This document shows positions 1 to 64,000 of a stretch of DNA of 64,000 nt, in pieces. The stretch covers positions 124,001 through 188,000 of the forward strand of contig RSEE01000115.1 in the NCBI GenBank assembly GCA_003971905.1, given 5' to 3'. The translations under genes and the position numbers were made by a program. The DNA is from Moniliella sp. 'wahieum' (taxonomy: Eukaryota). Each line of letters begins with the position of its first letter. Positions within the stretch are counted from its first letter, which is position 1. The notes under the pieces are model-generated. The model had not been told where the DNA came from and did not search any database. It saw only the letters and a program-made list of their open reading frames with translations.

Positions 1-1715
1 GACTGCTGGACGCCCCATCCACGTAACCCACGTACCCGCCGTACACAACCGTACCCCACCGTACCCTCCACCCTCCATGCCCACTCCGCCTGCTTGCACC
101 ATGGTAGCGCCCAGTGGGACCTACGCTGCCATCGTCTTCCCGTGGTACTTGCCAAGAGCGCTGTGCGGGCACTGCTGCCTTCCTGGCTGTGCGACGGGTG
201 CGAAGGTGAGCCTTTGCAGCCGATCCGTCGGACGTATGGACGGCACTTGGTGTGCCCCCTGCTACCGCTCACGACGCTCATCTGCTTCTCGTCCAGCTCG
301 GATGGCAAGCCGGCACAGGATCGGCCCCCGCGCGTTCGGCTTCCACTTCATGAGTTTAAATCGACGTACCCTACGTCGCTCATCCCCAATGGACTTCCTT
401 GGTCTACTCGCATTCCTCCCCCGACCTCGATCCGGACCTCAACCCGGACCTGGGGGTACACGTACCCCCCCCCGTAACTCGTCCTGCCCACCATTCACTT
501 CAAGCTGGCCATTGGGTTTGACCGAGACTGCTTCACCTCGCCGGGTTTATCGCCCCGGGCCCCGAACGGTGCTTGTACGCCGGCGCGGGAATGCTACACG
601 CTCTCAAACGCGCACTTTACCTCTCCCGTTCACCCACCAGCGTCGTCGAGGCAGAGCATGGCACACGTCCTGCGACACCTGCAGGCGCAGGTACAGATGC
701 AGGTGCAGGTACGGATACGAGTGCGGATCCATCTTCCCCTACCGCATCCACGTCGTACACACAAGGTGTCTACCCACATACTTCCCCTTCGCTCGCTGCT
801 ACCCGCCCCACGCGCCATCTATCTCCTATACCGCACCCCAGTGCGTAGCCGTCAAGTTCACCTGCGTCCCCCCGCCCACCACAGTAGATACGGCTGGTAC
901 GGGGTGCCACGACAGGTACGGGTACTGCGGCTACTACGGCTAGTGGTGCTGGTGCTGGGTGCGGCTGGTCGCTCTACCGACGCGGGTGGGGCGGCAGTGC
1001 AGCACTTATTGGCGCTGCCGTGGTTTGGCGCGTGGACAGGCACCAAGTTGGTTGAGGTACGTATTACGTTCCCCCCGTCCCGTACTGTCTCACGCCGTGC
1101 CGTACCGTAGGCTGCAAGGCGTAGGCCTCAGGCGGTCGGGGTGTATGAGAGCCAGGGGGCGAACGGGCAACGTGAAGATTGACTAGTGACCCTTTTCTCG
1201 GTTTTGGGCATTGGTTTGCTGTTTTTTCTGTGGGGGGGCGCATGGTACACGGTACATGGTACGTTGCTTGCTGCATGGGATACCTATATCATCTCGCGAA
1301 ATAGTTTGCATTTGACTTTGCTCCTCCCTCGTGCTCCTCTGCGGCATCCTCCGCGACATCCACCTCACTCTCACCAGCCAACACGCCTTGCCCGTCGAGA
1401 CCTACCAAGTCGCGTCCGGGACGCTGTACCCGCGCTTTTTGGGCTCCCCCACGTCGGTCGCCGCGGCGGCAACCGCGCTGCTGCTGCTGCGGCTGCTGCT
1501 CACGATGGTACACGGGATGTACCCACGATAGTACGCCGGATGGTACGCCGGATGATACGCCGGATGGTATGCGCTGGGGTGTGCGGGCGCGCGAACTGGA
1601 GTGGGCCTCGTTCGATGCGCATAGCGGAGTTCGCGTGCCAGCAGATACCCCGGCCTGGCGGTTTACCGCGCGGTTCCAGGGCCGCGAACGCGCGTTGAGC
1701 ACGTACCGCTCCTGA
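1..1715 (+). CDS. 3' part of a hypothetical protein gene (multi-exon, frameshifted; starts before the window)
   Basis: Protein-like stretches in changing frames (TIHFKLAIGFDRD, LAGFIAPGPERCLYAGAGMLHALKRALYL, LLCGILRDIHLTLTSQHALPVETYQV, ...RFTARFQGRERALSTYRS*), GT..AG intron-like gaps, TGA at 1713-1715 followed by microsatellites. No family recognised. Confidence 0.35.
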
Positions 1716-1746
1716 AACTTCAAGGGACAGTAGGTGTGCATGAGGA

Positions 1747-1830
1747 CGTGTGTATGTGTGTGCGTGTGTGCGTGTGTGCGTGTGTGCGTGTGTGCGTGTG
1801 CGTGTGTGCGTGTGTGCGTGTGTGTGTGCA
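1747..1830. repeat. (GT)n/(GTGTGC)n microsatellite
   Basis: Seen directly, between convergent genes. Confidence 0.95.
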
Positions 1831-1965
1831 TGTGTAGGCCCGTGTGTGGGTACATGTGCGTGGGTGAGGGAGAGAGGTAGCTAGCTCAAGATGCATTGTT
1901 ACGTCTGGAGGTGGGGGTGGGGGGATACCACCGCGTGTTTTTTTGGGGGGAGGAGCAAGGGAGGA

Positions 1966-2045
1966 AAGGAGAGGAGAGGAGAGGAGAGGAGAGGAGAGGA
2001 GAGGAGAGGAGAGGAGAGAGAGGAGAGGAGAGGAGAGGAGAGAAA
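1966..2045. repeat. (GAGAG)n pentanucleotide purine microsatellite
   Basis: Seen directly, just downstream of the U1-C stop codon. Confidence 0.95.
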
Positions 2046-2077
2046 GAGGACAAAAGACCAAGGATCATCGTTGGGCA

Positions 2078-2953
2078 TTAGCAAACCCAGGCGGGGGAGC
2101 ATTGGCAGGGGGGGCGGGCGAGCCAACGGCGGGGGAGGCTGAGACGTCGCAGACGAGGGGGCAAACCCAGGCGGAGGCTGAGACGGATTGAATCCCGGTG
2201 GCGGACGGGTGGGCACAAAGCCCGGTGGCGGCACGCGAGGGTTAAACCCGGCGGCGGGACCGAGGGATTGAACCCCGGTGGCGGCCGAGACGGGTTGAAC
2301 GTAGGAGGAGGCACGTTCGGAGGCGGGAAAGGCATTCCCATCCCCATAGATCCAGAAACTGGCACGGGAGGTCCAGCAGCCCGAATGCCCCATGGTCGAG
2401 CACCGGTCCCAGGTCCACTCCCTGACTCTCCCCCGCCACCCGAGGTACCCCCACCAGTTACCGACGTAGGTGGAGCCGTTGTGCCCGGGGGAACACCCAG
2501 TACGAACCCGTCGTCACCTACGCCCAAGCGAATTGGTGCCCCGGTAATCGGGACCTGGGTCAAGCCACGCGCAGCACGAGGCCCATTGAGACCCATTAGG
2601 CGCACGTCCGTCCCCGTCGCAAGCGAACTGGGACGCGGGAGTGATGCGCATCGTAGCTGCGCGCCACGCCGTCAATGATTTCTTGCGCTTGGGCTTGGTC
2701 GACGTTGGCGTAGTAGTCGCGCACGTTGGCGAGGTGGTTGTGGCCGGTATTGTGCACGCGGCGAACTGGGGCAAGCAAGCAAAGAAACAAAGCAAGAAAG
2801 CAAGAACGAACAAAAGAAAGAAAGAAAGAAAGAAAGGGTTAGAAGACGGGGGGGCAAGGGTGCGAGGGTGGGGCGCCCGAGGCAGAAGGACGTACCAGCA
2901 GGCGAGTCGTGGGTGAGGAACACGTCGCAGTAGTCGCAGTAGTGCTTTCCCAT
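2078..2953 (-). CDS. YHC1: U1 snRNP protein C (U1-C), matrin-type zinc finger plus Pro-rich tail
   Basis: MGKHYCDYCDVFLTHDSPA | intron about 2895-2766 | VRRVHNTGHNHLANVRDYY matches the U1-C zinc finger; C-terminal PPPGFNP repeats; TAA at 2078-2080; frameshifts in the tail. Confidence 0.93.
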
Positions 2954-3343
2954 GGCAGGCCAACGCGGAGCACAGCGCACAGACCGGGAGCAGGAGGTGG
3001 AGGTGGGGCGATGGAGGTGCACGGGCAGCGGTGGTGATTGTTTGACCCAGGCCAGATTGGCCAAAAGGCGGAACGGGCGATGGTTCCGCCCCCCCCGATG
3101 GTTGCTCCTAACACGTGCCATTTTGAAATGGTCAAGAGCTGTGTTTCCCATTTCACTTTCCCACTCTCCGAAGCACAGCGCCCATTCCCCTTCCCCATTC
3201 CGCCCGTCCGCCAGCGGAAGCAAGGCGGAAGCGGAGGCGGCGGGCGCTTCGCTTCGTTTCTTCTTAATGCGCTGCCCCGCTGGCGGCGGCGGCGGCGGGC
3301 TGAATGCCTGCTCCCCACACCGCGTCCCTCGCCCACCGCCGCC

Positions 3344-4483
3344 ATGTCGTTCCCCGTCCAACTGGGCCTGTTCGGAGGCGGCTTGGCTGTCGGAGCAGTC
3401 GGTGGCTTCTTTGCCACCCGCTCCAAGCCTGCTCCCAACCCCGCTGCCCTGCAGCGCCCGTCGCAGCCCCCTCCGCCGGCCCGGCTACGGCACTGACTCT
3501 CCCGCCCGAACGGGCTCGGCTGCCATCCCCTTCTTTAGCCGCGACACGCTCAAGTGGACCGGAACCACCCCTGGGCCCGTATCGGATCTGCTGGAGAACC
3601 AAGCGTATGTGGCTGGGTACGACCGTCGGTTGCGTCATCCGGCCTGGACGGCGGAACACATTAGTGCGCAAACGTTGTTGCGCGGACCGCAGCCGCCTGG
3701 CGCACCGCCCCGTGGCGATCGCAAAAAGTCCACGTTCCATGAAGACGAGCGGGTCCCACTCCCGTTCCGCGCGCGCTTGGCCGATTACTTTCGCTCGGGT
3801 TACGATCGCGGCCATATGGTGCCCGCGTCGGACGCGCGCATTAATCAGGAGGCGATGAACCAGACGTTTTCCTTGACCAACATTTGTCCCCAGGTGGGCG
3901 AAGGGTTTAATCGCGATTACTGGGCTGGTGTGGTGCGTATTTTTTGTTCTTTGTTTTTGTGGTTGGTGTTGGGGTACGAGGGTTGGTTGGCTAACGCGCC
4001 GAGACGATGCAGGAAGAGTATGTGCGTGACTTGACCAACAAGTTTGCGGACCTGTACGTGTTTACCGTGCCTCTGTACCTGCCCAAGCCGGATCCAGCCA
4101 AGCCAGGCAAGTTCAAGGTGGAGTACGAGGTGATTGGCAACCCACCCAACGTGGCTGTTCCCACGCACTTTGCCAAGGTGATCCTCGGTGTGCAGGGCAC
4201 CAACCCGCCCGCGGCCACGCCATCGTCAGCACTGGTGCAGCAGGCCGGCGCACTGGCTTTGGATGCATTTGTGATTCCCAACGAGGTGGTGCCCAACTCG
4301 ACGCCGCTGCGCTCGTTTGCCGTGCCGGTCGAGGCGGTGGAACGGGCGAGTGGGCTGACGCTCTTCTCGGCGCCCGTCAAGGCCAAGGCACGGAGCCTGT
4401 GCGACGTGGCGGGGTGCGAGGTGATCATCCGCCAGTTCAACGACAAGGCGAAACAGCTCAAGGCGCTGCCTGCGCCCAAGTGA
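3344..4483 (+). CDS. NUC1: Mitochondrial endonuclease G (DNA/RNA non-specific nuclease)
   Basis: YDRRLRHPAWTAEH, catalytic DRGHMVPA, TFSLTNICPQVGEGFNRDYW, VAVPTHFAKV; intron about 3933-4012; N-terminus MSFPVQLGLFGGGLAVG with one frameshift near 3480. Confidence 0.95.
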
Positions 4484-4765
4484 TTATAATGATTGCATTG
4501 GCTGGTTGTGTTGTGCGGGGGGGTAGGAGTATCAGATGTAAATGTAAGGGGGCAGACGCAAGGAGGCGCCCCGCGCGTCGGGAGCGCAAGGGGGGTGGCT
4601 GTGTTGTGTCGCCTGGTGTGCCCCCGCAGCCGCGGATGGCCGGTGGCGCTGTGCGCAGCTGCGGCTTAACCGGTAACCGGTAACCGGCCTAGCTTAACCG
4701 CGCTGAGGCTGCGCACTAACCCCGCCCGCCCCCTGGCATGCGCTGCTGCAGGCGGCTGCGATGCA

Positions 4766-4773
4766 TGACGTCA
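4766..4773. promoter_or_regulatory. CRE / ATF-CREB palindrome TGACGTCA upstream of the ALDH gene
   Basis: Perfect consensus about 360 bp upstream of the ATG; function inferred only. Confidence 0.4.
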
Positions 4774-5038
4774 TCCATCCGCCCTGCTCCACCCCGCCGG
4801 CTGCGCGCACCAGCACACTGTGCCCGCCGGCTAAACGCTACAGCCCGCCCCACCCGCTGCCGCTGCTCCCATCCCGCCGGCTTTGGTGTCTTGTCCGCGG
4901 CTCTCCGCCACTGAGAGATTATTGCGACTGCGTCTCCTGGGGCGCTGTCGGCTCCCCTCGGCTCCGTTGCGGTCTCTGCGCATCCTCCTTTACAGCGTTA
5001 CCCTCCATCATATGCATCCCTCCATGCCCACATCGCGT

Positions 5039-5086
5039 CCATATAAATATCCTGGCCATATAAATATCCTGTCCATATAAATATAC
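5039..5086 (+). promoter_or_regulatory. Triple tandem TATA-box-like unit (CCATATAAATATCCTG) in the ALDH promoter
   Basis: Three 17-bp-spaced copies of CCATATAAATAT, 45-90 bp upstream of ATG 5131. Confidence 0.65.
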
Positions 5087-5130
5087 ACCCCCCGTGTCTG
5101 CCCTCCACCGCCACCGCCCCCTGCCCCACC

Positions 5131-6971
5131 ATGCGCGCACCCGTCCAGCAGCCCCTCCTCCGGCCCGCCGCCGCCGCCCTCCGCCTCGCCTCGTCCCCGC
5201 GCCCCTCGCGCCCCGCCTTCGCCCCGCCCTCTTCGCGCCCCAGCGCGCCCTCACCACCGCCAGCCCCCTCGCTGCACTCCGGCCGCCCGCGCCCACCGCC
5301 CGCACCTACAGCACCGCCGCCCCCGTGCCCCACGTCCACCTCGACCTGCCCCACGGCGGCACGGCCAGCTTCAGTGGCGGCCTGTACATCGAGTGCGTTT
5401 CCCCCTGCCCTCGGTTCCCGATCCCTTTCGTGCCAGACCCCAGGCCGGACAGAGCGCATGGTTGGCTAACGCTATATCGCTCTCCCTGTTCGCTCTTCGC
5501 TCTCCTCTCCGTAGTGGCCAGTGGGTGGCGTCCCAAACGGGCGAGACGCTGGACTGCTTCAACCCAGCGACAAAGGAAAAGATCGCGACCATTGCGCAAG
5601 GCGATGAGTTGGATATCGACTTGGCTGTCCAGGCGGCCCGGCGGGCGTTCAAGACGACCTGGGGACTGCACACCACGGGGCCCCAACGCGCCGTCTTGCT
5701 CAACAAACTCGCGCGTCTGATCGAAGATAATTACGACGAGCTGGCTGCGATCGAGGCTATCGACGGGGGGAAACCTTTGTCGATCGCCAAGTCGTTTGAT
5801 GTCGCCCAACTGCTCGAAGCGTTTCGTTACTTTGCCGGATGGGCCGATAAACATTCAGGCCAAGTCTTGTCGGGTGAAAACCCTCATTTGTTCCAGTACA
5901 CGCGCCTCGAACCGATCGGCGTATGCGGCGCCATTGTACCGTGGAATTACCCGCTCATGTTGACGGCTTGGAAGTTGGGTCCGGCCTTGGCTACGGGCAA
6001 CACGGTGGTGCTCAAGTCGGCTGAAAACACACCCTTGTCCGCTCTCAAACTGTTCGAGTTGATTGACAAGGCTGGGTTCCCCAAAGGCGTCGTCAACCTC
6101 GTCACAGGCCTCGGTACCGGCGCAGGAAACGCCATGGCCGAACACATGGATATTGATAAGATCTCCTTTACGGGCTCCACACGCGTCGGCCGCGTAGTCA
6201 TGAAGGCCGCAGCCAATACGAATTTGAAAAAGGTCACGCTCGAGTTGGGAGGCAAATCACCGTCGGTCGTCTTGGCTGATGCCGACATGGAACAGGCCGT
6301 ATCATGGTGCACAATGGGCGTCAACTTTAACATGGGCCAAACTTGTTGCGCCGGAACGCGGATTTACGTTGAGGAATCGATTTACGATGAGTTCCTCGCC
6401 CGGCTCAAGGAAAAGTTTGACTCGATCCGCGTTGGCGACCCGTTTGACCAAGCTACCTACCTCGGTCCCTCAAATTAGCAAGGCCCAGTACGAACGTATC
6501 CTGCACTTTATCGATGTGGGCAAGACCGAAGGCACCCTCGTCACAGGTGGGCGGGCGCTCGACGCAACGCGGTACACAGGGCAAGGTAAACCCAATGGCT
6601 GGTTCATCGAGCCTACCATCTTTGCCGATTGTGCTGAAGACTCAGTGATCAGCAGGGAAGAAATCTTTGGCCCCGTGGTGGTCGTGCACAAGTTCAAAGA
6701 CCATGACGAGTTGCTGCACAAAGCTAACGATTCCATGTACGGTTTGGCTGCTGGTGTGTTCTCGCGTGACGTGAGCAAGGCTCTCAAGACCGCACATGCG
6801 CTCCAAGCTGGTTCGGTCTGGGTCAACACGTACAACGCCTTATCGGCCCAAGTCCCCTTTGGAGGCTACAAGGCCTCAGGCATCGGTCGTGAAAACGCTA
6901 GTTATGCCTTGGAAAATTACGTTCAGGTCAAGGCCGTCTCCATTAACATTGATGCGCCCAACCCGTTGTAA
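5131..6971 (+). CDS. Aldehyde dehydrogenase, ALDH1/2 type, probably mitochondrial
   Basis: PIGVCGAIVPWNYPL, KSAENTPLS, FTGSTRVG, LELGGKSP, catalytic GQTCCAG, EEIFGPV, PFGGYKASGIGRE; Arg/Ala/Pro-rich presequence; intron about 5393-5514; frameshift near 6470. Confidence 0.96.
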
Positions 6972-7739
6972 TAGGTCACTTGCATCCGTTGCATTCGTTG
7001 CTTTCGTTGCATCGGTTCCCTCGCACCACACCACCACCCACAACCACTCGGATTCGTTCCTACCCATCCTGCTCTCAGCCTACCGTGAACCCATCCATGG
7101 TGGGAAACCACGAACCCCTTCCACTCACAGATCGCTTATGAATCTCGCATGCCCCCCCCCTCCCCCCGCCAGTTTTGCTCTTTTTTCCCCTTTTCTTTTT
7201 CTTTCCTCCCTCGCCACACCTCCTAGCTACTGCACCGGCGCTGTCAATCTCGTCTCGTCGGCGCGTACCTCCTATGCCTTCTTTTGGAGTTGGTGCCATT
7301 GTTCCCTTGACGCCTTCTTCCTAGTTCCTTGCTGCGTTCAGCTTAGGCTGCCTTGCCTTCCATACCTTCAATACCATGCTGTTTTTTTCTTTCTTTTTTT
7401 CGCTTCGTCTTCCGCCACGGAGTGCGGTGCAGTAGAACACAGCACCCGCCAGACCAGGATCCACGCGCCCCGCACCAAGTACCAAGCACCAGGTACCAAG
7501 CATACCATGCTAGATGCGGAGGACTATACTATACTAGACCATTGACCAGTTCCCCTCTATCCTCCTTGCTTTGGTTCAACATGTCATTCCCACCGCGTCA
7601 GACACTCCTCCCTACTCCCCCTCCTCGGCTCGGGTCTGGGCAGGGGACACATCAACCCCCGCCTGCCGCCGTCCACGGCTAACGTCTAACCTTGAAGCTT
7701 GAAGCTTGAAGTGCGACATGTGACATGTGGCATGTGACT

Positions 7740-10700
7740 TTACACCCGAGGCGGCGTCGTAGCCGCCGCGTACCGATCCTCATCTTCTCCCTCCCCCTCG
7801 CCCTCCTCCGACGTCAAACTGCCCTCTGTCGACACGGCCCAGTGCCGGTCGGGGACCAAATCCGATCGCCCCATTTGACCTCCCCTTGCAGGTTCAGCTT
7901 CTCCCTCGGTAGCAGGTACCGTTCCACCACCCCTGCCATTCGCTCCGTCCGTTTCGCCCGTTCCATTCACTCCGTCCGTTGCGCCCGGCGTACGATCCCG
8001 ATCCCCATCCCGATCCCCATCCCGCCTATCCTGCGCCCCGCGCGCTTCGCCGGGCTCGCGATCCTGTTGCGTCCCCCGCGGCGGCTGGCTCGTGGCCTCC
8101 GGTTCGGGTTCGGGTTCGGTCTGGGTCGGGGTTTGGGTCTGGGTTGGAGTGGCGCGGGTGGGTGAGAGCTTGGTCCTGCGCTGGGTTTTGCGCTCGGACC
8201 GCGACCCCCGCCTCGTCCTGGTCCTGGTCCTGGTCCTGGTCTCCGTCCTGGTCTCCGTCCTGGCCTTCGTCCTCGGCCTCGGAGGCAGAAGGAGACGCAG
8301 AGGCAGAAGCAGAAGCCGAAGCTGAGGGGGAAGAGAGGGAGTCTGATTCGAGCTCAGTGAGTGGCGAGGAAGGTTGTGGTTCCGGTGTGATTTCGCGTCC
8401 TCCATCAGCACGTCCGTGCGGGTACACCAGTTGACCTTGTAACGCTTCTCGCACAAGGCCCAGATCATCAAATGGCGCTAGACTTAACCGTTTCAGCCCG
8501 TCGGGCTCTAGACCGGCCAAACGTAACCCCCGCCAGGCTAGACTCGATTGCCGCTCAGTACGCTGCAGCCAGGCTTGCCCCGCTGCCGATCCCGGTCCAG
8601 TGCCCAATCCCATGGCTCGTTCGGTCGCCAGTTGGTGCTCAATCTGCTTGATGCGGTCCTGGGCAAGAGACGCTCGGCTGCTCGCTTCCGCCAGCACGGA
8701 CGAGGAGGGAATGTGGGCTCGCATCACACCAATTTCTTTCTCCACCTCGGATAGCTCAGCTTGCTTGGCTGCCAGCTGGCTGCTGCCACGTTCGCTAGGT
8801 TCGGTAGGAGGACTGCGAGCGTCAGCGTCGGTAGTTTCGGCTGTTGCAGCCGTTCCCTCACCACCATCCACCGCCGTACCTGTACCTGTACCTGAACCTG
8901 TACCTGTACCTTCCTCCTGCGCCGAGGACGTCAACGAGGCCACTTGCTCCTGCAGCTGGTCCCGCCTCGCTTCTAAGCGATGCACTTGGCTCTTGAGCGA
9001 GATGACGGTGGTCCGATGGGCTTGCAGCGCACGCAATTGTGCTTTCCGACGCCACAGTTGTTCTCTTGCCTCGCGACCCGAGTAGGTAGTTCCAGCTCCT
9101 TCCGTCGCTCCTGCTCCTGCTCCTGCTCCTGCCGCCACCTCGTCCCGCTGGGCATCTAACTGCCGCTCCAGCTCCAGCCAAGGCGCCACGTACGTACTCA
9201 CATCCGTCCCGCTCAAGGGGGGAACTCGAGTTCCTCCAGACCGTCAGTCGGGACCGTAACGTACTCCCCCTCTTCGTTTTCACGTCGGCGCGTGCCGGCG
9301 CGCGGGGGCGGGACACCATCTTGCCACAGCGCCTGTAACGCTGCGGTGCCAAGGGAGAAAGTAGGTTGTCCTGCACGCTGGGTACGCATTCGCTTCAAAG
9401 GTACTTCCCATCGCCGAGCTTCGTCCGGCTCGACTGGCGGGACATCGAGCACAGGTGCCCGCTCGTTCTTCCATGTGATCCATGCGTGTTCTAATCGAAT
9501 GGTACGCAGCATGGCAGATACCAGCCCGTGTCGCCGGTTGGGCACAACCAGCTTGTCCAACAAGTCTAGCACCGCACGCCATTGCCCACGACAAAATTGT
9601 TCTTCCTTGTCAGATAAGACGTAGGGCCGGTGACTGATCTTGTTGCTCGTCTCGGTCCACACTTGCCGCCGTTGCGGCGTAAATTCTAGTAGGTATTGCA
9701 GCAGAATCAGGATTTGGAATAACACTTGCCGTCGGAAAGAAGGATCGCGCACCTACCGTTGTAATCAGTCAGTATAGAGAACGAATGGGTTCAACAGGGC
9801 GCACAGGGGAGGGGGGGGGGGGGGCACCAGTGTCACACGTACTTCCGATGGGAAATTGTCCTTGCCAGTCAAGTACTTGGGGTAGAACGAATCCTCTCCT
9901 CTTCTTCCTCCCTCCTCCTCGGCTTCCTTCTCGCCTTCCGGCGGGGTAGCAGGTGCATCCAGGTCCATGCCACTGGCACCCGCATCGGCAGTCGCACCGA
10001 CGACACGCGTCGCTTGCCCAGGAAGTAGCGTCTGTTTTTCTCGTTCCTCCTTGGCCGCCGTACCAGCCAAGAGTTCTTCGTACGTATTGACCCGATGGAA
10101 AAAGTGCAAGATCTCCACGAGCGCGCGGGCCAACTCGTGCATCGATCCCTTGGACGTAGTGCCTTCCGTCGGGCGCACGTTGCCCTCCAACGGATCAGGT
10201 TGCGCTAGGTCCAATAGGTTGGGGGTAAGACGGTAGCTTGCTCAAACAGCACGGCTGGGTTGCGGAAGAAGGTCTGGGTGGCCCAGAACAACGCGTAAAA
10301 CCGATCAGATGGAAGCACAGGGCCATCGGATTCGGTGGAACTCGTAGCGTCGCGCCGACGCTTGCCTTGGGTCGTAGTGAGTCCCCTGGACGCTGCGGGC
10401 GCAGGGGCAGGCGTTGGTGCGGGTGTGGAGGCGGGCGCAATGGAGACCGTGTCCCATTCGGTGATGTTTTTCAAATTAAACTCGCCCTTGAGGTTGCTGG
10501 CACTGCGGTCGCCCAAAGGAAAGGCAACCGACAACAATGTTGCGATCCGTCCGGCCAATAACGTATGTGCCATGACGGGCTTGGACAGGCGTCGCAGCAT
10601 TTCGTTGGCCATACGAAGCACGACAGGGCCCTTGCCTCGGCCGGGGACGAGGTTGCGGAATAACCGCTCACGTCGTACATGGAGGTAATCCAACAACGCA

Positions 10701-11084
10701 CCAAATTGGTCTGTCACCAACAAGTCCGATGTCCCTTCGAGTGTGACCAGCGCCGCGACCGGGTCGACCACCCCCGCTTCCTCTAGCGCAAGCAGCATCG
10801 CACCGATCCAACACACGCTCAAGCAAAGGGAACTGATCCAGCACCCAGCGCGACACGTACTGCGACGTAGCTTCGCGCCGTAACGCTTCTTCCTCCTCGG
10901 GCCCACTGGGCGGGACATAGGATGCCACCTCGGTGGCCAGGGCGGCGAAGACCGAGGGCGGGAGCAGGCCCGTCGCCGTCCCGCTCGCCCGCGCTTCGTC
11001 CAGCACCCGGTCGAGGGAGGCGAGCAGCGGCGCGAGCCGCGCGTACAGCTGCGGGATTGTGCCGGACGCCGCCGGTTGGGCCAT
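7740..11084 (-). CDS. HPR1: THO complex subunit 1 (THOC1/Hpr1) with a long coiled-coil/low-complexity C-terminus
   Basis: LRMANEMLRRLSK, FPLGDRSASNLKGEFN, FYALFWATQTFFRNP, FYPKYLT, DPSFRRQVLFQILILLQYL, EHAWITWKNE match THOC1 motifs; intron about 9842-9753; several frameshifts; 3' end uncertain. Confidence 0.88.
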
Positions 11085-11506
11085 GGCGCGTAGGGGAGGT
11101 GGAGGTGGAGGTAGTAAGTGGATGGGCGAAGCGCCGATTGGATGGGCGAAGGCCGCGCGGAATTGCGTCGGGACTGCATTCCGCCGCGGCAGGCGAGGAT
11201 GGATGGTAGCTGAACGTTGAACGTTTCTATCCTGCGTCTCGTGGCCACCGCTGGCACCATCCAGCCTTCTCGCCGCCATCCATCCCATCCCATCCCCCAT
11301 CTCCCGTCAAGTCAGGCCGTGATGGTTGCGAATTAGCGTGCTGTGTATATCGCAGTCGACGGGCCCAGGAGGAGGCTATGGCATGCGGTGCAAAGAGTGG
11401 CAAAGGGTAGAAATACAGTGGCACATCTATTGGCTGTGGGGCAGCCGAGACGCTCGCTCGCCCGCTTGGCCCCATCCAACCGAACCGCGAGCAAGCGCTC
11501 CGCGCA

Positions 11507-11941
11507 CTAAAAGTCGGTCGAGCGCCCGCCAAACGTCCATTCACGGTCCCATGCAAGCGGGTCCTTCTTCGGACCGCCAATCTCGCCCGTGGTGGGGTTG
11601 ACCTCGCCATCAAAGTCGGGCTGGATGGGCTTGCGCGCATCGGGATGGAGCTCCTCGGTGGCGGTGGTGAACTGGAGCTTGTCTGGGGCAGGGTTAGGCA
11701 CGGTGGCAACAGGAAAAACGCATGCAAGCAAGACTGCACTCGTACTTTGGTTCTCCTTGACCAGCCGCTCAAACTCGGCCTGGTCTTCCTTGGGCAGCGG
11801 CATGGGGCCAGGGCGGTTGAAGGGGAGCGGCGGGTCCTTCGCTGCGTGTGCCGCGGCGGACGTGGCGAGCGTGCGCAGCTGGCCCATGCGCGCGGGCAGC
11901 AGCGACGCCAGGCGGAGACACGCGGGGGGCATGGGGGGCAT
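11507..11941 (-). CDS. SDH8: Succinate dehydrogenase assembly factor 4 (Sdh8/SDHAF4, DUF1674)
   Basis: FNRPGPMPLPKEDQAEFERL and the C-terminal FDGEVNPTTGEIGGPKKDPLAWDREWTFGGRSTDF* signature; presequence-like N-terminus; intron about 11745-11684. Confidence 0.92.
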   Translation of the reverse strand: MPPMPPACLRLASLLPARMGQLRTLATSAAAHAAKDPPLPFNRPGPMPLPKEDQAEFERLVKENQSTSAVLLACVFPVATVPNPAPDKLQFTTATEELHPDARKPIQPDFDGEVNPTTGEIGGPKKDPLAWDREWTFGGRSTDF

Positions 11942-12167
11942 GGCGGTGGGGCAGCTGGGGCAAAAGCCATCAGTCATCTCCAGGCGGCTGCATACATTGC
12001 CACCCGCCGCGTTAGTAAGGGTGTATTGGGCCTTAGGTAAGGGGGCGCTCGGGCATTGAACGTTCAAGCGGGCGTGGGCCGCCTCGCCCTTCGCGTCGCC
12101 TCCATCCCGTCTCCACCCATCCCCTCCCTCTCCACCTGCCCGCCGCCGGCCCCCGTGGGAAGGCGCC

Positions 12168-14117
12168 ATGGACCCCCCCACCCGCGCCATCGAGCTTCCT
12201 CCGCACAGCGAGTGGCGCTTCGAGCTCGAGAAGGGCGAGCAGATCTGGATCCGCGCCCATCCCGGCGGCGACGCTGACGTCTTTGGCGCCGAGCTTGTCC
12301 CGGGCCCCGACCGGTGGTATCCGTTTGGCGAGGAGGCCAAGGCCGCCGTCTCCACCTTCCGCGGCGCGACGATTGATGTCAAGGGCACTTGCTCCACCGA
12401 CTACATAGCCCCGGACGTCTCGCCGCGCCCGAGGTGTACAGCAACATCCACCTCGCCCTTGAGCAACAGCGTCTCCAGGCCCGTGCTGCCTTGCGCGCCA
12501 ACCAGGGCGCGCTCATCAAGCAACTCGCCGATGCAGAGTGGCAACGACTCGCAACCCCCCCCCGCCGTCGGGCGAGAAGCAGGACCTCTACGTCTGCCGG
12601 ACAGGGCCCTCGCGTGTTGGTCGTAGGTGGCGAGGCAGCAGGCAAAACTTCGGTGGCCAAGCGCTTGGCCAATTATGCCCTGCGCAGCCCCGCTCTCACC
12701 TCCACCCCGTCCACTTCGCAGCACGATACAGCCTCCCGATCGCGCCCAGGCCAGGATGATGGCGATGCGCATGTGGATCAAATTACTGGGTGGTGGCCAA
12801 CAATCGTCAGCCTCGACCCTTCACTGTACGTGCTTGTCCCCCGCTCTTGCCTTCATTTGATTTTCTTTTTTTTGCAAGGCCTAACTTCCTTATTCTACTT
12901 CCCTCCTTTTCCCATCTCTCTGCACCAGGGCGCGGTTCCATTGCCCGGCACGATCTCTTCGGTGCCGCTTGCCCCCGTCCCGTTGCCCATGCTTTCGTCT
13001 GCATCGCCAGCGCTGCCGTTTGGCGTGTTTGGACAGACGACCGGGTACCTCGTGCCGAGTGCGGCGGTGGGCAAGAGCGTAGCACCCTTGACCCTTTGGT
13101 ATGGCCACAAAGATCCAAGGGAGAATGAGGCTCATTTGCAGCAAGTCATTCATCAGTTGGCCCAGCTCACCGAACGTCGCTTGGCGCGCGACCCTCGTGC
13201 CCGCATGAGCGGCTTGATCCTCGATACACCCGGCGTCACACGGCAGATGGGCGGTCGAAGTATGCTCTGATTCAACATATTGCCAAATCGTTCCATGGTG
13301 CGCACCTCATTCTTGCCGATTTGGCTGTTGGGAAATGTAGAAACACTGACAGGATTTTCTCTTTTTTTCCTTTTTCTCTTCTTCACGTTGGTACAGTCGA
13401 TGTCATCCTTGTTCTTGGCCACGAGAAGCTCAACATTGAGTTGACTCGTGCTCTGCCGGGAATCAAGGTGGTCAAGATCCCCAAGAGCGAAGGCGTGGTG
13501 GAGCTGGACGAGCTGTACAACGAACGGGTGGAAGCCCTCCAAATTCATAATTACTTTTACGGTACTCCGGCCCAAGCTGGTACGGGCGGGATGGAAGGCT
13601 TGGGCGACGTACCAGACCTCCGAGCGTTTTCTTCCACATTGAACTTGGACTTACTTGAAGTATACCGTGTTGGTCAGGGCGCCTTGGCACCCACCTCGGC
13701 CTTGCCCATCGGACCTCTCGCACCGTCACAGCAACCCAACTTACCAAGCTCAATCAGGCTACCGATACAGAAGACCAAAACGTCATCACCAACAATCTCT
13801 TGGCTCTGCTCCAACCGCCACGCGACGGTGGAGGACCCGGTAAAAAGATTCAGAGGTGGACCCGCCACCGTCCGAGGAAGAACTGATTGGTGCGCCCGTC
13901 TTGGGCTTTATTGCCATGTACGTACTTTCCCGTTACTTACCCTGGCGTGCGACGATATGCGCTGAGAGGGATAACTGACGTTTGTGGTGGTCTGGCGGCG
14001 GTGCAGTACCGGCGTCGACGCGGCAGCGGGCAAGATGACGGTGTTGGCGCCCATGTCGGGCCGTCTGCCCAGCAAGACAGCCATGGTGGGGGAGACTTGG
14101 ACTGGCAAGATGCCTAA
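12168..14117 (+). CDS. CLP1: Polyribonucleotide 5'-hydroxyl kinase / mRNA cleavage factor Clp1
   Basis: ELPPHSEWRFELE, ADVFGAEL, P-loop GPRVLVVGGEAAGKTS, SLDP, SGLILDTPG, KIPKSEGVVELD, GALAPTSALPIG, TVLAPMSGRLPSK; three introns; frameshifts. Confidence 0.92.
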
Positions 14118-14394
14118 GCGTTGGTGGGAACCTGTCCCACCCTCGCTTGTCGCTCGAGCAAAGCCAAGGCGCCTCAGCATACAACTTCCCCCTCTCGTCT
14201 CCCTCGACAAGACGCAGGGCAGTAGAGATACGTTCAGAAAACAAGAACCTAATCTATTCTTCTCGGGAGCCACTCTGTTCCTTGATGTCTGTCTTCTAGC
14301 GAACTCGGGGTGGGGTGGCTGGACGTGCAACGCGATCCGCTGTAGTCCTATGGGGAGGCACTTCTTGTGCTACTGTGTAATGTTGTTTAGTGTG

Positions 14395-14440
14395 GTGTAT
14401 AGTGGAGTGGAGTGGAGTGGAGTGGAGTGAAGTGGAGTGA
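14395..14440. repeat. (GTGGA)n microsatellite
   Basis: Seen directly, between the convergent CLP1 and ABC1 kinase genes. Confidence 0.9.
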
Positions 14441-14555
14441 GTGTGCAAGATTCAAGATTAACAAATATTCAGACCGTAGGAACCTCATCCAACCTCCCAA
14501 CTGCCTCCCGGCCATGGGGACCAACCGGCCTGATCGGACGTTGCACGTCCGCGCC

Positions 14556-17079
14556 TTAGCAGTTGGGGGTAAGCCAGTCGAAGCGCACCCACGCGTCAAT
14601 CACGCGCGAGTCGGCAATCTGGTTGACCCATGCGCGCGCCTCGAGCAGCAGGTAAAACCGAATCATGGGCAACAGTTTCTGTACGTTCTGCAGCTCGTCC
14701 GCGTTGGGCAAGTGAGGGACAAGGACCTCGTCGTCAATGACGGTTTGGACCGAGATCTCTTTGCCGAAGAACGGAGTACGGGAGGGAGCGGGCAAAGACG
14801 TCCAACTCGGGGTCCAGTTGCCGTCCAATCCCTTCCAATAAGAGAATGGAGAGAACCGTGTTGATAAAGTCGGCTTCCATCTTGACGTGGTGCCGACGGA
14901 CCAAGGTCAACGTTTGCGACAACAAATCGCCAATCTTGATTGCTCCCAATTTAAACGTGGATTGACGAACGCGGTTGAGCAACTTGGACATCTTGTCTTC
15001 AAACCCGGCTTGGTCAACGACCAAGTTAGGGAACCGAGACCGTTCGGCCATCAGCTTGGCTGCCAACGGCCCATCAAACGAGGCAATCGCAGCAAATAGG
15101 TCGATAAAGTTTTGTCGGTTTTGCCCCGACAGTTGCACAGTCAGCCCAGCATCGAGCAAAACGAGTTGGGGCAGGTACCCAGCTAGGTCCAGACGCGCCA
15201 GTTCTCGGCCCAAGACGTTCCGCTGGACTGCTTGGCCGCCCGCCGAAGCGTATCTGCCACCTCGTCGTCCACCAACTCCTCCTCGTCCCACTTGTGTTCC
15301 GCCTTGGACGCCGCCGGAGCATAGTCCGGGTCCCACCGCGCCATCAGGCGTACCAACAAGTCCTTCAACATCGACTGCGTCGTCGGCTTGTAGAACTTGA
15401 CCATAATGTTCCCAGGGTGCATGTCGGCGTGGGTAAAGTTATCACGAAGGAGCATGTTGAGGAACGTGTCGAGACCAATGTCGGCCAGGCGATGATCAAA
15501 CGGACCGGGCTGCCCGCGCGCCGTGTGACTCAACACGTCGGTCAACGGTACAGCATTCTCCCACGTCTCAATCAACAGTTCTTGGTGGTAAACTGCACCA
15601 GCGGCTCTGGGAACGTCACGGCCGACCGGCGCCGGGCAAAGTTGCGGGTAAATTGTAACAAGTTTTCGGCTTCGTTGCGCAGATCCAACTGGCTTAGCAT
15701 CATCCCTGCAAACACATCCACCTCTTCTGGTAGACTGAGCCACTCGGCCCCAGGAAGCAAGTTGATGAGTCGAGCAAAGAAGGACATGATCTTAATGTCG
15801 CGTACGATCGTGCGGTGCACATGGGGATGCAATACCTTGATGGCCACAAACCAGTAAACACAGGCTCGGGAGGCGCATCCTGCTCAAACGGCGCGGCCAA
15901 TTGCCGTCCAATCCGCTGCACCTCCTCGCCCAAGGGACGCGTAAGTTTCTGCACCTTACTGCGTCTGGTTCGCCCGCTCCGGTCGTCCACCACGTCCACC
16001 ACGCCAGTCCTTCCCGCTCCCACCTACGCCACCAATGCGCCCGGTCGTCCGCTTGCGCCAACACGCTGTATCCACCTTGGGCGGAGGCACCAGGTCCGCA
16101 CGCAGTTGCGCACTATACACTTGCGCCACCGCACCACCCCCATTGGCGTCGGATCCAACCGCTCGAAAATCGTCTCCAGCTTTCGCCCACCAAACACGCG
16201 CTCAATCACACGACGCGTATACGCCATACTGTGCGGACGCCCATTCGCGTGCAACTTGCCAAACGCCTCACACAGCGCGGGCGGGAACAGGTCCCGACGC
16301 GACCCGGCCCATTGGCCCAGCTACACACACGCAACCGCAAGGAAAGTCAAAAGGTCAGCAGGGATGGACTTGCTGCCAGCACACTCGACAAGCAAATGGG
16401 ACGAAGAGGGGGGGGGGGCAGGGGCGTACCTTGACAAAGGTTGGGCCGGCGAGTTCGAGGGCACACACGAGGAGGCGGTACCAAACCAGTGCGCCGTACC
16501 GTGGGCCATCGAGATGACCCAGGTGGCCCACGCGACGGGATCGTCCATATCGGCGGGCGAGGCGGCAGTGACAGGGCCGAGGAAACAGATGGGCGCACTG
16601 ATCAAAACGGGGAGGAAGAGGCAGACCAAATACACAAACCGGCCCGCCGTGCCCAGCGGTTCCCACACAAACGTGACCCAGGTCACACGCAGTTGGTTGC
16701 CCAGCGTGCGCAGAGGTAGCGACCAGCTGCGCTGGCGCGCTTGGCTCTCCTCCTGCTCCGAGAGCGTAGGCGCGTATTTTTGATTGTCTCCTCGTTCAGA
16801 TGGCTCCAGGGCGAGAAGTTGTCCGCGTCGGGCACGGGGGGGGGCGGGCTGCTGGCCGAGCGGGTGAGCAGAGAGTACAGCGCGAGCGATCCAGCTCCAG
16901 CGGCGCCGGACAGAAGATACAGTCGCCAGGAGGAAGAGAGACGAGGTGGTGGTGAAGAGGTGGAGTGGCAGCGGGAGAACGGGGGCGGGCGCAGCAGGCT
17001 GGATACGGGGCGGGGAGGGCAGGGGCGGGAAGGCGCAGCGCGGGCGTGCGCAGACGCCCGCACAGGCAGACACACGCAT
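14556..17079 (-). CDS. ABC1/UbiB-family atypical kinase (ADCK2 / yeast Cqd1-like), probably mitochondrial
   Basis: AGPTFVK, VAIKVLHP, LSLPEEVDVFAGMMLSQLDLRNEAENL, NFTHADMHPGNIMVKF, LVLLDAGL, HHVKMEADFINTVLSILLLEGIGRQLDP; many frameshifts; start approximate. Confidence 0.9.
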
Positions 17080-17251
17080 GCCACAGACCCACCGAGGGAA
17101 GAGCAGACGAGCAGGAGGGCGGCAGCGACGGCGACGGCGACGGTAACGACGACGGCGACAGCGACGACGACGGTGACGACGACGGCGACAAGGGCGACAG
17201 CGACGGGACGAGCAGCCCAGCAAGCAACTCAGTATTCAGTCGAACACCGCA

Positions 17252-17259
17252 TGACGTCA
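17252..17259. promoter_or_regulatory. CRE palindrome TGACGTCA in the divergent ABC1-kinase/tropomyosin promoter
   Basis: Perfect consensus in the 530-bp head-to-head spacer. Confidence 0.35.
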
Positions 17260-17611
17260 CGCCGCCTCGCCTCCAGATCGACATGCGTCGTGCGTTTGAA
17301 ACTTGCACGCCGCCGCCGCCGCCACACTGCGCCCGTGCGCCCCGCCGCCGCCCTCACGCGTCGCCCACACACTGCCCCCGTGCGTCCCCGGGAGCGCGCG
17401 CGCCGCCCGTCCCCTCGCACCACAGCAGTGTGAGGTGGCAGCTTCCCAGACCCCCACAAGGGCAGTGTGTGGCGCGCAGCCGGTGTACGTAAGCCGCCGC
17501 CGCCGGCCCCTCGAGCCAGCCGGCCAGCTGAGTGCCGCAGCTGCTCCACCACCACCACCACCGCCTCCTCCACCTCCACCACTCCCCCCCCTTTCGCCCC
17601 CCCCCCCCACC

Positions 17612-18256
17612 ATGGACCGTATCCGCGAGAAGCTCAACTCCCTCCGCGCCGAGTGCGATGCGGCGGTTGCCCGTGCCGAGGAGAGCGAGGCCAAGGTCAA
17701 GGAACTGGAGCACTCCAACCTCAAGGCTGAGCAGCAGATCGCCTCGCTCGAGCACCAAGTCCAGGTCCTCGAGGGCCAGCTGGAAGACACCGAGTCCAAG
17801 CTCAGCTCCCACAAGCAGGCCGCCGAGGAGGGCGAGGCATCGCGTGGCCACGCCGAGTCCCTCAGTGTCAAGGTCGCCCAGCTCGAGGCTGAGCTCGACG
17901 CGGCGGAGACCAACCTTCGTGAAGTGACTGAGAAGTACGTTGTTTGCTCCCTCTCCCCTACTTGGTTTTGTTTCTGCACACTTGTTCTGCTCTGCTACGG
18001 TGTTCAATGCTCTACTCTGCTCTCTGTACCCTCTTTCGCTTGCGCCTCTCTCTCTCTCTGGTACTTGAAGCAAAACTGACCTTTATTGCTTAGGCTGCGT
18101 GTGACGGACGTGCGTGCCGAGGGCCTAGAACGCCAACTGACGTCGTTGGAGCAAGAGCGCGAGAACTGGGAGCACAAGTACGAAGAGGCCCAGGCCAAGT
18201 ACTTGACCAGCAAGCAAGAGCTGGACGAGGTGGTGCAACAGATGGAGAGCCTCTAA
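17612..18256 (+). CDS. TPM1: Tropomyosin
   Basis: MDRIREKLNSLRAECDAAVARAEE... coiled coil; intron 17935-18093 (GTACGT..CTGAC..TAG) restores KLRVTDVRAEGLERQ...ELDEVVQQMESL*. Confidence 0.96.
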
Positions 18257-18791
18257 GCCAAGACGTGGATTTCCGGGAGACAAAAGAGCTCGACCAAGGG
18301 AGGCGGCATCCCTTCCCTTGCGTTTCATTCCCTCCTGCGTGTCGCTCTCGCGTCCCAGTTCCCCCCCCCCCCCTCCCCAGCTGGTTTGCCACGCTGCCCC
18401 TGCAGTTGGGGTCGGGGCTGGGGCGATGCCTCCCCCTCTGATTGGCCCGTGGCCCTATTATGGGCCCGGCTTGTTTTGTACCCATGTCTTGGTCGTGCCT
18501 TCCAATCCACCCCTTTCCACCACCTTACCATGCTGCATACACACAGGCCATGCCCTGTCCCGTTGCCTCCCCAACCCGTAACCTCTGTGCCTAGGTTTGC
18601 TTGTAGCCCCTGCAGACCCCAGCCAGCAACCACATCGTTCCTGCGTCCTGGGAGTGTGCATGTTATGTGAGCCGACGACTGAGACTGAGATCCTTCCCCA
18701 GAAAGGGTAGCATGTTCCCGACGCGGGCGAATGGGGCTTTGTTCTTTGACTTGGGAGGGGGGCGGGCAGGAGGCGGGACAGTAGCAAGTAG

Positions 18792-19043
18792 TTAGCCTCC
18801 TTGCGCTAAACCTGGCAGTTTGAGACGTTGGGGCCAGATGTGGGATTTGAGTCGGGGTGGAACGTGGGAGTACTGAGTACGCTTCATACGGTCAAGTGAT
18901 TTCGCTGGGTTTATATATTTACTTTTTGTCTGTTCCGGCATGCCGACGATCAATCTCTTTGGCCACACCAAGCGTCTCCTCCCCCGGGCATGCGAGACCA
19001 ACAGAGCAACACCTGACACTGGGGCGGTGAACATGGGATGCAT
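18792..19043 (-). CDS. Small basic hypothetical protein (83 aa)
   Basis: Intact ORF MHPMFTAPVSGVALLVSHARGRRRLVWPKRL...LPGLAQGG*, divergent from the Myb gene; Lys/Arg rich. No family recognised. Confidence 0.4.
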   Translation of the reverse strand: MHPMFTAPVSGVALLVSHARGRRRLVWPKRLIVGMPEQTKSKYINPAKSLDRMKRTQYSHVPPRLKSHIWPQRLKLPGLAQGG

Positions 19044-19655
19044 GATGACGGAGCGGGGCGGAGGATGGGATGGGATGGGAGGGGGGGTGGAGGACCGACG
19101 TGGGAGACGGTGCGAGCTGAGACGGGCGGAGGATGATCGTCTGACAGCTACGGATGGCTCTGGGATATGACTCGTGGGATGAGGATGAGGATGAGGATGT
19201 GGTTGGGGATGGGATGGGATGGGATGGGTGTGGGGGCTGATCGGCCCGAGGGAGACGGGGCAGGAGGAGGGAGCAAGAGGGGAGCAGCCGTCTGGATAAC
19301 GCGTACCGAAGCAAGCTTGACGGACGCTTGACGCTTGACGCTTGACGGTTAGGGCACAGGGCAGTGTGCATGCCAGGTGCCCGGGAAGACAGAATTCAGC
19401 AGCCGAGGCACTGCACCAGCGAGACGGTGCTGCAAGGGGGCAGTGCGCTGCGGCCGCCAGCCGAGGGCGGCAGGGGGGCGTGTGCGGCTGCGGTTTCCCG
19501 CGGCGGTGCACACACACTGCCGCGTGCCGGGGTGGGGGCGACGCGGGCGGCGCGGCGGCAGTGGCGGTGGCGTAGACACCAACATGCACTCGGCCCCCCG
19601 ACTTATGCGGTGGGCACCTCCAGCCTCGAGCAACACCTCCTCCGCCGCCGCCGCC

Positions 19656-22600
19656 ATGTCCCCCCCGCCCTCTGCTGCGCTCGACGACGAGTCGGACCGC
19701 ACGCCCTCCCCCATCTTCGCCTCCGGCGGCGCCCTGTCCGACCTCGACGACGACCACCTCGCCCTCCCCACCCCCGGGCCCTCCGGCGAGGACATGCACC
19801 GCATCTCTGCCGACTGGCCCGAACTCGCCCAGCTGCGCGCCAGCACCGCCCTCCTCACCGCTCCGACGTCGCCTCCATCGCCACCCAGCTCGACCACACC
19901 ACGCTCCAGGGCAGCGCCACGCTCCCCGACCTCGAGCCAGCGCGCCTGCTGCGCCATGTCCAGGTGCGCGACCGCCAGGTCCAATCCTCGAGGCCCAGCG
20001 CGACTCGATCCGTTCCGCCGCCCTCTCGGCCTGGCCAGCGCCAGCCTCCAGCTCGAACGTGCGGTGCAGGTCGAGCGTGGCCAGCGCGCACGCGTCGAGG
20101 TCGAGCTTGAAGGCGTCGAAGCAGGCCATGATGCTTAGCCAGCGCCTGGGCCAGAGCGAAGCCCTCAACCAGCAGCTCAAACGCAAGCAGAAGGAGACGG
20201 TCATAACGAAGTCTCCGCCCACGTTGCCCTCTCTGCGGCCAGGCGACAAGGGAATCCTGCCACTACCACCGCCATACCACCGCCACTACCGCCGCCACCA
20301 CCACCGCCACGCCCCCGCCACCACCACAAACAACAACACAACAATCTCCCGGGCACCACGTCCGCTTCAGGACCAGCCCTGTCCCCAGCCCTCACTCTTG
20401 CTACCGCTCCCACGCCCACACCAGCGACCCCAACCCCGGCCAGCGCCAACCCCCCCGACGACCGGATGAGCATTAGCCCGCCCTCGCTCAGGATCCCGGC
20501 CCTTCCCCCAGTCCCCTGTGAGTGTGCATGCCGCCGAGACACTGTCCTGCAGCCGCGCCCCCGGTAGTAAAGTATTCTCTGCTCTTTTGGAAGCACTGTG
20601 TTTGGCTGACCCGGCGCACAGGATGACACCCATCCCACCTCGCCCATCTCGTCCATCATCAAGGACCGAAACAAGTTGCTGGCAGACAAAAAGTTCTTAA
20701 AGGCGCGCGTGCGGGACGCCGAGGCCCAAGTGGAACGCATGCAGCACGAACTGGAACTCTTGCGCGGCTTTATGGTGCGCAGTGATGGTAAACGGGTAAA
20801 TGGTGGAGGTGGTGCAATCACGGCGTTGTGGAACGCATCGTCCATCCCCGATGGACCCGCTGGTGCACGTTTGCGCGCCAAGGAAAAGGCTCGGCGCAAG
20901 AAAGTGGCTGTGATGGGCGATGCCGAGGCCGAACATTTGCTCCTCGCGGCCAAGACACTGCGGGAAAAGGAAAAACGGGATTTGCAGCGACAAGAACGAA
21001 TCAAGGAGGAGGAGGAACGCGAAATTCGAAGGGCCGTCGCAGCCGCGGCGTACCCGCCTCTGGAACGACGCAGACGCGAACCAGCGCCGGTCAGAGCTAG
21101 CACCGCCCCGGGTACCCGAACTGGCGGCAGTGGCGGCGGCGAACATGCTTCCCCTCTGCCTCGGACACCGGATAAGAATGGCGTGTATGCGGGCGCCGGT
21201 CTGTCGCCGTCCCGCGTGCGGCGGCCGGTGCCCACCACTCCATACTCGGCCCATGCACTGCAGCTCGTTTCCCAGCCCGAGCCGTACGCGCGTCCCGTCG
21301 GCGCTAGTCCCCAGCAGTGGTCCTCGACCTCCCGCGTCGACCCACACAGTGTGCCCCTCGGCTCGTCGCCGTATGGCTACACCCCCAGTCACAGAGGGTC
21401 GATTGGCAGTGGGTATGCGCAGTCGGGCATTGATGGCCTGTACAAGCAGCCCAGCTGGTTACTCCGGGCGGTACCCGCGTACCACGCGCTCCATACAAGG
21501 ATGACGAGGTAGCAACCAGTGCATCGCCCAAGCGAAGGCGTGTCAACTCCTCCACCCGCGCCAGTCCGAACCTCGTGCTCCTCTCCCTTGTCCACCGGAG
21601 GAGTGTTCGACTCGCCTTCCCGTCCACCGCTGCCGCTCGCCCCACTCCCAGGCCCATCGGCCCACCTGCCCCATCCCACTCCCATTCCCAGGACCAACGA
21701 GGCGGCTTGTCCGCCCTGGATGTACTGGCAGATCAAGCGGCTGCGAGCCAACACCCGTCCCAAACTTCCGATTGGTCCGGCGCCAGCGGTACCGACGAAG
21801 ATGCCGATCGGCGCACCGGGCCCGTACCTCCTCCTTACCCGGCCCAGATCTTCCCTCCCCCACCGGGCTACCCACTGCCAACCCTCCCGCCTGGGTACTA
21901 TCCCGGTGCCCCGTACCCCGCGCCTCCGTATGGAATGTACGAGGCCGCTGCGCCAGTCGTCGTGGGACGAGTAGTAGTGCCTCCAGTGCCGGTGCTTCGG
22001 TGCCTGGTCCCGTGCCACCGCGCCTGCCGGAAGAAGGATCACCAGCGAAAAAGGGTCGGAAACAAGATCCGACGGTCCGACGTGTGCCCTACATTCGTTG
22101 GACCGAGCCGGAAGATCGCAAGTTGCGCGCGGCGATCAAAGAGTATGGTCAACGCTGGGAACTCATCTCGCGCGCGGTGGGTACACGCTCTTACCACCAG
22201 TGCCGACAACGGTACCTCCTCATGCGCAGGAAAGAAGCGGCGCAACAAGGTCACTCGCTCGCCAACCATCCTCGCTTGGATGCCGATCGCGTCGGCCCCT
22301 ACTACGAAGAACCCGAGTCCAAGTCGCCCCCTGCCCCGCCGGGCGGCCAAGAGGGCAAAGAAGGCGAGAGTCAAGGCGAGGGTGAACAGCGGCGAGACCA
22401 CGCGCACGAAGAAGGTGCAGACGCAGGAGCAAACGCACAAAGGGACGAAGGGAGCGAAAGCGCAAGGGCAAGTGGGAGAGAAAGGGAGATTGAGGGGGAG
22501 AACCCCAAGTCGGACTCGCTCGACCCGGACCAGTGGTCAGAGGACGAGTTGGCCGAGGCAGAGGCAGCGGCTGAGGCTGAGGCAGAGGCGGAAGCCGAGG

Positions 22601-22854
22601 CAGAAGCGCAAGCTGAGGCTAAGGCTAAGGCTGCGGCGCAGGAAGACGCTAAGGCTAAGGCAGAGCACGGTGCAGCCTCAACGACGACGGCAGAGGAAGA
22701 TGGGGACGTGACGATTCGTCGTGCGCCGGTACGCGAACCGCAGGCACGAGCGCGGGGTAAGCGACATGCTTCCCACGACCTCTTGCCCCCGCCTTCTCCG
22801 TTGCAGAGGGACGGTACGGGTGGAGCAGGGTCGATTGTGGCGGGTGCACCGTAG
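19656..22854 (+). CDS. Myb/SANT-domain protein with coiled coils and low-complexity regions
   Basis: YIRWTEPEDRKLRAAIKEYGQRWELISRAVGTRSYHQCRQRY (about 22090-22220) is a Myb repeat; upstream coiled coils; frameshifts; start approximate. Confidence 0.8.
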
Positions 22855-24447
22855 ATCGCACAATCGCTCCGTCGCTCCGTTGCTCCATCACCATTGTACA
22901 CTATTAGTGCCCCTAGGGCGCATTTTCTTGATTCACACCACCGCGAAGCGAGGAACGAATGCATTCTGTGCTGCTTTTCTTTCTTCCGTACCTCATCCAT
23001 TCAATCATCTGCTGCTGCACCCCCTAACAGAGATTCAAAGGATAGAACCAATCCCGCACCGCTGGTGGCAGTATAGAAGCTGGATGCGATGGTGACTTGA
23101 AAACGAAAGATGAGATGAGACTGTTGTCCAGCCTGCTCCACCCAGCAGAGACACGAAGAAAGAATGCTGGGCTGGAGTCACTACTATAGTCACTAGTCAT
23201 GTCTCATGATTCATGAGCCGCGGACAAGGCCGGGGTCAGAGTGGTCTCGGTCAAAAGCTCTCAATATATCCAGACTCGCAGTCCGCAGTCCGCAGTCCGC
23301 AGTCCGCAGTCCTCTCTCGGGAACGGAGGACCAAGCTTCAAGTCAGCGCGGCCTTCCTAACAGAGAGAGGCGATTGTTGGCCTTTGGACCTCGCGGTCTA
23401 CTACTTGCTAACGCCGATGTTTTCCAGCTGCGCCTTCGGGCCCCGACCACCGAAAGCCAATTTACAGCTTGGAGGGTGTGCAACAGAAGCACGGATGGGT
23501 GAGAAATCGGTGCCTGTCCGAGCAAGTCTGAGATCTGACGTCGGACAATTGTGAGGTATTGAATATTGAGGTTCGACGGTCGACCCTGTCCAACCGCTGA
23601 TCTCCTACTGCCTCGGACTTACGGGGATGTCCGCGGAAATCCGGGCCGCCAGTCACGACTTAGTCATGTCGGTGGAGAGGCGGCCTTCGCGGACAGGGCA
23701 AACCCCACAACCGCCTGAGCCCCCGCTTATCAGCGCTCAGCCTCATGCCGCAGCAGGTGCACGGACCTCGTCGCTTGTGTTTCCTCTTTTTCCCTTTCCC
23801 TTTCCATGTGCTCTTCGTGCTCAGGATGTGGCAATCTGACCGCCCCTGGAGCCAGCTCTTGTCTGACTCCAGCGATCTGATGCTGTGTGACCATCTGTGA
23901 CTCACGGGGTCACAAATCATTTTGTAATCAGATCCCCTCGACATGAGCGAGCGAATCGGAAACGCGAGCACACAGGAGCACAAGAAGACACAGGCGCAAG
24001 CGCTATTCGCGCAAGACAGCGGCCTCCGGCCGAAGACTGAGTACAGTCGCAGAGAAGGCCGGTCTGGGACAGTCGCTCTCCTCTCCACGCATCCCACCCA
24101 GAGCTGAGCCACACGCGCACAAGCCTCGGAGAGACAAGGACAGGACCAGTGCACGGCCCATCCTCTCTTGCCTGTGCAACGCTGAAGAGACACGTTGCTT
24201 CGTAGCATCGAGAGTTGCTAGTTGCTGCCGTGCTTCCCCCGTGTCACATGTCAGGACCCACTGTACCAGCGAGTATCCCCTCTCCGCAGTGAAACGGGAT
24301 TCTCAGGGTGTTTCCATCCCCATCTCTGGCTAGTAGGCTACATATATAGACGTTTTCCTGCTGCGTCTCTCCTCCTTCTGCTCTCCTCGTCATCTTCCCA
24401 CCCGCGTCCGTCTGACTCTCATCTCTGCCTCATATCCGCTGTCGACC

Positions 24448-25642
24448 ATGTCGCTCGCCCAGACGCCGTTTCGCCTACTCAAAGACAGCCGCCTTCTCTT
24501 GTCTCCACCAGTCGCCACCACTATCGCTTCATCGGCGATGCCACTCAGGGGTTGCCGCGCCTTGTCGTCGTTGCATTCTTCGCCGCCTGCTTTAAGCACC
24601 CAGCCACGACCTGACACGAGGCGGGTAATGTCATTCTCGCCGGTGCGGCCCTGAGTAACGCCGACGATTATTATGAGCAGCGCCTACAGCAGTGGCTGAA
24701 GCGTTGGGCAAACGTATTGGATGAAACCACTGTCCGAGCCCTGCTGGCGACTTCCAAGCGTCCTTGACATTGGGCAATATTGCTCGTTCCGAAGCCTTCC
24801 ACAACCATTTTCTCTTGGCTGACGAAGCTGCATCATGCCCCGATCACATCACCACGCCTCAGGATTTCGCCCGGTTCATGTCGTTCTTGGTGTAGACATT
24901 ACCCGCTCTCATGGCATCTTTCCCATGGGCGTGTCCCTATCGATGGGAAAGTTTCCCAGACCCAAGTACGCCTCATGGGCGCACGCCGGGTCTTAGAACT
25001 CGGCACTCTGGGCGGATTCTCTACGTTGTGGCTCGCCTCGGGCGTAACTGCACAACCTCTTGGTGCGGGCAATGGTGCTCGCTCCAACGGAGCAGCCAAG
25101 GTGGTCACTCTGGAGCTCGACCCGGCGCACGCCAAAGTGGCCCAGGCCAACTTTGACTTGGCTGCCCGTTTGGGCGTTGCGCTGCCCCCATTGATGTACG
25201 TGGGACCGGCACTGGATACGCTGCGTGCCATGCCCACCCCAGCCACACCGGACGAGGCGTTTGATCTGATTTTCATTGATGCCGACAAGGAATCGTACCC
25301 TGAGTACTACGAAGAAGCCAAACGCCTCTCTCGTTCAGGCGCTGTACTGGTACGTTCATACTGTCATGTCCCATCTTCCCCTTTGTGTGCAGATGTGGGT
25401 TTTGGGTGAAGAGAAGCTGACAGTTGGTGGAATGGGGGTTGTATCTCTACTTTCTCTGCCTTCTAGATCTTTGACAACATGAGTTTTGGTGGAAAAGTGG
25501 GCGACCCGGCCGTGCCAGACTCGGAATGTGGTGGACAGCGTGGCGTCTCAAACTTGCTGAGAAAGACGGTCTGGATGCCTATTCCATCCACACTGCCAAC
25601 CCCAAGTCGGGCTTTGATGCGTTCACGACGGTGGTGCTCTGA
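24448..25642 (+). CDS. SAM-dependent O-methyltransferase (family 3, COMT/CCoAOMT/MdmC-like)
   Basis: LMGARRVLELGTLGGFSTLWLA, KVVTLELD, FDLIFIDADKESYPEYY, IFDN, GFDAF; introns; frameshifts; N-terminus resembles a mitochondrial presequence. Confidence 0.85.
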
Positions 25643-27561
25643 GCGTGGGCGACGTGCTGTGGTATGGTACGCTTCATGAAGCTGCCGAACTTTCGACTAA
25701 ATCATGGAACCAAACCATGTATTCCATTTCGCGACTCTTTTCACAAAAAAGGCACCGCCTCAATGAGTTCTTAGCGCGTATAGGTCTTGATGAGAGTGTT
25801 TGGGTTCTGACAGTCATCCCAATATTGCATCAGGACGCAGTGGACCACCTACTTTGGGAGGTGCAATGGGGGTCTGTATCCGCACGGCCTGATCTCCTTT
25901 TCGCCACCGTCTTCCATCTTCGCTTCTGTCTTCGCTTCGCCGTTGCTGTTTTCCCTTGTGTGGCGTCCATATTGCTTGGCCGCTGTACAACAGATTGTAG
26001 GGAGCGCACGCAATCCTAACCTCTACGCCGACGCGATGAGGTCAGCTGAAATGTTCAGTGCATCCATGTTCACATCTGCCCTGTCGTCCTGCCGACCCAA
26101 AGTGCACTCCTCCCTCCAACTCCTCCTGGCTGCATCATGGTACGCTACCCCCCCGCCCCCGGCTCCTCGCAAAACTGACATCCACTGCCCCGCAATCTAA
26201 GGGAAACGATGGCGGATCGATTGCGCGGCGAGACGACCTGGTCAAACTGCGTTCCTCGGCGCCCGACGGGGCGGCGGACAAGCACGCGTCGTTGGCGCGG
26301 CAACGCTGGGCCGTCTGGGGCTGAGCAAGGAGCCGCTGCACCCCCCTGTGGTTGCTGACGAGCTGGGGGAATGGTTCAATCTGGATGCGCTGCTTGCCCA
26401 TCTACTCGCCCGAAAGTCGGCCGTACCCGCCCAGGACCACCAACCGGACCCGATCCCGTATGTACGCAGTCGAAAGACGTGACCCAACTCGCGCTCCGGC
26501 GTAACCCAGCCGCCGAGGAGAAGCTTCCTTCGGATCTAGCAGAGGAAGACATTCCTCTCCGTTTGTCTGCCCACTCAGTGGCAAGACTCTCTCAGGGGCA
26601 CAGCGGGTGTATTCTTGGCCTCGTGTGGGTGCTCGTTTGCCGAATCGGCCTTGCGTACCGTCGTGGCCCCGCCCAACAGCCCTTTTCCCACCACAGGGAA
26701 GGTGCCTTGCCCAGATGTTCAAACCCTTCTCCCCGCCACCATCCTGGTTCCGCACCGCCCCCACCGCTCCCCCAACGATTCCATGCCCACTTCTGACGTA
26801 GTCCTCTTCACCTCCCGAGGCAGAGCGGGCAGAGCGGATGGAAGCAATGTACGCGCGTCGAAAGGCAGAGAAAAAGTCCAAACGCAAGCATCGCTCCGAC
26901 GAGGAAGGAGAGACGAAACGTTCAAAGCGAAATCGGTGATCCATGCTCCCCATAATATAAACGACCACGCAATATCCCTCCTTTTCGAGCGCAGCCTTCC
27001 GGCAATTGCGAGCCCACATGGCCTGTCGTTCGCGGTACATACATATGACGTCTGCTTGCTTCTTGTGCATCTCTCCCAGGCCTTTTTCTGCAAGGGACGG
27101 TGGCAGGGGCCAGATCGGTGATAGCGAAGGTTAAAGTTGTGGGCTGAGGAAGCCCGGCGCAGCCGTGGTAACAGAAGACCTGCGCCCATACGCAGCCCTG
27201 TAATAACTACTGGCTGCCAGGAGAGAAAGAAGGGGCGGGAATTGGGCGCGGCAACAGAGATAACTGGGATGGCGGTGAGACAACGAACACCCTAGAATCC
27301 GTATTGTGTTAAGAGTTGGTGTCTCCCCCTGTGCTCTGACGCTCCACTCGATCATGCAGTACCCGTATCCTCAATCGCACAAGCGAGATGAAAGGTGTAT
27401 GTAGGATCTGTTTCGGTGGGTTAACTACCAGTCGGATGGGAATGTCGACTGCGGGATGTGTGGCTCGGATTGGACCAAGGCACGAACAAGGGGCATTTCT
27501 TTGCTCTCAATACCCTAGCCCCAATCCTGTCCTCTCTGCCTCCATCTCACCTCATCGCCAC

Positions 27562-28370
27562 CATGCCCACCACCCGTTCTGCTTTGGTCGAAGCAGTGGA
27601 GACGGACGATCGTCGTTCATGGGTTGGCATCACGGGAACCGCGACCGTGTCTGACCTGGAATGGAGCGGCAAGACGCACTGCTCAACGTATGCCAGCTGC
27701 AAGCACGGATCTACCATTTTTTGCATTGGTTTCAGAAGGGGCTGTGCGGCGGCTGACTGCACAAATGCAAACACACTGGACTTCGTCTGTGCCCAAGGCA
27801 GTGTGGGAGGAGACGATTGGGAGCGTGCTACCTGGCAATCGCCGGGTGGAGCTGGATTGGGCCGTATTGTTGGCTGATGTGGAGAAAAACGAACGAGAGC
27901 TGAAAGCGGCACTGGCACAACGACTGGAAGCAGCTGGCCCCAATGGCGTAGTCACGGGTATCGGCGACATCCTTGCTCATTATTGGGACGTGGAGGAGGT
28001 CCACACACTTGCTCAATTGGCTGTTGCAGTCAATTTGACGCAAATGCGCATGGAGCTTGAACGAAAGACCAACCCGGAGCTGGCGCTGTTGTTGGACCAA
28101 ACCGCGGGAGAGGTGCTCAAGGACGAACACGCTGCGCTTTGGACGAACTTGACGGTAACGGAGATCATTGCGAGCATGAGCATGGGGGATCATCTCAATG
28201 TTCAAAGCTCCCTGGATGCTCTTTATGCGGAGACGGATCTGTTAGCGGCGCAAGAGAGCAACAAGTCCCTTTGAAACCGAAAAAGACCAATTGCGAAAGG
28301 TGATCGATCTACGAGGCGTGGCCCAGCAGTGGCAGAACCAGTTCCTGGAAGCCATTCTGCCTTTGTCATA
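27562..28370 (+). CDS. Hypothetical helical protein (frameshifted; possibly a pseudogene)
   Basis: About 216-aa protein-like open frame (LDWAVLLADVEKNERELKAALAQRL...), with frameshifts at both ends. No family recognised. Confidence 0.4.
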
Positions 28371-28764
28371 AACCGTTAGGGCCCCCTTTTCGACCGCCCC
28401 CGCCACCAACGGCCTCTCAACCATTACTTTAAGAGAATACTCCCCTCCCGCCTCTCCCTGCTGCTCCCCATTTTCATCATACTCTTCCCCCCATACAAGC
28501 ATCATTTATATCAACAGCCCTGTAGAGAGAAGGACGACTATAGTGAGCGACAACAGTTGGAAGAGCCACAGGGGGCAACAACACTATTTCTACAAGCAAT
28601 CTGTATATGGGCAATGAAAGGACAAGGAAGTACTAAGTCGGACTTTAGGGGTAAACGGGGGCTGGGCGAGCCAGCGGACTCACGTAGTAATGTGGGCGAA
28701 CATTGTTGGCCAACAGGCCAGGAGAGGTTGTACTCCCTTCCCACAGTCCCAGGAGAAGTGGTGG

Positions 28765-29195
28765 TGTCACGGGCGGGCGCCCCAAAAAAGCCAGCCCGTG
28801 GGGGTTTATATGATACCTATCACGGTAGTTAGCGTTTGGGCTGATTGGTGGGTCCGAGCGGGGCGAGGGACAAGAAGGGGCCTCTCGGCCTATAGCAGAG
28901 GCGGTTGCCAGTGTGGCAAGGCTCGTTAGCACCAGCTTGGGCAGCAGAGTAGCGTGTCTGAAGCCTTCGGTCGGGCTCAGAGATGGTGAGTGGGCAGCGG
29001 AGGACCCACACTGCGGGACAGGAGCTGGACTAAGACCGGGCGCCGCGTAGTTGGACACGGGATCACACTGCGGTTGGAACTGAAGATGAGCTAGACTTCG
29101 CTTGCGAACTGGGTGGTCTAAGGGGCGGAGAGCTGAAGGAGGAAGCTGGAGGAGCAAGTAAGAGGAGGTCGGAGTGGCCTGTACTGGATTGATTA
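28765..29195. mobile_element. Decayed partial copy of the LTR at 61223-62089
   Basis: Starts with the identical TGTCACGGGCGGGCGCC and shares colinear blocks (TCACGGTAGTT, GTGTGGCAAGGCT, GTCTGAAGCC, GCTGGAGGAG, CCTGTACTG); the other end was not found. Confidence 0.8.
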
Positions 29196-29759
29196 ATGGG
29201 CGTGGAGGTTAGGGGGCATCACCAATGAGCCGTGGGGGGAACCACGATAACTCAGATAATGACTAAAAGGGAAACAACGCTGCGGGGCGATGGGGGAGCA
29301 GAGTCGACAAGACCTACTCCAGAAGCTGGACGCTGCCGATGGTCGCCATGTGGTTGAGCACAGCAACCCCCTGAGCCACAATAGGATCTCCGCCATTCCA
29401 TCCACCCCGTGCCTCCGGCTCTCTCACAAACAGTTTCAGGTTAGTCTCCAGCTCCGCACGCTGTGCCCCGCTCCACCCGCAGCATGTGCAAGTGTAGCGT
29501 CATGTCTGGAGCACATCATGGCTTGTACTCGCACCCAGGCCAGGTTTGGAGCGTTGCATCAGAGGTAATGTGACAGCCCATTCACCCGCTCGTGCCATCC
29601 ATCCCCGACACCCACGTCCACAACGAACCTACTGTGGAGGAAGAGGGGATGAGACGAGGCGTGGAAGGAGGGCAGAGCGCACCGATTACCACGTGATGGG
29701 GTCTGGAGCAATCGAAGGATCTGAAATGGAGATGGACCCCATGCTGCACGACACGGGAA

Positions 29760-30225
29760 CGCAGGAGGCGCAGAGCACGTATCGGATGGTGGTGCATGAG
29801 AGCACCGCGAGGCCCTTAGAACGCCGAGAAAGAGCTGCTTCGGCTGCTGGAACAAGCAGAATGCGACAAGAATGCCAAGTACTGGCAGGGACGCACTCAA
29901 GAGGTATTTCCCCCCCTTGGTTTGACGACGCGAGGGTACACGTCACCAAGACAGCGAGCAAGATTTACACTTTGGAAGGATTCGAGTGCTAAATTTCAAT
30001 GGAAATGGATCCTCGCTCGATGACTACCACCCTCATCCGTCTCCACACGCTCTACCTCGGGTACGGGACCGGATGGCGAGCACCAGGGGGTTCTGATATT
30101 CTGGCGAACCCCCTGATTCCATAACAGTGAAGATGGCGTTACCAAGTAACTCACGCCAAGATGAACGGGTCGGTTTAGGTGTAGCGTATGATCCCTGTCC
30201 CAGCCTTGAATTCTGTCAACGATAT
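29760..30225 (+). repeat. Decayed dispersed repeat family, copy A
   Basis: Colinear similarity to 45740-46145 (direct) and to 38730-38955 and 62545-62632 (inverted). Confidence 0.8.
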
Positions 30226-32559
30226 GAATGCGGTAAGAGTGTAGATATGGCAACACCCAAAATCATCTTGTGTGATTTGAGGTATGATCCTGATCTGTCG
30301 CACATTACTATATTGGTACAGTCAATTGCCAAAGGCCATGCCGCCACTCTTTAGACGAATTGGTTCGGCAGTTGGCCTGACCCAAATGTCAAGTAGGATT
30401 CACAATTAGGGTGTATGTTTTGAAAGAACCGACAGGCTACATGAAAGGAACAGTAGAAACTTAAGGTGGTAGTGCGCAGTCATCTGCTGCTGGGATGCAA
30501 TCCCACCAAATGAAACCCAGGAATATGTCGCGGGAACCGGGGCTGTGCGCGCCATTGAATCATAGCCCGGTTAAGGACAACCAGACAACGACCTCACGTT
30601 TAATATGATTGGAATAAGGATGGAATGCAGCAGTCGTTGATATGAACAGCAATTAATCTGCATGATAATTACACTACCACAAACCCCTGAGATCGGGTAA
30701 CATGGAACTTATACAATCGAGCTCAGCGATGCATGATTGCGAGAGCAAGCTGGAAGGAATGGATGTATTGATCTACAGAACTTCCTTCTGCCTTCCTCGG
30801 AATGATCATTTGCCAGCGTGTGTACCAACTTCGATGGTGCACTACAAGGGAATACAGAGAAACTCAAACATTGTTGAACGATTTGCAAATGCGTCGGTTG
30901 CGTCATGAAAGGGCGCCAGTGGGAGGCGCAGCAAATAACTGAAAGTAGAACTGGCACTGCCGTGAAAGTTAAAATTATTTCTAGTAGTGATAAATGCACG
31001 TATATACAACGAGCACATGAACTCCGCTATTCCAAGGAAAAGAAAAGGCTAGATCCGCCACAAGATACCGAAGGAGAACCATTTTTTAGTAACGTTGTAT
31101 GTGACCGCCGGTCAATGTTCTCAACCCCATGGTATTATGTGCTGATAATGTCACAACGCAAGCGGGATCGCAGGGCAAGCGCCAGAGGTTTGATTGAACG
31201 ACGCCCTTTAAGCGAGAGATAGGTAAACAGGTTCGCTAGGCGAGCCAGCAGGGTCATGATTAATGCACATGGTTTTTGGTCCCAGCGGTGCATCAGGTTG
31301 AATTACCCTATCCCTGGCCTATGGACAGTCCTGCCCTTTCCTTATCCGGTGCATCTTTCCCTGTCGCTTCTTTCTTTGCTCTACTGAATTCGCACCTGAT
31401 CTCTTGCCTCTTCTTATATGGGGGGGATACCGTTCATTCCTTGTCCCATTACAGTTTCAGGTCCACAACTGTAGCCATCGTTCCTCGTCCATCACTTTTC
31501 CTTCCGCCTCCTCCATGTTGGGGCTGGGTGTGAATATAGCCCATGGACCATCCTGCAGCACGGGCGGAGCTGCACATGCTATTAGCTCTGAATTGCAAAT
31601 GACCTTTCTGGTATATATATTGTGGGATGCCTCAATCAGTTTTCGGCCCAATTGCCTGCGTTTAAGATACTATTGACATGATCGCTTGTTCCACTCTTTC
31701 ATCTGCCTACTTGAGTGCTGATGCCACCACACTCCTCGCCTGCACCCGTCTTTTGCCTATCTCTGTACTAGCCTCAAGATTCTTCAATGCCGTGCCCGAC
31801 CGCTCTTTTTCTCATCCACTGGAGCTTGGGCTACGCTCGACGTGTTGTCGCTTTCATGTTATAGCTTCACGGGTACTTGCTTCTCATCCGCATTTACACC
31901 CCATCCCTCGTTGACAAGCCGTGATTTGATTTTCCGAGGATAGTGACACCCTGTTGGTGTATATCCTGCAGTCCGTGAATACTCGATTCTATTTGTGACT
32001 GTGTGGTATGAGCCAACGCAAATTCACTCCAATTTAGGCCCCTGACGTCGAGTCATAAGATACACATGCTTCCCGTACTCCCAGAGGCAACAGGAGAGGC
32101 GGAGCCGTGTGTGTATGGGCAAAAACATATCATGCCTACTATCATGACATTGTATCGGTGCGGTCGTTGTCATGGTATACGCCAGCTCCAGGAGATGTCT
32201 ATGTGGAATGTCTGCCACGCTTCAGGTCACACTGGTACCAAGCAATTTTGCACTCGTTCCAGGACCCTGGGGACCTGTCATTGCCTCGGACAGTTTTCCC
32301 TTCCTCGTGAGGTCGCATCAGTTTTCTGGATGATGCAGTCTTAGAGCCCTTTCGCAAGAGGGCTCTGGTAATTTAGAATCTAGTTGCCTTGATAACAATA
32401 AGGCGGTGCCGTTAACCAAACCATTTGCAGGGCAGCTGTGGCGGATGAGCATGCACAGCGGATCACGAAAAGACATCATTTATGTTTATGATATAAAAAC
32501 CTTCAAAAATGTCAGAGGAGTAATTTGCCGCGGGTGAGGCAATTCTGTCAGCGCGCTGC

Positions 32560-32735
32560 AGGTCAGTGACGTCGTCGATGTCCCACCCTGAACGTCAGAT
32601 ATGTCCTCGATGTCATCCCCCTGCAGGTCAGTTATGTCGCCGACGTCACCCCCTTGAACGTCAAATATGTCGCCGACGTCACCCCCTTGAACGTCAGAAA
32701 CGTCATTGACGTGCCTATGGGCGACGTATCTGACG
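32560..32735 (-). repeat. 33-bp minisatellite; reads as acidic (DVQGGDVGDIx)n on the minus strand
   Basis: About 4-5 imperfect units, e.g. ATGTCGCCGACGTCACCCCCTTGAACGTCA twice in succession. Confidence 0.85.
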
Positions 32736-35700
32736 AATCTGATCCTCCTATGCATTTTATACTACTACTCATTCTAGCATCATCGAATGCAGTGCAATCG
32801 TCTTCGAGGGTACTTTTTTGCATTGCGATGGGTCAATATGGAGTTGGGGGCTTGCCATTGAGAGGTCTTTGGAATGTATAGCCGCCAAATCACTCTTCAG
32901 TCTCAGAGTCGTCTGTGTGGTCGTCGTCTTCGCCCTCTGTGCCCTCTGTGCGCCAAAGTGACTGCAGTGCCTTCGTTGTCCCGTGCATCCTCCTCGTCTG
33001 TTATTTATGCCCGGGTTACTGCGATGTGACGGTGGTGGGTGAGTTGTGCACGAGTCGCACGCCAGGCGGTACAAATTTCAGGGTTACCTTGCGGAGAAGA
33101 TGCGTGTCCGCCATGCCCTCGAAATTCTCCCATGCACTCGTCCAGCCCAGTAGATAGTTTGCGGGGCGAGATGAGCGAAAAAGTCAGATGACCGTCTGCT
33201 GGACGACAACGGGGTGGCGACGTACTTATGATCGGACAAAGAGACAGTGAAGATGGCACTGAAAATGTCATTACAGCGCTTGCTGCTGTTCAAGCGCTTT
33301 TGATGAGAACGGGTTATTGTGGCCATATTGCGAGGAGAGCAACGCGGGAAAAGGCGGGGCCAATACGTACCAGGATTCGGATGCGCTCCTTGGCGACAGT
33401 GAACTCTTGGTGAGAGAGGATGCGACAGTAGACTTGAAACTTATGACGCACGAAATCAGCCTGAAAGGCTGCAATTGTGCGCCTTCCGTAGCCTTGATCG
33501 ATACGGTGCATGCTCTCTGGCAACTGGACGCTGTGTTATTTTTAGTAGATGGTTTAGGGGTTTGGGTTACGCACCTCATTCAAATAGCTTTTGCTGAGCG
33601 TTATACCAGCCTCTGGATCGTTTAGCCTGCGCAGATGTGATGCAGGCTCTCCGGGATCTGAACGATGTTTTATTTGTTAGTAGATATGGTTTAGCGGTTT
33701 GGCTCAACGCACCTCATCATTCAAATAGCTTGTGCTGAGCGTTGCCCGCCTCTGGATGATGTTGGCTATGGCCCTCTTGAAGGTGGATCTAGTGGGGGTG
33801 GCGCCGAGAGTGGTAGGATCTCAGCGACTAGCATACCTATCTTGAGACGAAGCTTATGAGGAGGGGAAACCAGCTGTGGGCATGGGTTTGTGCAGTCTCG
33901 ATGGGGGGATTCTGGATGGAAGACACAACTTTGTCCGGCTCGTCAGTAGAGAGCATCTCGTGGGCCTCGTCTGGGAACTAGAGGTCCGTAGCCGAGTCGT
34001 TGATGCAGGTTTCGACGTTAAGCGTCGTGGCGATACCATCCCAGACTTTCTGAATGAGGACGGGTTGCGACTAACCCCCCCTGTTCCACGGCCCCATTTG
34101 CTCCATCTCTCCTCCTTGTTCCATCCATCCCCCTTGCTTCCCTTCTCCCCTTCCCTTACTCCACCTCTTCCTACTAACCCCCCGCCGCTGCCTTTTGCAC
34201 CATCGCTCCCTTTTGCGCCACCGTCCCCATTGGCACCACCGCACCTCTTCGAGCCAATAGTGAAAGCCCTTGACGACGGCAGACAAAGCGCATACATCCA
34301 CGCTGACACTACCGTTTGCTGTGGCAGGGGGTGGTCGCACCGGCAGGATCCAGTTGATCTGCCTTGAACATTGGCCAACATGCCACGCTGTGATGGCAGC
34401 CCTTTGTTTGGCAACCCGGACGCTGTGCGCATCCTTTGTCTTAGAGATACGCAATAGACACGCAAGTTGTCCACAGCAACGCTGGAAAGGGTAGCTTGAA
34501 CTTGCCTTGGAGATGGAGGCATTGTCACAGAAGATACTGGAGCCACCAAGCAGCAGAGCCCCGTCCGATCTGAAAAAGAAGCGTGTTGTGTAGTCAAAAG
34601 GCTTGGGAGGGATAGTAAGAGACTGGGAGAAAAGGGGGCTTTGTCAGTGACAGGAGCGTTGCAGGAGCAAAACACATACGCCTGAGCTCGCCTGTAGGGG
34701 ATTTGCTACCAGTGGTAGTAGGCATTGAGCGCGAGTGTAACCGTCAGAGTGGCAATGGTCACTCCCCCCGTGACGACGGGGGGGTGCTTTGGCATGGTGG
34801 TGTAGGCGACCAAGAAACATGGACGCGTCGAAGCGGCATTGTCATATCCCCCGATATGGAGCTGACTTCGTAAGCCGTTGCACATGCAGAAGCGAGAACA
34901 GTATAGAATTGAACGATATAGGGTTCCCATGAAAAGTTGGGGTCGTGCAACATGGTAGTAGAGACAGTGCATATAGAAAATCCCATTTGACGTGTCGCAG
35001 CGCGTATTCATGCCTTGGACGGAGCAGTACGTCATACCCTTTTGACAACCCGGATCTTTGTATTTCAGTATAGGATAACGATGATGTCGGTGAGGCTTCA
35101 CTTCAACATTGAATGGATAGTACATTTGAGAGATGATTGATACTCGATACTCGATGTGTTTCGACGATATGTGACTGTGATAGAGAGTACTGAAGCTATA
35201 GGGCTATTACTACTAGCCACGCGCCTCGCAACGCGCACTCTCAGCTCCTCATCTCTCTCTTACATGCCCCCCCCACTACTCAAAACACCGTCTCCTCCCT
35301 TTCCAGTCTACGTTCCCCAGAGACTAGAGGTCTCTCTGATCTCAGATCTCAACACTTTTCTTGGCAGTGTATATGCGTCATGCCAAGATGCTCGAAGCTG
35401 AAGAAAGCTCTCATCAGAAACGATTATAAGTAGGGTTGCACTCTCTCTTCTGTGGGGGCTATATTAAAATCTGGCGAATTCCTCCAAAGAAGTGTTCTGC
35501 GATCAAACGTTGTGGGCAAAAATGGAGCATGGGGCTAGCGCCCGAAGTCGTGCCAAGGGTTTTGGGTCAAAATCTGACCCAAAGCCCTCTTAGGCCTTAG
35601 ATCGTCGGCTGAGCGCTGACAGCTGACAGTTCTTGCGTTCATATGTGGTGCGAGTGTCGATAATGTTTTGCCTTCGATAATGTTTTGGCCACTTGTCAAA

Positions 35701-35781
35701 TATATAGGCTGGCTTGTTTTGGAGCTTTCTCATCTGTGTACATCATCTCAGTATATGTCGGTGTCGAGGTATCGAGGCCGG

Positions 35782-35820
35782 CAGGCATCACAGGCATCAC
35801 AGGCATCACAGGCATCACAG
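35782..35820. repeat. (CAGGCATCA)x4 minisatellite
   Basis: Seen directly. Confidence 0.9.
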
Positions 35821-38729
35821 CGCCTCAGCGCGCTCAGCCTGAGCGGCTCAGCACGCTCCAGATCAGCCTGAGCGCCCGGTCTGAGCGCCTGAGTACTCTT
35901 GTCACATGTCACCCCCACCCCAGGCCTCAGGCTGAGGCCCCAGCAGGGCGGGAGTACTCAGGACTCAGTACACTCTCGCAAAAGCGCGTAAGCAGCATTC
36001 ACTTGATTGATGATTGATGATTCACAATCGTCTTTTGGTATCACTGCATCACACCGATACCACGCCGACCTGCTTGGCGCCAACCCAAATTGTTTCCTCT
36101 CGTCATATTATGGCGCAGTGCATATGAACCAACACATAAACGAACCCACAGTCCGATTGCGGGCACTTCTCTGCCTAGATAACTGTGAGTATTGATAGTG
36201 ATAATGAGCTGAGAGAGCGTGCAATGCTTGGCTTGGCACTGTCCAGGGAACGATACCCTGCCTCTGGCAACCCGCATCAAGCCTATGCATGATGATCGTC
36301 GAAATGGCCAATGATTAATGATTAACGAACCGCAATACTGTCGTCATATAACATGAAACCCTGTGTCTCCTTTTCGATCGCGTCTCGGATGAGATCTGAG
36401 ATCTGAGAGGCCGAAGGTCCAAACGCCGAGAATGTGACGTTTGATCGAAGCAATGTGCGACTCCTGGGTAGTGAGGCTTCGGAGGACCTCAGTCGTGGCG
36501 CTTGTTCTAGAAGAGAGAGTTGCTGCTAGAACTGGCCCCACATTATACCACCAAACCTCTACGACAATATTGCTTGTTGGCTGTCTCGGCATTGAAAACA
36601 GAGCGCCACACACTTCCACATTGCAAGTTGTTCACTCCACCTTCTCTCTCATCCTATTGCCACTTGCTCTCTCCATTCTTGAGAGAGCCTAACAGTTTAG
36701 GAACAACGACTTTCGGCTTTTCTCCAACTCGCATTCGACGTTTCCGAAAGACGAAGACGTTGAAGAGACTCTTTGGGACCGTGGTTTGTGACTTTTTGCC
36801 GTACACTGTCCCCTCTTTACTTTGCGGAACTCGAATATGCCCTTTTTGGATGGCAAAAAACTCGCTGTGTCAGGCCTGCATCAGTGGCCATCGAGCAACA
36901 AATGCGCCCATTCTGATCGCCAACTGTTCCAAATTCGCCCTCGAGGGAGGCCCTGTCGTGTCTGTCGCTTTGCCGTGAACGCGCCAAAATGAGGAGGAAG
37001 GCAAAGAAGGGGCGCCACGGGACGATGCACTGCCTTGACCTGCCGCCACCTCTTCATACAGTCCTTCCGTCTCTCGCCCGCCAGGAACGAAAACGCCGAG
37101 AGGCTGCTGCAGACGATCAAACAAGCAAGCTGGGACATCTACTTCCCTCATCGAGGCCGAAGCCTCCCTAGTGGAAGTTCGGCGGACGGGTTTATCCCCT
37201 ATCCCATTGGTACCCCGAACCTGGTTCGTCAGCCTACGCAAACACTCCAACCTTTACATTCGTCGCCACCCCCTTGATATCCCAAGAATTGTATGGTGTA
37301 CAGCCGCCTACACACGCAGAGGCTTCTTATTCCTCGCCCCACGAATCAAGTGCCCCGCCGCCTCCGTTTCTTCGCCTGAATGGTACCCGCCACCATCTGC
37401 ACACAGTGAGTGACTCGGCTTTAATGGCGTCGACCCTACCCGAAATGCAGCCTGTGGCTCCTCTGCCTAGTAGCACCAGCGCACTAGAGGCGGGGGTTGA
37501 TTATCACCGCACCTCCAACCTGGAGCTGAACGACATGCCTGAGTTACCGAAATATCGACCATTTACCGTCTCCACTTCTTCATATCACGACTGTACCACA
37601 TCTGCTTATTCGATCCACTCGCATCCCAACGTTTCTTCTCACCTTAGTTTTCGCATTCGAACCTCCCGCATTCAAGCCACGACTATCGCATCACGACCGG
37701 TGGGATGCCCACCGTCATATCTTTTCCAAGCTCCAAAACACCATCACAAATGACTTTCCAGCCACCCCCTGACGAACAGCTCCGGCATAACACAGAGCAG
37801 AATTTTCTCCCCGTCTCCGCGTTGGGTTGGCAAAGCCCTCAAAGGGATCCAATTCTGCAAAGGCCATGGCAACAGGAAGGGCTCCCCTCCTTCCTGACTT
37901 CCCCGAGACCGCCTGGCCTGCACCCATCATATACCGCCTCTTCCCTCTATCCTGGCAGTTGACCCTGTTGGGAGCACCTCTTCCTTCCCGCAGTCTCTCG
38001 CCCAGCCTGAGGTCCCAGAGGGAAGCCTCCCCATCGCCCGCGGACCACCTTCCTTCTCTTCATCTCTTTCACAGGCACAGCCGCAAAGGTCCAAAAAACG
38101 TTGAAGTATACTGTTGTGCTACCCCGCATCCTTTCAAAACTGCATCGATCGTCTTCCTCTTTTGCATCTTGACACTTCCAGAAGAGCCCATAGCCTTGAT
38201 TTGGAAGACCCCTCAGATGTGAATATCGTGTGATTGTATATATGGTGTATATGTTCCTGCATAGATCAGGGACTGGTCCATCCCTTCCTTGGTAGCATCG
38301 TTGCATTAGTGTACAAGTGTGTGGGGGACCCGCATCGTGGAGCGTACGGGTAGTAATCATCTTTTAATGAAATCCAACAGGCTTGACTAACAGTAGAACA
38401 GGTCACTTGAAAAGAAGATTCATCGGATGTTGAGTCGACTGAGAATGTGCAGGTGACTTATAAGTGGACCACATCAAGCTGAAAAATCAGAATGTGCTAC
38501 CACATACGACATGATCACAGGAGGCAAGTGTGCGCGGGGGGGGAGGGGGAGGGGCGTCAACACGATGTCGAGAATGCTAGAGGAATTGGGCCGTTGGCGA
38601 CGAAAACTCTTCTCTTTTCTATGGGACCGTGGGTATGAGCCACATATGATCACGGATGAGCTTCCAAATAATTGCCTTCGCTAGCTGCTGTCATCAACAG
38701 AGAACATTAATTATCTCTATTCTGGATCC

Positions 38730-38955
38730 ATATTGACAGAGCTTAAGGATGGGACAGAGAAACGCTACACCTAAACCGAACTATTCGTCTTGCGTGATGG
38801 GTTACTTGGTAGCGCCACCAAGGTTAAGGAACCAGGGGGATCGCCATGATATCAGGACCCTCAGGTGGTCGCCATCCGTTCCCGTATACCCTAGGTAGCG
38901 CGGTGGACACGGATGACCGTGGTAGACATCCGAGCGTGGAACCATTTCCATTGAG
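38730..38955 (-). repeat. Decayed dispersed repeat family, copy B (inverted)
   Basis: Reverse complement aligns by eye to 29996-30220. Confidence 0.8.
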
Positions 38956-40373
38956 ACTCAATAGCCAAATCCTTCCAAAAGGAGACGCCCTTTACCATGA
39001 TAGATTGTGATTTATTGTGGGGGGTCTCTCCACCACTGGTCTGTCTCGGGTGCCCCAAACAATGGTTGAGCGCACAGTGCCTGTCTAAACATCCTGAAAG
39101 GAAACTCTTCTTCATTAACTTCGTCGTGTGAGTGCTGGAACATCACTGCGTCGATCTGTGCACTGAAGATGTATAGATGATACTAACGTCAATGTTGACG
39201 AAGATGATGGATGGGATCTCGCGACGGCATATCATGATACGCATAGTGCATAGAAGGGAATGTAGACGGAGTCCCTCCTTCTACCGTTGTTGCGACTGTT
39301 TATATGTGGATTTTGAGTATTACAGAGACGGTGGCTGTGATTTGGTGACGAACAACTTGCCAAGGCGTGCTTTTGTGAACGTTGAGATGGGATCACAACA
39401 GTCCTAGAGTCCTCCTGTTATGGATTTTGGGCGATGTCGTCTCGCATGACACCAATATAAACTGCACAACCAATAAGATTCAAAAGAGAGGAAGAGAGAT
39501 ACAAAAGTGAAAAAACGAGAGCCAATGCATATATAACACATAGTTGTGTGGTTTTGCGAAGGGCAGAGACAGAACTACCAAAAGCAAACACAACTAATGA
39601 TTAACGATTATCGATTACGGGGGGAAAGGAATCTAGCTCCGACGGATGCGCCACGGCCATGTAGCTCGCCATGCTGTAACGAGATAGGCTTACTGCTTAT
39701 TTCCCCCGATGCACCTGATGGTGGTACAAAAATGAACGGTGGTTGGGTTTTAAGTTACGGAAGAGTCGGCGTTCCAGGCTCTTGGCTTTTCAATGGTCGA
39801 CTGTGTGTGTGTTTTTTTCTACGGCTAGTGCGTCCAGCTATTAAACAGATGGCCGAGACAGGCGGCCGAGACAGACGGCCGAGGTACATTGTCAGGCCCG
39901 GACTGGGGGGCCATTGGTCCGAGCCCGCCATGGAAGGGTAACTTGAATCCCTGCCAGCGCATTATCGTGCTGGCATCTTGTCCTAATGGCTATAGTGAGT
40001 GACTAGTGACTGGCGCATTGCTGAGCCGCGCTGGCGCTGAAAGCCGAAAACTGAAACGCCCAGTTGTCTTGCACAGCTGCGGACGGTTCCCAGGCGTACC
40101 CCCCGGCGAGGGCTGTGTACCATACTTGGTCTCGATAATCGATAATCGGTAACCGGACAGCGCTTGATCGATGATCAGCAGGAGAGGGTGTTAGCATGTG
40201 ATGCGCGTGACAGAGGATGCGATGATGTCACGTGCATCATACGCACCAACGTCATGATGCATGATCTAGTTGCTCGAACTTGCTCCTGGCGGGTTTGGGG
40301 GGTGTTGTCGCCTCGCCCTTCTCTTTCGTCTCACCACGAACTCCTCCCTAGTCGACTCTACCTTCTGGACGCC

Positions 40374-40943
40374 ATGTGCGACGACATCTTCTTCTGTATG
40401 TGGCGCTCTGCTCTCTGACCGCAGCTAACCCTTTCGCAAGGCATCCCCATTGTATTTGGTGCGAGAGCACCTGAAACAGACAGACACCACTCCTCATGGT
40501 ACGTCCATTCACCGCCACTCATGTGTGGTACTAACCTCGCACTGTGCCTGTCTCCGCCCTTCCCCCTCTCTGTTTTCCCTTCTACAGTATGGTACGTTCT
40601 TCTAACCCATGTGCGGCCTGATGGTTCCCCGTTTCTCCACTAACTCTGTCTCCCCTCTCAGTCCACGATGCCACAATGCTCAGGTCGTCTCGGCCCGGAC
40701 ACGGCGGTGGTTCACGCTCTGCTGGATTCCTCTGATTGTATGTGTACTCATAGTATTGCGTGTCATTCGTTCTAACCGCTTCACTAGCCTACGTCCTCGT
40801 CCAATATCTGGGTGTGTGGTATTTGCCAGTGGCGGGCCGACCAGAACGGGTCTTACCAGCCGCCGTTGGCCGGAGCCGGGGGGTACGGTGGCCCAGGCGG
40901 GCCGTATGGCGCCCCACAAGGGTACCCGCCACAGCAATACTGA
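40374..40943 (+). CDS. Small zinc-ribbon protein (two CxxC pairs, zinc_ribbon_15-like), 5 exons including a 4-nt microexon
   Basis: Spliced: MCDDIFFCIPIVFG...TTPHVCPRCHNAQVVSARTRRWFTLCWIPLIPTSSSNIWVCGICQW...PPQQY*; introns 40396-40440, 40499-40587, 40592-40661 and 40738-40787, each with CTAAC. Confidence 0.85.
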
Positions 40944-41451
40944 GAGGACCCACTGTTTCCTGTTTTCCAATGCCAAGCTGTCAGCGCCGTGTGATCCTTT
41001 GCTTGTGGGGGATGGTGCTAATGTGCACAGGATGCACACACCGCAACCAAGTTTCTTTTTGTACTGTGGATGTATTTGCTGTTTCCCATCTCGTGCCCTT
41101 GGCTGGCACGTTGCTGCCCCTTGGGGGGATTGAGCCGCAGCCTGTGATCTGCCAGTGTCTGTCCCTGCACGCATGCCCTAGGTGGTGCGCACGTCGAGCG
41201 ACATGGGCACGGGCCCCAAGAGATGCGCCTAAGCGAGCAACAAAATAATGGCGAAATAAAAGAAAACCCATATTAGATCGAGGCGGCAGGCGACAGCTGA
41301 CATCAGCACATCACCCATCATGCTCATGCATCGGCACGCATCCCACCGTCGCACCGACCACCTGCCCGGTGGCGGCGCCTGACGCCCTCAGGCAGCTTAT
41401 CACGACAACTCAAGCCCCCGCCACCACCACACCGCCACCACTGCCACACCC

Positions 41452-43000
41452 ATGAGCGAGAAGCGCGGTCCTCCACTGCCCGTCGAAGAGGGCGTGCTTC
41501 TACTTGAGCAGCCCTTGCTCCACGCCCCCTACGATGAGCTGAGGCGCGCCTGCGCACCCACCAGCGGCTGACGGAACAGGAGTTCCGCCACTGTCATCAT
41601 ATCCTCGCCCCTCTGCGTCCGGGTAAGCACACCACGCCAGCGCCTGTCGCTGCGCGGACCAAGCATGCCCGCCACCACGCACCCGACCCAGCTGCGTCTC
41701 CCGATGTGTCGATGGAAACAGATGAAGATGCGCGCGCGGCGGCTGCGGCCGCAGCTGAGCGGCGCGCTCGGACCGCCCAGGCCCGGGCGCTGGCCCCAAC
41801 AGTCAACCCCAAGCTCACCCCCGAGGCCCAGGCAGCAGGCGCGGCGGCTGCTGCTGTGCGCACGACTCTGAATCGTCTGAAGGAATTACGGAAATGGTAT
41901 GCCCGTTCCCCCGTATTTGCCCCAGTGGAATCCTACTAACCCAACGCAGCTGGAGCCCCTTGCGCGACACATGGGGTCGACAGTGGATGCGACCCAGGAG
42001 CGGGTACTGCATTTGGATGAACTACACACAATCCTCGAACGGGCTCCGAGCTCGCGATCCGTTCTGGTCCCAGCGCCTAAGGCGGACAACGAAGACAGGG
42101 ATCAGGATAACGATGGGGACGATCCTGGCGAAGCGTTTGAGAATTGGACGTCCCAACGGCTGGATCGTATGCTTGTCGACTACCTCCTGCGACAAAAATA
42201 TCCGCGTACTGCAGCACATCTTGCCCAAACGCGGCACATTGAGCCGCTGGTGGATCGGGAGTTGTTCGGAGAGATGGATGCGGTGGAAGCCACACTGGCC
42301 CCAGGTGCACAACCTGCCAGTTGCGCTGCCGCTCTGGCCTGGTGTGTTGAGAATAAAGCCGCGCTGAGGAAGGCCAAGTCAACGCTTGAGTTTGAACTAC
42401 GTCTGCAAGAATACATTGAGTTGGTGCGGGTGCGCACACCAGCGTCGCTCGAACAAGCAATCCAGTATGCCCGCAAACATCTTGTCCCGTACACGGAGGA
42501 GGAGGCGTTGCGGACCACAGTGTTCCGTGCGCTGGGCCTGCTAGCGTGCGACCCGGCCTCCCATGTCAATATGTACCCCGAGTTTGGCCCCGAGCGATGG
42601 GCGGCGCTACGAAGCAAGTTCCGCGCCACGGCGCTGGAGATTCACTCGCTTCCTCCGCAACCCAGCTTGCATTGGCTCTCAGTGCAGGATTGAGTGCGCT
42701 CAAGCTGCCGGACTGCTATCATGACCCCAACCCTGACTGCCCGACGTGCGCTCAGGACAAGTTGGGCCGGCTGGCGCAGGAGGTGCCGTGGTCTCACCAC
42801 GTCAACTCGACGCTCATATGCCGATTGACGGGCAAGGTGATGAACGATGATGACCCCCCGCTTGTCCTACCCAATGGGCGAGTCTACTCCACCTCAGGAT
42901 GGAGGAGTTGGCCCGCTCCAGTATCACGCGCGAGGTGGTGGACCCGGCCACGGGCGATAAGTTTGCGTTGAACGAGGCACGCAAGATGTTTATCTCCTAA
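41452..43000 (+). CDS. FYV10: GID/CTLH complex subunit Fyv10/Gid9 (MAEA)
   Basis: LLLEQPLL..PYDELRR, LisH RLDRMLVDYLLR, CTLH ALAWCVENKAALRKAKSTLEFELRLQEYIELVR, LSAGLSALK, degenerate RING CPTC..VPWSHHVNSTLIC..LPNGRVYS; frameshifts. Confidence 0.93.
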
Positions 43001-43538
43001 GCACAATGGTTGCTTGGTTTCGGAGCTTGTGTATCCTATTCTGTACAGGAAACGTATGAGCTCCCTTTCGCGGCCATGCGGGACCAGTTCGATCAGTGCT
43101 CAGCGCTCAGCGCGTTGAACGCAATAGATGTTTGCATGTACCTTTGTCCGTTGGGTTGGGTAGGCCACTGGTGGGTATGGCTGCGCTCACGCGCGCGACA
43201 TTCACTCTGTAGCATGTCCGCCCGTAAAGTTTACTGCACAGATAGTCCACCACTTACATTTTGCCTCTACTTACTGCACCAGCTTGTTTTTCTTCTCGGG
43301 GACTTGCGAGATCAGCCGTTTAGCTTTAGCACGTTGGGGGGGAGGGGGCGCTGTGGACAAGAGCCTATATGATCGGATGTGGCTTAGGCGTTTTACCGTA
43401 CCTTCACTGTCACCGGTGTTACTTTCTGATCAGAGTGCAACCTGTAACTTGCGTCGAATACCCGGGCCGACGGGGAGGAGCGTTAGTTTAATGATGTTGG
43501 GCAAACTCCTTAATCAGAGGGAAAATAAAGGGTCAAGC

Positions 43539-43832
43539 TGTCAAGATGAAGACGCGGGTCGTTACCGACGCTACCTACTAGAAAACAATGCGGAAATTGT
43601 ACGACCAGGCAACGTCAGGAACAACTACGGATGGAGGAAAAGGAAGACATAAGCACGAAGTGCTAGTTTAGTAGTATCGCTTATTGTACTCCTGGAATAG
43701 TGATCCCATTGGTATCTGGCGCTGAACTGAGGTAGTCTTTATCTTTGGATCTGCGGGCCTTACCAAGACCGTTTTTATTCATCAACAGGAGGTGGTGAAA
43801 ACGAGAGGCCAACAACTTATACTACCCCAACA
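43539..43832 (-). mobile_element. Possible short LTR-like segment where the copia element is cut off
   Basis: TG..CA ends (minus strand TGTTGG...TTGACA) and an internal AATAAA; no TSD and no match to the 5' LTR remnant. Confidence 0.25.
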
Positions 43833-43839
43833 TGAAGCT

Positions 43840-45660
43840 CGGGCGGCGCGCTTTGCAGCTGGGGTCGAACAGCAGAAATCTGCTTGCTGGTCACTTGGTC
43901 TTTGCTGGCAGTGACTTCGTGTCTGCTGCCAGCCGACCAAGAGGGCAATGACCGAAAGTCAGGTGTGGGCAGCTCTAACGTGCTCCACGAGCTTCTGGGT
44001 CGCGGGTTTCGCAGGTGCGGGAGCGGCAAGCTGGTCAAGCTCCGGAATCTCGGCTGCGTTCGCTAGGGCCACGACCCCCCCCGATGCCGGAATGACAGTG
44101 TCTCTCGCACTGTCACTCCGCGGTGACGGGAGCAAAGGAAGGCGCCCATCTTTGCTTTCGACAAGGTGGAACTGGTCGGGGTACTTGCCGATCAGTATCG
44201 CACCGTCGTCCCGGTGGATTACACTCAGGCCGACACTATGAAGGTGTTGGACTGAGAGCAAATTCTGTGACAGACTAGGTACGTGGTAGCTTCCAGGCAA
44301 AGTGAGTTTCAAGGGAGATCCATTTTTAAGTGGGACTTGGAAGGCACTGGTGCCTTTCCCTTTGACACAAATCACTCTGTTGTCGGCTACGCGCACACCT
44401 TCGGTCGCAGGCCGTGTGCTGATGAACATTTGCTTATCCTTGAGCAGCGAAGGCTTGGCACCAGAGTCGAGAAGGGCGACAACTGGCTCGCGGCGAGAAG
44501 GGGCGGGCCTGGAGTTTCCACTCGGCCCCACGTATCCTATTCGTCATCGTCATCGTTGGCGTCAACGACGGCGGGGGCCGTGACTTCGGCCTTGTGAGCT
44601 TGGCCCTGCTTGTTTTGCTGGTAGGGCTGATGCTATTTCTTGGGGGCAAACCCGTTGCCCGATCCAGACGGTTTGCCGGGCCGGTAAGGAGGAGGGGCGG
44701 GCTTGCTGGCGTTGGCCGGTGCCTAGTACGCAGTCTTAGTGCTGACGTCGGAAGCGTTGTTCACTGCTTTTCCGACTGAGATGGCAATCGCGTACGCTTC
44801 GTCGTAGGTGGCGTGGCGCGGGATGCGTGGCTGGAACTCAGGGGCCAGGCCCGCTGCAAGGCAGGCGACGAGCATGTCGTCCGGACAGGACGACACATAG
44901 CTCTGCAGGCAGCGGCGCGCGGCGTCGAAACGACCCACGTACCCGGCGCCAGTGTCCTTGCCTTGCTTGACGGAAGCCAGGTTGACAACTGCGGCGCCGA
45001 CGTCCTCCCACAGCTTGACTCTGTGCTGCTTTTGGCTCTTCAGGGCTTCGGGGATCAGCACGTTCCGTTCGCGCCCGGGTTCCGCCTTGTCATGATAGAG
45101 GTCGACGAGCGTGAGCATGAAAGTCTCTCTTCCATGTCGGGGAAGGCCGCCGAGATGATCTCGATGGCGTCCTTGAAGCTTATGCCCTTGTTCTTTTCGA
45201 GTATGCGCTTCATGATGTATTTCTGCTGCTCCGTGGGACATCCGATCCCACTTTTGAAGTCAACAGAATCCAGGAATCCCTTGTCGAGAGACGGCGCACG
45301 AGGTAAAGCTCTCTGGCCAAGGCGTCCGTGGTGATGGAGGCCTCGGTCTTGTGGGGTTTGCTCTCGATGCTCATCTTGCGCTTCTGGGTGGTTGTGGGTT
45401 GGGAAAGAAGCGGGCGGGATCCAGTAAGGCAGATGGAGTCGGTTGCCTCGTCATCAATTTGCGATGCTGTGAGGGAATCGTCGTTGAAGGACATGGGCTC
45501 GCTTGCGAGTCTTGCTCTGCGAAATTCGGGTCTGGTCGCCTCAGAGGTGATTGCAGACTCGATCCAGCTAGCTCTGGCGGGTCAGAGGTGGGCTCGATAA
45601 CCTGTCGGAGGAATCTGTCCAGCGATCTGCTACCGGTGAGGAGGGAGATGGTGGACTAAG
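43840..45660 (-). mobile_element. Truncated Ty1/copia LTR retrotransposon (5' LTR remnant, PBS, gag, protease, gag-pre-integrase; no IN core, RT or RNase H)
   Basis: Protease LLDSGA..VRVADNR..GKG..YHVPSLSQNLLSV; HVRAAH pre-integrase-like motif; helical gag-like ORFs 45494-44723; on the minus strand the LTR end ...CCGACA (45603) is followed by GGTTATCGAGCCC, a copia half-tRNAiMet-type PBS. Confidence 0.88.
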
Positions 45661-45739
45661 GAATGAATTACTGGGGCAAAAACCTAGGTAAGATCTACCC
45701 CGGGATGGAATAAACCGGAGGCGGAATAGGCTGTGGGCC

Positions 45740-46145
45740 GCAGGTGGCGTCTCACTCAACAGAAGGTGGTACATGAGATCATGGCCACGCCTTTGGAACG
45801 GAATGCTGGGAGAAGGGCTGCATCGGCTGCTGGAACAAGTAATAGAATGCGACAAGAACGCCAAGTACCAGGGATGCACCCAAGAACCGTTTTCCCTTTT
45901 GGTTTTGAGGACGCTAGGAGGATCTATGCCATCAAGTCAACGGGCAAGATGCTTGGGAACTGAAAGGAATTAACTACGGAGTGTCATTGGAGAGATGGTT
46001 CACCGCTCGGTTGTCTACCACGTTCATCCTATCCAAACGCGCTACCTACTCGAGTATGGGAACGGATGACGGGCGCCAGAAGGTCCTGATTTCCTGGCGA
46101 GTCCCCTGGCTCCTATAAATGGGGTTGACGCTACCAAGCAACACG
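45740..46145 (+). repeat. Decayed dispersed repeat family, copy C
   Basis: Shares TCGGCTGCTGGAACAAG, AGAATGCGACAAGAA, GCCAAGTAC, CTGGCGA..CCCCTG with copy A. Confidence 0.82.
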
Positions 46146-47390
46146 TGACACGCCGGATAAACAGGCTCAGTGCATTGAGCTCAGCCGCCGAACAAGAGCG
46201 CACAGTCTTCGGTTAGCCAGACGAGGGAGGTATTCAATGCTAAGATGGTACGTGAGATCGTGAGAGCTGTGGGAAAGAGCTGTTGAGAAGATGCAAGTTG
46301 TGAAGAACCTTTTTTCATCAACAGCAGTTGAGATAGATGAGTGAGAAGTCTCTGACATTATTAACATGCAGTGACCACATGTCTGGATGGCCAATAAGTG
46401 AGAGTGTCATTCATTGTGTCCACACACCCAAAAAGCTTCCAATGATTGCCTATTGTGGTGGCTGGATGGCTCATCGACCCATCGGCATCTCCTTCTAAGA
46501 TCAAAAAGCATATTAGAACCATCCATATGATAGAGGAGCCATTCTTACCTAGCTCTCGTTCTGTTGTCCGCCTCTGTGGTCTTTGAACCGCGCACAATCG
46601 CCATCTTGAATAAGGTATTCCCCTGGGCACATAGCTACACCCGGAAGCCACATATCACGAAAAGCGCATATGCCCCCCAAAAGAACAGCCTCCTAGAGGC
46701 GTCATGCATCATGCCCGCGGCATGCATCATGGAGAAGCGATTGAATATTGACGAGACATTGACGAAGTTGTTGCGACGATGTCTGCCTTACCGATCGTGG
46801 TGCACTTCCAGCCTGAGTGCCTGAGCCTCAGGCCTCAAGCTGAGGTCTCACTAGTCCGAGGCACCGCGAGCTCCGAAGATTGCTGATGCGCGCGTAGCGG
46901 CGTAGGCCAAAAGGACTTCTCCTGTAGCCCTCGTCCTGCTTTTCCTATAATACCACGAACGCTTATCGATTATCTCTCGCCCGCGATCGATCGCCTATGC
47001 TATACTGTTCCAAACGCTTCAGTCTGAAGATCCCTTGCGGCCTCTATAGCCGGGTGGACCAGACGTTCCTACAAACTACCGTGGACGTTTGGCGTTTGGT
47101 GGCTACGATTTGACAATAAATCTTCGAACGTCTCGAAGGTTGAGTACGTTGAACATTATTGCGAGAGAGGGCGGAGCGCGTGAATCTTGAAGGCGGCATA
47201 TCTGGCGTCAATTTCAAATAGCCGCCACATTGGTAACACGGCGACGAAGGAGCGCAGGCTTGGGTGCCGGTGGGAGGGCGGGAGGCTTGGCGAGGCCTGC
47301 CGAGACCCAACAAAGGCCACCTGCCACATGCACCGTGCGCCGTCCTCAGCCCTGTGTAACTGATCGTTCTGATCCTTACCGCCTGAGCGT

Positions 47391-47508
47391 GAATTCAATA
47401 TTCAGTGTTCGACGTTCAATATTCAATGTTCAATGTTCAACGTTCAACGTTCAACGTTGAGTTCAACGTTGAGTTTCAACGTTCACGCGTTCACGTTCAG
47501 CGTTCACC
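47391..47508. repeat. Degenerate 7-mer array (GTTCAAC/GTTCAAT/ATTCAAT)n
   Basis: TCA/TGA recurs mostly every 7 bp over about 115 bp. Confidence 0.9.
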
Positions 47509-50500
47509 CTAATGCTCGGCCTCAGTGGGCAATGGAAAAGGGGGGGGACTTGCCATGACTGGCTTTATATCTCTTCAGAGAACTAAACTATTGTGGGAGA
47601 GGCGAGCAATAGCAGGGGAGGAAGCGGTGGAGATGCAATCGGGGACAGGCAACCCGGAGGCGCCATGATATCGACATGAGACCTGAGGCTCAGGCCTGAG
47701 GGGCAGGACAGAGGCGATATAACGCGTAACGGAGTCGCCTCGCGCAATGACAGTATACGTATGATACAAGTAGTACTTACAGCAGCACAGTGGATGCGAT
47801 GTATGTGGCACCCATCCGGACCTGGGAAACCCGCACCCGCAGCCGACCATCCCGCCCGCAATCTGCCATGGCCACTTGTGGGTGACCGGTGAGGGTTCCA
47901 AACAAGATAGTCACGTCCTCGATGAAGAGTGCGCGCGGGGTAGCCGGTAAAAGCTTACATGTTACATGTTACACCTGCGTTACACGTTACGCTTACGCAT
48001 CGTACCTGTAAGCTTTTAAGGCATATCGCGTACGCGTAACGCGTAACGAGTAAAGCTAGTAAGTAGTAACTAGTAACCATTTGACGATAATCGATAATCT
48101 CCGATGGTCACATGTACACAGATATCTATGGCATCTGATGGGGGAAAGGGGATCTTCCGGGCATATATATCTGTTGGAGTGTGGGGTTTGTGTGACGTGT
48201 GACACATACGTGACATGCGATCACCCGTTAAATACTAACGTACCGACGTAAGGTAACGGTCAGCCGCTGCGATAAACGCTACGTGGTAACTAGGTAACTG
48301 GTAACCGGCGTCCGTGTCTTCAGGCCTCAGGCCAGGGCCGCAGGCTTCTTGCCATCCTCGCCCAACGATCGCACCGCAGCAGCTATGCATCGCAGGTATG
48401 TAATCACCCTTGCGGTGTCTTCAGCGGCGTGAAGCTCTTGAAGGTGAGCTTTTGAGCTGGTTGTTGACCGTTGTCGAACTGAAAAGCTGGAAGGCGCCAA
48501 GCTTGAAGCTTGGAGCTTGGCTAGTGCGCGCTGGTGCCGCCCGAGCCGACGTTGTCCGATGTAGAAGCTAGAAAAGGAGAACTTTTGGAAGAAACAGGGC
48601 AATAGTTTGTTTACACTTCGACCAAAAGAGAGCGCACCTCTTAATTCAATGTTTACCTTACCAGCTTTAAGCTTAAGCTTTGAGCTTTACCCGTCACACG
48701 TCACGCGTCACGCGTCATGCATTGTGCACTTGTCGCTTGTTCGATGTTATGCGTGCACCATGGGTGAGTGAGCATGATGAATGATGCAGATGATTAATCA
48801 GATGATTCAGGGTGCGTGCACGAGATGGGGGGACTGGAGGCGAGCGTGGGACCAGATGAGAACGATTTGATGCGTTTTGATATTGACCTTCATACCATTC
48901 AAGGCCACAGGAAAGCCCAGCAATCGCCGGCTGATTGGTCACTATCGTCCAATAGCAAGGAAGGCGATGCATCAGAGCATGAGAGAGCGACACCGTGCGT
49001 CGAGGCTTTTTTCTGCGAGTTTTGGGTTGAGTTTATATATCCGAACCAAGGATGACAAAAGCATCGTGAGGCGTATGATGAAGAGATTGATGAGAGAGAG
49101 GACTAGCTGCCAGTGTGGCGTATGGTACCTGGGGTGCAAAAATCGTAGCATTATATGGGGGGGCTGCTGTTAGTGGGGCGATGCAGCCTATATCATTTGA
49201 GTAGCCAAAAAAGAGAGTACTGAAAAGGCGGTGTGGAACACTGCTTACCCATACCAGTCGACACTAGCCCAGGCCCCAAGGCAGAAGGCCCTAGTGCATC
49301 CTACATTAGCAACAGAAGCATCAGAAGTATCAGAAGAATCGGATCTCTAATTTCAGAAGATCTCTCGGAGGCGCTCAGTACTCAGTGAGTCCGGAGCTCT
49401 GTACTCAGTATCGGCATACATGGCCACCCGGTTAGTGTTGGGCAACACTGCCACGCCATCTGCGCCGCATCGCACACACACACGCGGGGTTAATAGAAAA
49501 AAAACGTATAGTACGTTTTTCGTACGTTATAAAAGGTTTACGTTCGGTATAGTGCACTCACTGTTGTGTTTCTGGTTTCTCGCTCCTGGTTGCTAGTTAC
49601 GCTTACGCGTTACGGGAAATGGGTGGGTAGTAGTGCGTTACGCGTTACGTGTTACATGTGCTAGGCTAAGCGCTAAGCTAAGCGCTAATTCCCACATCTT
49701 CCGCCTGCCTCATGCATCATGCATCCTATTGTATCACCGATGATCGATGCTATTGATTTGATGCAAACGTGCAAACCCAGTGCACTGCCCTCTGCGGGCA
49801 TCTGCGACATGGTGGCAAGACGACGGGCGGCCATGTAACGGAGTACTAGCTAGGGACTAGTGCGTGACAGGGCGCGTGACGTGTGTGATGCGTGACGTGG
49901 GAGGACAGACCAGTGTAGGCTATCCGATGCATGATGCGTGATGGCGTTGTGTGACGCGGTGTTGCGTGTTGTTGCCGACTAGGTGCGGGAGACCCTGTAG
50001 GGCGGGGATCCCTAGATCCCTGGGGACCGGGGACGCAGCTGATGATATGATGGTCGGTGCGGCCGGGATGGGCCGATGATGGGCCGGTGATGAAGCGGTG
50101 ATGGTTTATCGGTAGGCTTGGCTAGGGCCTAGCGGGGCGCGATAGTAGATACATCTAACCATCTAGGTCATCTGTCATCTCGTCATCTCGTCATCTAGCC
50201 ATCTAGTCATCTAGTCATCCAGTTACTAGTCATCTGGTCCTAGGCGCGATGCTGCGTGCTGCTGCAAGCCACGTAGCGCTGCGCTTCGGCGCCGAAATCT
50301 CACCGGCTGCAACTGCGGCGATGGGTGGGGGGGGGGTTTTCAGGCCCTCCCCAGTCAGCGCACCAGCGCGGGGGCTGGCCGCTGGCCCTGAGCCAGAAGC
50401 CTGTTTATAAAAATTGCCAACCATCGTCCCTCGACAAGGGTGGTGTGGGCGAGCATCTGGGCCCAGGCCCAGCGCAGGTCTCAGATCCGTCGCACCCCAC

Positions 50501-51227
50501 CACTCTCTCAGGATGAGCGCTTTGTAGCACCCCTGCGGCGGCCAGGCTGCTTCCAGTTGCTGGTGGCCAGTGACCGCACGGTACCGCCTAACGTCTTACC
50601 GCGCGCCAGGCCTTAAGCCTTAGGCCTTAGGCCTTAGGCCTTACCGGTCTTACCGCGCCCGGTTGCGTTACATGTTCCCGGGCGTCGGTTACCGGATAGG
50701 TTACGTGGTACGGCAACGATCGAGTGACCATCGATCATCGGTCCTCGATCGATCAACCGATCAGCGATCACCACAGTATTAGTCGCTGTCTCGCTGGTTA
50801 TACCACAGCCCCCCCCGTTCCCCCTTCGAAACTAACCCACCCTACCGCAATACAGGTGCTCAGAGCGTGCCCATCTCAGTCTCAGGCGACCGCTGCCCAC
50901 CGAAGAGCACGAGCCTCTCACCCACCATTTCTCTGCCACTCCCATCTTTTCCCGCCCCCGCCTGCCCTCTCCCACGGTCTCTTCTTGTTTCTCCCCACCT
51001 TGCTTCCCGCTAATCTCTCTCGCTCTCAGCTGGCTCTCAGGCCTCAAACTCACATTCACGCCCACACTCTCCTCCCCCGCTCCGCATCTGCCTAGGCAAT
51101 CGCCGCTCTTCCAGCCGCCGGTCCGCTATCAGCCACGCCCCTTTTCTATAGCATTTTTCCTCCCTTCCCCCAAACCCGTCTCGCCGCCCTCCCTTTACTG
51201 CTTCATCTCTTCTGAGCTACCGTTTTA

Positions 51228-53184
51228 ATGGACATGGCCTACGCCCCGCCCATCTCCGTCCGTCCGCCTCTCTGTACCCAGGCGGCTCTACCGCGGTCGG
51301 ACCGCAGTGTTGCCAGTACCGCCAGCACCGGCACCCGGGCCTCCCGCAGCTCCACTGTCGAATCCACCGCAACCTGGATGAGAGGAGTGCCCCCTCTCTC
51401 CCCCGCCCTGCTTTAGCCCAACCTCGGCAGTTGACTCCTACTCCTCCACCCCCAAGGCAGCCGCGACCTTGACCCCGGTCCCAGCCCCTCCCCCGGCCCT
51501 GATCCCGACCCGACCACGACCTTCTCCAACCGCAAGAAAACGTGCCACCCTTTTTGATGCGTAGTGCCCGCACTACGTCTCTCGATCCTCACAGTCTCAC
51601 TATCTTCCCCATTCCCGAGGCGGATCGGAGTGAACCACTAGGCGTGCCCAACCGGGCAACCATCCTGCGGTCAAGCCAATCGGTTTCTTCCCTGGGTCTC
51701 GCATCGCGTCGTCGAAGGCCTGCTCCGATGCTAAAAGTTCCCACTGAGGGACCGCATGCAGTGGGTCGACCAGTGTGCTGAACCACACGTTCCACCTCCG
51801 TATCCAAGGAGCTGTCCGCCAAGAAGTGCTGGACACATTGACTGGCTTCGAGGTGAAGTGCATATCCTCGGGACCGAGTCGGACCTACCGGACGAAGACC
51901 TGGGCGTCTCTTGGATCGGCTGGAAGAGGGAATGCGTGCCCAGTACCGTGGTCGTTCTTCCGCTGGGCCTGGGTTGCGCTCGAGTCTGAGCCAAGGCAGT
52001 CTCCGTCTTCGCGCAAGGATGAACCGCTTCCCTTTGCGTCCGTGGTCGCGGCCGCGTGACTGATTCTTCTCGCATCGGGGCAAGGCAGCAAAAGACTTGC
52101 TGCACTCGGACCTGCTGGCACATGGCTCGAAGCCTCGGCAGATGGTGGTTGCCCGCCCCCTTCCCAGGGACTGAGGACCACGCCCACCGCCGATTCTGGC
52201 AACTTGTCTCCTTCCCATCCCGACTCCCTACCGTGCCCGACAACATCCCCCTCGCCTCCCTCATCCTGGCCGCAACACGAATCTCTGCCTCTGTCTCCGC
52301 CTCCCCCAGCGTGCTGGAACCTTCGCAACCGACTCGGTCCTCGACTCTGAGAGGACGTCGAACGTGATGTCAAGAACGGTGCGGAAAATGCTACTGCATC
52401 GGAAAGAGAGTGTGCCTCCTGGTTCGGCACCAAGCGTCTGTGCAGGCCCCCGTTCTGCCGGGCCCCACATACGACCAACCCCCCCAACGCCCAGTCGCAA
52501 GCTACGTCACCGAGCCAGCGAATCGATCCTTCGTCGCAGCAAGGAGGCCACTTCGTTGCGCCAAATGTCCCCCGGCAACTTTTCTACCTGGCAAGGGCAG
52601 GGGCCCGGGCCAACCGCATCCCCCGACGTGCCTACCATATGGGCGGTTCGGGGCCTGCCCCCGCCTCGTCACGCTTTCCTCCTCCTCTTCGCACCGTGTT
52701 TCGCCGTTGCCGTTATCTCATGCCATTCTTCGCCTTTCCCTTCTGTATCCCTGTCCCTTTTCCCACCCCTACACTGCCCTGGTTCTTTTTTGCGCTGCTA
52801 CTATCATCATACCATTTCCCATTTCCCATCCCAGAGGCTCGGCCATCAGAGACATAAGAGAGGGTAGGTGACAGAGCCGAGTCTGGTTCTGGTTTTCTTA
52901 GCAATGGGTATGGCCAAGACATGAGAGCGGTCAAGCGGTCACCTCTACAAGCTCGTGTTGGTCTGTCTCTCCGCTTGCTCCGTCGTTCGCAAAGTGGGGA
53001 TGCGATTTCGTTCCTATCGACTGTTGTGCACATCCCCGTTCGGCTGAATGGTGGCGTTTGGGGCCCTGTTCCTCGCGACGTGCATGGCCCCCATCAAGCT
53101 GGCCCTGTCCGCTTTAGCCCAGCTGTGATGACGCTACTTTCTCTCATCTTGGCTTCATCAGACAACGTTGATCTCTTAGCATGA
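51228..53184 (+). CDS. Hypothetical Ser/Pro/Arg-rich protein (heavily frameshifted)
   Basis: ATG after a pyrimidine-rich leader, GC-rich coding-like composition, fragmented ORFs; no domain recognised; end uncertain. Confidence 0.35.
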
Positions 53185-53393
53185 TGGATCGTATTCCCGA
53201 ATATTCCGGCATGAATTGCCACTTGCACGCAAAGATGGGTGAGACGGACTGGAAATCCCGATTTGCAGAGGGAAATGGGAAGATATGTGCTGTGTGTTGA
53301 TGGCTATGTTGCCAGAGGCACAAAAGGTAGTGATAGCGATCCCATCGCTTTTGTTTGGGGGGCAAGATTCCCCAGGGTCACCGGCACGCGTGA

Positions 53394-53783
53394 TTAGTAG
53401 AAGTAACCGAGGATCTTGCCCTGCATGCTTGCGACGCGCCTCCTCGTGGTCATAATGCCGCCGAGGGTGGTGAGAACAATAAAGCCGAAACGACCGTGCC
53501 GGGAGCAAGTTCTCAACCCAGTTCTCCACCTGGCCCAGTTGGACGTTGAAGCGGGGCGAGATGACACCGCACTTGTTGACGCGGCCGTTGAGCTGAATCA
53601 CGATCTTGCCGCTCCGGTGGTCATCCACTTCCTCAAATTCGCCAATTTACCCGTGCTTCTGCATGACTGCAAGAACTTGATGATGACCTTGGACGAGGGG
53701 CGGATCAGCACCTGGCGCTTCCCGCGGCGCTCGGCATTGACGATGGCATTGAGGCAGCGTTCAGACAGAACGGAGACACGCAT
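53394..53783 (-). CDS. RPS22: 40S ribosomal protein uS8 (S22/S15a)
   Basis: [67 protein letters not shown]; frameshifts; intron 53864-53784 directly upstream. Confidence 0.95.
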
Positions 53784-54148
53784 CTGCCAAGAAGAGAGTT
53801 AGACGCGAGGGAGAAGGGCGGGGGGCGGCGGGGCGGCGGCAGGCACCGGGAGAAAGGGACGTACGTGGGGACGAGCTGGACGGCGTTTGGATCGGATGAA
53901 GCTTGAACCAGCAATTCACCGCCCACTTCCTTTCGCCCCTCCTGACAGAAAGGGGTGTCGAGTGAAACCGTTTCAAATTTCTAGAGGTAGGGTACAACAA
54001 TGCTGCGGCAAGTATTCGGCCTGGCACCTATCTCTCTAGTCCCAGGCGCAATCACGCGCATGGTGAACATTTCATCGTGCGCCGCTGGCAAGCAGGCTTG
54101 GCCTTCGCAGCGCGCTGGGCGAGCGGTCAACTCCACCACCAAAGCAAA

Positions 54149-54639
54149 ATGGGTCGTGTTCGCACCAAGACGACGAAGCGCGCAGCACGGGTGCTCATTG
54201 AGAAGTACTACCCCAAGCTCAATGCGAACGACTTCCACACCAACAAGCGTGTGTTGGACGAGGTGGCGATTGTGCCCTCGAAGCGTCTGCGCAACAAGAT
54301 TGCCGGTTTCACCACCCACCTGATGAAGCGCATTGCCAAGGGCCCCGTCCGTGGCATCTCGTTCAAGCTTCAGGAGGAGGAGCGTGAGCGCAAGGTATGT
54401 ATTTGCTCGTCCTCGTTGTGGATGTGGATTGGTACTAACGCTTGGCACAGGACCAATACGTCCCTGAGGTCTCGGCTCTCGACACGGAGGCCAACGGTGG
54501 TCTCGAGGTCGACCCGGACACCAAGGCCATGCTCGGCGAGATTGGCTTTGCCTCGCTCCCGGTTACTGTTGGTGCGCCCATCACCTCGGCTCAGCCCGAG
54601 CGCCGTGGTCGCAACGTTCCTGGTGCTGGCCGTCGCTAA
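54149..54639 (+). CDS. RPS17: 40S ribosomal protein eS17
   Basis: [21 protein letters not shown]...[35 protein letters not shown] | intron 54395-54450 | [11 protein letters not shown]. Confidence 0.98.
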
Positions 54640-54837
54640 GTCCCTTTAATGGGCGGCGGCTGTGGCACATGGCCCCTGCAAAACAGGCCCTAACCTCTGG
54701 TGTTGGGGCTTGACTCGAATCCTATGTATGGGATCATCGATCACTATGCTTGTAGGTTTGGGTGGAAGGTGATGTTTTGAGGGAAAAAAAGTACGGGGTA
54801 CATGCATGAGAAGAGCAAGAGAAGTGATGGAGAGGAA

Positions 54838-55977
54838 TTAGCGTTGAAGAGTTGGATATTGGAAGCTTCCTCAGCAATGGTCAGGTCGATTGAATCGCCA
54901 AAGTAAGAAGGATCAGCTTCGCTGAGAGCCTGGATGCCTGCATTTGCCCATCCCGGTCGCCCAGGACATGGCACAAATACGCAGCAGGTGCAATAAAAGC
55001 CCGGTCGCTGTAATCTTCCAAGGCTTGGCGTCCCTCGCCCGCAGACCGGCCGGCACATCGGGCCACTGACGTAGGCCACGATAGGCACGGTGCATGGTTT
55101 GCAAGAGAGGGAGGATACGCTGGTCACCACTTACGGTGTAATAGCTCGAGAGACGCCAGGCAGTGCGGCATGCGTTCCACCCACAATCACCGTCTCGGTC
55201 AGACTCGAGCAGCTTTCCCCGTGGCGCAGACCAGCGGCCATTGTAGTTGGTGAGAAAGTCAGGCAACAGGACGTAGCCTTCGGGCAAAAGACTGAGTGCC
55301 GCCTGGAGCGTTGACTCGAGCACCCACTGCCACCGCGCCCGCTCGTTAGGGTCCTGTACCACCCGGTGAAACAGGAGGAAAGCAGAGAGAATAAAGTCGC
55401 TGCTCCGAGTAGAGTTGTAAAGCTTGACGTTATCACTGTCGTCTTGGTTGGCCCAGTCGCCCAGCAAAGGGGTGCCGAGGGACGGATGGATGTTGTACCG
55501 GAGAATAGCACTGGCAAGCAAGTTGCCCTCAGTCCAGTAGGCCTGATTCGGGAACATGGGCGAGTCGAGAAACGCTTGCCGGCAAGGAAGAGAGCGGTTG
55601 CGATATCATATCTGGAAGCAGGTTAGTGGACAACTGGGTTGGCAACTGCGGCTGAAACCGAAACGTCCGAGGGAATGGGCTCACCTCCATCGGTCGCATT
55701 GTCCGTCGCATCCTCTCGACGTAGATCTCACCCGAGCCGCGCTGGCGCACCTGCCACTTCATAAGCCCATGCTCGTTCTTGAATTGGAGAAAGAAGCGCA
55801 AGAGCTGGTCAAAATCTTGCTGGTTGTTGTGGTACACGCTGATCAGCATCGCGTAGCCGTGCGCTTCCGAGCAAGTAATGCATCGCCATTTTCGCCGCTG
55901 CCATTGTAAAAGCAGTAGTTGCCGAACGGCGAGGCACGCAGGTAGCGCTGACGCCAGTCTACATAGCGTGCTTCCAT
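54838..55977 (-). CDS. Glycoside hydrolase family 8 (GH8b-type, chitosanase/lichenase/endoglucanase-like)
   Basis: ITCSEAHGYAMLI (catalytic Glu), GLMKWQ, NATDG|D.DIATALFLA, LLGDW, TRSSDF, LLPDF, LESDRDGDCGWNACRTAWR, SYFGDSI; intron about 55684-55613; frameshifts; 3' end approximate. Confidence 0.88.
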
Positions 55978-56343
55978 GGTGCGAAGGGTGGTGGGCCTGA
56001 GGATGGCCACCGCAAGCGGATCGGCGGGGATGTGGGTGGCCCGCCCGCCGTTGCTCAGCTGCGCGCGCTCAGCTGAGCGCGCACTGCCAGCCGTCACCAC
56101 CCACCGGTGCCTGCCACGTGGCGCCAACCACCGTGCACGGCCTCATAGCCGGCGTCACATCGGCGTTTCCACATCCATTTTGCTTTGCATTTCTTTTTCG
56201 GTCGCTTATTTTTTTTGGTGTTCGAGTCAGCTGCATCGCTTCGCCGCCGCCACCGCCCGTCTGCTGCCGCTTGCCAGCCAGCTTCGCCTGTCCTCTTGTC
56301 GGCCCTGTGTCCGTCTTGCCCCGCCTCGACGCTGCTAGCCCAC

Positions 56344-59300
56344 ATGGCCGACGACTCGGTTCCCCATCTCCTGGCCTCACTCACCGGTTTTCGAATGAGC
56401 CAAGCCCATCGTGCGTGCCTCAACGTATGCCGCCTACCCTGATGGCACCGGGGCCGCGCCGACGTGGACCCCGCCGGTCTGAAGCTGCCAGACGAGCTTC
56501 GTGCTGCTGCCCTCGTTGACGTTGCGCGAAAAGGGGGGCATGTCCTTGAAATCGTGGAAGGTGTTAGAGCACGCGTACCGCTCACATGCCGACTCGGTAT
56601 ACAAGGCTGTCGGCCCTCGTGCCGACATCCCCACCCTGGCTCGGGGCTTTTTACCGAGGAAGGTCCGCAGGGGCACGGATTGTGGCGAGGGGCTACGACA
56701 AGTTCTTCAACGTCAACGAAATGCCGTGGACGCGGGTACGATTTTTTCCTTCGCTCTTCCCCAAGTGGCATTGACTGACATGCAACCACCACAGACTGAG
56801 AGCCTGCAGCGCTATACCGCCCCCCCTTATTACCTCACCTTCAAGGAGAATGGCTGCATCATCTTTGTTGCAGCTCTCACCCCCACCGAACTGGTCGTCA
56901 CGTCTAAGCACGGGCTTGGGCAGCTCAACTCCAGTCTCGCCTCTGCCTCAGCCCCCGACCCAACGGATGAAGAGGAAGCCTCACCCGACTTTTCTCAAGG
57001 CGGACTTGCGGTGTCCCATGCCCAGAAGGGTTCCGAGTGGCTTGACCGCCACCTCGCGCTGGCTAAGCGGACACGCGCCGAGCTCGCACAAGAGTTGTGG
57101 GCAAGGAAGGAGACGGCCATCTTCGAGTTGTGTGATGATGCGTTTGAGGAACACGTGCTTGCCTACGACCGGGAACATGCTGGCCTCTACCTCCACGGCC
57201 TCAATACCAATACTGTCCAATTCGCTACGTGTCCGCCAGCAGAAGTGGATGCGTTTGCACGCCAGTGGGGGTTTCACCCCACGCGCTTCCTCACCCTCCC
57301 TTCGTTCCCTGCAATGCAGGAAGTTGTCGCCCGTGTAGCCAAAGATGGTATGTGGGAGGGTCAACCGATTGAAGGGTTTGTGGTTCGGACAACCATCCCC
57401 TTACGGCCCCTAGCATTGAAGAAGCTCTTGCCGCCGCCCCCGAAGCGGTGGTACGCCCGCCTATGAGCGGGGCCAAACATGGTTCTACAAGGTTAAGTTT
57501 GATGAGCCGTACCTCATGTACCGTGACTGGCGCGAACTGGCCCGTCGGATGCTTGCGGACCAACAGTCCTGGGCTCAAGAATACGGCGATGATGCTCTCC
57601 GTCTGTCCAAACAGGAGGGAGGCACGCGCTACGATCCCATCCTGTCACTGCCCAGGACCTCGAGCATGCTCATGTCGAGTTGAGCCCCCCAACCCCCTTC
57701 GGCGGGAGTAGCTGGGGAAACTGGAGGTCTGTCTCGGAAGGCCGCTAAGCGACAGGCTCGTGCTCGATGGAACGCGCGGCACAGCGTCTGCATCAGCACA
57801 CTGAGACCGGTGGACGACCTCTCCCAACAAAGCCAAGCCTAAAACACAGGCCGGAAACACTCCTCTTCCTGGATTGGTGCTTTGACCAGCTCTGGGGTTC
57901 TGCGGATGGCCGCCTTCCCCACCCGAATTGTTCACCCAGTTCAACCAGGGAAAGGGCATCATTCATCTCCGTGACGAATTCTTGGCTTATTGCGAGTCCC
58001 CCGAAGGCAAAAGCCGCTTGCAGCCCCTCCTACCTGTACCCGAATTGGCAGCAAGGGTCTTATTCCAAGGTAGCCGCCCAGGCTGTAGCCCGCCGGACCT
58101 TTTACGCATACACTTATTGTCCCCATCTCTGTCCCGGGATCGGGAAAGACGACGCTGGCACGTGCATTGGGTGAGCTGTACCCTTTGGGCCATCCCCAGT
58201 CGGACTTGCTTCGGGGAAGAAGTCCAAGGCGGCCCAGTTCTTAGCCTTGGTCCTGGAAGAACTTAAAACGCATAAAATTGTCTTTGCTGATCGCAACAAC
58301 CACCTTTTCAAGCACCGCTCTGAGCTTATCGATCTGGTCCACCAATTCGAACAGCATGGTTGGGCTTTGGACTTCGCCTCAACCCAGCCACAGAAGAAAG
58401 GTAAAAAAGTGCAACCCGCACCTACTCCAGCGGTGGAGGGACCTAAGCCGCGTGTCCGCCTTGTTGCCCTTCATTGGACTTTGGCACCTGCGCCACTGGG
58501 AGATCAAGCAGTTGATTTTCTCACGTATTTTGGCTCGGGGACAGAACCACCGACGCTCAAAGCCGACGTGACCTCTCCCAAAGCCAAGTGGAGCACGAGA
58601 GACCATTTCCTGAAAATCAAGTGGGAATAAATCAAGCCCCGAGGTTCAGCCACTCGACCTGCTTGGGTGGTGGGAGAGACCGACCCCTCGGTTCAACGAG
58701 ACCCGATTGGGCTGATGCCATTTTCCACGATGTGATCCCCCTGAACATCAATTCGCCGCTGGAAGAGAATTTGGACACGCTTCTTCAATTGCTGCATTCG
58801 ATTGATCCTTCCTTCTCTCCCCTCTGAAGGAGAACGGATCGCGGCGCTGCTCCATGCTCATCAAGCTGCTTTGGGAGATAAGGATGCGCTGGCCTCCGAA
58901 GCTACACCCGCCCCCGCCCAAAAGAAGAAGAGCATGCGCCCCCGGTACTTCGGGATCAACTTCCGTGACATGGACTTGCCAACCTTTGTTCCTCCCCTGC
59001 TCCCTGCCGATGGCAAGGAGTTCTTCGCCGACATCCAATCGCAAGGTAAGATGGTGAGTGAACCCATGTGACTCTGGTGCACCGCATTCATGTGCAGAAG
59101 GACGAGGAAGCGATACGGTACGCTGAGAAGAAAGGACTTCCCCCCCCCGACGCGAAGGGAGCAAAGCGTGGGCTCAGTTCCTTCTACACTCGAGTCTTCG
59201 CTACCCCGGAGAACCAGTTTCCCGCGCTAGAAGGATTTGAGGTGGACGTCACAGGGATTTTGTGGTCGGAGCGTGTGATGACTTTCATCGTAGGGGACAT

Positions 59301-59505
59301 CCGTCACGCCACCTACCCTTGGCGCGCCAACCTTCCCTCGGACTGGGTGCCACGTCACCATTGGCACGGCGAACGAGAAGATTGCTCCGGTCGAGGCGCG
59401 CGCTTTGGCGGCTGCTTACCCTGACCACTTGCCCGCTGGCACGAAGATGCCAAGTTCGCACATCCTATTACGCTACAGGGTCAATTGGAGGGCATGATTG
59501 CGTAG
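56344..59505 (+). CDS. TRL1: Fungal trifunctional tRNA ligase (ligase, kinase, cyclic phosphodiesterase)
   Basis: PTLARG, IVARGYDKFFNVNE, motif I KENGCIIF, VTSKH, FELCDDAFEEHVL, EGFVVR, FYKVKFDEPYLMYRDWRE, P-loop PGIGKTT, VFADRNNH, HVTL-like CPD motif; intron about 56736-56792; many frameshifts. Confidence 0.95.
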
Positions 59506-61222
59506 CCAAGAAACGAAACGAACTGTGAACACCAACTAGGGGCACGGTGTTTAACAATTATAATCCGTCGCACACTTCTTCAGCTTCAGCAGCTGCGAGT
59601 ACGTAAAGAGAGATAGAACGCCAAGTCAGGAGCATCCGTCCATCCCAGGCCGGCCGCGCCCCAGTTTTAGATGGGGCCGGGGCATCATGTCCTTTGTGGT
59701 TGGCGTGGAGCAGAATAGGTGCAGCAGGTGGAGCCCGTAACCCCCGATACTCCATTGTAAACCCTTTGCCGCGGGAACTCAAGGTATGCAAGGCTGGTAT
59801 GCCCGGTTCAGATCGTACTTAGTGTGAAACTCCTCTGATCGTAAACGCACATGCGAATAGTGTTATGGGCAGGCCCCGGCGGCGGACTGGAGCCCGACCC
59901 ATAACTTGGGAGCGCTTTCCTTTGGAGGAGGACAGGCCATTCACAGTTAAATTGATCGAGCCTGAACACTGCTAGCAGATCCGAACGGCGCTAAAGACGA
60001 GCTCTTAGTGGCACTGGCATATGATACCTCTCAATCGGGACGTAGGTTCGCATATGGCAAAAGGCTGCCAATATTAAGTACCGGAACAAGCAGGACCAGC
60101 GTGCCTGTAGTCTGTTGTCCTGAAGGGTTGGCCAGAGGTTGACGCACAAAGATAGGGTAGGACAGGTCCTGTCTGACGGAACAACTCAACTATAGGCTTG
60201 TAGGATCCCGCAAGATCACAAAGGTAGGAGACTGAGAGCTGGAGATCGACGGCAATGGATGCCCGGTCAAAATACTGAAAGGTCAAAAGGTGGTCCCTGG
60301 AAGCAGGTCTGAGGGACTTTTGGCGAACGAAAAGGAACAGGGGAGTTGCCTGATGATCGATGATCAGTCAACTAACGATGGATTAACAAAGGATATTGTA
60401 CAAGGACAAAAGACGAAGAAAGGAAAAGACGAAATGTCATAGTTTGGCTGATCTCCTCGCTCCATGTCTAATTTCTTCGTCCCGAGCGTCTCTCGCACCT
60501 TCTCTGCTCTTCCGCTTTGCACCATGTCCTCTGCTCTTACTTTTTCCCCACGGACGATTGCTACATCCCTTGGCCTAATCCCGACTCTACTGGTCTCCCT
60601 CATTGCCTTATCCCCGATTGTGACACACGAAATGTAGTGAACGAAGGCGACGAAGTAGAAAAGGAAAAAACGAAATGACCCGCTACGGGGAAATGCACAT
60701 GGGCCAAGACGATCACAAGGGTCATATATCATGTATCATACAGGCAGGATCTATTAGGGATAGACAACGCACGAAGAAAAGGGAAACGAATCGAGATCAG
60801 TGCCACCCCGAAAGTAACACAGACCAAGTATAGAAAAAGGTTCCCCCACTCAGCCAGGAACGAGAGCCTCAATAAAATCAGAAATGTCCAATGTAAAGGG
60901 CAGGCTCTCCGCCCTGAGCTAGAAACGTAGAATGAATGAGGGAGAATCTCACAACGAAAACGAAACGCTCAGATCAGGAAACTGGTGTCTTACTTAGAGC
61001 TCATTTGCGCTCAAAACCAAAGACGAAAAATAATATTGAAGTAGGATAAAACCAGGGACTCAAAACGCTCACGATGCACGGATCACCTCAATCATCTCAG
61101 CCGCACAAAAGGGACTTTTGATCATTGATTCTAGTTGAATAGATTGATGGAAACATAAATGCTCCATTTGGATATAATGGAGTGCATGGGTTTGTTTAAC
61201 GTGGGTTCAGACAAACCATCTT

Positions 61223-62089
61223 TGTCACGGGCGGGCGCCGCCACGGGCCCGCCTGGGGTTTTTTGGGGTACAATCCCTTAGGCGACGGTAGGTCGACTCA
61301 CGGTAGTTTCGGGCTTGGGCTGGTTGGTGAATCCGAGCAGAGCTAGGACGAGGAGAGGCCTTTGGTGAGGCGGCTGCATGTGTGGCAAGGCTGCGTCTGC
61401 ACCGGCTTGGGCGTCACTGTCTGAAGCCACCGGGACTTAGGGACGGGAGGAGGCAACGGCGGACAAACACTGCCTTGACTGAGACTGGAAATCGACGCGG
61501 CCAGAGGAGGGCTCGCGCGACTGGACTGGCGGGTTTTGCTGGAGGAGAAGTCGGACGCTAACAAAAGCAAGCTGCCTGTACTGTGGATCAATTGGCTGAA
61601 AACGGGCAGGAGTCGGACAGGATAGGCGAGAGGGTAGACAAGGGGTTGAGACGAGAGATTGACGAGAGGGTTGAGACGAGAGTGGGGACGAGAATGGAAG
61701 GTGGGGGAAAGATCCCCATCAACCAGGGGTACAGGCAGGATCAAAAGGGAAACGGATACAAGAGGGGGGTGTAGAAAGGAAGACATGTCAAAGCGAGGTT
61801 GGTCGCCACAGGCGCGACCGAGAAAGGAAACGGAAACGGGGACGGGACGGAAGACGCCGCCACGGGACTGGAAGCTCGGTGGGCCTTATTACTTAGGCCG
61901 GCCGACTTGGGCTTGGGCGGGGGGCGACTATTGTCGCACGGAGCATTATGGCCCTTCGGCCACGATACTTAATTTAGCCAACCATCATCACACTTGGTTG
62001 GCCTTCGGAGTAAGCTCTACTGGACATGTGCGGAGCAGGCGGGCCTTAGCTTCGGTCGGACCATCTCGAGTCCGCCGCAGCCCGTGACA
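61223..62089. mobile_element. Solo LTR (867 bp) with a 5-bp target-site duplication
   Basis: Ends TGTCACGGGC...GCCCGTGACA (10-bp perfect inverted repeat), flanked by ATCTT at 61218-61222 and 62090-62094. Confidence 0.92.
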
Positions 62090-62544
62090 ATCTTAGCTTT
62101 GAGAGCCTTGACGTAGACGTAGCCTAGGCAAGGGAGACAAGGGGAGAGGATGAACTCGGCTGGATCGCCCAATCGCCGTCGCTCGTAACACGCATTAGGG
62201 AGGTCGATGGACTATATGCACTGCGCGTTCTTTATTTGACCCCCAGGAGCCATCCAAGAGTCATCACATATGTCCATGTCATAGAGGGCAAAATAGGGCA
62301 GCGTGGTCAAGACCACATTAGTATAATAGTGACTAGCGAGGGATTATCGATTATTACGAGTTGTTATACTGTGTGAGAGGACACGGCGCATCCCCGATGG
62401 AGAAGAGCGCTTTTAACATTATGGGTCCTTTCTTGTAAGTTACACCCAAAAAAGAGCCTTGCTCACAAAAAGGGCTATGTCTACGGCTAGTAGGCCAATA
62501 TAATGCTTACCCTTCCTCTCTCCTCTGGATCACACGTCCATTTC

Positions 62545-62632
62545 ATTGACAGAGCTTAAGGCTGGGACAGGGGAACGCTACGTCTAAACCTAACCGTTCA
62601 TCTTGCGGGGTTACTTGGGGCGCCACTAAGGT
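62545..62632 (-). repeat. Decayed dispersed repeat family, copy D (inverted, short)
   Basis: ATTGACAGAGCTTAAGG.TGGGACAG..AACGCTAC..CTAAACC..GGGTTACTTGG is nearly identical to 38732-38810. Confidence 0.85.
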
Positions 62633-64000
62633 CATATGCTTACCCTTCCTCTCTCCTCTGTGTATTTGATGCAGTTCTAACAAAATGATGGTAGGTGGGA
62701 GACGCCTCCAAAAGCACAGGGAAATGAAACACTGAAGAAACAATGGGCACATCATCATATGTAGACTCGCAAATGGATGAGTGACCGCCGCATCGTGGTG
62801 GAAGCCCACTGCACTCTTAGGACGTGCTGGTGATGAGGCTGCACACACTGGCGTGAAGACTGTCATCGGAGAGAGAGGAGAGGTTGGCCGCCCACTCAGT
62901 AACTGAGCGTTTTTGATGGTTGTGAGAAGTTCAGGCACGTTCAGATATGATGTTGCAACCGGCGAGAGATGCACGATGGTTAACGCTGAAGAGGTTTAGC
63001 GTTTAACGTACGTTTAACACTTATTAACGTTTAGGCCTTAGGACGTTATGAGAGGGGCTTGTCGAGCGCACATGAAAACCTTGAACAAAGACCGAGGTTA
63101 AGAACATATTGAACGAACGCGTGTATGTACATTGAATTGAGACTCATACTCAATCTTCGATGGTGGAACACAAAACGCGGCCTCTGTAAGCTGTATCGGT
63201 TATCCACTTCCAGCTACTGAATATTGATTGAAACATCATGTCGAAGCAAAGAGAAGGGAATGATTAATGAAGGGGAAAAGGGAGAAAAGTGAGAAGGTAG
63301 AAATGACATCTTGTGAGAGCAACACAGGATGCATATGGGCGCGTGGCTTGGCCATATGGCGTATCATATCACATGCAATCACACAGCACTAACCACTAGT
63401 CGGTCACAGTCACATGTCACACTCACTAGGCAACGGCAGCATTGTTTAATTTAAGGTGGCCTGAGGCCCTCAGAGCCATGGGAGTGGGCCGCTAGCCTGA
63501 GCGCCCACGCATATCATGCGCCATGCTGAGGCTACTGAGGCACCCCGTGCGAACATCGAGTGCACCGAGCCGAACGTGCAGACTGGTGCCGGCGGGATAG
63601 AGACATGCGAGACCCTGCGACACCTCATACTGAAACTGCGGGAGAATTTTGTCACAGGTCACCGGTCACTGATCGATGATGGATGGTCATCGTTCACCTG
63701 CCTATCACAAGATCACACGAACCACGCCGCGTCGAATTTAAGCTTTAAGCTTTACGCGTTACGCCTGCATAAGCTTTGTTTAAATGTCCGCTGTCACATA
63801 CATCGCAATGTGACATGCAGGATGCATGGCAAGGAGGGGCAGTATAGATGTAGCCTCAGGCCGCAGGCAGCGCCTGGCCACCGCTGCTCAGTATGTCTCA
63901 GAACTCAGTTCCAGATCACTTTGCCTGGTTTGCAATGCTGTGGTCTTTACATGCATTACACGTGACGCATTACTGTCGCCTTTCGTGACAAGCCTGCCAG

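Follow-up and report, generated by a model that had tools for sequence, protein, structure and literature searches.

Seven-base insertions at TNA sites between fungal genes are probably excision footprints of a DNA transposon

Between the genes of the 64,000-nucleotide stretch of DNA analysed here (the window), from Moniliella sp. 'wahieum', a relative of the smut fungi, we observe dozens of T-any-A (TNA) sites that carry an insertion of seven bases, five of them copied in the forward direction and two in reverse. The minimal unit, a TNA followed by a 4-bp palindrome and the same TNA, occurs 70 times in the 64-kb window, compared to 2.66 ± 1.54 times in 100 shuffled sequences, none of which contained more than nine. 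Two bases of one flank, and no more, supply the palindrome, so that the junction reads ab TNA b'a'ab TNA cd or the mirror form. We consider it probable that these scars are the footprints left by the excision of a putative cut-and-paste DNA transposon.

The excess is confined to TNA and to a linker of four bases. At that linker length it is absent from the other 15 XNY triplets (3–15 seen, 2.3–10.8 in shuffles), and TNA has no comparable excess at linker lengths of 2, 3, 5, 6 or 8 (13, 14, 0, 3 and 1 seen; 9.8, 9.1, 2.7, 0.6 and 0.1 shuffled). Fifteen of the 16 possible 4-bp palindromes are used as linkers. Among 37 isolated dimers, the linker agrees with the flank at positions 1 and 2 in 24 and 24 cases on the left and in 21 and 19 on the right; at positions 3 and 4 agreement is near background (10 and 9 on the left, 12 and 14 on the right). 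The better-matching side agrees at exactly two bases in 20 of the 37 (11% in shuffles), and the opposite side matches no base at all in 27. Where the parent site is not palindromic, the two mirror classes are represented 22 and 18 times, with 0.20 and 0.17 expected. Of 78 palindromic-linker pairs, 70 have the same centre base in both TNAs and 6 have its complement in the second, from which it follows that the second TNA is a direct copy. The preliminary description of this DNA had proposed a single process acting repeatedly at TNA-centred 7-bp sites, and this is supported.

That description had started from tandem arrays, all of which we find where it placed them, and its claim of an excess of TNA-centred period-7 repeats is confirmed for the window: there are 40 exact primitive period-7 arrays of at least two copies, against 5.0 ± 2.1 in 60 block dinucleotide shuffles, and 31 of the 40 contain TNA (20% in shuffles). 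A palindromic rotation exists for 25 of them (10% in shuffles), and 24 of these 25 are TNA-centred. Other periods are also in excess (72 arrays vs 16.8 for period 6, 9 vs 1.3 for period 8, 7 vs 0.6 for period 9), and period 7 is unremarkable by fold excess alone; what distinguishes it is its TNA and palindrome content, since TNA is present in 20/72 period-6 and 4/9 period-8 arrays, of which 2/72 and 0/9 are palindromic. Three of the arrays originally cited as examples depart from the palindromic rule: the linker at 19327 is not a palindrome, the array at 23204 has one mismatch, and that at 35616 is a plain 7-bp duplication with GAC, not TNA, at the centre of its palindrome.

The scars and arrays of the window are the following, with no strand assigned except where one is given:

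4667..4687: three TAA in an array with palindromic CCGG linkers, between EndoG and ALDH
7691..7711: palindromic heptamer CTTGAAG in exactly three copies, with a second dimer at 7715-7729
11211..11225: dimer TGA + ACGT + TGA, between THOC1 and DUF1674
19323..19347: non-palindromic TGA array of period 7, compatible with a one-nucleotide P variant or a decayed palindrome but not with the main rule
23190..24253: five scars (23190, 23529, 23560, 23730, 24244) upstream of an O-methyltransferase gene
35342..36408: six clusters of scars, none more than 1.5 kb upstream of a copper-fist gene; the remaining 7 kb of this spacer is free of them
39376..40264: six clusters of scars in the 1 kb that precedes a small Cys-bearing ORF (at about 40375)
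43100..43113: dimer TCA + GCGC + TCA, directly downstream of a CTLH gene
43533..43543, forward strand: period-8 variant with the full 4-nt palindrome of one flank and one base of the other flank
46253, 47483, 48287 and 50207: four further period-8 variants
46702..51046: densest field, with 23 clusters
47391-47508: long degenerate TCA array in the densest field
47955, 48037, 48067, 48088, 48701 and 49603-49719: other arrays in the densest field
50617-50643: TTA/GGCC array in the densest field
54363..54372: sole in-gene match, in the RPS17 coding sequence, within chance expectation
63003 (in 63003..63040): period-11 junction retaining both 4-nt palindromes, at a palindromic parent site
63024 (in 63003..63040): chain of two differing linkers, ACGT then GGCC
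63218..63761: five clusters close to the end of the window; one is a TTA chain at 63738 that finishes with a linker, CGCG, copied from the right flank

The rule is also present in other fungi. A search pattern designed from the junction rule matched 93 distinct sites in metagenomes, and the rule was obeyed on both sides at 35 of these (chance 1/64, p 1e-38), compared to 6 of 94 sites in a prokaryote control. At the rule-obeying sites the periodicity ends right after the 2-base flank in 22/35 cases on the left and 18/34 on the right. The genes adjoining the metagenome sites are mostly fungal, the nearest named proteins being from Scleroderma (87%) and Agrocybe (63%), and two rule-obeying loci are nearest to Boletales and Agaricales. 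The same site was recovered from separate assemblies, and the rule recurs in many independent ones; we therefore conclude that it is neither an artefact of the present assembly nor confined to this lineage. The term "lineage-wide" used in the preliminary description proves, if anything, too restrictive, the rule being found in Agaricomycete-like contigs as well. We did not find the signature described in the literature searched, which included few subscription papers or Repbase reports.

A sequencing or noisy-assembly artefact, which would accord with the frameshifts in several window genes (ALDH, CTLH, Trl1 and copper-fist), is scarcely credible in view of that recurrence and of the location of the units, 69 of which lie in 31.8 kb of spacers and only one in 29.5 kb of gene spans. 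The exact scar occupies about 3.7% of the intergenic TNA sites in the window, a density that counts against transposon excision in so far as it would require a very large number of visits. An origin in branch points (CTRAC) was rejected, because the units are found on either strand and not within gene spans; an origin as stop codons in three frames was rejected as well, since most units are dimers and TCA and TTA centres are equally common.

Ordinary slippage, duplicating existing heptamers with palindromic ones favoured, might be invoked from the excess of periods 6, 8 and 9 and from six plain 7-bp duplications, and it probably does lengthen the long pure arrays. As an account of the signature we regard it as highly improbable. 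The preliminary description had held plain slippage to be insufficient, and this is supported. Most isolated units repeat just 12 of their 14 bases and match only one flank. On the left side of the metagenome matches, a direct copy accompanied by the palindrome is found at 45/93 and a direct copy alone at 15, and phage loci with the same pure trimer have at most two linker types in 44 of 44 cases. As the sole cause, slippage is refuted by the dimer-flank and mirror-class counts given above.

It is very unlikely, in our judgement, that the units form a lattice maintained by selection, in which promoter proteins would bind sites reading TNA at 7-bp spacing. Such a lattice would suit the intergenic location, the lack of units in 2.8 kb of LTR remnants (0 vs about 4.9 expected), the clustering of scars (32 of 55 gaps below 300 bp vs 20.3 expected) and the position of clusters near the next start codon in two of four long spacers. 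However, insertion into open chromatin would explain the location equally well, array length differs by two units between two matching metagenome loci (L121 and L122), and a binding code would not predict that each of 15 different linkers is foretold by its own flank on one side. The last point also makes the regulatory system raised in the preliminary description unlikely, although some scars may have been co-opted later.

The transposase footprint, one of the mechanisms suggested there, is the best reading, because the junction rule fits excision through flank hairpins, and we infer an element, a hairpin intermediate and repair enzymes that would act as follows. The element would insert at ab-TNA-cd, duplicating seven base pairs (nnTNAnn). 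On excision each flank would be closed as a flush hairpin right at the element end, as in RAG/Transib geometry, and a host nuclease of Artemis/Pso2 type would open each hairpin 2 nt off its tip to leave the 4-nt palindromic overhangs cdd'c' and b'a'ab. End joining, probably aided by a one-base match from the fixed T and A, would retain one overhang and drop the other for a net gain of 7 bp, yielding ab TNA b'a'ab TNA cd or ab TNA cdd'c' TNA cd. The scar would then offer two new nnTNAnn targets, one a perfect palindrome, so that repeat visits, with later slippage and CpG decay, would produce arrays that begin with a linker copied from the left flank and end with one copied from the right. The main class indicates a duplicated part of at least 5 bp, and the T/A symmetry together with a period-8 class (5 sites vs 0.28 in shuffles) favours 7 bp; in all five the extra base is the one predicted by two hairpins, and a second junction parse also fits four of them. 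The predicted extra bases are found in none of the period-9 (6 sites) and period-10 (3 sites) variants.

The closest parallel is V(D)J recombination and Transib. Transib duplicates 5 bp of target, whereas the scars favour a 7-bp duplication in which T and A are fixed; they are also far more uniform, germline and, by extrapolation, repeated thousands of times. Transib and RAG form flank hairpins (PMC5499845, excerpt), and Artemis opens hairpins mainly at +2, leaving 4-nt palindromic overhangs (PMC2175297, excerpt). The even-centred 4-nt palindrome expected from the last two flank bases, when a flush hairpin is opened about 2 nt off its tip, is the one seen in the scars, and this opening corresponds to the main Artemis product in that excerpt. 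The outcome of the scars is less varied than that of known hairpin footprints.

Ac/Ds elements (hAT) likewise combine a target duplication with P nucleotides from flank hairpins, and hAT7 families of rust fungi have 7-bp TSDs (PMC12730594, excerpt). Their palindromes, however, are centred on the complement of the element-adjacent base, and Ds in Candida left 28 footprint types among 128 (PMC5873905). The hAT geometry is rejected here, its junction classes occurring 1 vs 1.4 and 2 vs 0.3 times against 78 vs 0.4 for the flush form, and at linker position 3 flank base a (0.58) is found more often than its complement (0.12).

Tc1/mariner and PIF/Harbinger elements resemble the scars in having a short target motif on either side of a 4-base palindrome. 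The middle of their footprints is constant and derives from the element ends; in the scars it varies over 15 linkers and is copied from the flank, and a Tc1/mariner-type footprint is rejected. PIF/Harbinger (3-bp TSD), which the preliminary description had connected with the signature through TWA targeting, is dismissed because 40 of 57 clusters have C or G at the TNA centre, a proportion equal to that in background TNA (1101/1650). EnSpm/CACTA, ESTA and Plavaka (the CMCT group) are grouped with Transib in the excerpted text of PMC12730594, which makes flush hairpins plausible for them; the fungal members described in the literature have TSDs of 2–3 bp, and for EnSpm/CACTA this conflicts with a duplicated part of at least 5 bp.

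Elements with 7-bp TSDs are known in basidiomycetes, and a candidate that we offer as a lead is Kyakuja (KDZ), which has such TSDs in five Agaricomycotina orders, including Boletales and Agaricales, the groups to which two of the rule-obeying metagenome loci are closest; the term Ustilaginomycotina does not occur in the paper (PMC12730594). The seven base pairs of the scars are deduced from their junctions and not read beside an element, and no Kyakuja was found in the window or the metagenome loci, the KDZ domain having no match in the window ORFs or in 205 metagenome-locus ORFs. A Pfam scan of 449 window ORF translations (300 long and 149 short, covering all but roughly 68 of 218 ORFs of 75–114 aa, the exceptions lying chiefly in the first 23 kb, which is gene-dense, and at 51–59 kb) gave host genes and a copia remnant only and no transposase, nor did a six-frame read-through of 31.2–35.5 kb with stops as X. 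There was no convincing element with terminal inverted repeats and a 7-bp duplication in the window or the metagenome loci, and the eight CA..TG end candidates in the window are at chance level; one 5-kb interval with a TAA-centred 7-mer and such ends (31259-36320) was rejected, having no TIR (9/30) and no domain and being no more than chance would give. Window LTR copies are 70–83% identical, too diverged to polarise scars. Between matching metagenome loci there were four seven-base indels, none a clean empty-to-filled pair and with no excess at seven; viral contigs contained no ALDH relative. These searches turned up neither a transposase nor an element bearing such a duplication nor a clean empty/filled pair, and the putative culprit is deduced from its scars.

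In principle no element need insert at all: a nuclease, either encoded by the host or domesticated, or a repair polymerase turning back at a break end could make a 7-nt staggered cut at nnTNAnn, followed by fill-in and the addition of two inverted bases before the ends are joined. We hold this to be possible though unlikely. The lack of an element in the searches made, the very uniform product, the sharing of the rule by distant basidiomycete groups and the clusters near start codons in two long spacers would be in keeping with it. Yet a single cut would have to produce both a direct duplication of 5–7 bp and a flush hairpin, which insertion and then excision achieve by chemistry already known; under iterated fold-back the centre should be complemented, as it is 4 times vs 78, and fold-back at TNA itself cannot yield the period-8 class. 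The simpler proposal of a plain 7-nt staggered cut with fill-in fails on the rarity of plain, non-palindromic 7-bp duplications (six sites, vs 78 with two inverted bases, both strands together), as does the lead to plain 7-bp palindromic TSDs of P-superfamily type. The Ustilago maydis intergenic 7-mer has no tandem copy in the window. Distinctly doubtful, too, is the bolder form in which a RAG-like, hairpin-forming activity found throughout basidiomycetes, either a domesticated transposase or an element-free nuclease, writes self-renewing 7-bp promoter insertions at TNA; if true, such an activity would be an inherent source both of tandem repeats and of variation in regulation.

Excision by a transposon remains our preferred reading, and it bears on the old idea that transposons which visit and leave are a major source of sequence change. 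Footprints have usually been studied at single reporter loci. One exact footprint at the frequency seen here, recurring in distant fungi, amounts to a countable fossil record of transposon visits with no residual element, and counting scars would test that idea directly; the scars would also provide a rule-based route to new tandem repeats besides slippage. It also predicts the target nnTNAnn and a flush-hairpin geometry for a fungal transposase, possibly that of Kyakuja. Motif-finding in these fungi would misread scars as binding sites. In some spacers the scars are concentrated upstream of genes and may therefore feed regulatory variation.

All the arrays named in the preliminary description are present in the window, and exact period-7 arrays are in excess over shuffled sequences (40 arrays, 5.0 expected). 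The excess is not peculiar to that period, as periods 6 (72 against 16.8), 8 (9 against 1.3) and 9 (7 against 0.6) are also over-represented. The signal is therefore the TNA and palindrome content rather than the period by itself: TNA is present in 31 of the 40 arrays (20% expected), and a palindromic unit in 25 (10% expected). The spacing between TNA pairs has a single peak, at 7 only (214 against 138), and odd palindromes centred on TNA are over-represented (269 against 186 with arms of at least 3; 17 against 3.2 with arms of at least 6). In the same count those centred on CNG show no excess; those centred on GNC show a slight one at arms of at least 6 (12 against 6.1). Odd palindromes of this latter sort, with 6-8 bp arms and made up of two inverted TCA/TGA spaced 6, lie at 35838, 35931, 46826, 47023, 47688 and 63467.

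A 4-bp palindrome is enclosed by 78 of the 214 TNA pairs at spacing 7, and the centre base is identical in 70 of these 78. The resulting unit, TNA plus palindromic linker plus the same TNA, thus occurs 70 times against 2.66 in shuffles of the window, where no comparable excess was seen for other XNY triplets or other linker lengths; 15 of the 16 possible linker palindromes are in use. In isolated dimers (n = 37), the linker matches a flank at exactly two positions, mostly on one side only. From this match it follows that, with the parent site written ab TNA cd and complements primed, the structure is either ab TNA b'a'ab TNA cd or, as the mirror form, ab TNA cdd'c' TNA cd; the net content of the scar is five forward-copied and two backward-copied bases. 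At non-palindromic parent sites, chosen because junction classes can be distinguished there, the two forms number 22 (0.20 expected) and 18 (0.17 expected), and control cores give 1-3. The linker drifts along the arrays at 47391-47508 and 49638-49660 (ACGT, ATGT, ATAT; CGCG, CGTG, CATG), which is compatible with CpG decay and hints at methylation of those spacers.

Junction classes predicted by competing chemistries were counted on both strands of the window. The form expected of a hairpin flush with the element end and opened 2 nt off its tip occurs 78 times against 0.37, plain duplication 12 times (6 sites) against 0.53, and fold-back with a complemented centre 4 times against 0.23; junctions trimmed at both ends number 100 against 81 +/- 11, and a single site (63003) keeps both palindromes. 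Junctions of hAT type are at 1 against 1.43 and 2 against 0.33. The centre of an Ac/Ds (hAT) footprint is the complement of the element-adjacent base (PMC5873905), which does not fit the window junctions, and this geometry disfavours hAT7 as the culprit. Flank hairpins are common to hAT, Transib, RAG and Muta1 (PMC5499845). The main position at which Artemis opens a hairpin is 2 nt 3' of the tip, which leaves a 4-nt palindromic overhang (PMC2175297), and both the position and the overhang agree with our junctions. Two hairpins would yield a period-8 junction of one full palindrome plus one base from the opposite flank. Such junctions occur at 5 sites against 0.28, with the predicted extra base in 5/5, a second parse also being possible in 4/5. 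Six period-9 and three period-10 junctions have one full palindrome without the predicted extra bases; at the period-9 junctions 47141, 48051 and 63947, and 48430 and 35825, the extra two bases repeat ab or b'a', not cd, which lies outside the predictions of the simple model. The period-9 and period-10 junctions, together with classes (2,4), (3,4) and (4,4), which are empty at non-palindromic parent sites in the window, count against a two-hairpin model.

The window has a GC content of 57%, genes with introns and fungal content; Pfam hits and ORFs identify U1-C, EndoG, ALDH, THOC1, CLP1, ABC1, tropomyosin, Myb, O-methyltransferase, Rtf2, copper-fist, CTLH, RPS17, GH8 and tRNA ligase genes. Individual features are:

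5522-6971: ALDH gene, frameshifted
from about 28765: partial copy related to the LTR at 61223-62089 (70% identity over 197 bp)
32554-32717 and 33507-33757: five 33-bp repeats and a 134-bp tandem pair, in an unannotated 5-kb stretch
36836-38105 (+): gene for a copper-fist transcription factor, with a frameshift close to the start
from about 40375: small intron-rich ORF 2.3 kb past the copper-fist gene, with Cys-bearing codons at its start
41454-43001: CTLH/FYV10 gene, frameshifted
43900-46170 (-): decayed copia-type retroelement with a gag-like ORF, a Pol_BBD hit (43962-44543) and an LTR-like stretch (45740-46160), with related fragments elsewhere (29760-30240, 38715-38980 and 62539-62632)
54913-55975 (-): glycoside hydrolase family 8 (GH8) gene
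56345-59505: tRNA ligase gene, frameshifted
61223-62089: solo LTR, TG..CA ends, 5-bp target duplication intact

The frameshifts in several genes mark the assembly as noisy, and suggest indel errors rather than pseudogenes in the ALDH, CTLH/FYV10 and tRNA ligase genes. The ALDH is 82-87% identical to unnamed proteins only and about 60% identical to named proteins of Tilletiaria, Violaceomyces and Pseudozyma; in a tree of 35 rows it forms a long branch within a well-supported set of 16 containing smut-related proteins. Both results place the source, as judged from this protein, in a smut-related lineage with no annotated close relative. The copper-fist gene and the ORF near 40375 are possibly a metal-response pair. 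GH8 is known mostly from bacteria; horizontal acquisition of this gene is possible.

Gene spans were drawn by hand on the basis of Pfam hits and ORFs. On that map, 69 of 70 units and 56 of 57 clusters fall in the 31.8 kb of non-LTR spacer, against one unit in 29.5 kb of gene spans; the 2.8 kb of LTR remnants hold none (about 4.9 expected). The unannotated 5-kb stretch contains neither scars nor a Pfam domain. Clusters are spaced more tightly than TNA sites taken at random, with 32 of 55 gaps below 300 bp against 20.3. In two long spacers they lie closer to the next start codon than TNA sites do (p 0.0008 and 0.004), an effect not clear in two others (p 0.06, 0.42). The centre base is C or G in 40 of 57 clusters, the background share.

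Iterated, the rule would produce chains in which the leftmost and the rightmost linker each copy the flank on their own side. Metagenome contigs were searched for a 21-letter pattern in which three TCA and the inner bases of the linkers are fixed and the rule-bearing positions are left free. Among at least 118 matches (93 distinct sites among the matches listed), the two-sided rule is obeyed by 42/118 matches and 35/93 listed sites, where chance is 1 in 64. Among the matches listed, the obeying sites have mutually unrelated flanks, periodicity stops directly past the two flank bases (left 22/35, right 18/34), and obedience is 31/60 at 43-56% GC and 4/27 above 56%. The same pattern in prokaryote genomes gives 6/94 (Fisher p 1.4e-7 against the metagenome, among the matches listed); this exceeds the 1.5 expected, and bacterial heptamer arrays account for part. 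Four loci (L112, L208, L220, L239) carry such intergenic arrays, on a TTCAA frame; arrays of this kind obey the two-sided rule slightly more often than chance. In phage contigs (L014-L018, L025-L027, L037-L040) one TCA/TGA trimer, joined by ACGT, recurs at several scattered places with a single linker type and is likely a protein-binding or packaging repeat. Phage loci with a pure trimer lack the multi-linker signature.

Domains were sought in 205 of the 222 ORFs listed for 28 loci. Most loci have fungal domains (STE3 cluster, Zn2Cys6, chitin synthase, HET, NACHT, fungal kinase, P450) and three (L056, L099, L112) bacterial ones. Only three loci were placed taxonomically, by an exopolyphosphatase 87% identical to that of Scleroderma citrinum (L109), an IDO closest, among named proteins, to one of Agrocybe pediades (63%; L105) and an STE3 of basidiomycete type (L086); the remainder are unplaced fungi. 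At 6607-11062 of L086, an STE3 pheromone-receptor gene cluster, close to which lies a long, mixed array of TCA heptamers, looks like an Agaricomycete mating-type region. With the matched site excluded, rule-obeying loci hold 23 units against 10.1 in 161 kb, and non-obeying loci 6 against 6.0. The former excess indicates that the process operates in rule-obeying loci too, about 13-fold more sparsely than in the window.

No transposase was found among the ORFs scanned from the window and fetched loci, nor any element bounded by an nnTNAnn duplication in either. Matching loci across assemblies gave four seven-base indels, and none of them is a clean change from empty to filled; loci L121 and L122 differ by two units in the length of one array. 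To go from the junction rule to a transposon is thus a step that we infer. The main rival, a cutter acting without any element, is one that we consider improbable. Among published elements, Kyakuja has 7-bp TSDs, CA..TG ends and no TIRs and occurs in five orders of Agaricomycotina, hAT7 of rusts has 7-bp TSDs, and EnSpm and Plavaka have TSDs of 2-3 bp (Kojima 2025, PMC12730594); Cryptococcus KDZ elements make duplications of 4-8 bp, most commonly 8, CNIRT6 duplicates 3 bp and CNEST TA (bioRxiv 2024.08.15.608186, 2025.05.19.654958). Kyakuja is a candidate for the element that would have left the scars.

In the literature searched we found no description of a genome-wide, self-renewing, cross-basidiomycete form of this process, whose excision chemistry is itself of a known kind. 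The mutational signature is real and strict, and probably represents scars left by an element with 7-bp TSDs that would excise via flush flank hairpins.

Follow-up and report, generated by a model that had tools for sequence, protein, structure and literature searches.

The locus analyzed here raises the question of how a GH8 enzyme of bacterial type came to be encoded, without a signal peptide, in a fungal genome, and whether its gene is still intact. The gene lies on the minus strand at positions 54838..55977 of a 64,000-nucleotide stretch of Moniliella DNA, to which we refer here as the window. An initial annotation had interpreted it as an old horizontal acquisition of a bacterial-type enzyme.

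Gene structure and catalytic motifs

We placed the start of the gene at an ATG at 55977, opening with MEARYVDWRQRY, and its probable stop at a TAA at 54840-54838, resulting in a product of ∼357 amino acids (with X placed at the frame breaks described below). Coding exon 1 (55685..55977, minus strand) extends from Met1 through ATDG to the initial base of the following Asp codon, and it is separated from coding exon 2 (54838..55611, minus strand) by a phase 1 spliceosomal intron of 73 nt (55612..55684, minus strand). As initially proposed, this intron splits the ATDG/D motif; its GTGAG...CTAAC...CAG sequence provides the GT, branch and AG signals between 55684 and 55612, and the intron is skipped in a contig of a public sequencing run (X1; see below). 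The coding GC content of 0.57 is the same as that of the window. The gene is convergent with RPS17 (eS17; 54149..54639, plus strand; Pfam PF00833), which has a 56-nt intron at 54395-54450, and divergent from the tRNA ligase gene TRL1 (approximately 56345..59500, plus strand), whose PF09511 and PF08303 matches fall in separate open reading frames (ORFs). The placement between RPS17 and TRL1 is thus corroborated by Pfam. Beyond RPS17, the cluster includes a ribosomal protein gene (53394..53783, minus strand) that is frameshifted in the assembly and whose sequence resembles RPS22/RPS15A. Further away, at 51748-52056 on the plus strand, a weak Pfam SUI1 (eIF1) match below the cut-off (E = 0.029) probably marks one exon of an eIF1-family gene.

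The assignment to GH8 was upheld by several lines of evidence. The Pfam GH8 profile (PF01270) matched the N-terminal piece carrying SEAHGY with 34.2 bits (cut-off, 24; E = 1.8e-8) and is present in near-complete orthologs; the 230-amino-acid ORF alone gave no Pfam match. The SEAHGY motif (55853..55870, minus strand), holding the predicted general acid Glu38, aligned to SEAHGY of PDB entry 5XD0 and SEGQGY of 1V5C, and ATDGD, corresponding to the ATDxD motif, is likewise present and aligned to both. The GH8b-type E-x9-N spacing noted initially was recovered in LESDRDGDCGWNACR (55165..55209, minus strand), which contains the predicted general base Glu235 together with Asn245, and the same spacing occurs in 5XD0 and 1V5C as well as in 29 of 31 smut, 76 of 80 early-diverging fungal, and both algal sequences. 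The role of the GH8b Glu as general base comes from work on the Bacillus chitosanase. The Asn serves as the GH8b criterion in PMC11126685.

The predicted structure of the Violaceomyces ortholog (P0026; 59% identical to the window protein; pLDDT 93.5) is an (α/α)6 barrel, and its best matches are GH8 structures. In a Foldseek comparison, the best PDB match was the β-1,3-1,4-glucanase 5XD0 of Paenibacillus sp. X4 (TM 0.83), followed by chitosanase and then CelA, and the sequence profile ranked them in the same order (E = 3e-50, 1e-26, and 3e-20, respectively). The barrel, the acid Glu, ATDGD, and E-x9-N of both 5XD0 and the Bacillus sp. K17 chitosanase 1V5C (TM 0.79 against the ortholog model) align with the window GH8, although the two enzymes are only 25 to 30% identical to it. 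We envisage the protein as a bare (α/α)6 barrel beginning at the first helix and acting as an inverting endo-glycosidase in which, judged by alignment, Glu38 would protonate a β-1,4 bond and water would be activated by Glu235, located 10 positions ahead of Asn245.

Frame breaks and integrity of the gene

The GH8 motifs sit in different reading frames, a point absent from the initial annotation. A frame-aware alignment required five single-base deletions and one more at the intron 3' junction, with the same result for all three orthologs used. The six break sites lie near 55880 and 55714 in exon 1 and near 55608, 55567, 55022, and 54937 in exon 2; a seventh, near 54841, is probable from ortholog length and puts the TAA in frame. 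Every break corresponds to the loss of one base, and the pieces contain no in-frame stops.

No RNA run among the public runs listed contained the stretch, and run X1, of unrecorded library type, was the only public run containing any of it (8% of words). One of the 14 X1 records aligned was at least 99% alike to the stretch. The X1 contig, a single low-depth contig (253 nt; depth, 2.1) free of substitutions, lacks the intron, and at all three break sites that it crosses (55714, 55608, and 55567) it contains one base more than the assembly, the other four sites being outside the contig. These features fit an intact gene whose transcript has been spliced. In the neighboring RPS22-like gene, we observed four frame changes over 113 aligned codons, compared to none over 140 codons of RPS17, and the Pfam domains of TRL1 are spread over separate ORFs. 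Since the X1 contig restores all three covered sites and the nearby RPS22 is frameshifted too, the GH8 frame breaks look like assembly errors.

Among 82 columns that are invariant in 29 orthologs, the GH8 protein keeps 79, the orthologs themselves breaking 0 to 4. It differs from the Ustilaginomycotina orthologs in three otherwise invariant residues just past the catalytic Asn (P250A, H255S, and A258T), all of which are kept by its closest relative. Residues 250 to 258 correspond to window positions ∼55135-55161, outside the X1 contig, and the changes could be either genuine or local sequence errors. These substitutions so close to the catalytic Asn, together with the density of six to seven breaks within ∼1070 coding bases when adjoining RPS17 has none, are what a decaying pseudogene with genuine frameshifts has in its favor. 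Nevertheless, we consider a pseudogene highly improbable: the three breaks covered by the spliced X1 contig are missing from it, with no substitutions, all breaks are single-base losses without in-frame stops, and similar breaks affect RPS22 and TRL1. The GH8 gene is real and probably intact and transcribed. More generally, small indels are frequent in conserved genes of this assembly between window positions 53394 and 59500 (the RPS22-like gene, TRL1, and GH8), so that ORF-based readings anywhere in the window are unreliable.

Orthologs and gene order in Ustilaginomycotina

A search with the 230-amino-acid ORF yielded 45 protein homologs among 661 candidates. All 18 homologs that are named belong to Ustilaginomycotina (Tilletiaria, Malassezia, Tilletia, Kalmanozyma, Ustilago, Sporisorium, Pseudozyma, Violaceomyces, and Thecaphora) and are 44 to 61% identical; the P0013 cluster contains UMAG_00866 of Ustilago maydis (54% over 190 amino acids). 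Most full-length orthologs have 357 to 364 residues, and UMAG_00866 and the orthologs from Tilletiaria anomala, Malassezia, Tilletia, and Sporisorium (∼357 to 364 amino acids) have the same length as the window protein. The Ustilaginomycotina orthologs share with the window GH8 the start MEA[KR]Y..WR and the motifs, with 57 to 67% identity over the whole protein.

We built two trees, a FastTree tree of 266 rows, obtained by de-duplicating 347 domains at 80%, and a quick IQ-TREE tree of 70 hand-chosen rows, with support given as SH-aLRT only. In the latter, all 13 smut rows, including the window row, fell on one side of a branch with an SH-aLRT of 100, and in the former, from which the window row was left out, all 34 smut rows grouped together, likewise with a support of 100. 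The window row is nearest to a 79% identical protein and then to Tilletiaria.

A scan of metagenomes returned 35 loci, five of them fungal. Four of these are genomic (L082, L083, L085, and L086) and 73 to 75% identical to P0006, a protein that groups with named Malassezia proteins. The neighborhood that the initial annotation had singled out for comparison, RPS17-GH8-TRL1, was retained only in part: all four loci keep the order RPS22-RPS17-GH8, as in the window, but TRL1 adjoins GH8 in none of them. In addition, GH8, which directly follows RPS17 of the conserved head-to-head RPS22/RPS17 pair, is in tandem with RPS17 in these Malassezia-like loci and convergent with it in the window; one lineage has undergone an inversion of GH8. 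Consistent with this adjacency, a Malassezia vespertilionis gene model joins RPS17 and GH8 in one. The ATDG/D intron is present with the same position and phase in L085 and L086 and absent in L082 and L083. The conserved order and the common intron thus make GH8 an old resident of the locus. As a side observation, L085 and L086 each have six very short GH8 introns (∼30 to 35 nt, from a rough alignment), L082 and L083 have two, and the window gene has one; these counts show extensive intron turnover.

We thus regard the gene as an ordinary member of an already noted, uncharacterized family that is spread over smut fungi and Malassezia. PMC9172201, citing Kijpornyongpan 2018, relates that the presence of GH8 has been suggested for all Ustilaginomycotina, and smut sequences were already included in a published GH8 tree. 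In the literature searched, we found no biochemical study of any Ustilaginomycotina GH8 ortholog; a full-text search for UMAG_00866 gave no relevant match, and a term search of the small supplementary files of the U. maydis secretion papers PMC12167484 and PMC6881057 did not find it. Very probably, the gene is an intact and expressed ortholog of UMAG_00866 that descends from an old group of eukaryotic GH8s and has been passed on vertically within Ustilaginomycotina.

Origin of the smut GH8 genes

A profile search gave 2,057 matches among 8,000 sequences scored. The names among the best 120 of these matches were those of smuts, Mortierellomycotina, Mucoromycotina, Zoopagomycota, chytrids, and one green alga only; Ascomycota, Agaricomycotina, and Pucciniomycotina did not appear among them. 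In the trees, all fungal rows lie on one side of a branch with a support of 90, with algae just outside. Within the fungi, chytrids branch first and then Zoopagales, followed by Basidiobolus, Mortierellales, other Mucoromycota, and smuts without a resolved order. The nearest relatives of the smut sequences outside the smuts are thus the GH8s of Mucoromycota, Zoopagomycota, chytrids, and green algae and not those of bacteria.

To these results we added AU tests, the groups for which were named after the tree had been seen. Forcing the smuts together with named bacteria, outside the group of fungal, algal, and unnamed sequences, was rejected (p-AU = 0.0017). Forcing the early-diverging fungi together without the smuts was not rejected (AU p = 0.31). 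The tree grouping and the rejection of the bacterial placement indicate that smut GH8 has a common origin with the other eukaryotic GH8s and that any bacterial transfer must be very old.

The reading as an unusual, lineage-specific acquisition from bacteria is thus not supported. Orthologs with common synteny and a common intron occur across Ustilaginomycotina, their closest relatives elsewhere come from fungi and algae, the sequences do not nest among bacterial homologs (AU p = 0.0017 against named bacteria), and a broad, vertically inherited fungal clade, specified beforehand as the finding that would speak against such an acquisition, was found. A direct bacterium-to-smut transfer, separate from the other fungal GH8s, could draw on the missing names of Ascomycota, Agaricomycotina, and Pucciniomycotina among the best 120 matches listed, since vertical descent then requires several losses, and on the tolerated placement of smuts outside the early-diverging fungal group (p = 0.31). 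We nevertheless regard it as extremely improbable, given the rejected placement with named bacteria (AU p = 0.0017) and given that smut GH8s are 33 to 43% identical to Basidiobolus GH8, with which they have a signal-less start in common, whereas bacterial loci (the best 80 of 584) are 30 to 37% identical to the Basidiobolus query. The smuts may have obtained GH8 either by ancient vertical descent with losses or by an old fungus-to-fungus transfer. For the eukaryotic GH8 group as a whole, a bacterial origin is plausible and has already been published (PMC11126685).

One further protein, P0250 (Logan), is a signal-less GH8 that is sister to all smut sequences (support of 97), yet it is 56% identical to Jimgerdemannia; knowing which lineage it comes from could settle the route by which smuts acquired GH8. 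We also observed metagenomic GH8s without a signal-like N terminus (P0056, P0059, P0077, P0057, P0058, P0060, and P0069) whose branches lie between those of bacteria and those of the eukaryotic group; some sequences of this type bear an extra C-terminal domain. A giant virus as vector, an idea prompted by such signal-less sequences (P0056, P0058, and others), was unsupported by viral searches: two scans of IMG/VR gave no relative and a third gave one bacterial-looking locus (L001), BFVD gave no match at E ≤ 0.001, and Atlas showed GH8 clusters only, with no viral link.

Absence of a signal peptide

The reported absence of a hydrophobic N-terminal signal proved correct, with the most hydrophobic 9-residue stretch among the first 32 amino acids reaching a hydropathy of only 0.26 and the domain beginning at Met1. 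We applied the same crude measure (a 9-residue hydropathy maximum with a threshold of 1.6, not SignalP) to models complete at the N terminus. The maximum was below 1.6 in 30 of 32 smut models, in all 73 early-diverging fungal models (which include near-duplicate Mortierella sequences), and in both complete algal models, amounting to 105 of 107; the two smut exceptions are upstream extensions preceding the conserved MEAKY start. The GH8 domain begins at Met1 in 29 of the 32 complete smut models. In contrast, bacterial relatives mostly have a hydrophobic N terminus, with 63 of 72 bacterial ORFs above 1.6 and 9 of 72 not (8 of 80 without a Met before the domain being left out), and they have ∼30 to 60 extra N-terminal residues and no introns.

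An in-frame stop lies ∼57 codons upstream of the GH8 ATG, with no in-frame Met between, and one CAG at 55999 could act as an acceptor. A missed upstream exon encoding a signal was nevertheless rejected as an explanation: the orthologs begin at the same Met, and such an exon is therefore not needed. Although the measure is crude, the fungal and algal models differ strongly from the bacterial ones, and judged from the sequences compared, the missing signal is a group-wide trait and not a quirk of the window gene or the result of a missed exon.

In the literature searched, which mostly excluded subscription papers, we found no statement that the fungal and algal GH8 group lacks signal peptides. 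It is possible, though we propose it tentatively, that the GH8s of fungi and green algae constitute a single ancient group whose signal was lost at the root and which has since kept a conserved nonclassical role, either in cytosolic glycan processing or through unconventional export. If so, the smut copy would be a Dikarya survivor of a pathway otherwise retained by early-diverging fungi, UMAG_00866 would make this reading testable in a genetic model, and lichen algae, which have been proposed to thin the fungal wall with GH8 (PMC11126685), would need an unexplained export route for the enzyme. The alga in question, the trebouxiophycean Asterochloris glomerata, has a GH8 lichenase with the same GH8b-type Asn as the window GH8 (PMC11126685); algal GH8s belong to the same eukaryotic group in our trees, where they are represented by rows from Myrmecia and Coccomyxa rather than from Asterochloris. 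The Asterochloris enzyme differs in being algal and in its proposed action on the wall of the lichen partner (PMC11126685).

While the single gene matters little, GH8 in Ustilaginomycotina having already been noted, the useful point is that fungal and algal GH8s as a group lack a signal peptide. This suggests an uncharacterized wall-polymer hydrolase, either cytosolic or unconventionally exported, bears on the lichen GH8 hypothesis, and is directly testable in U. maydis. In a separate inspection of fungal GH8 C termini, many were found to end in aromatic or hydrophobic residues (HEWF, PTGF, and NVPY), with no peroxisomal SKL-type signal among those inspected.

Substrate and place of action

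The literature searched, including passages of PMC3032700, PMC4469406, PMC12712428, and PMC6690862, contained neither activity or localization data for fungal GH8s belonging to this group nor a functional study of one. As listed in PMC9705894, the Paenibacillus X4 enzyme has activities of 2.22, 1.80, 0.71, and 0.32 U/mg on barley glucan, chitosan, CMC, and lichenin, respectively, so that barley glucan and chitosan are cut to a similar extent. The algal GH8, the sole assayed eukaryotic member, cut lichenan and not chitosan or cellulose (PMC11126685), which counts against chitosan as the substrate. The wall of the skin-dwelling Malassezia, in contrast, is inferred to hold chitosan (PMC3560662), and the retention of GH8 in Malassezia suggests a fungal rather than a plant substrate.

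Without a signal peptide, GH8 would be made in the cytosol. A precedent for a wall hydrolase that leaves the cell in such a situation exists in the same subphylum: according to PMC7358432, U. maydis exports the chitinase Cts1 to the division site by an unconventional, signal-less route. The likeness is a functional analogy only, Cts1 being a chitinase of an unrelated family, and the Cts1 route is applied to GH8 by analogy. The family of Cts1 is GH18. On our preferred reading, GH8 would cut a polymer of the fungus's own wall, with chitosan and a 1,4-containing β-glucan about equally probable, and it would reach the wall without the endoplasmic reticulum (ER), either by unconventional export as for Cts1 or upon autolysis. 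We give an endo-β-1,4-glucanase or chitosanase acting on the own wall via a non-ER route close to an even chance. The full proposal, an UMAG_00866 ortholog that would act as an inverting endo-enzyme on an own-wall polymer, seems to us evenly balanced between right and wrong.

The same intact ortholog might instead be truly cytosolic and remain inside the cell, where it would trim an intracellular glucan or oligosaccharides that are imported or recycled, a possibility that we take seriously although we doubt it. It would agree with the lack of a hydrophobic N terminus in complete smut (30 of 32), early-diverging fungal (73 of 73), and algal (2 of 2) models and with a table of the classical secretome of Mucor circinelloides from which GH8 is missing (PMC13301921). 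It would also do without an unconventional export that has persisted all the way from chytrids to algae, which is much to assume. However, the GH8b relatives are endo-enzymes acting on polymers, and we know of no cytosolic β-1,4 polymer in these fungi. In addition, the algal enzyme freed mixed-linkage oligomers from polymeric lichenan (PMC11126685).

Action on the fungus's own wall must also be weighed against a nutritional or host-directed role, with plant mixed-linkage glucan or the walls of other fungi as the target. Many smuts infect grasses, the closest solved structure is a β-1,3-1,4-glucanase, and the algal member is a lichenase, all of which would suit such an enzyme. We nevertheless consider this role improbable, as the protein has no signal peptide, the gene persists in Malassezia, a genus without a plant host, and the smut proteins carry no binding module. 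Longer or modular GH8 forms amounted to nine matches among 2,257 candidates, and modular fungal GH8s were dismissed, the longer fungal forms looking like fused gene models.
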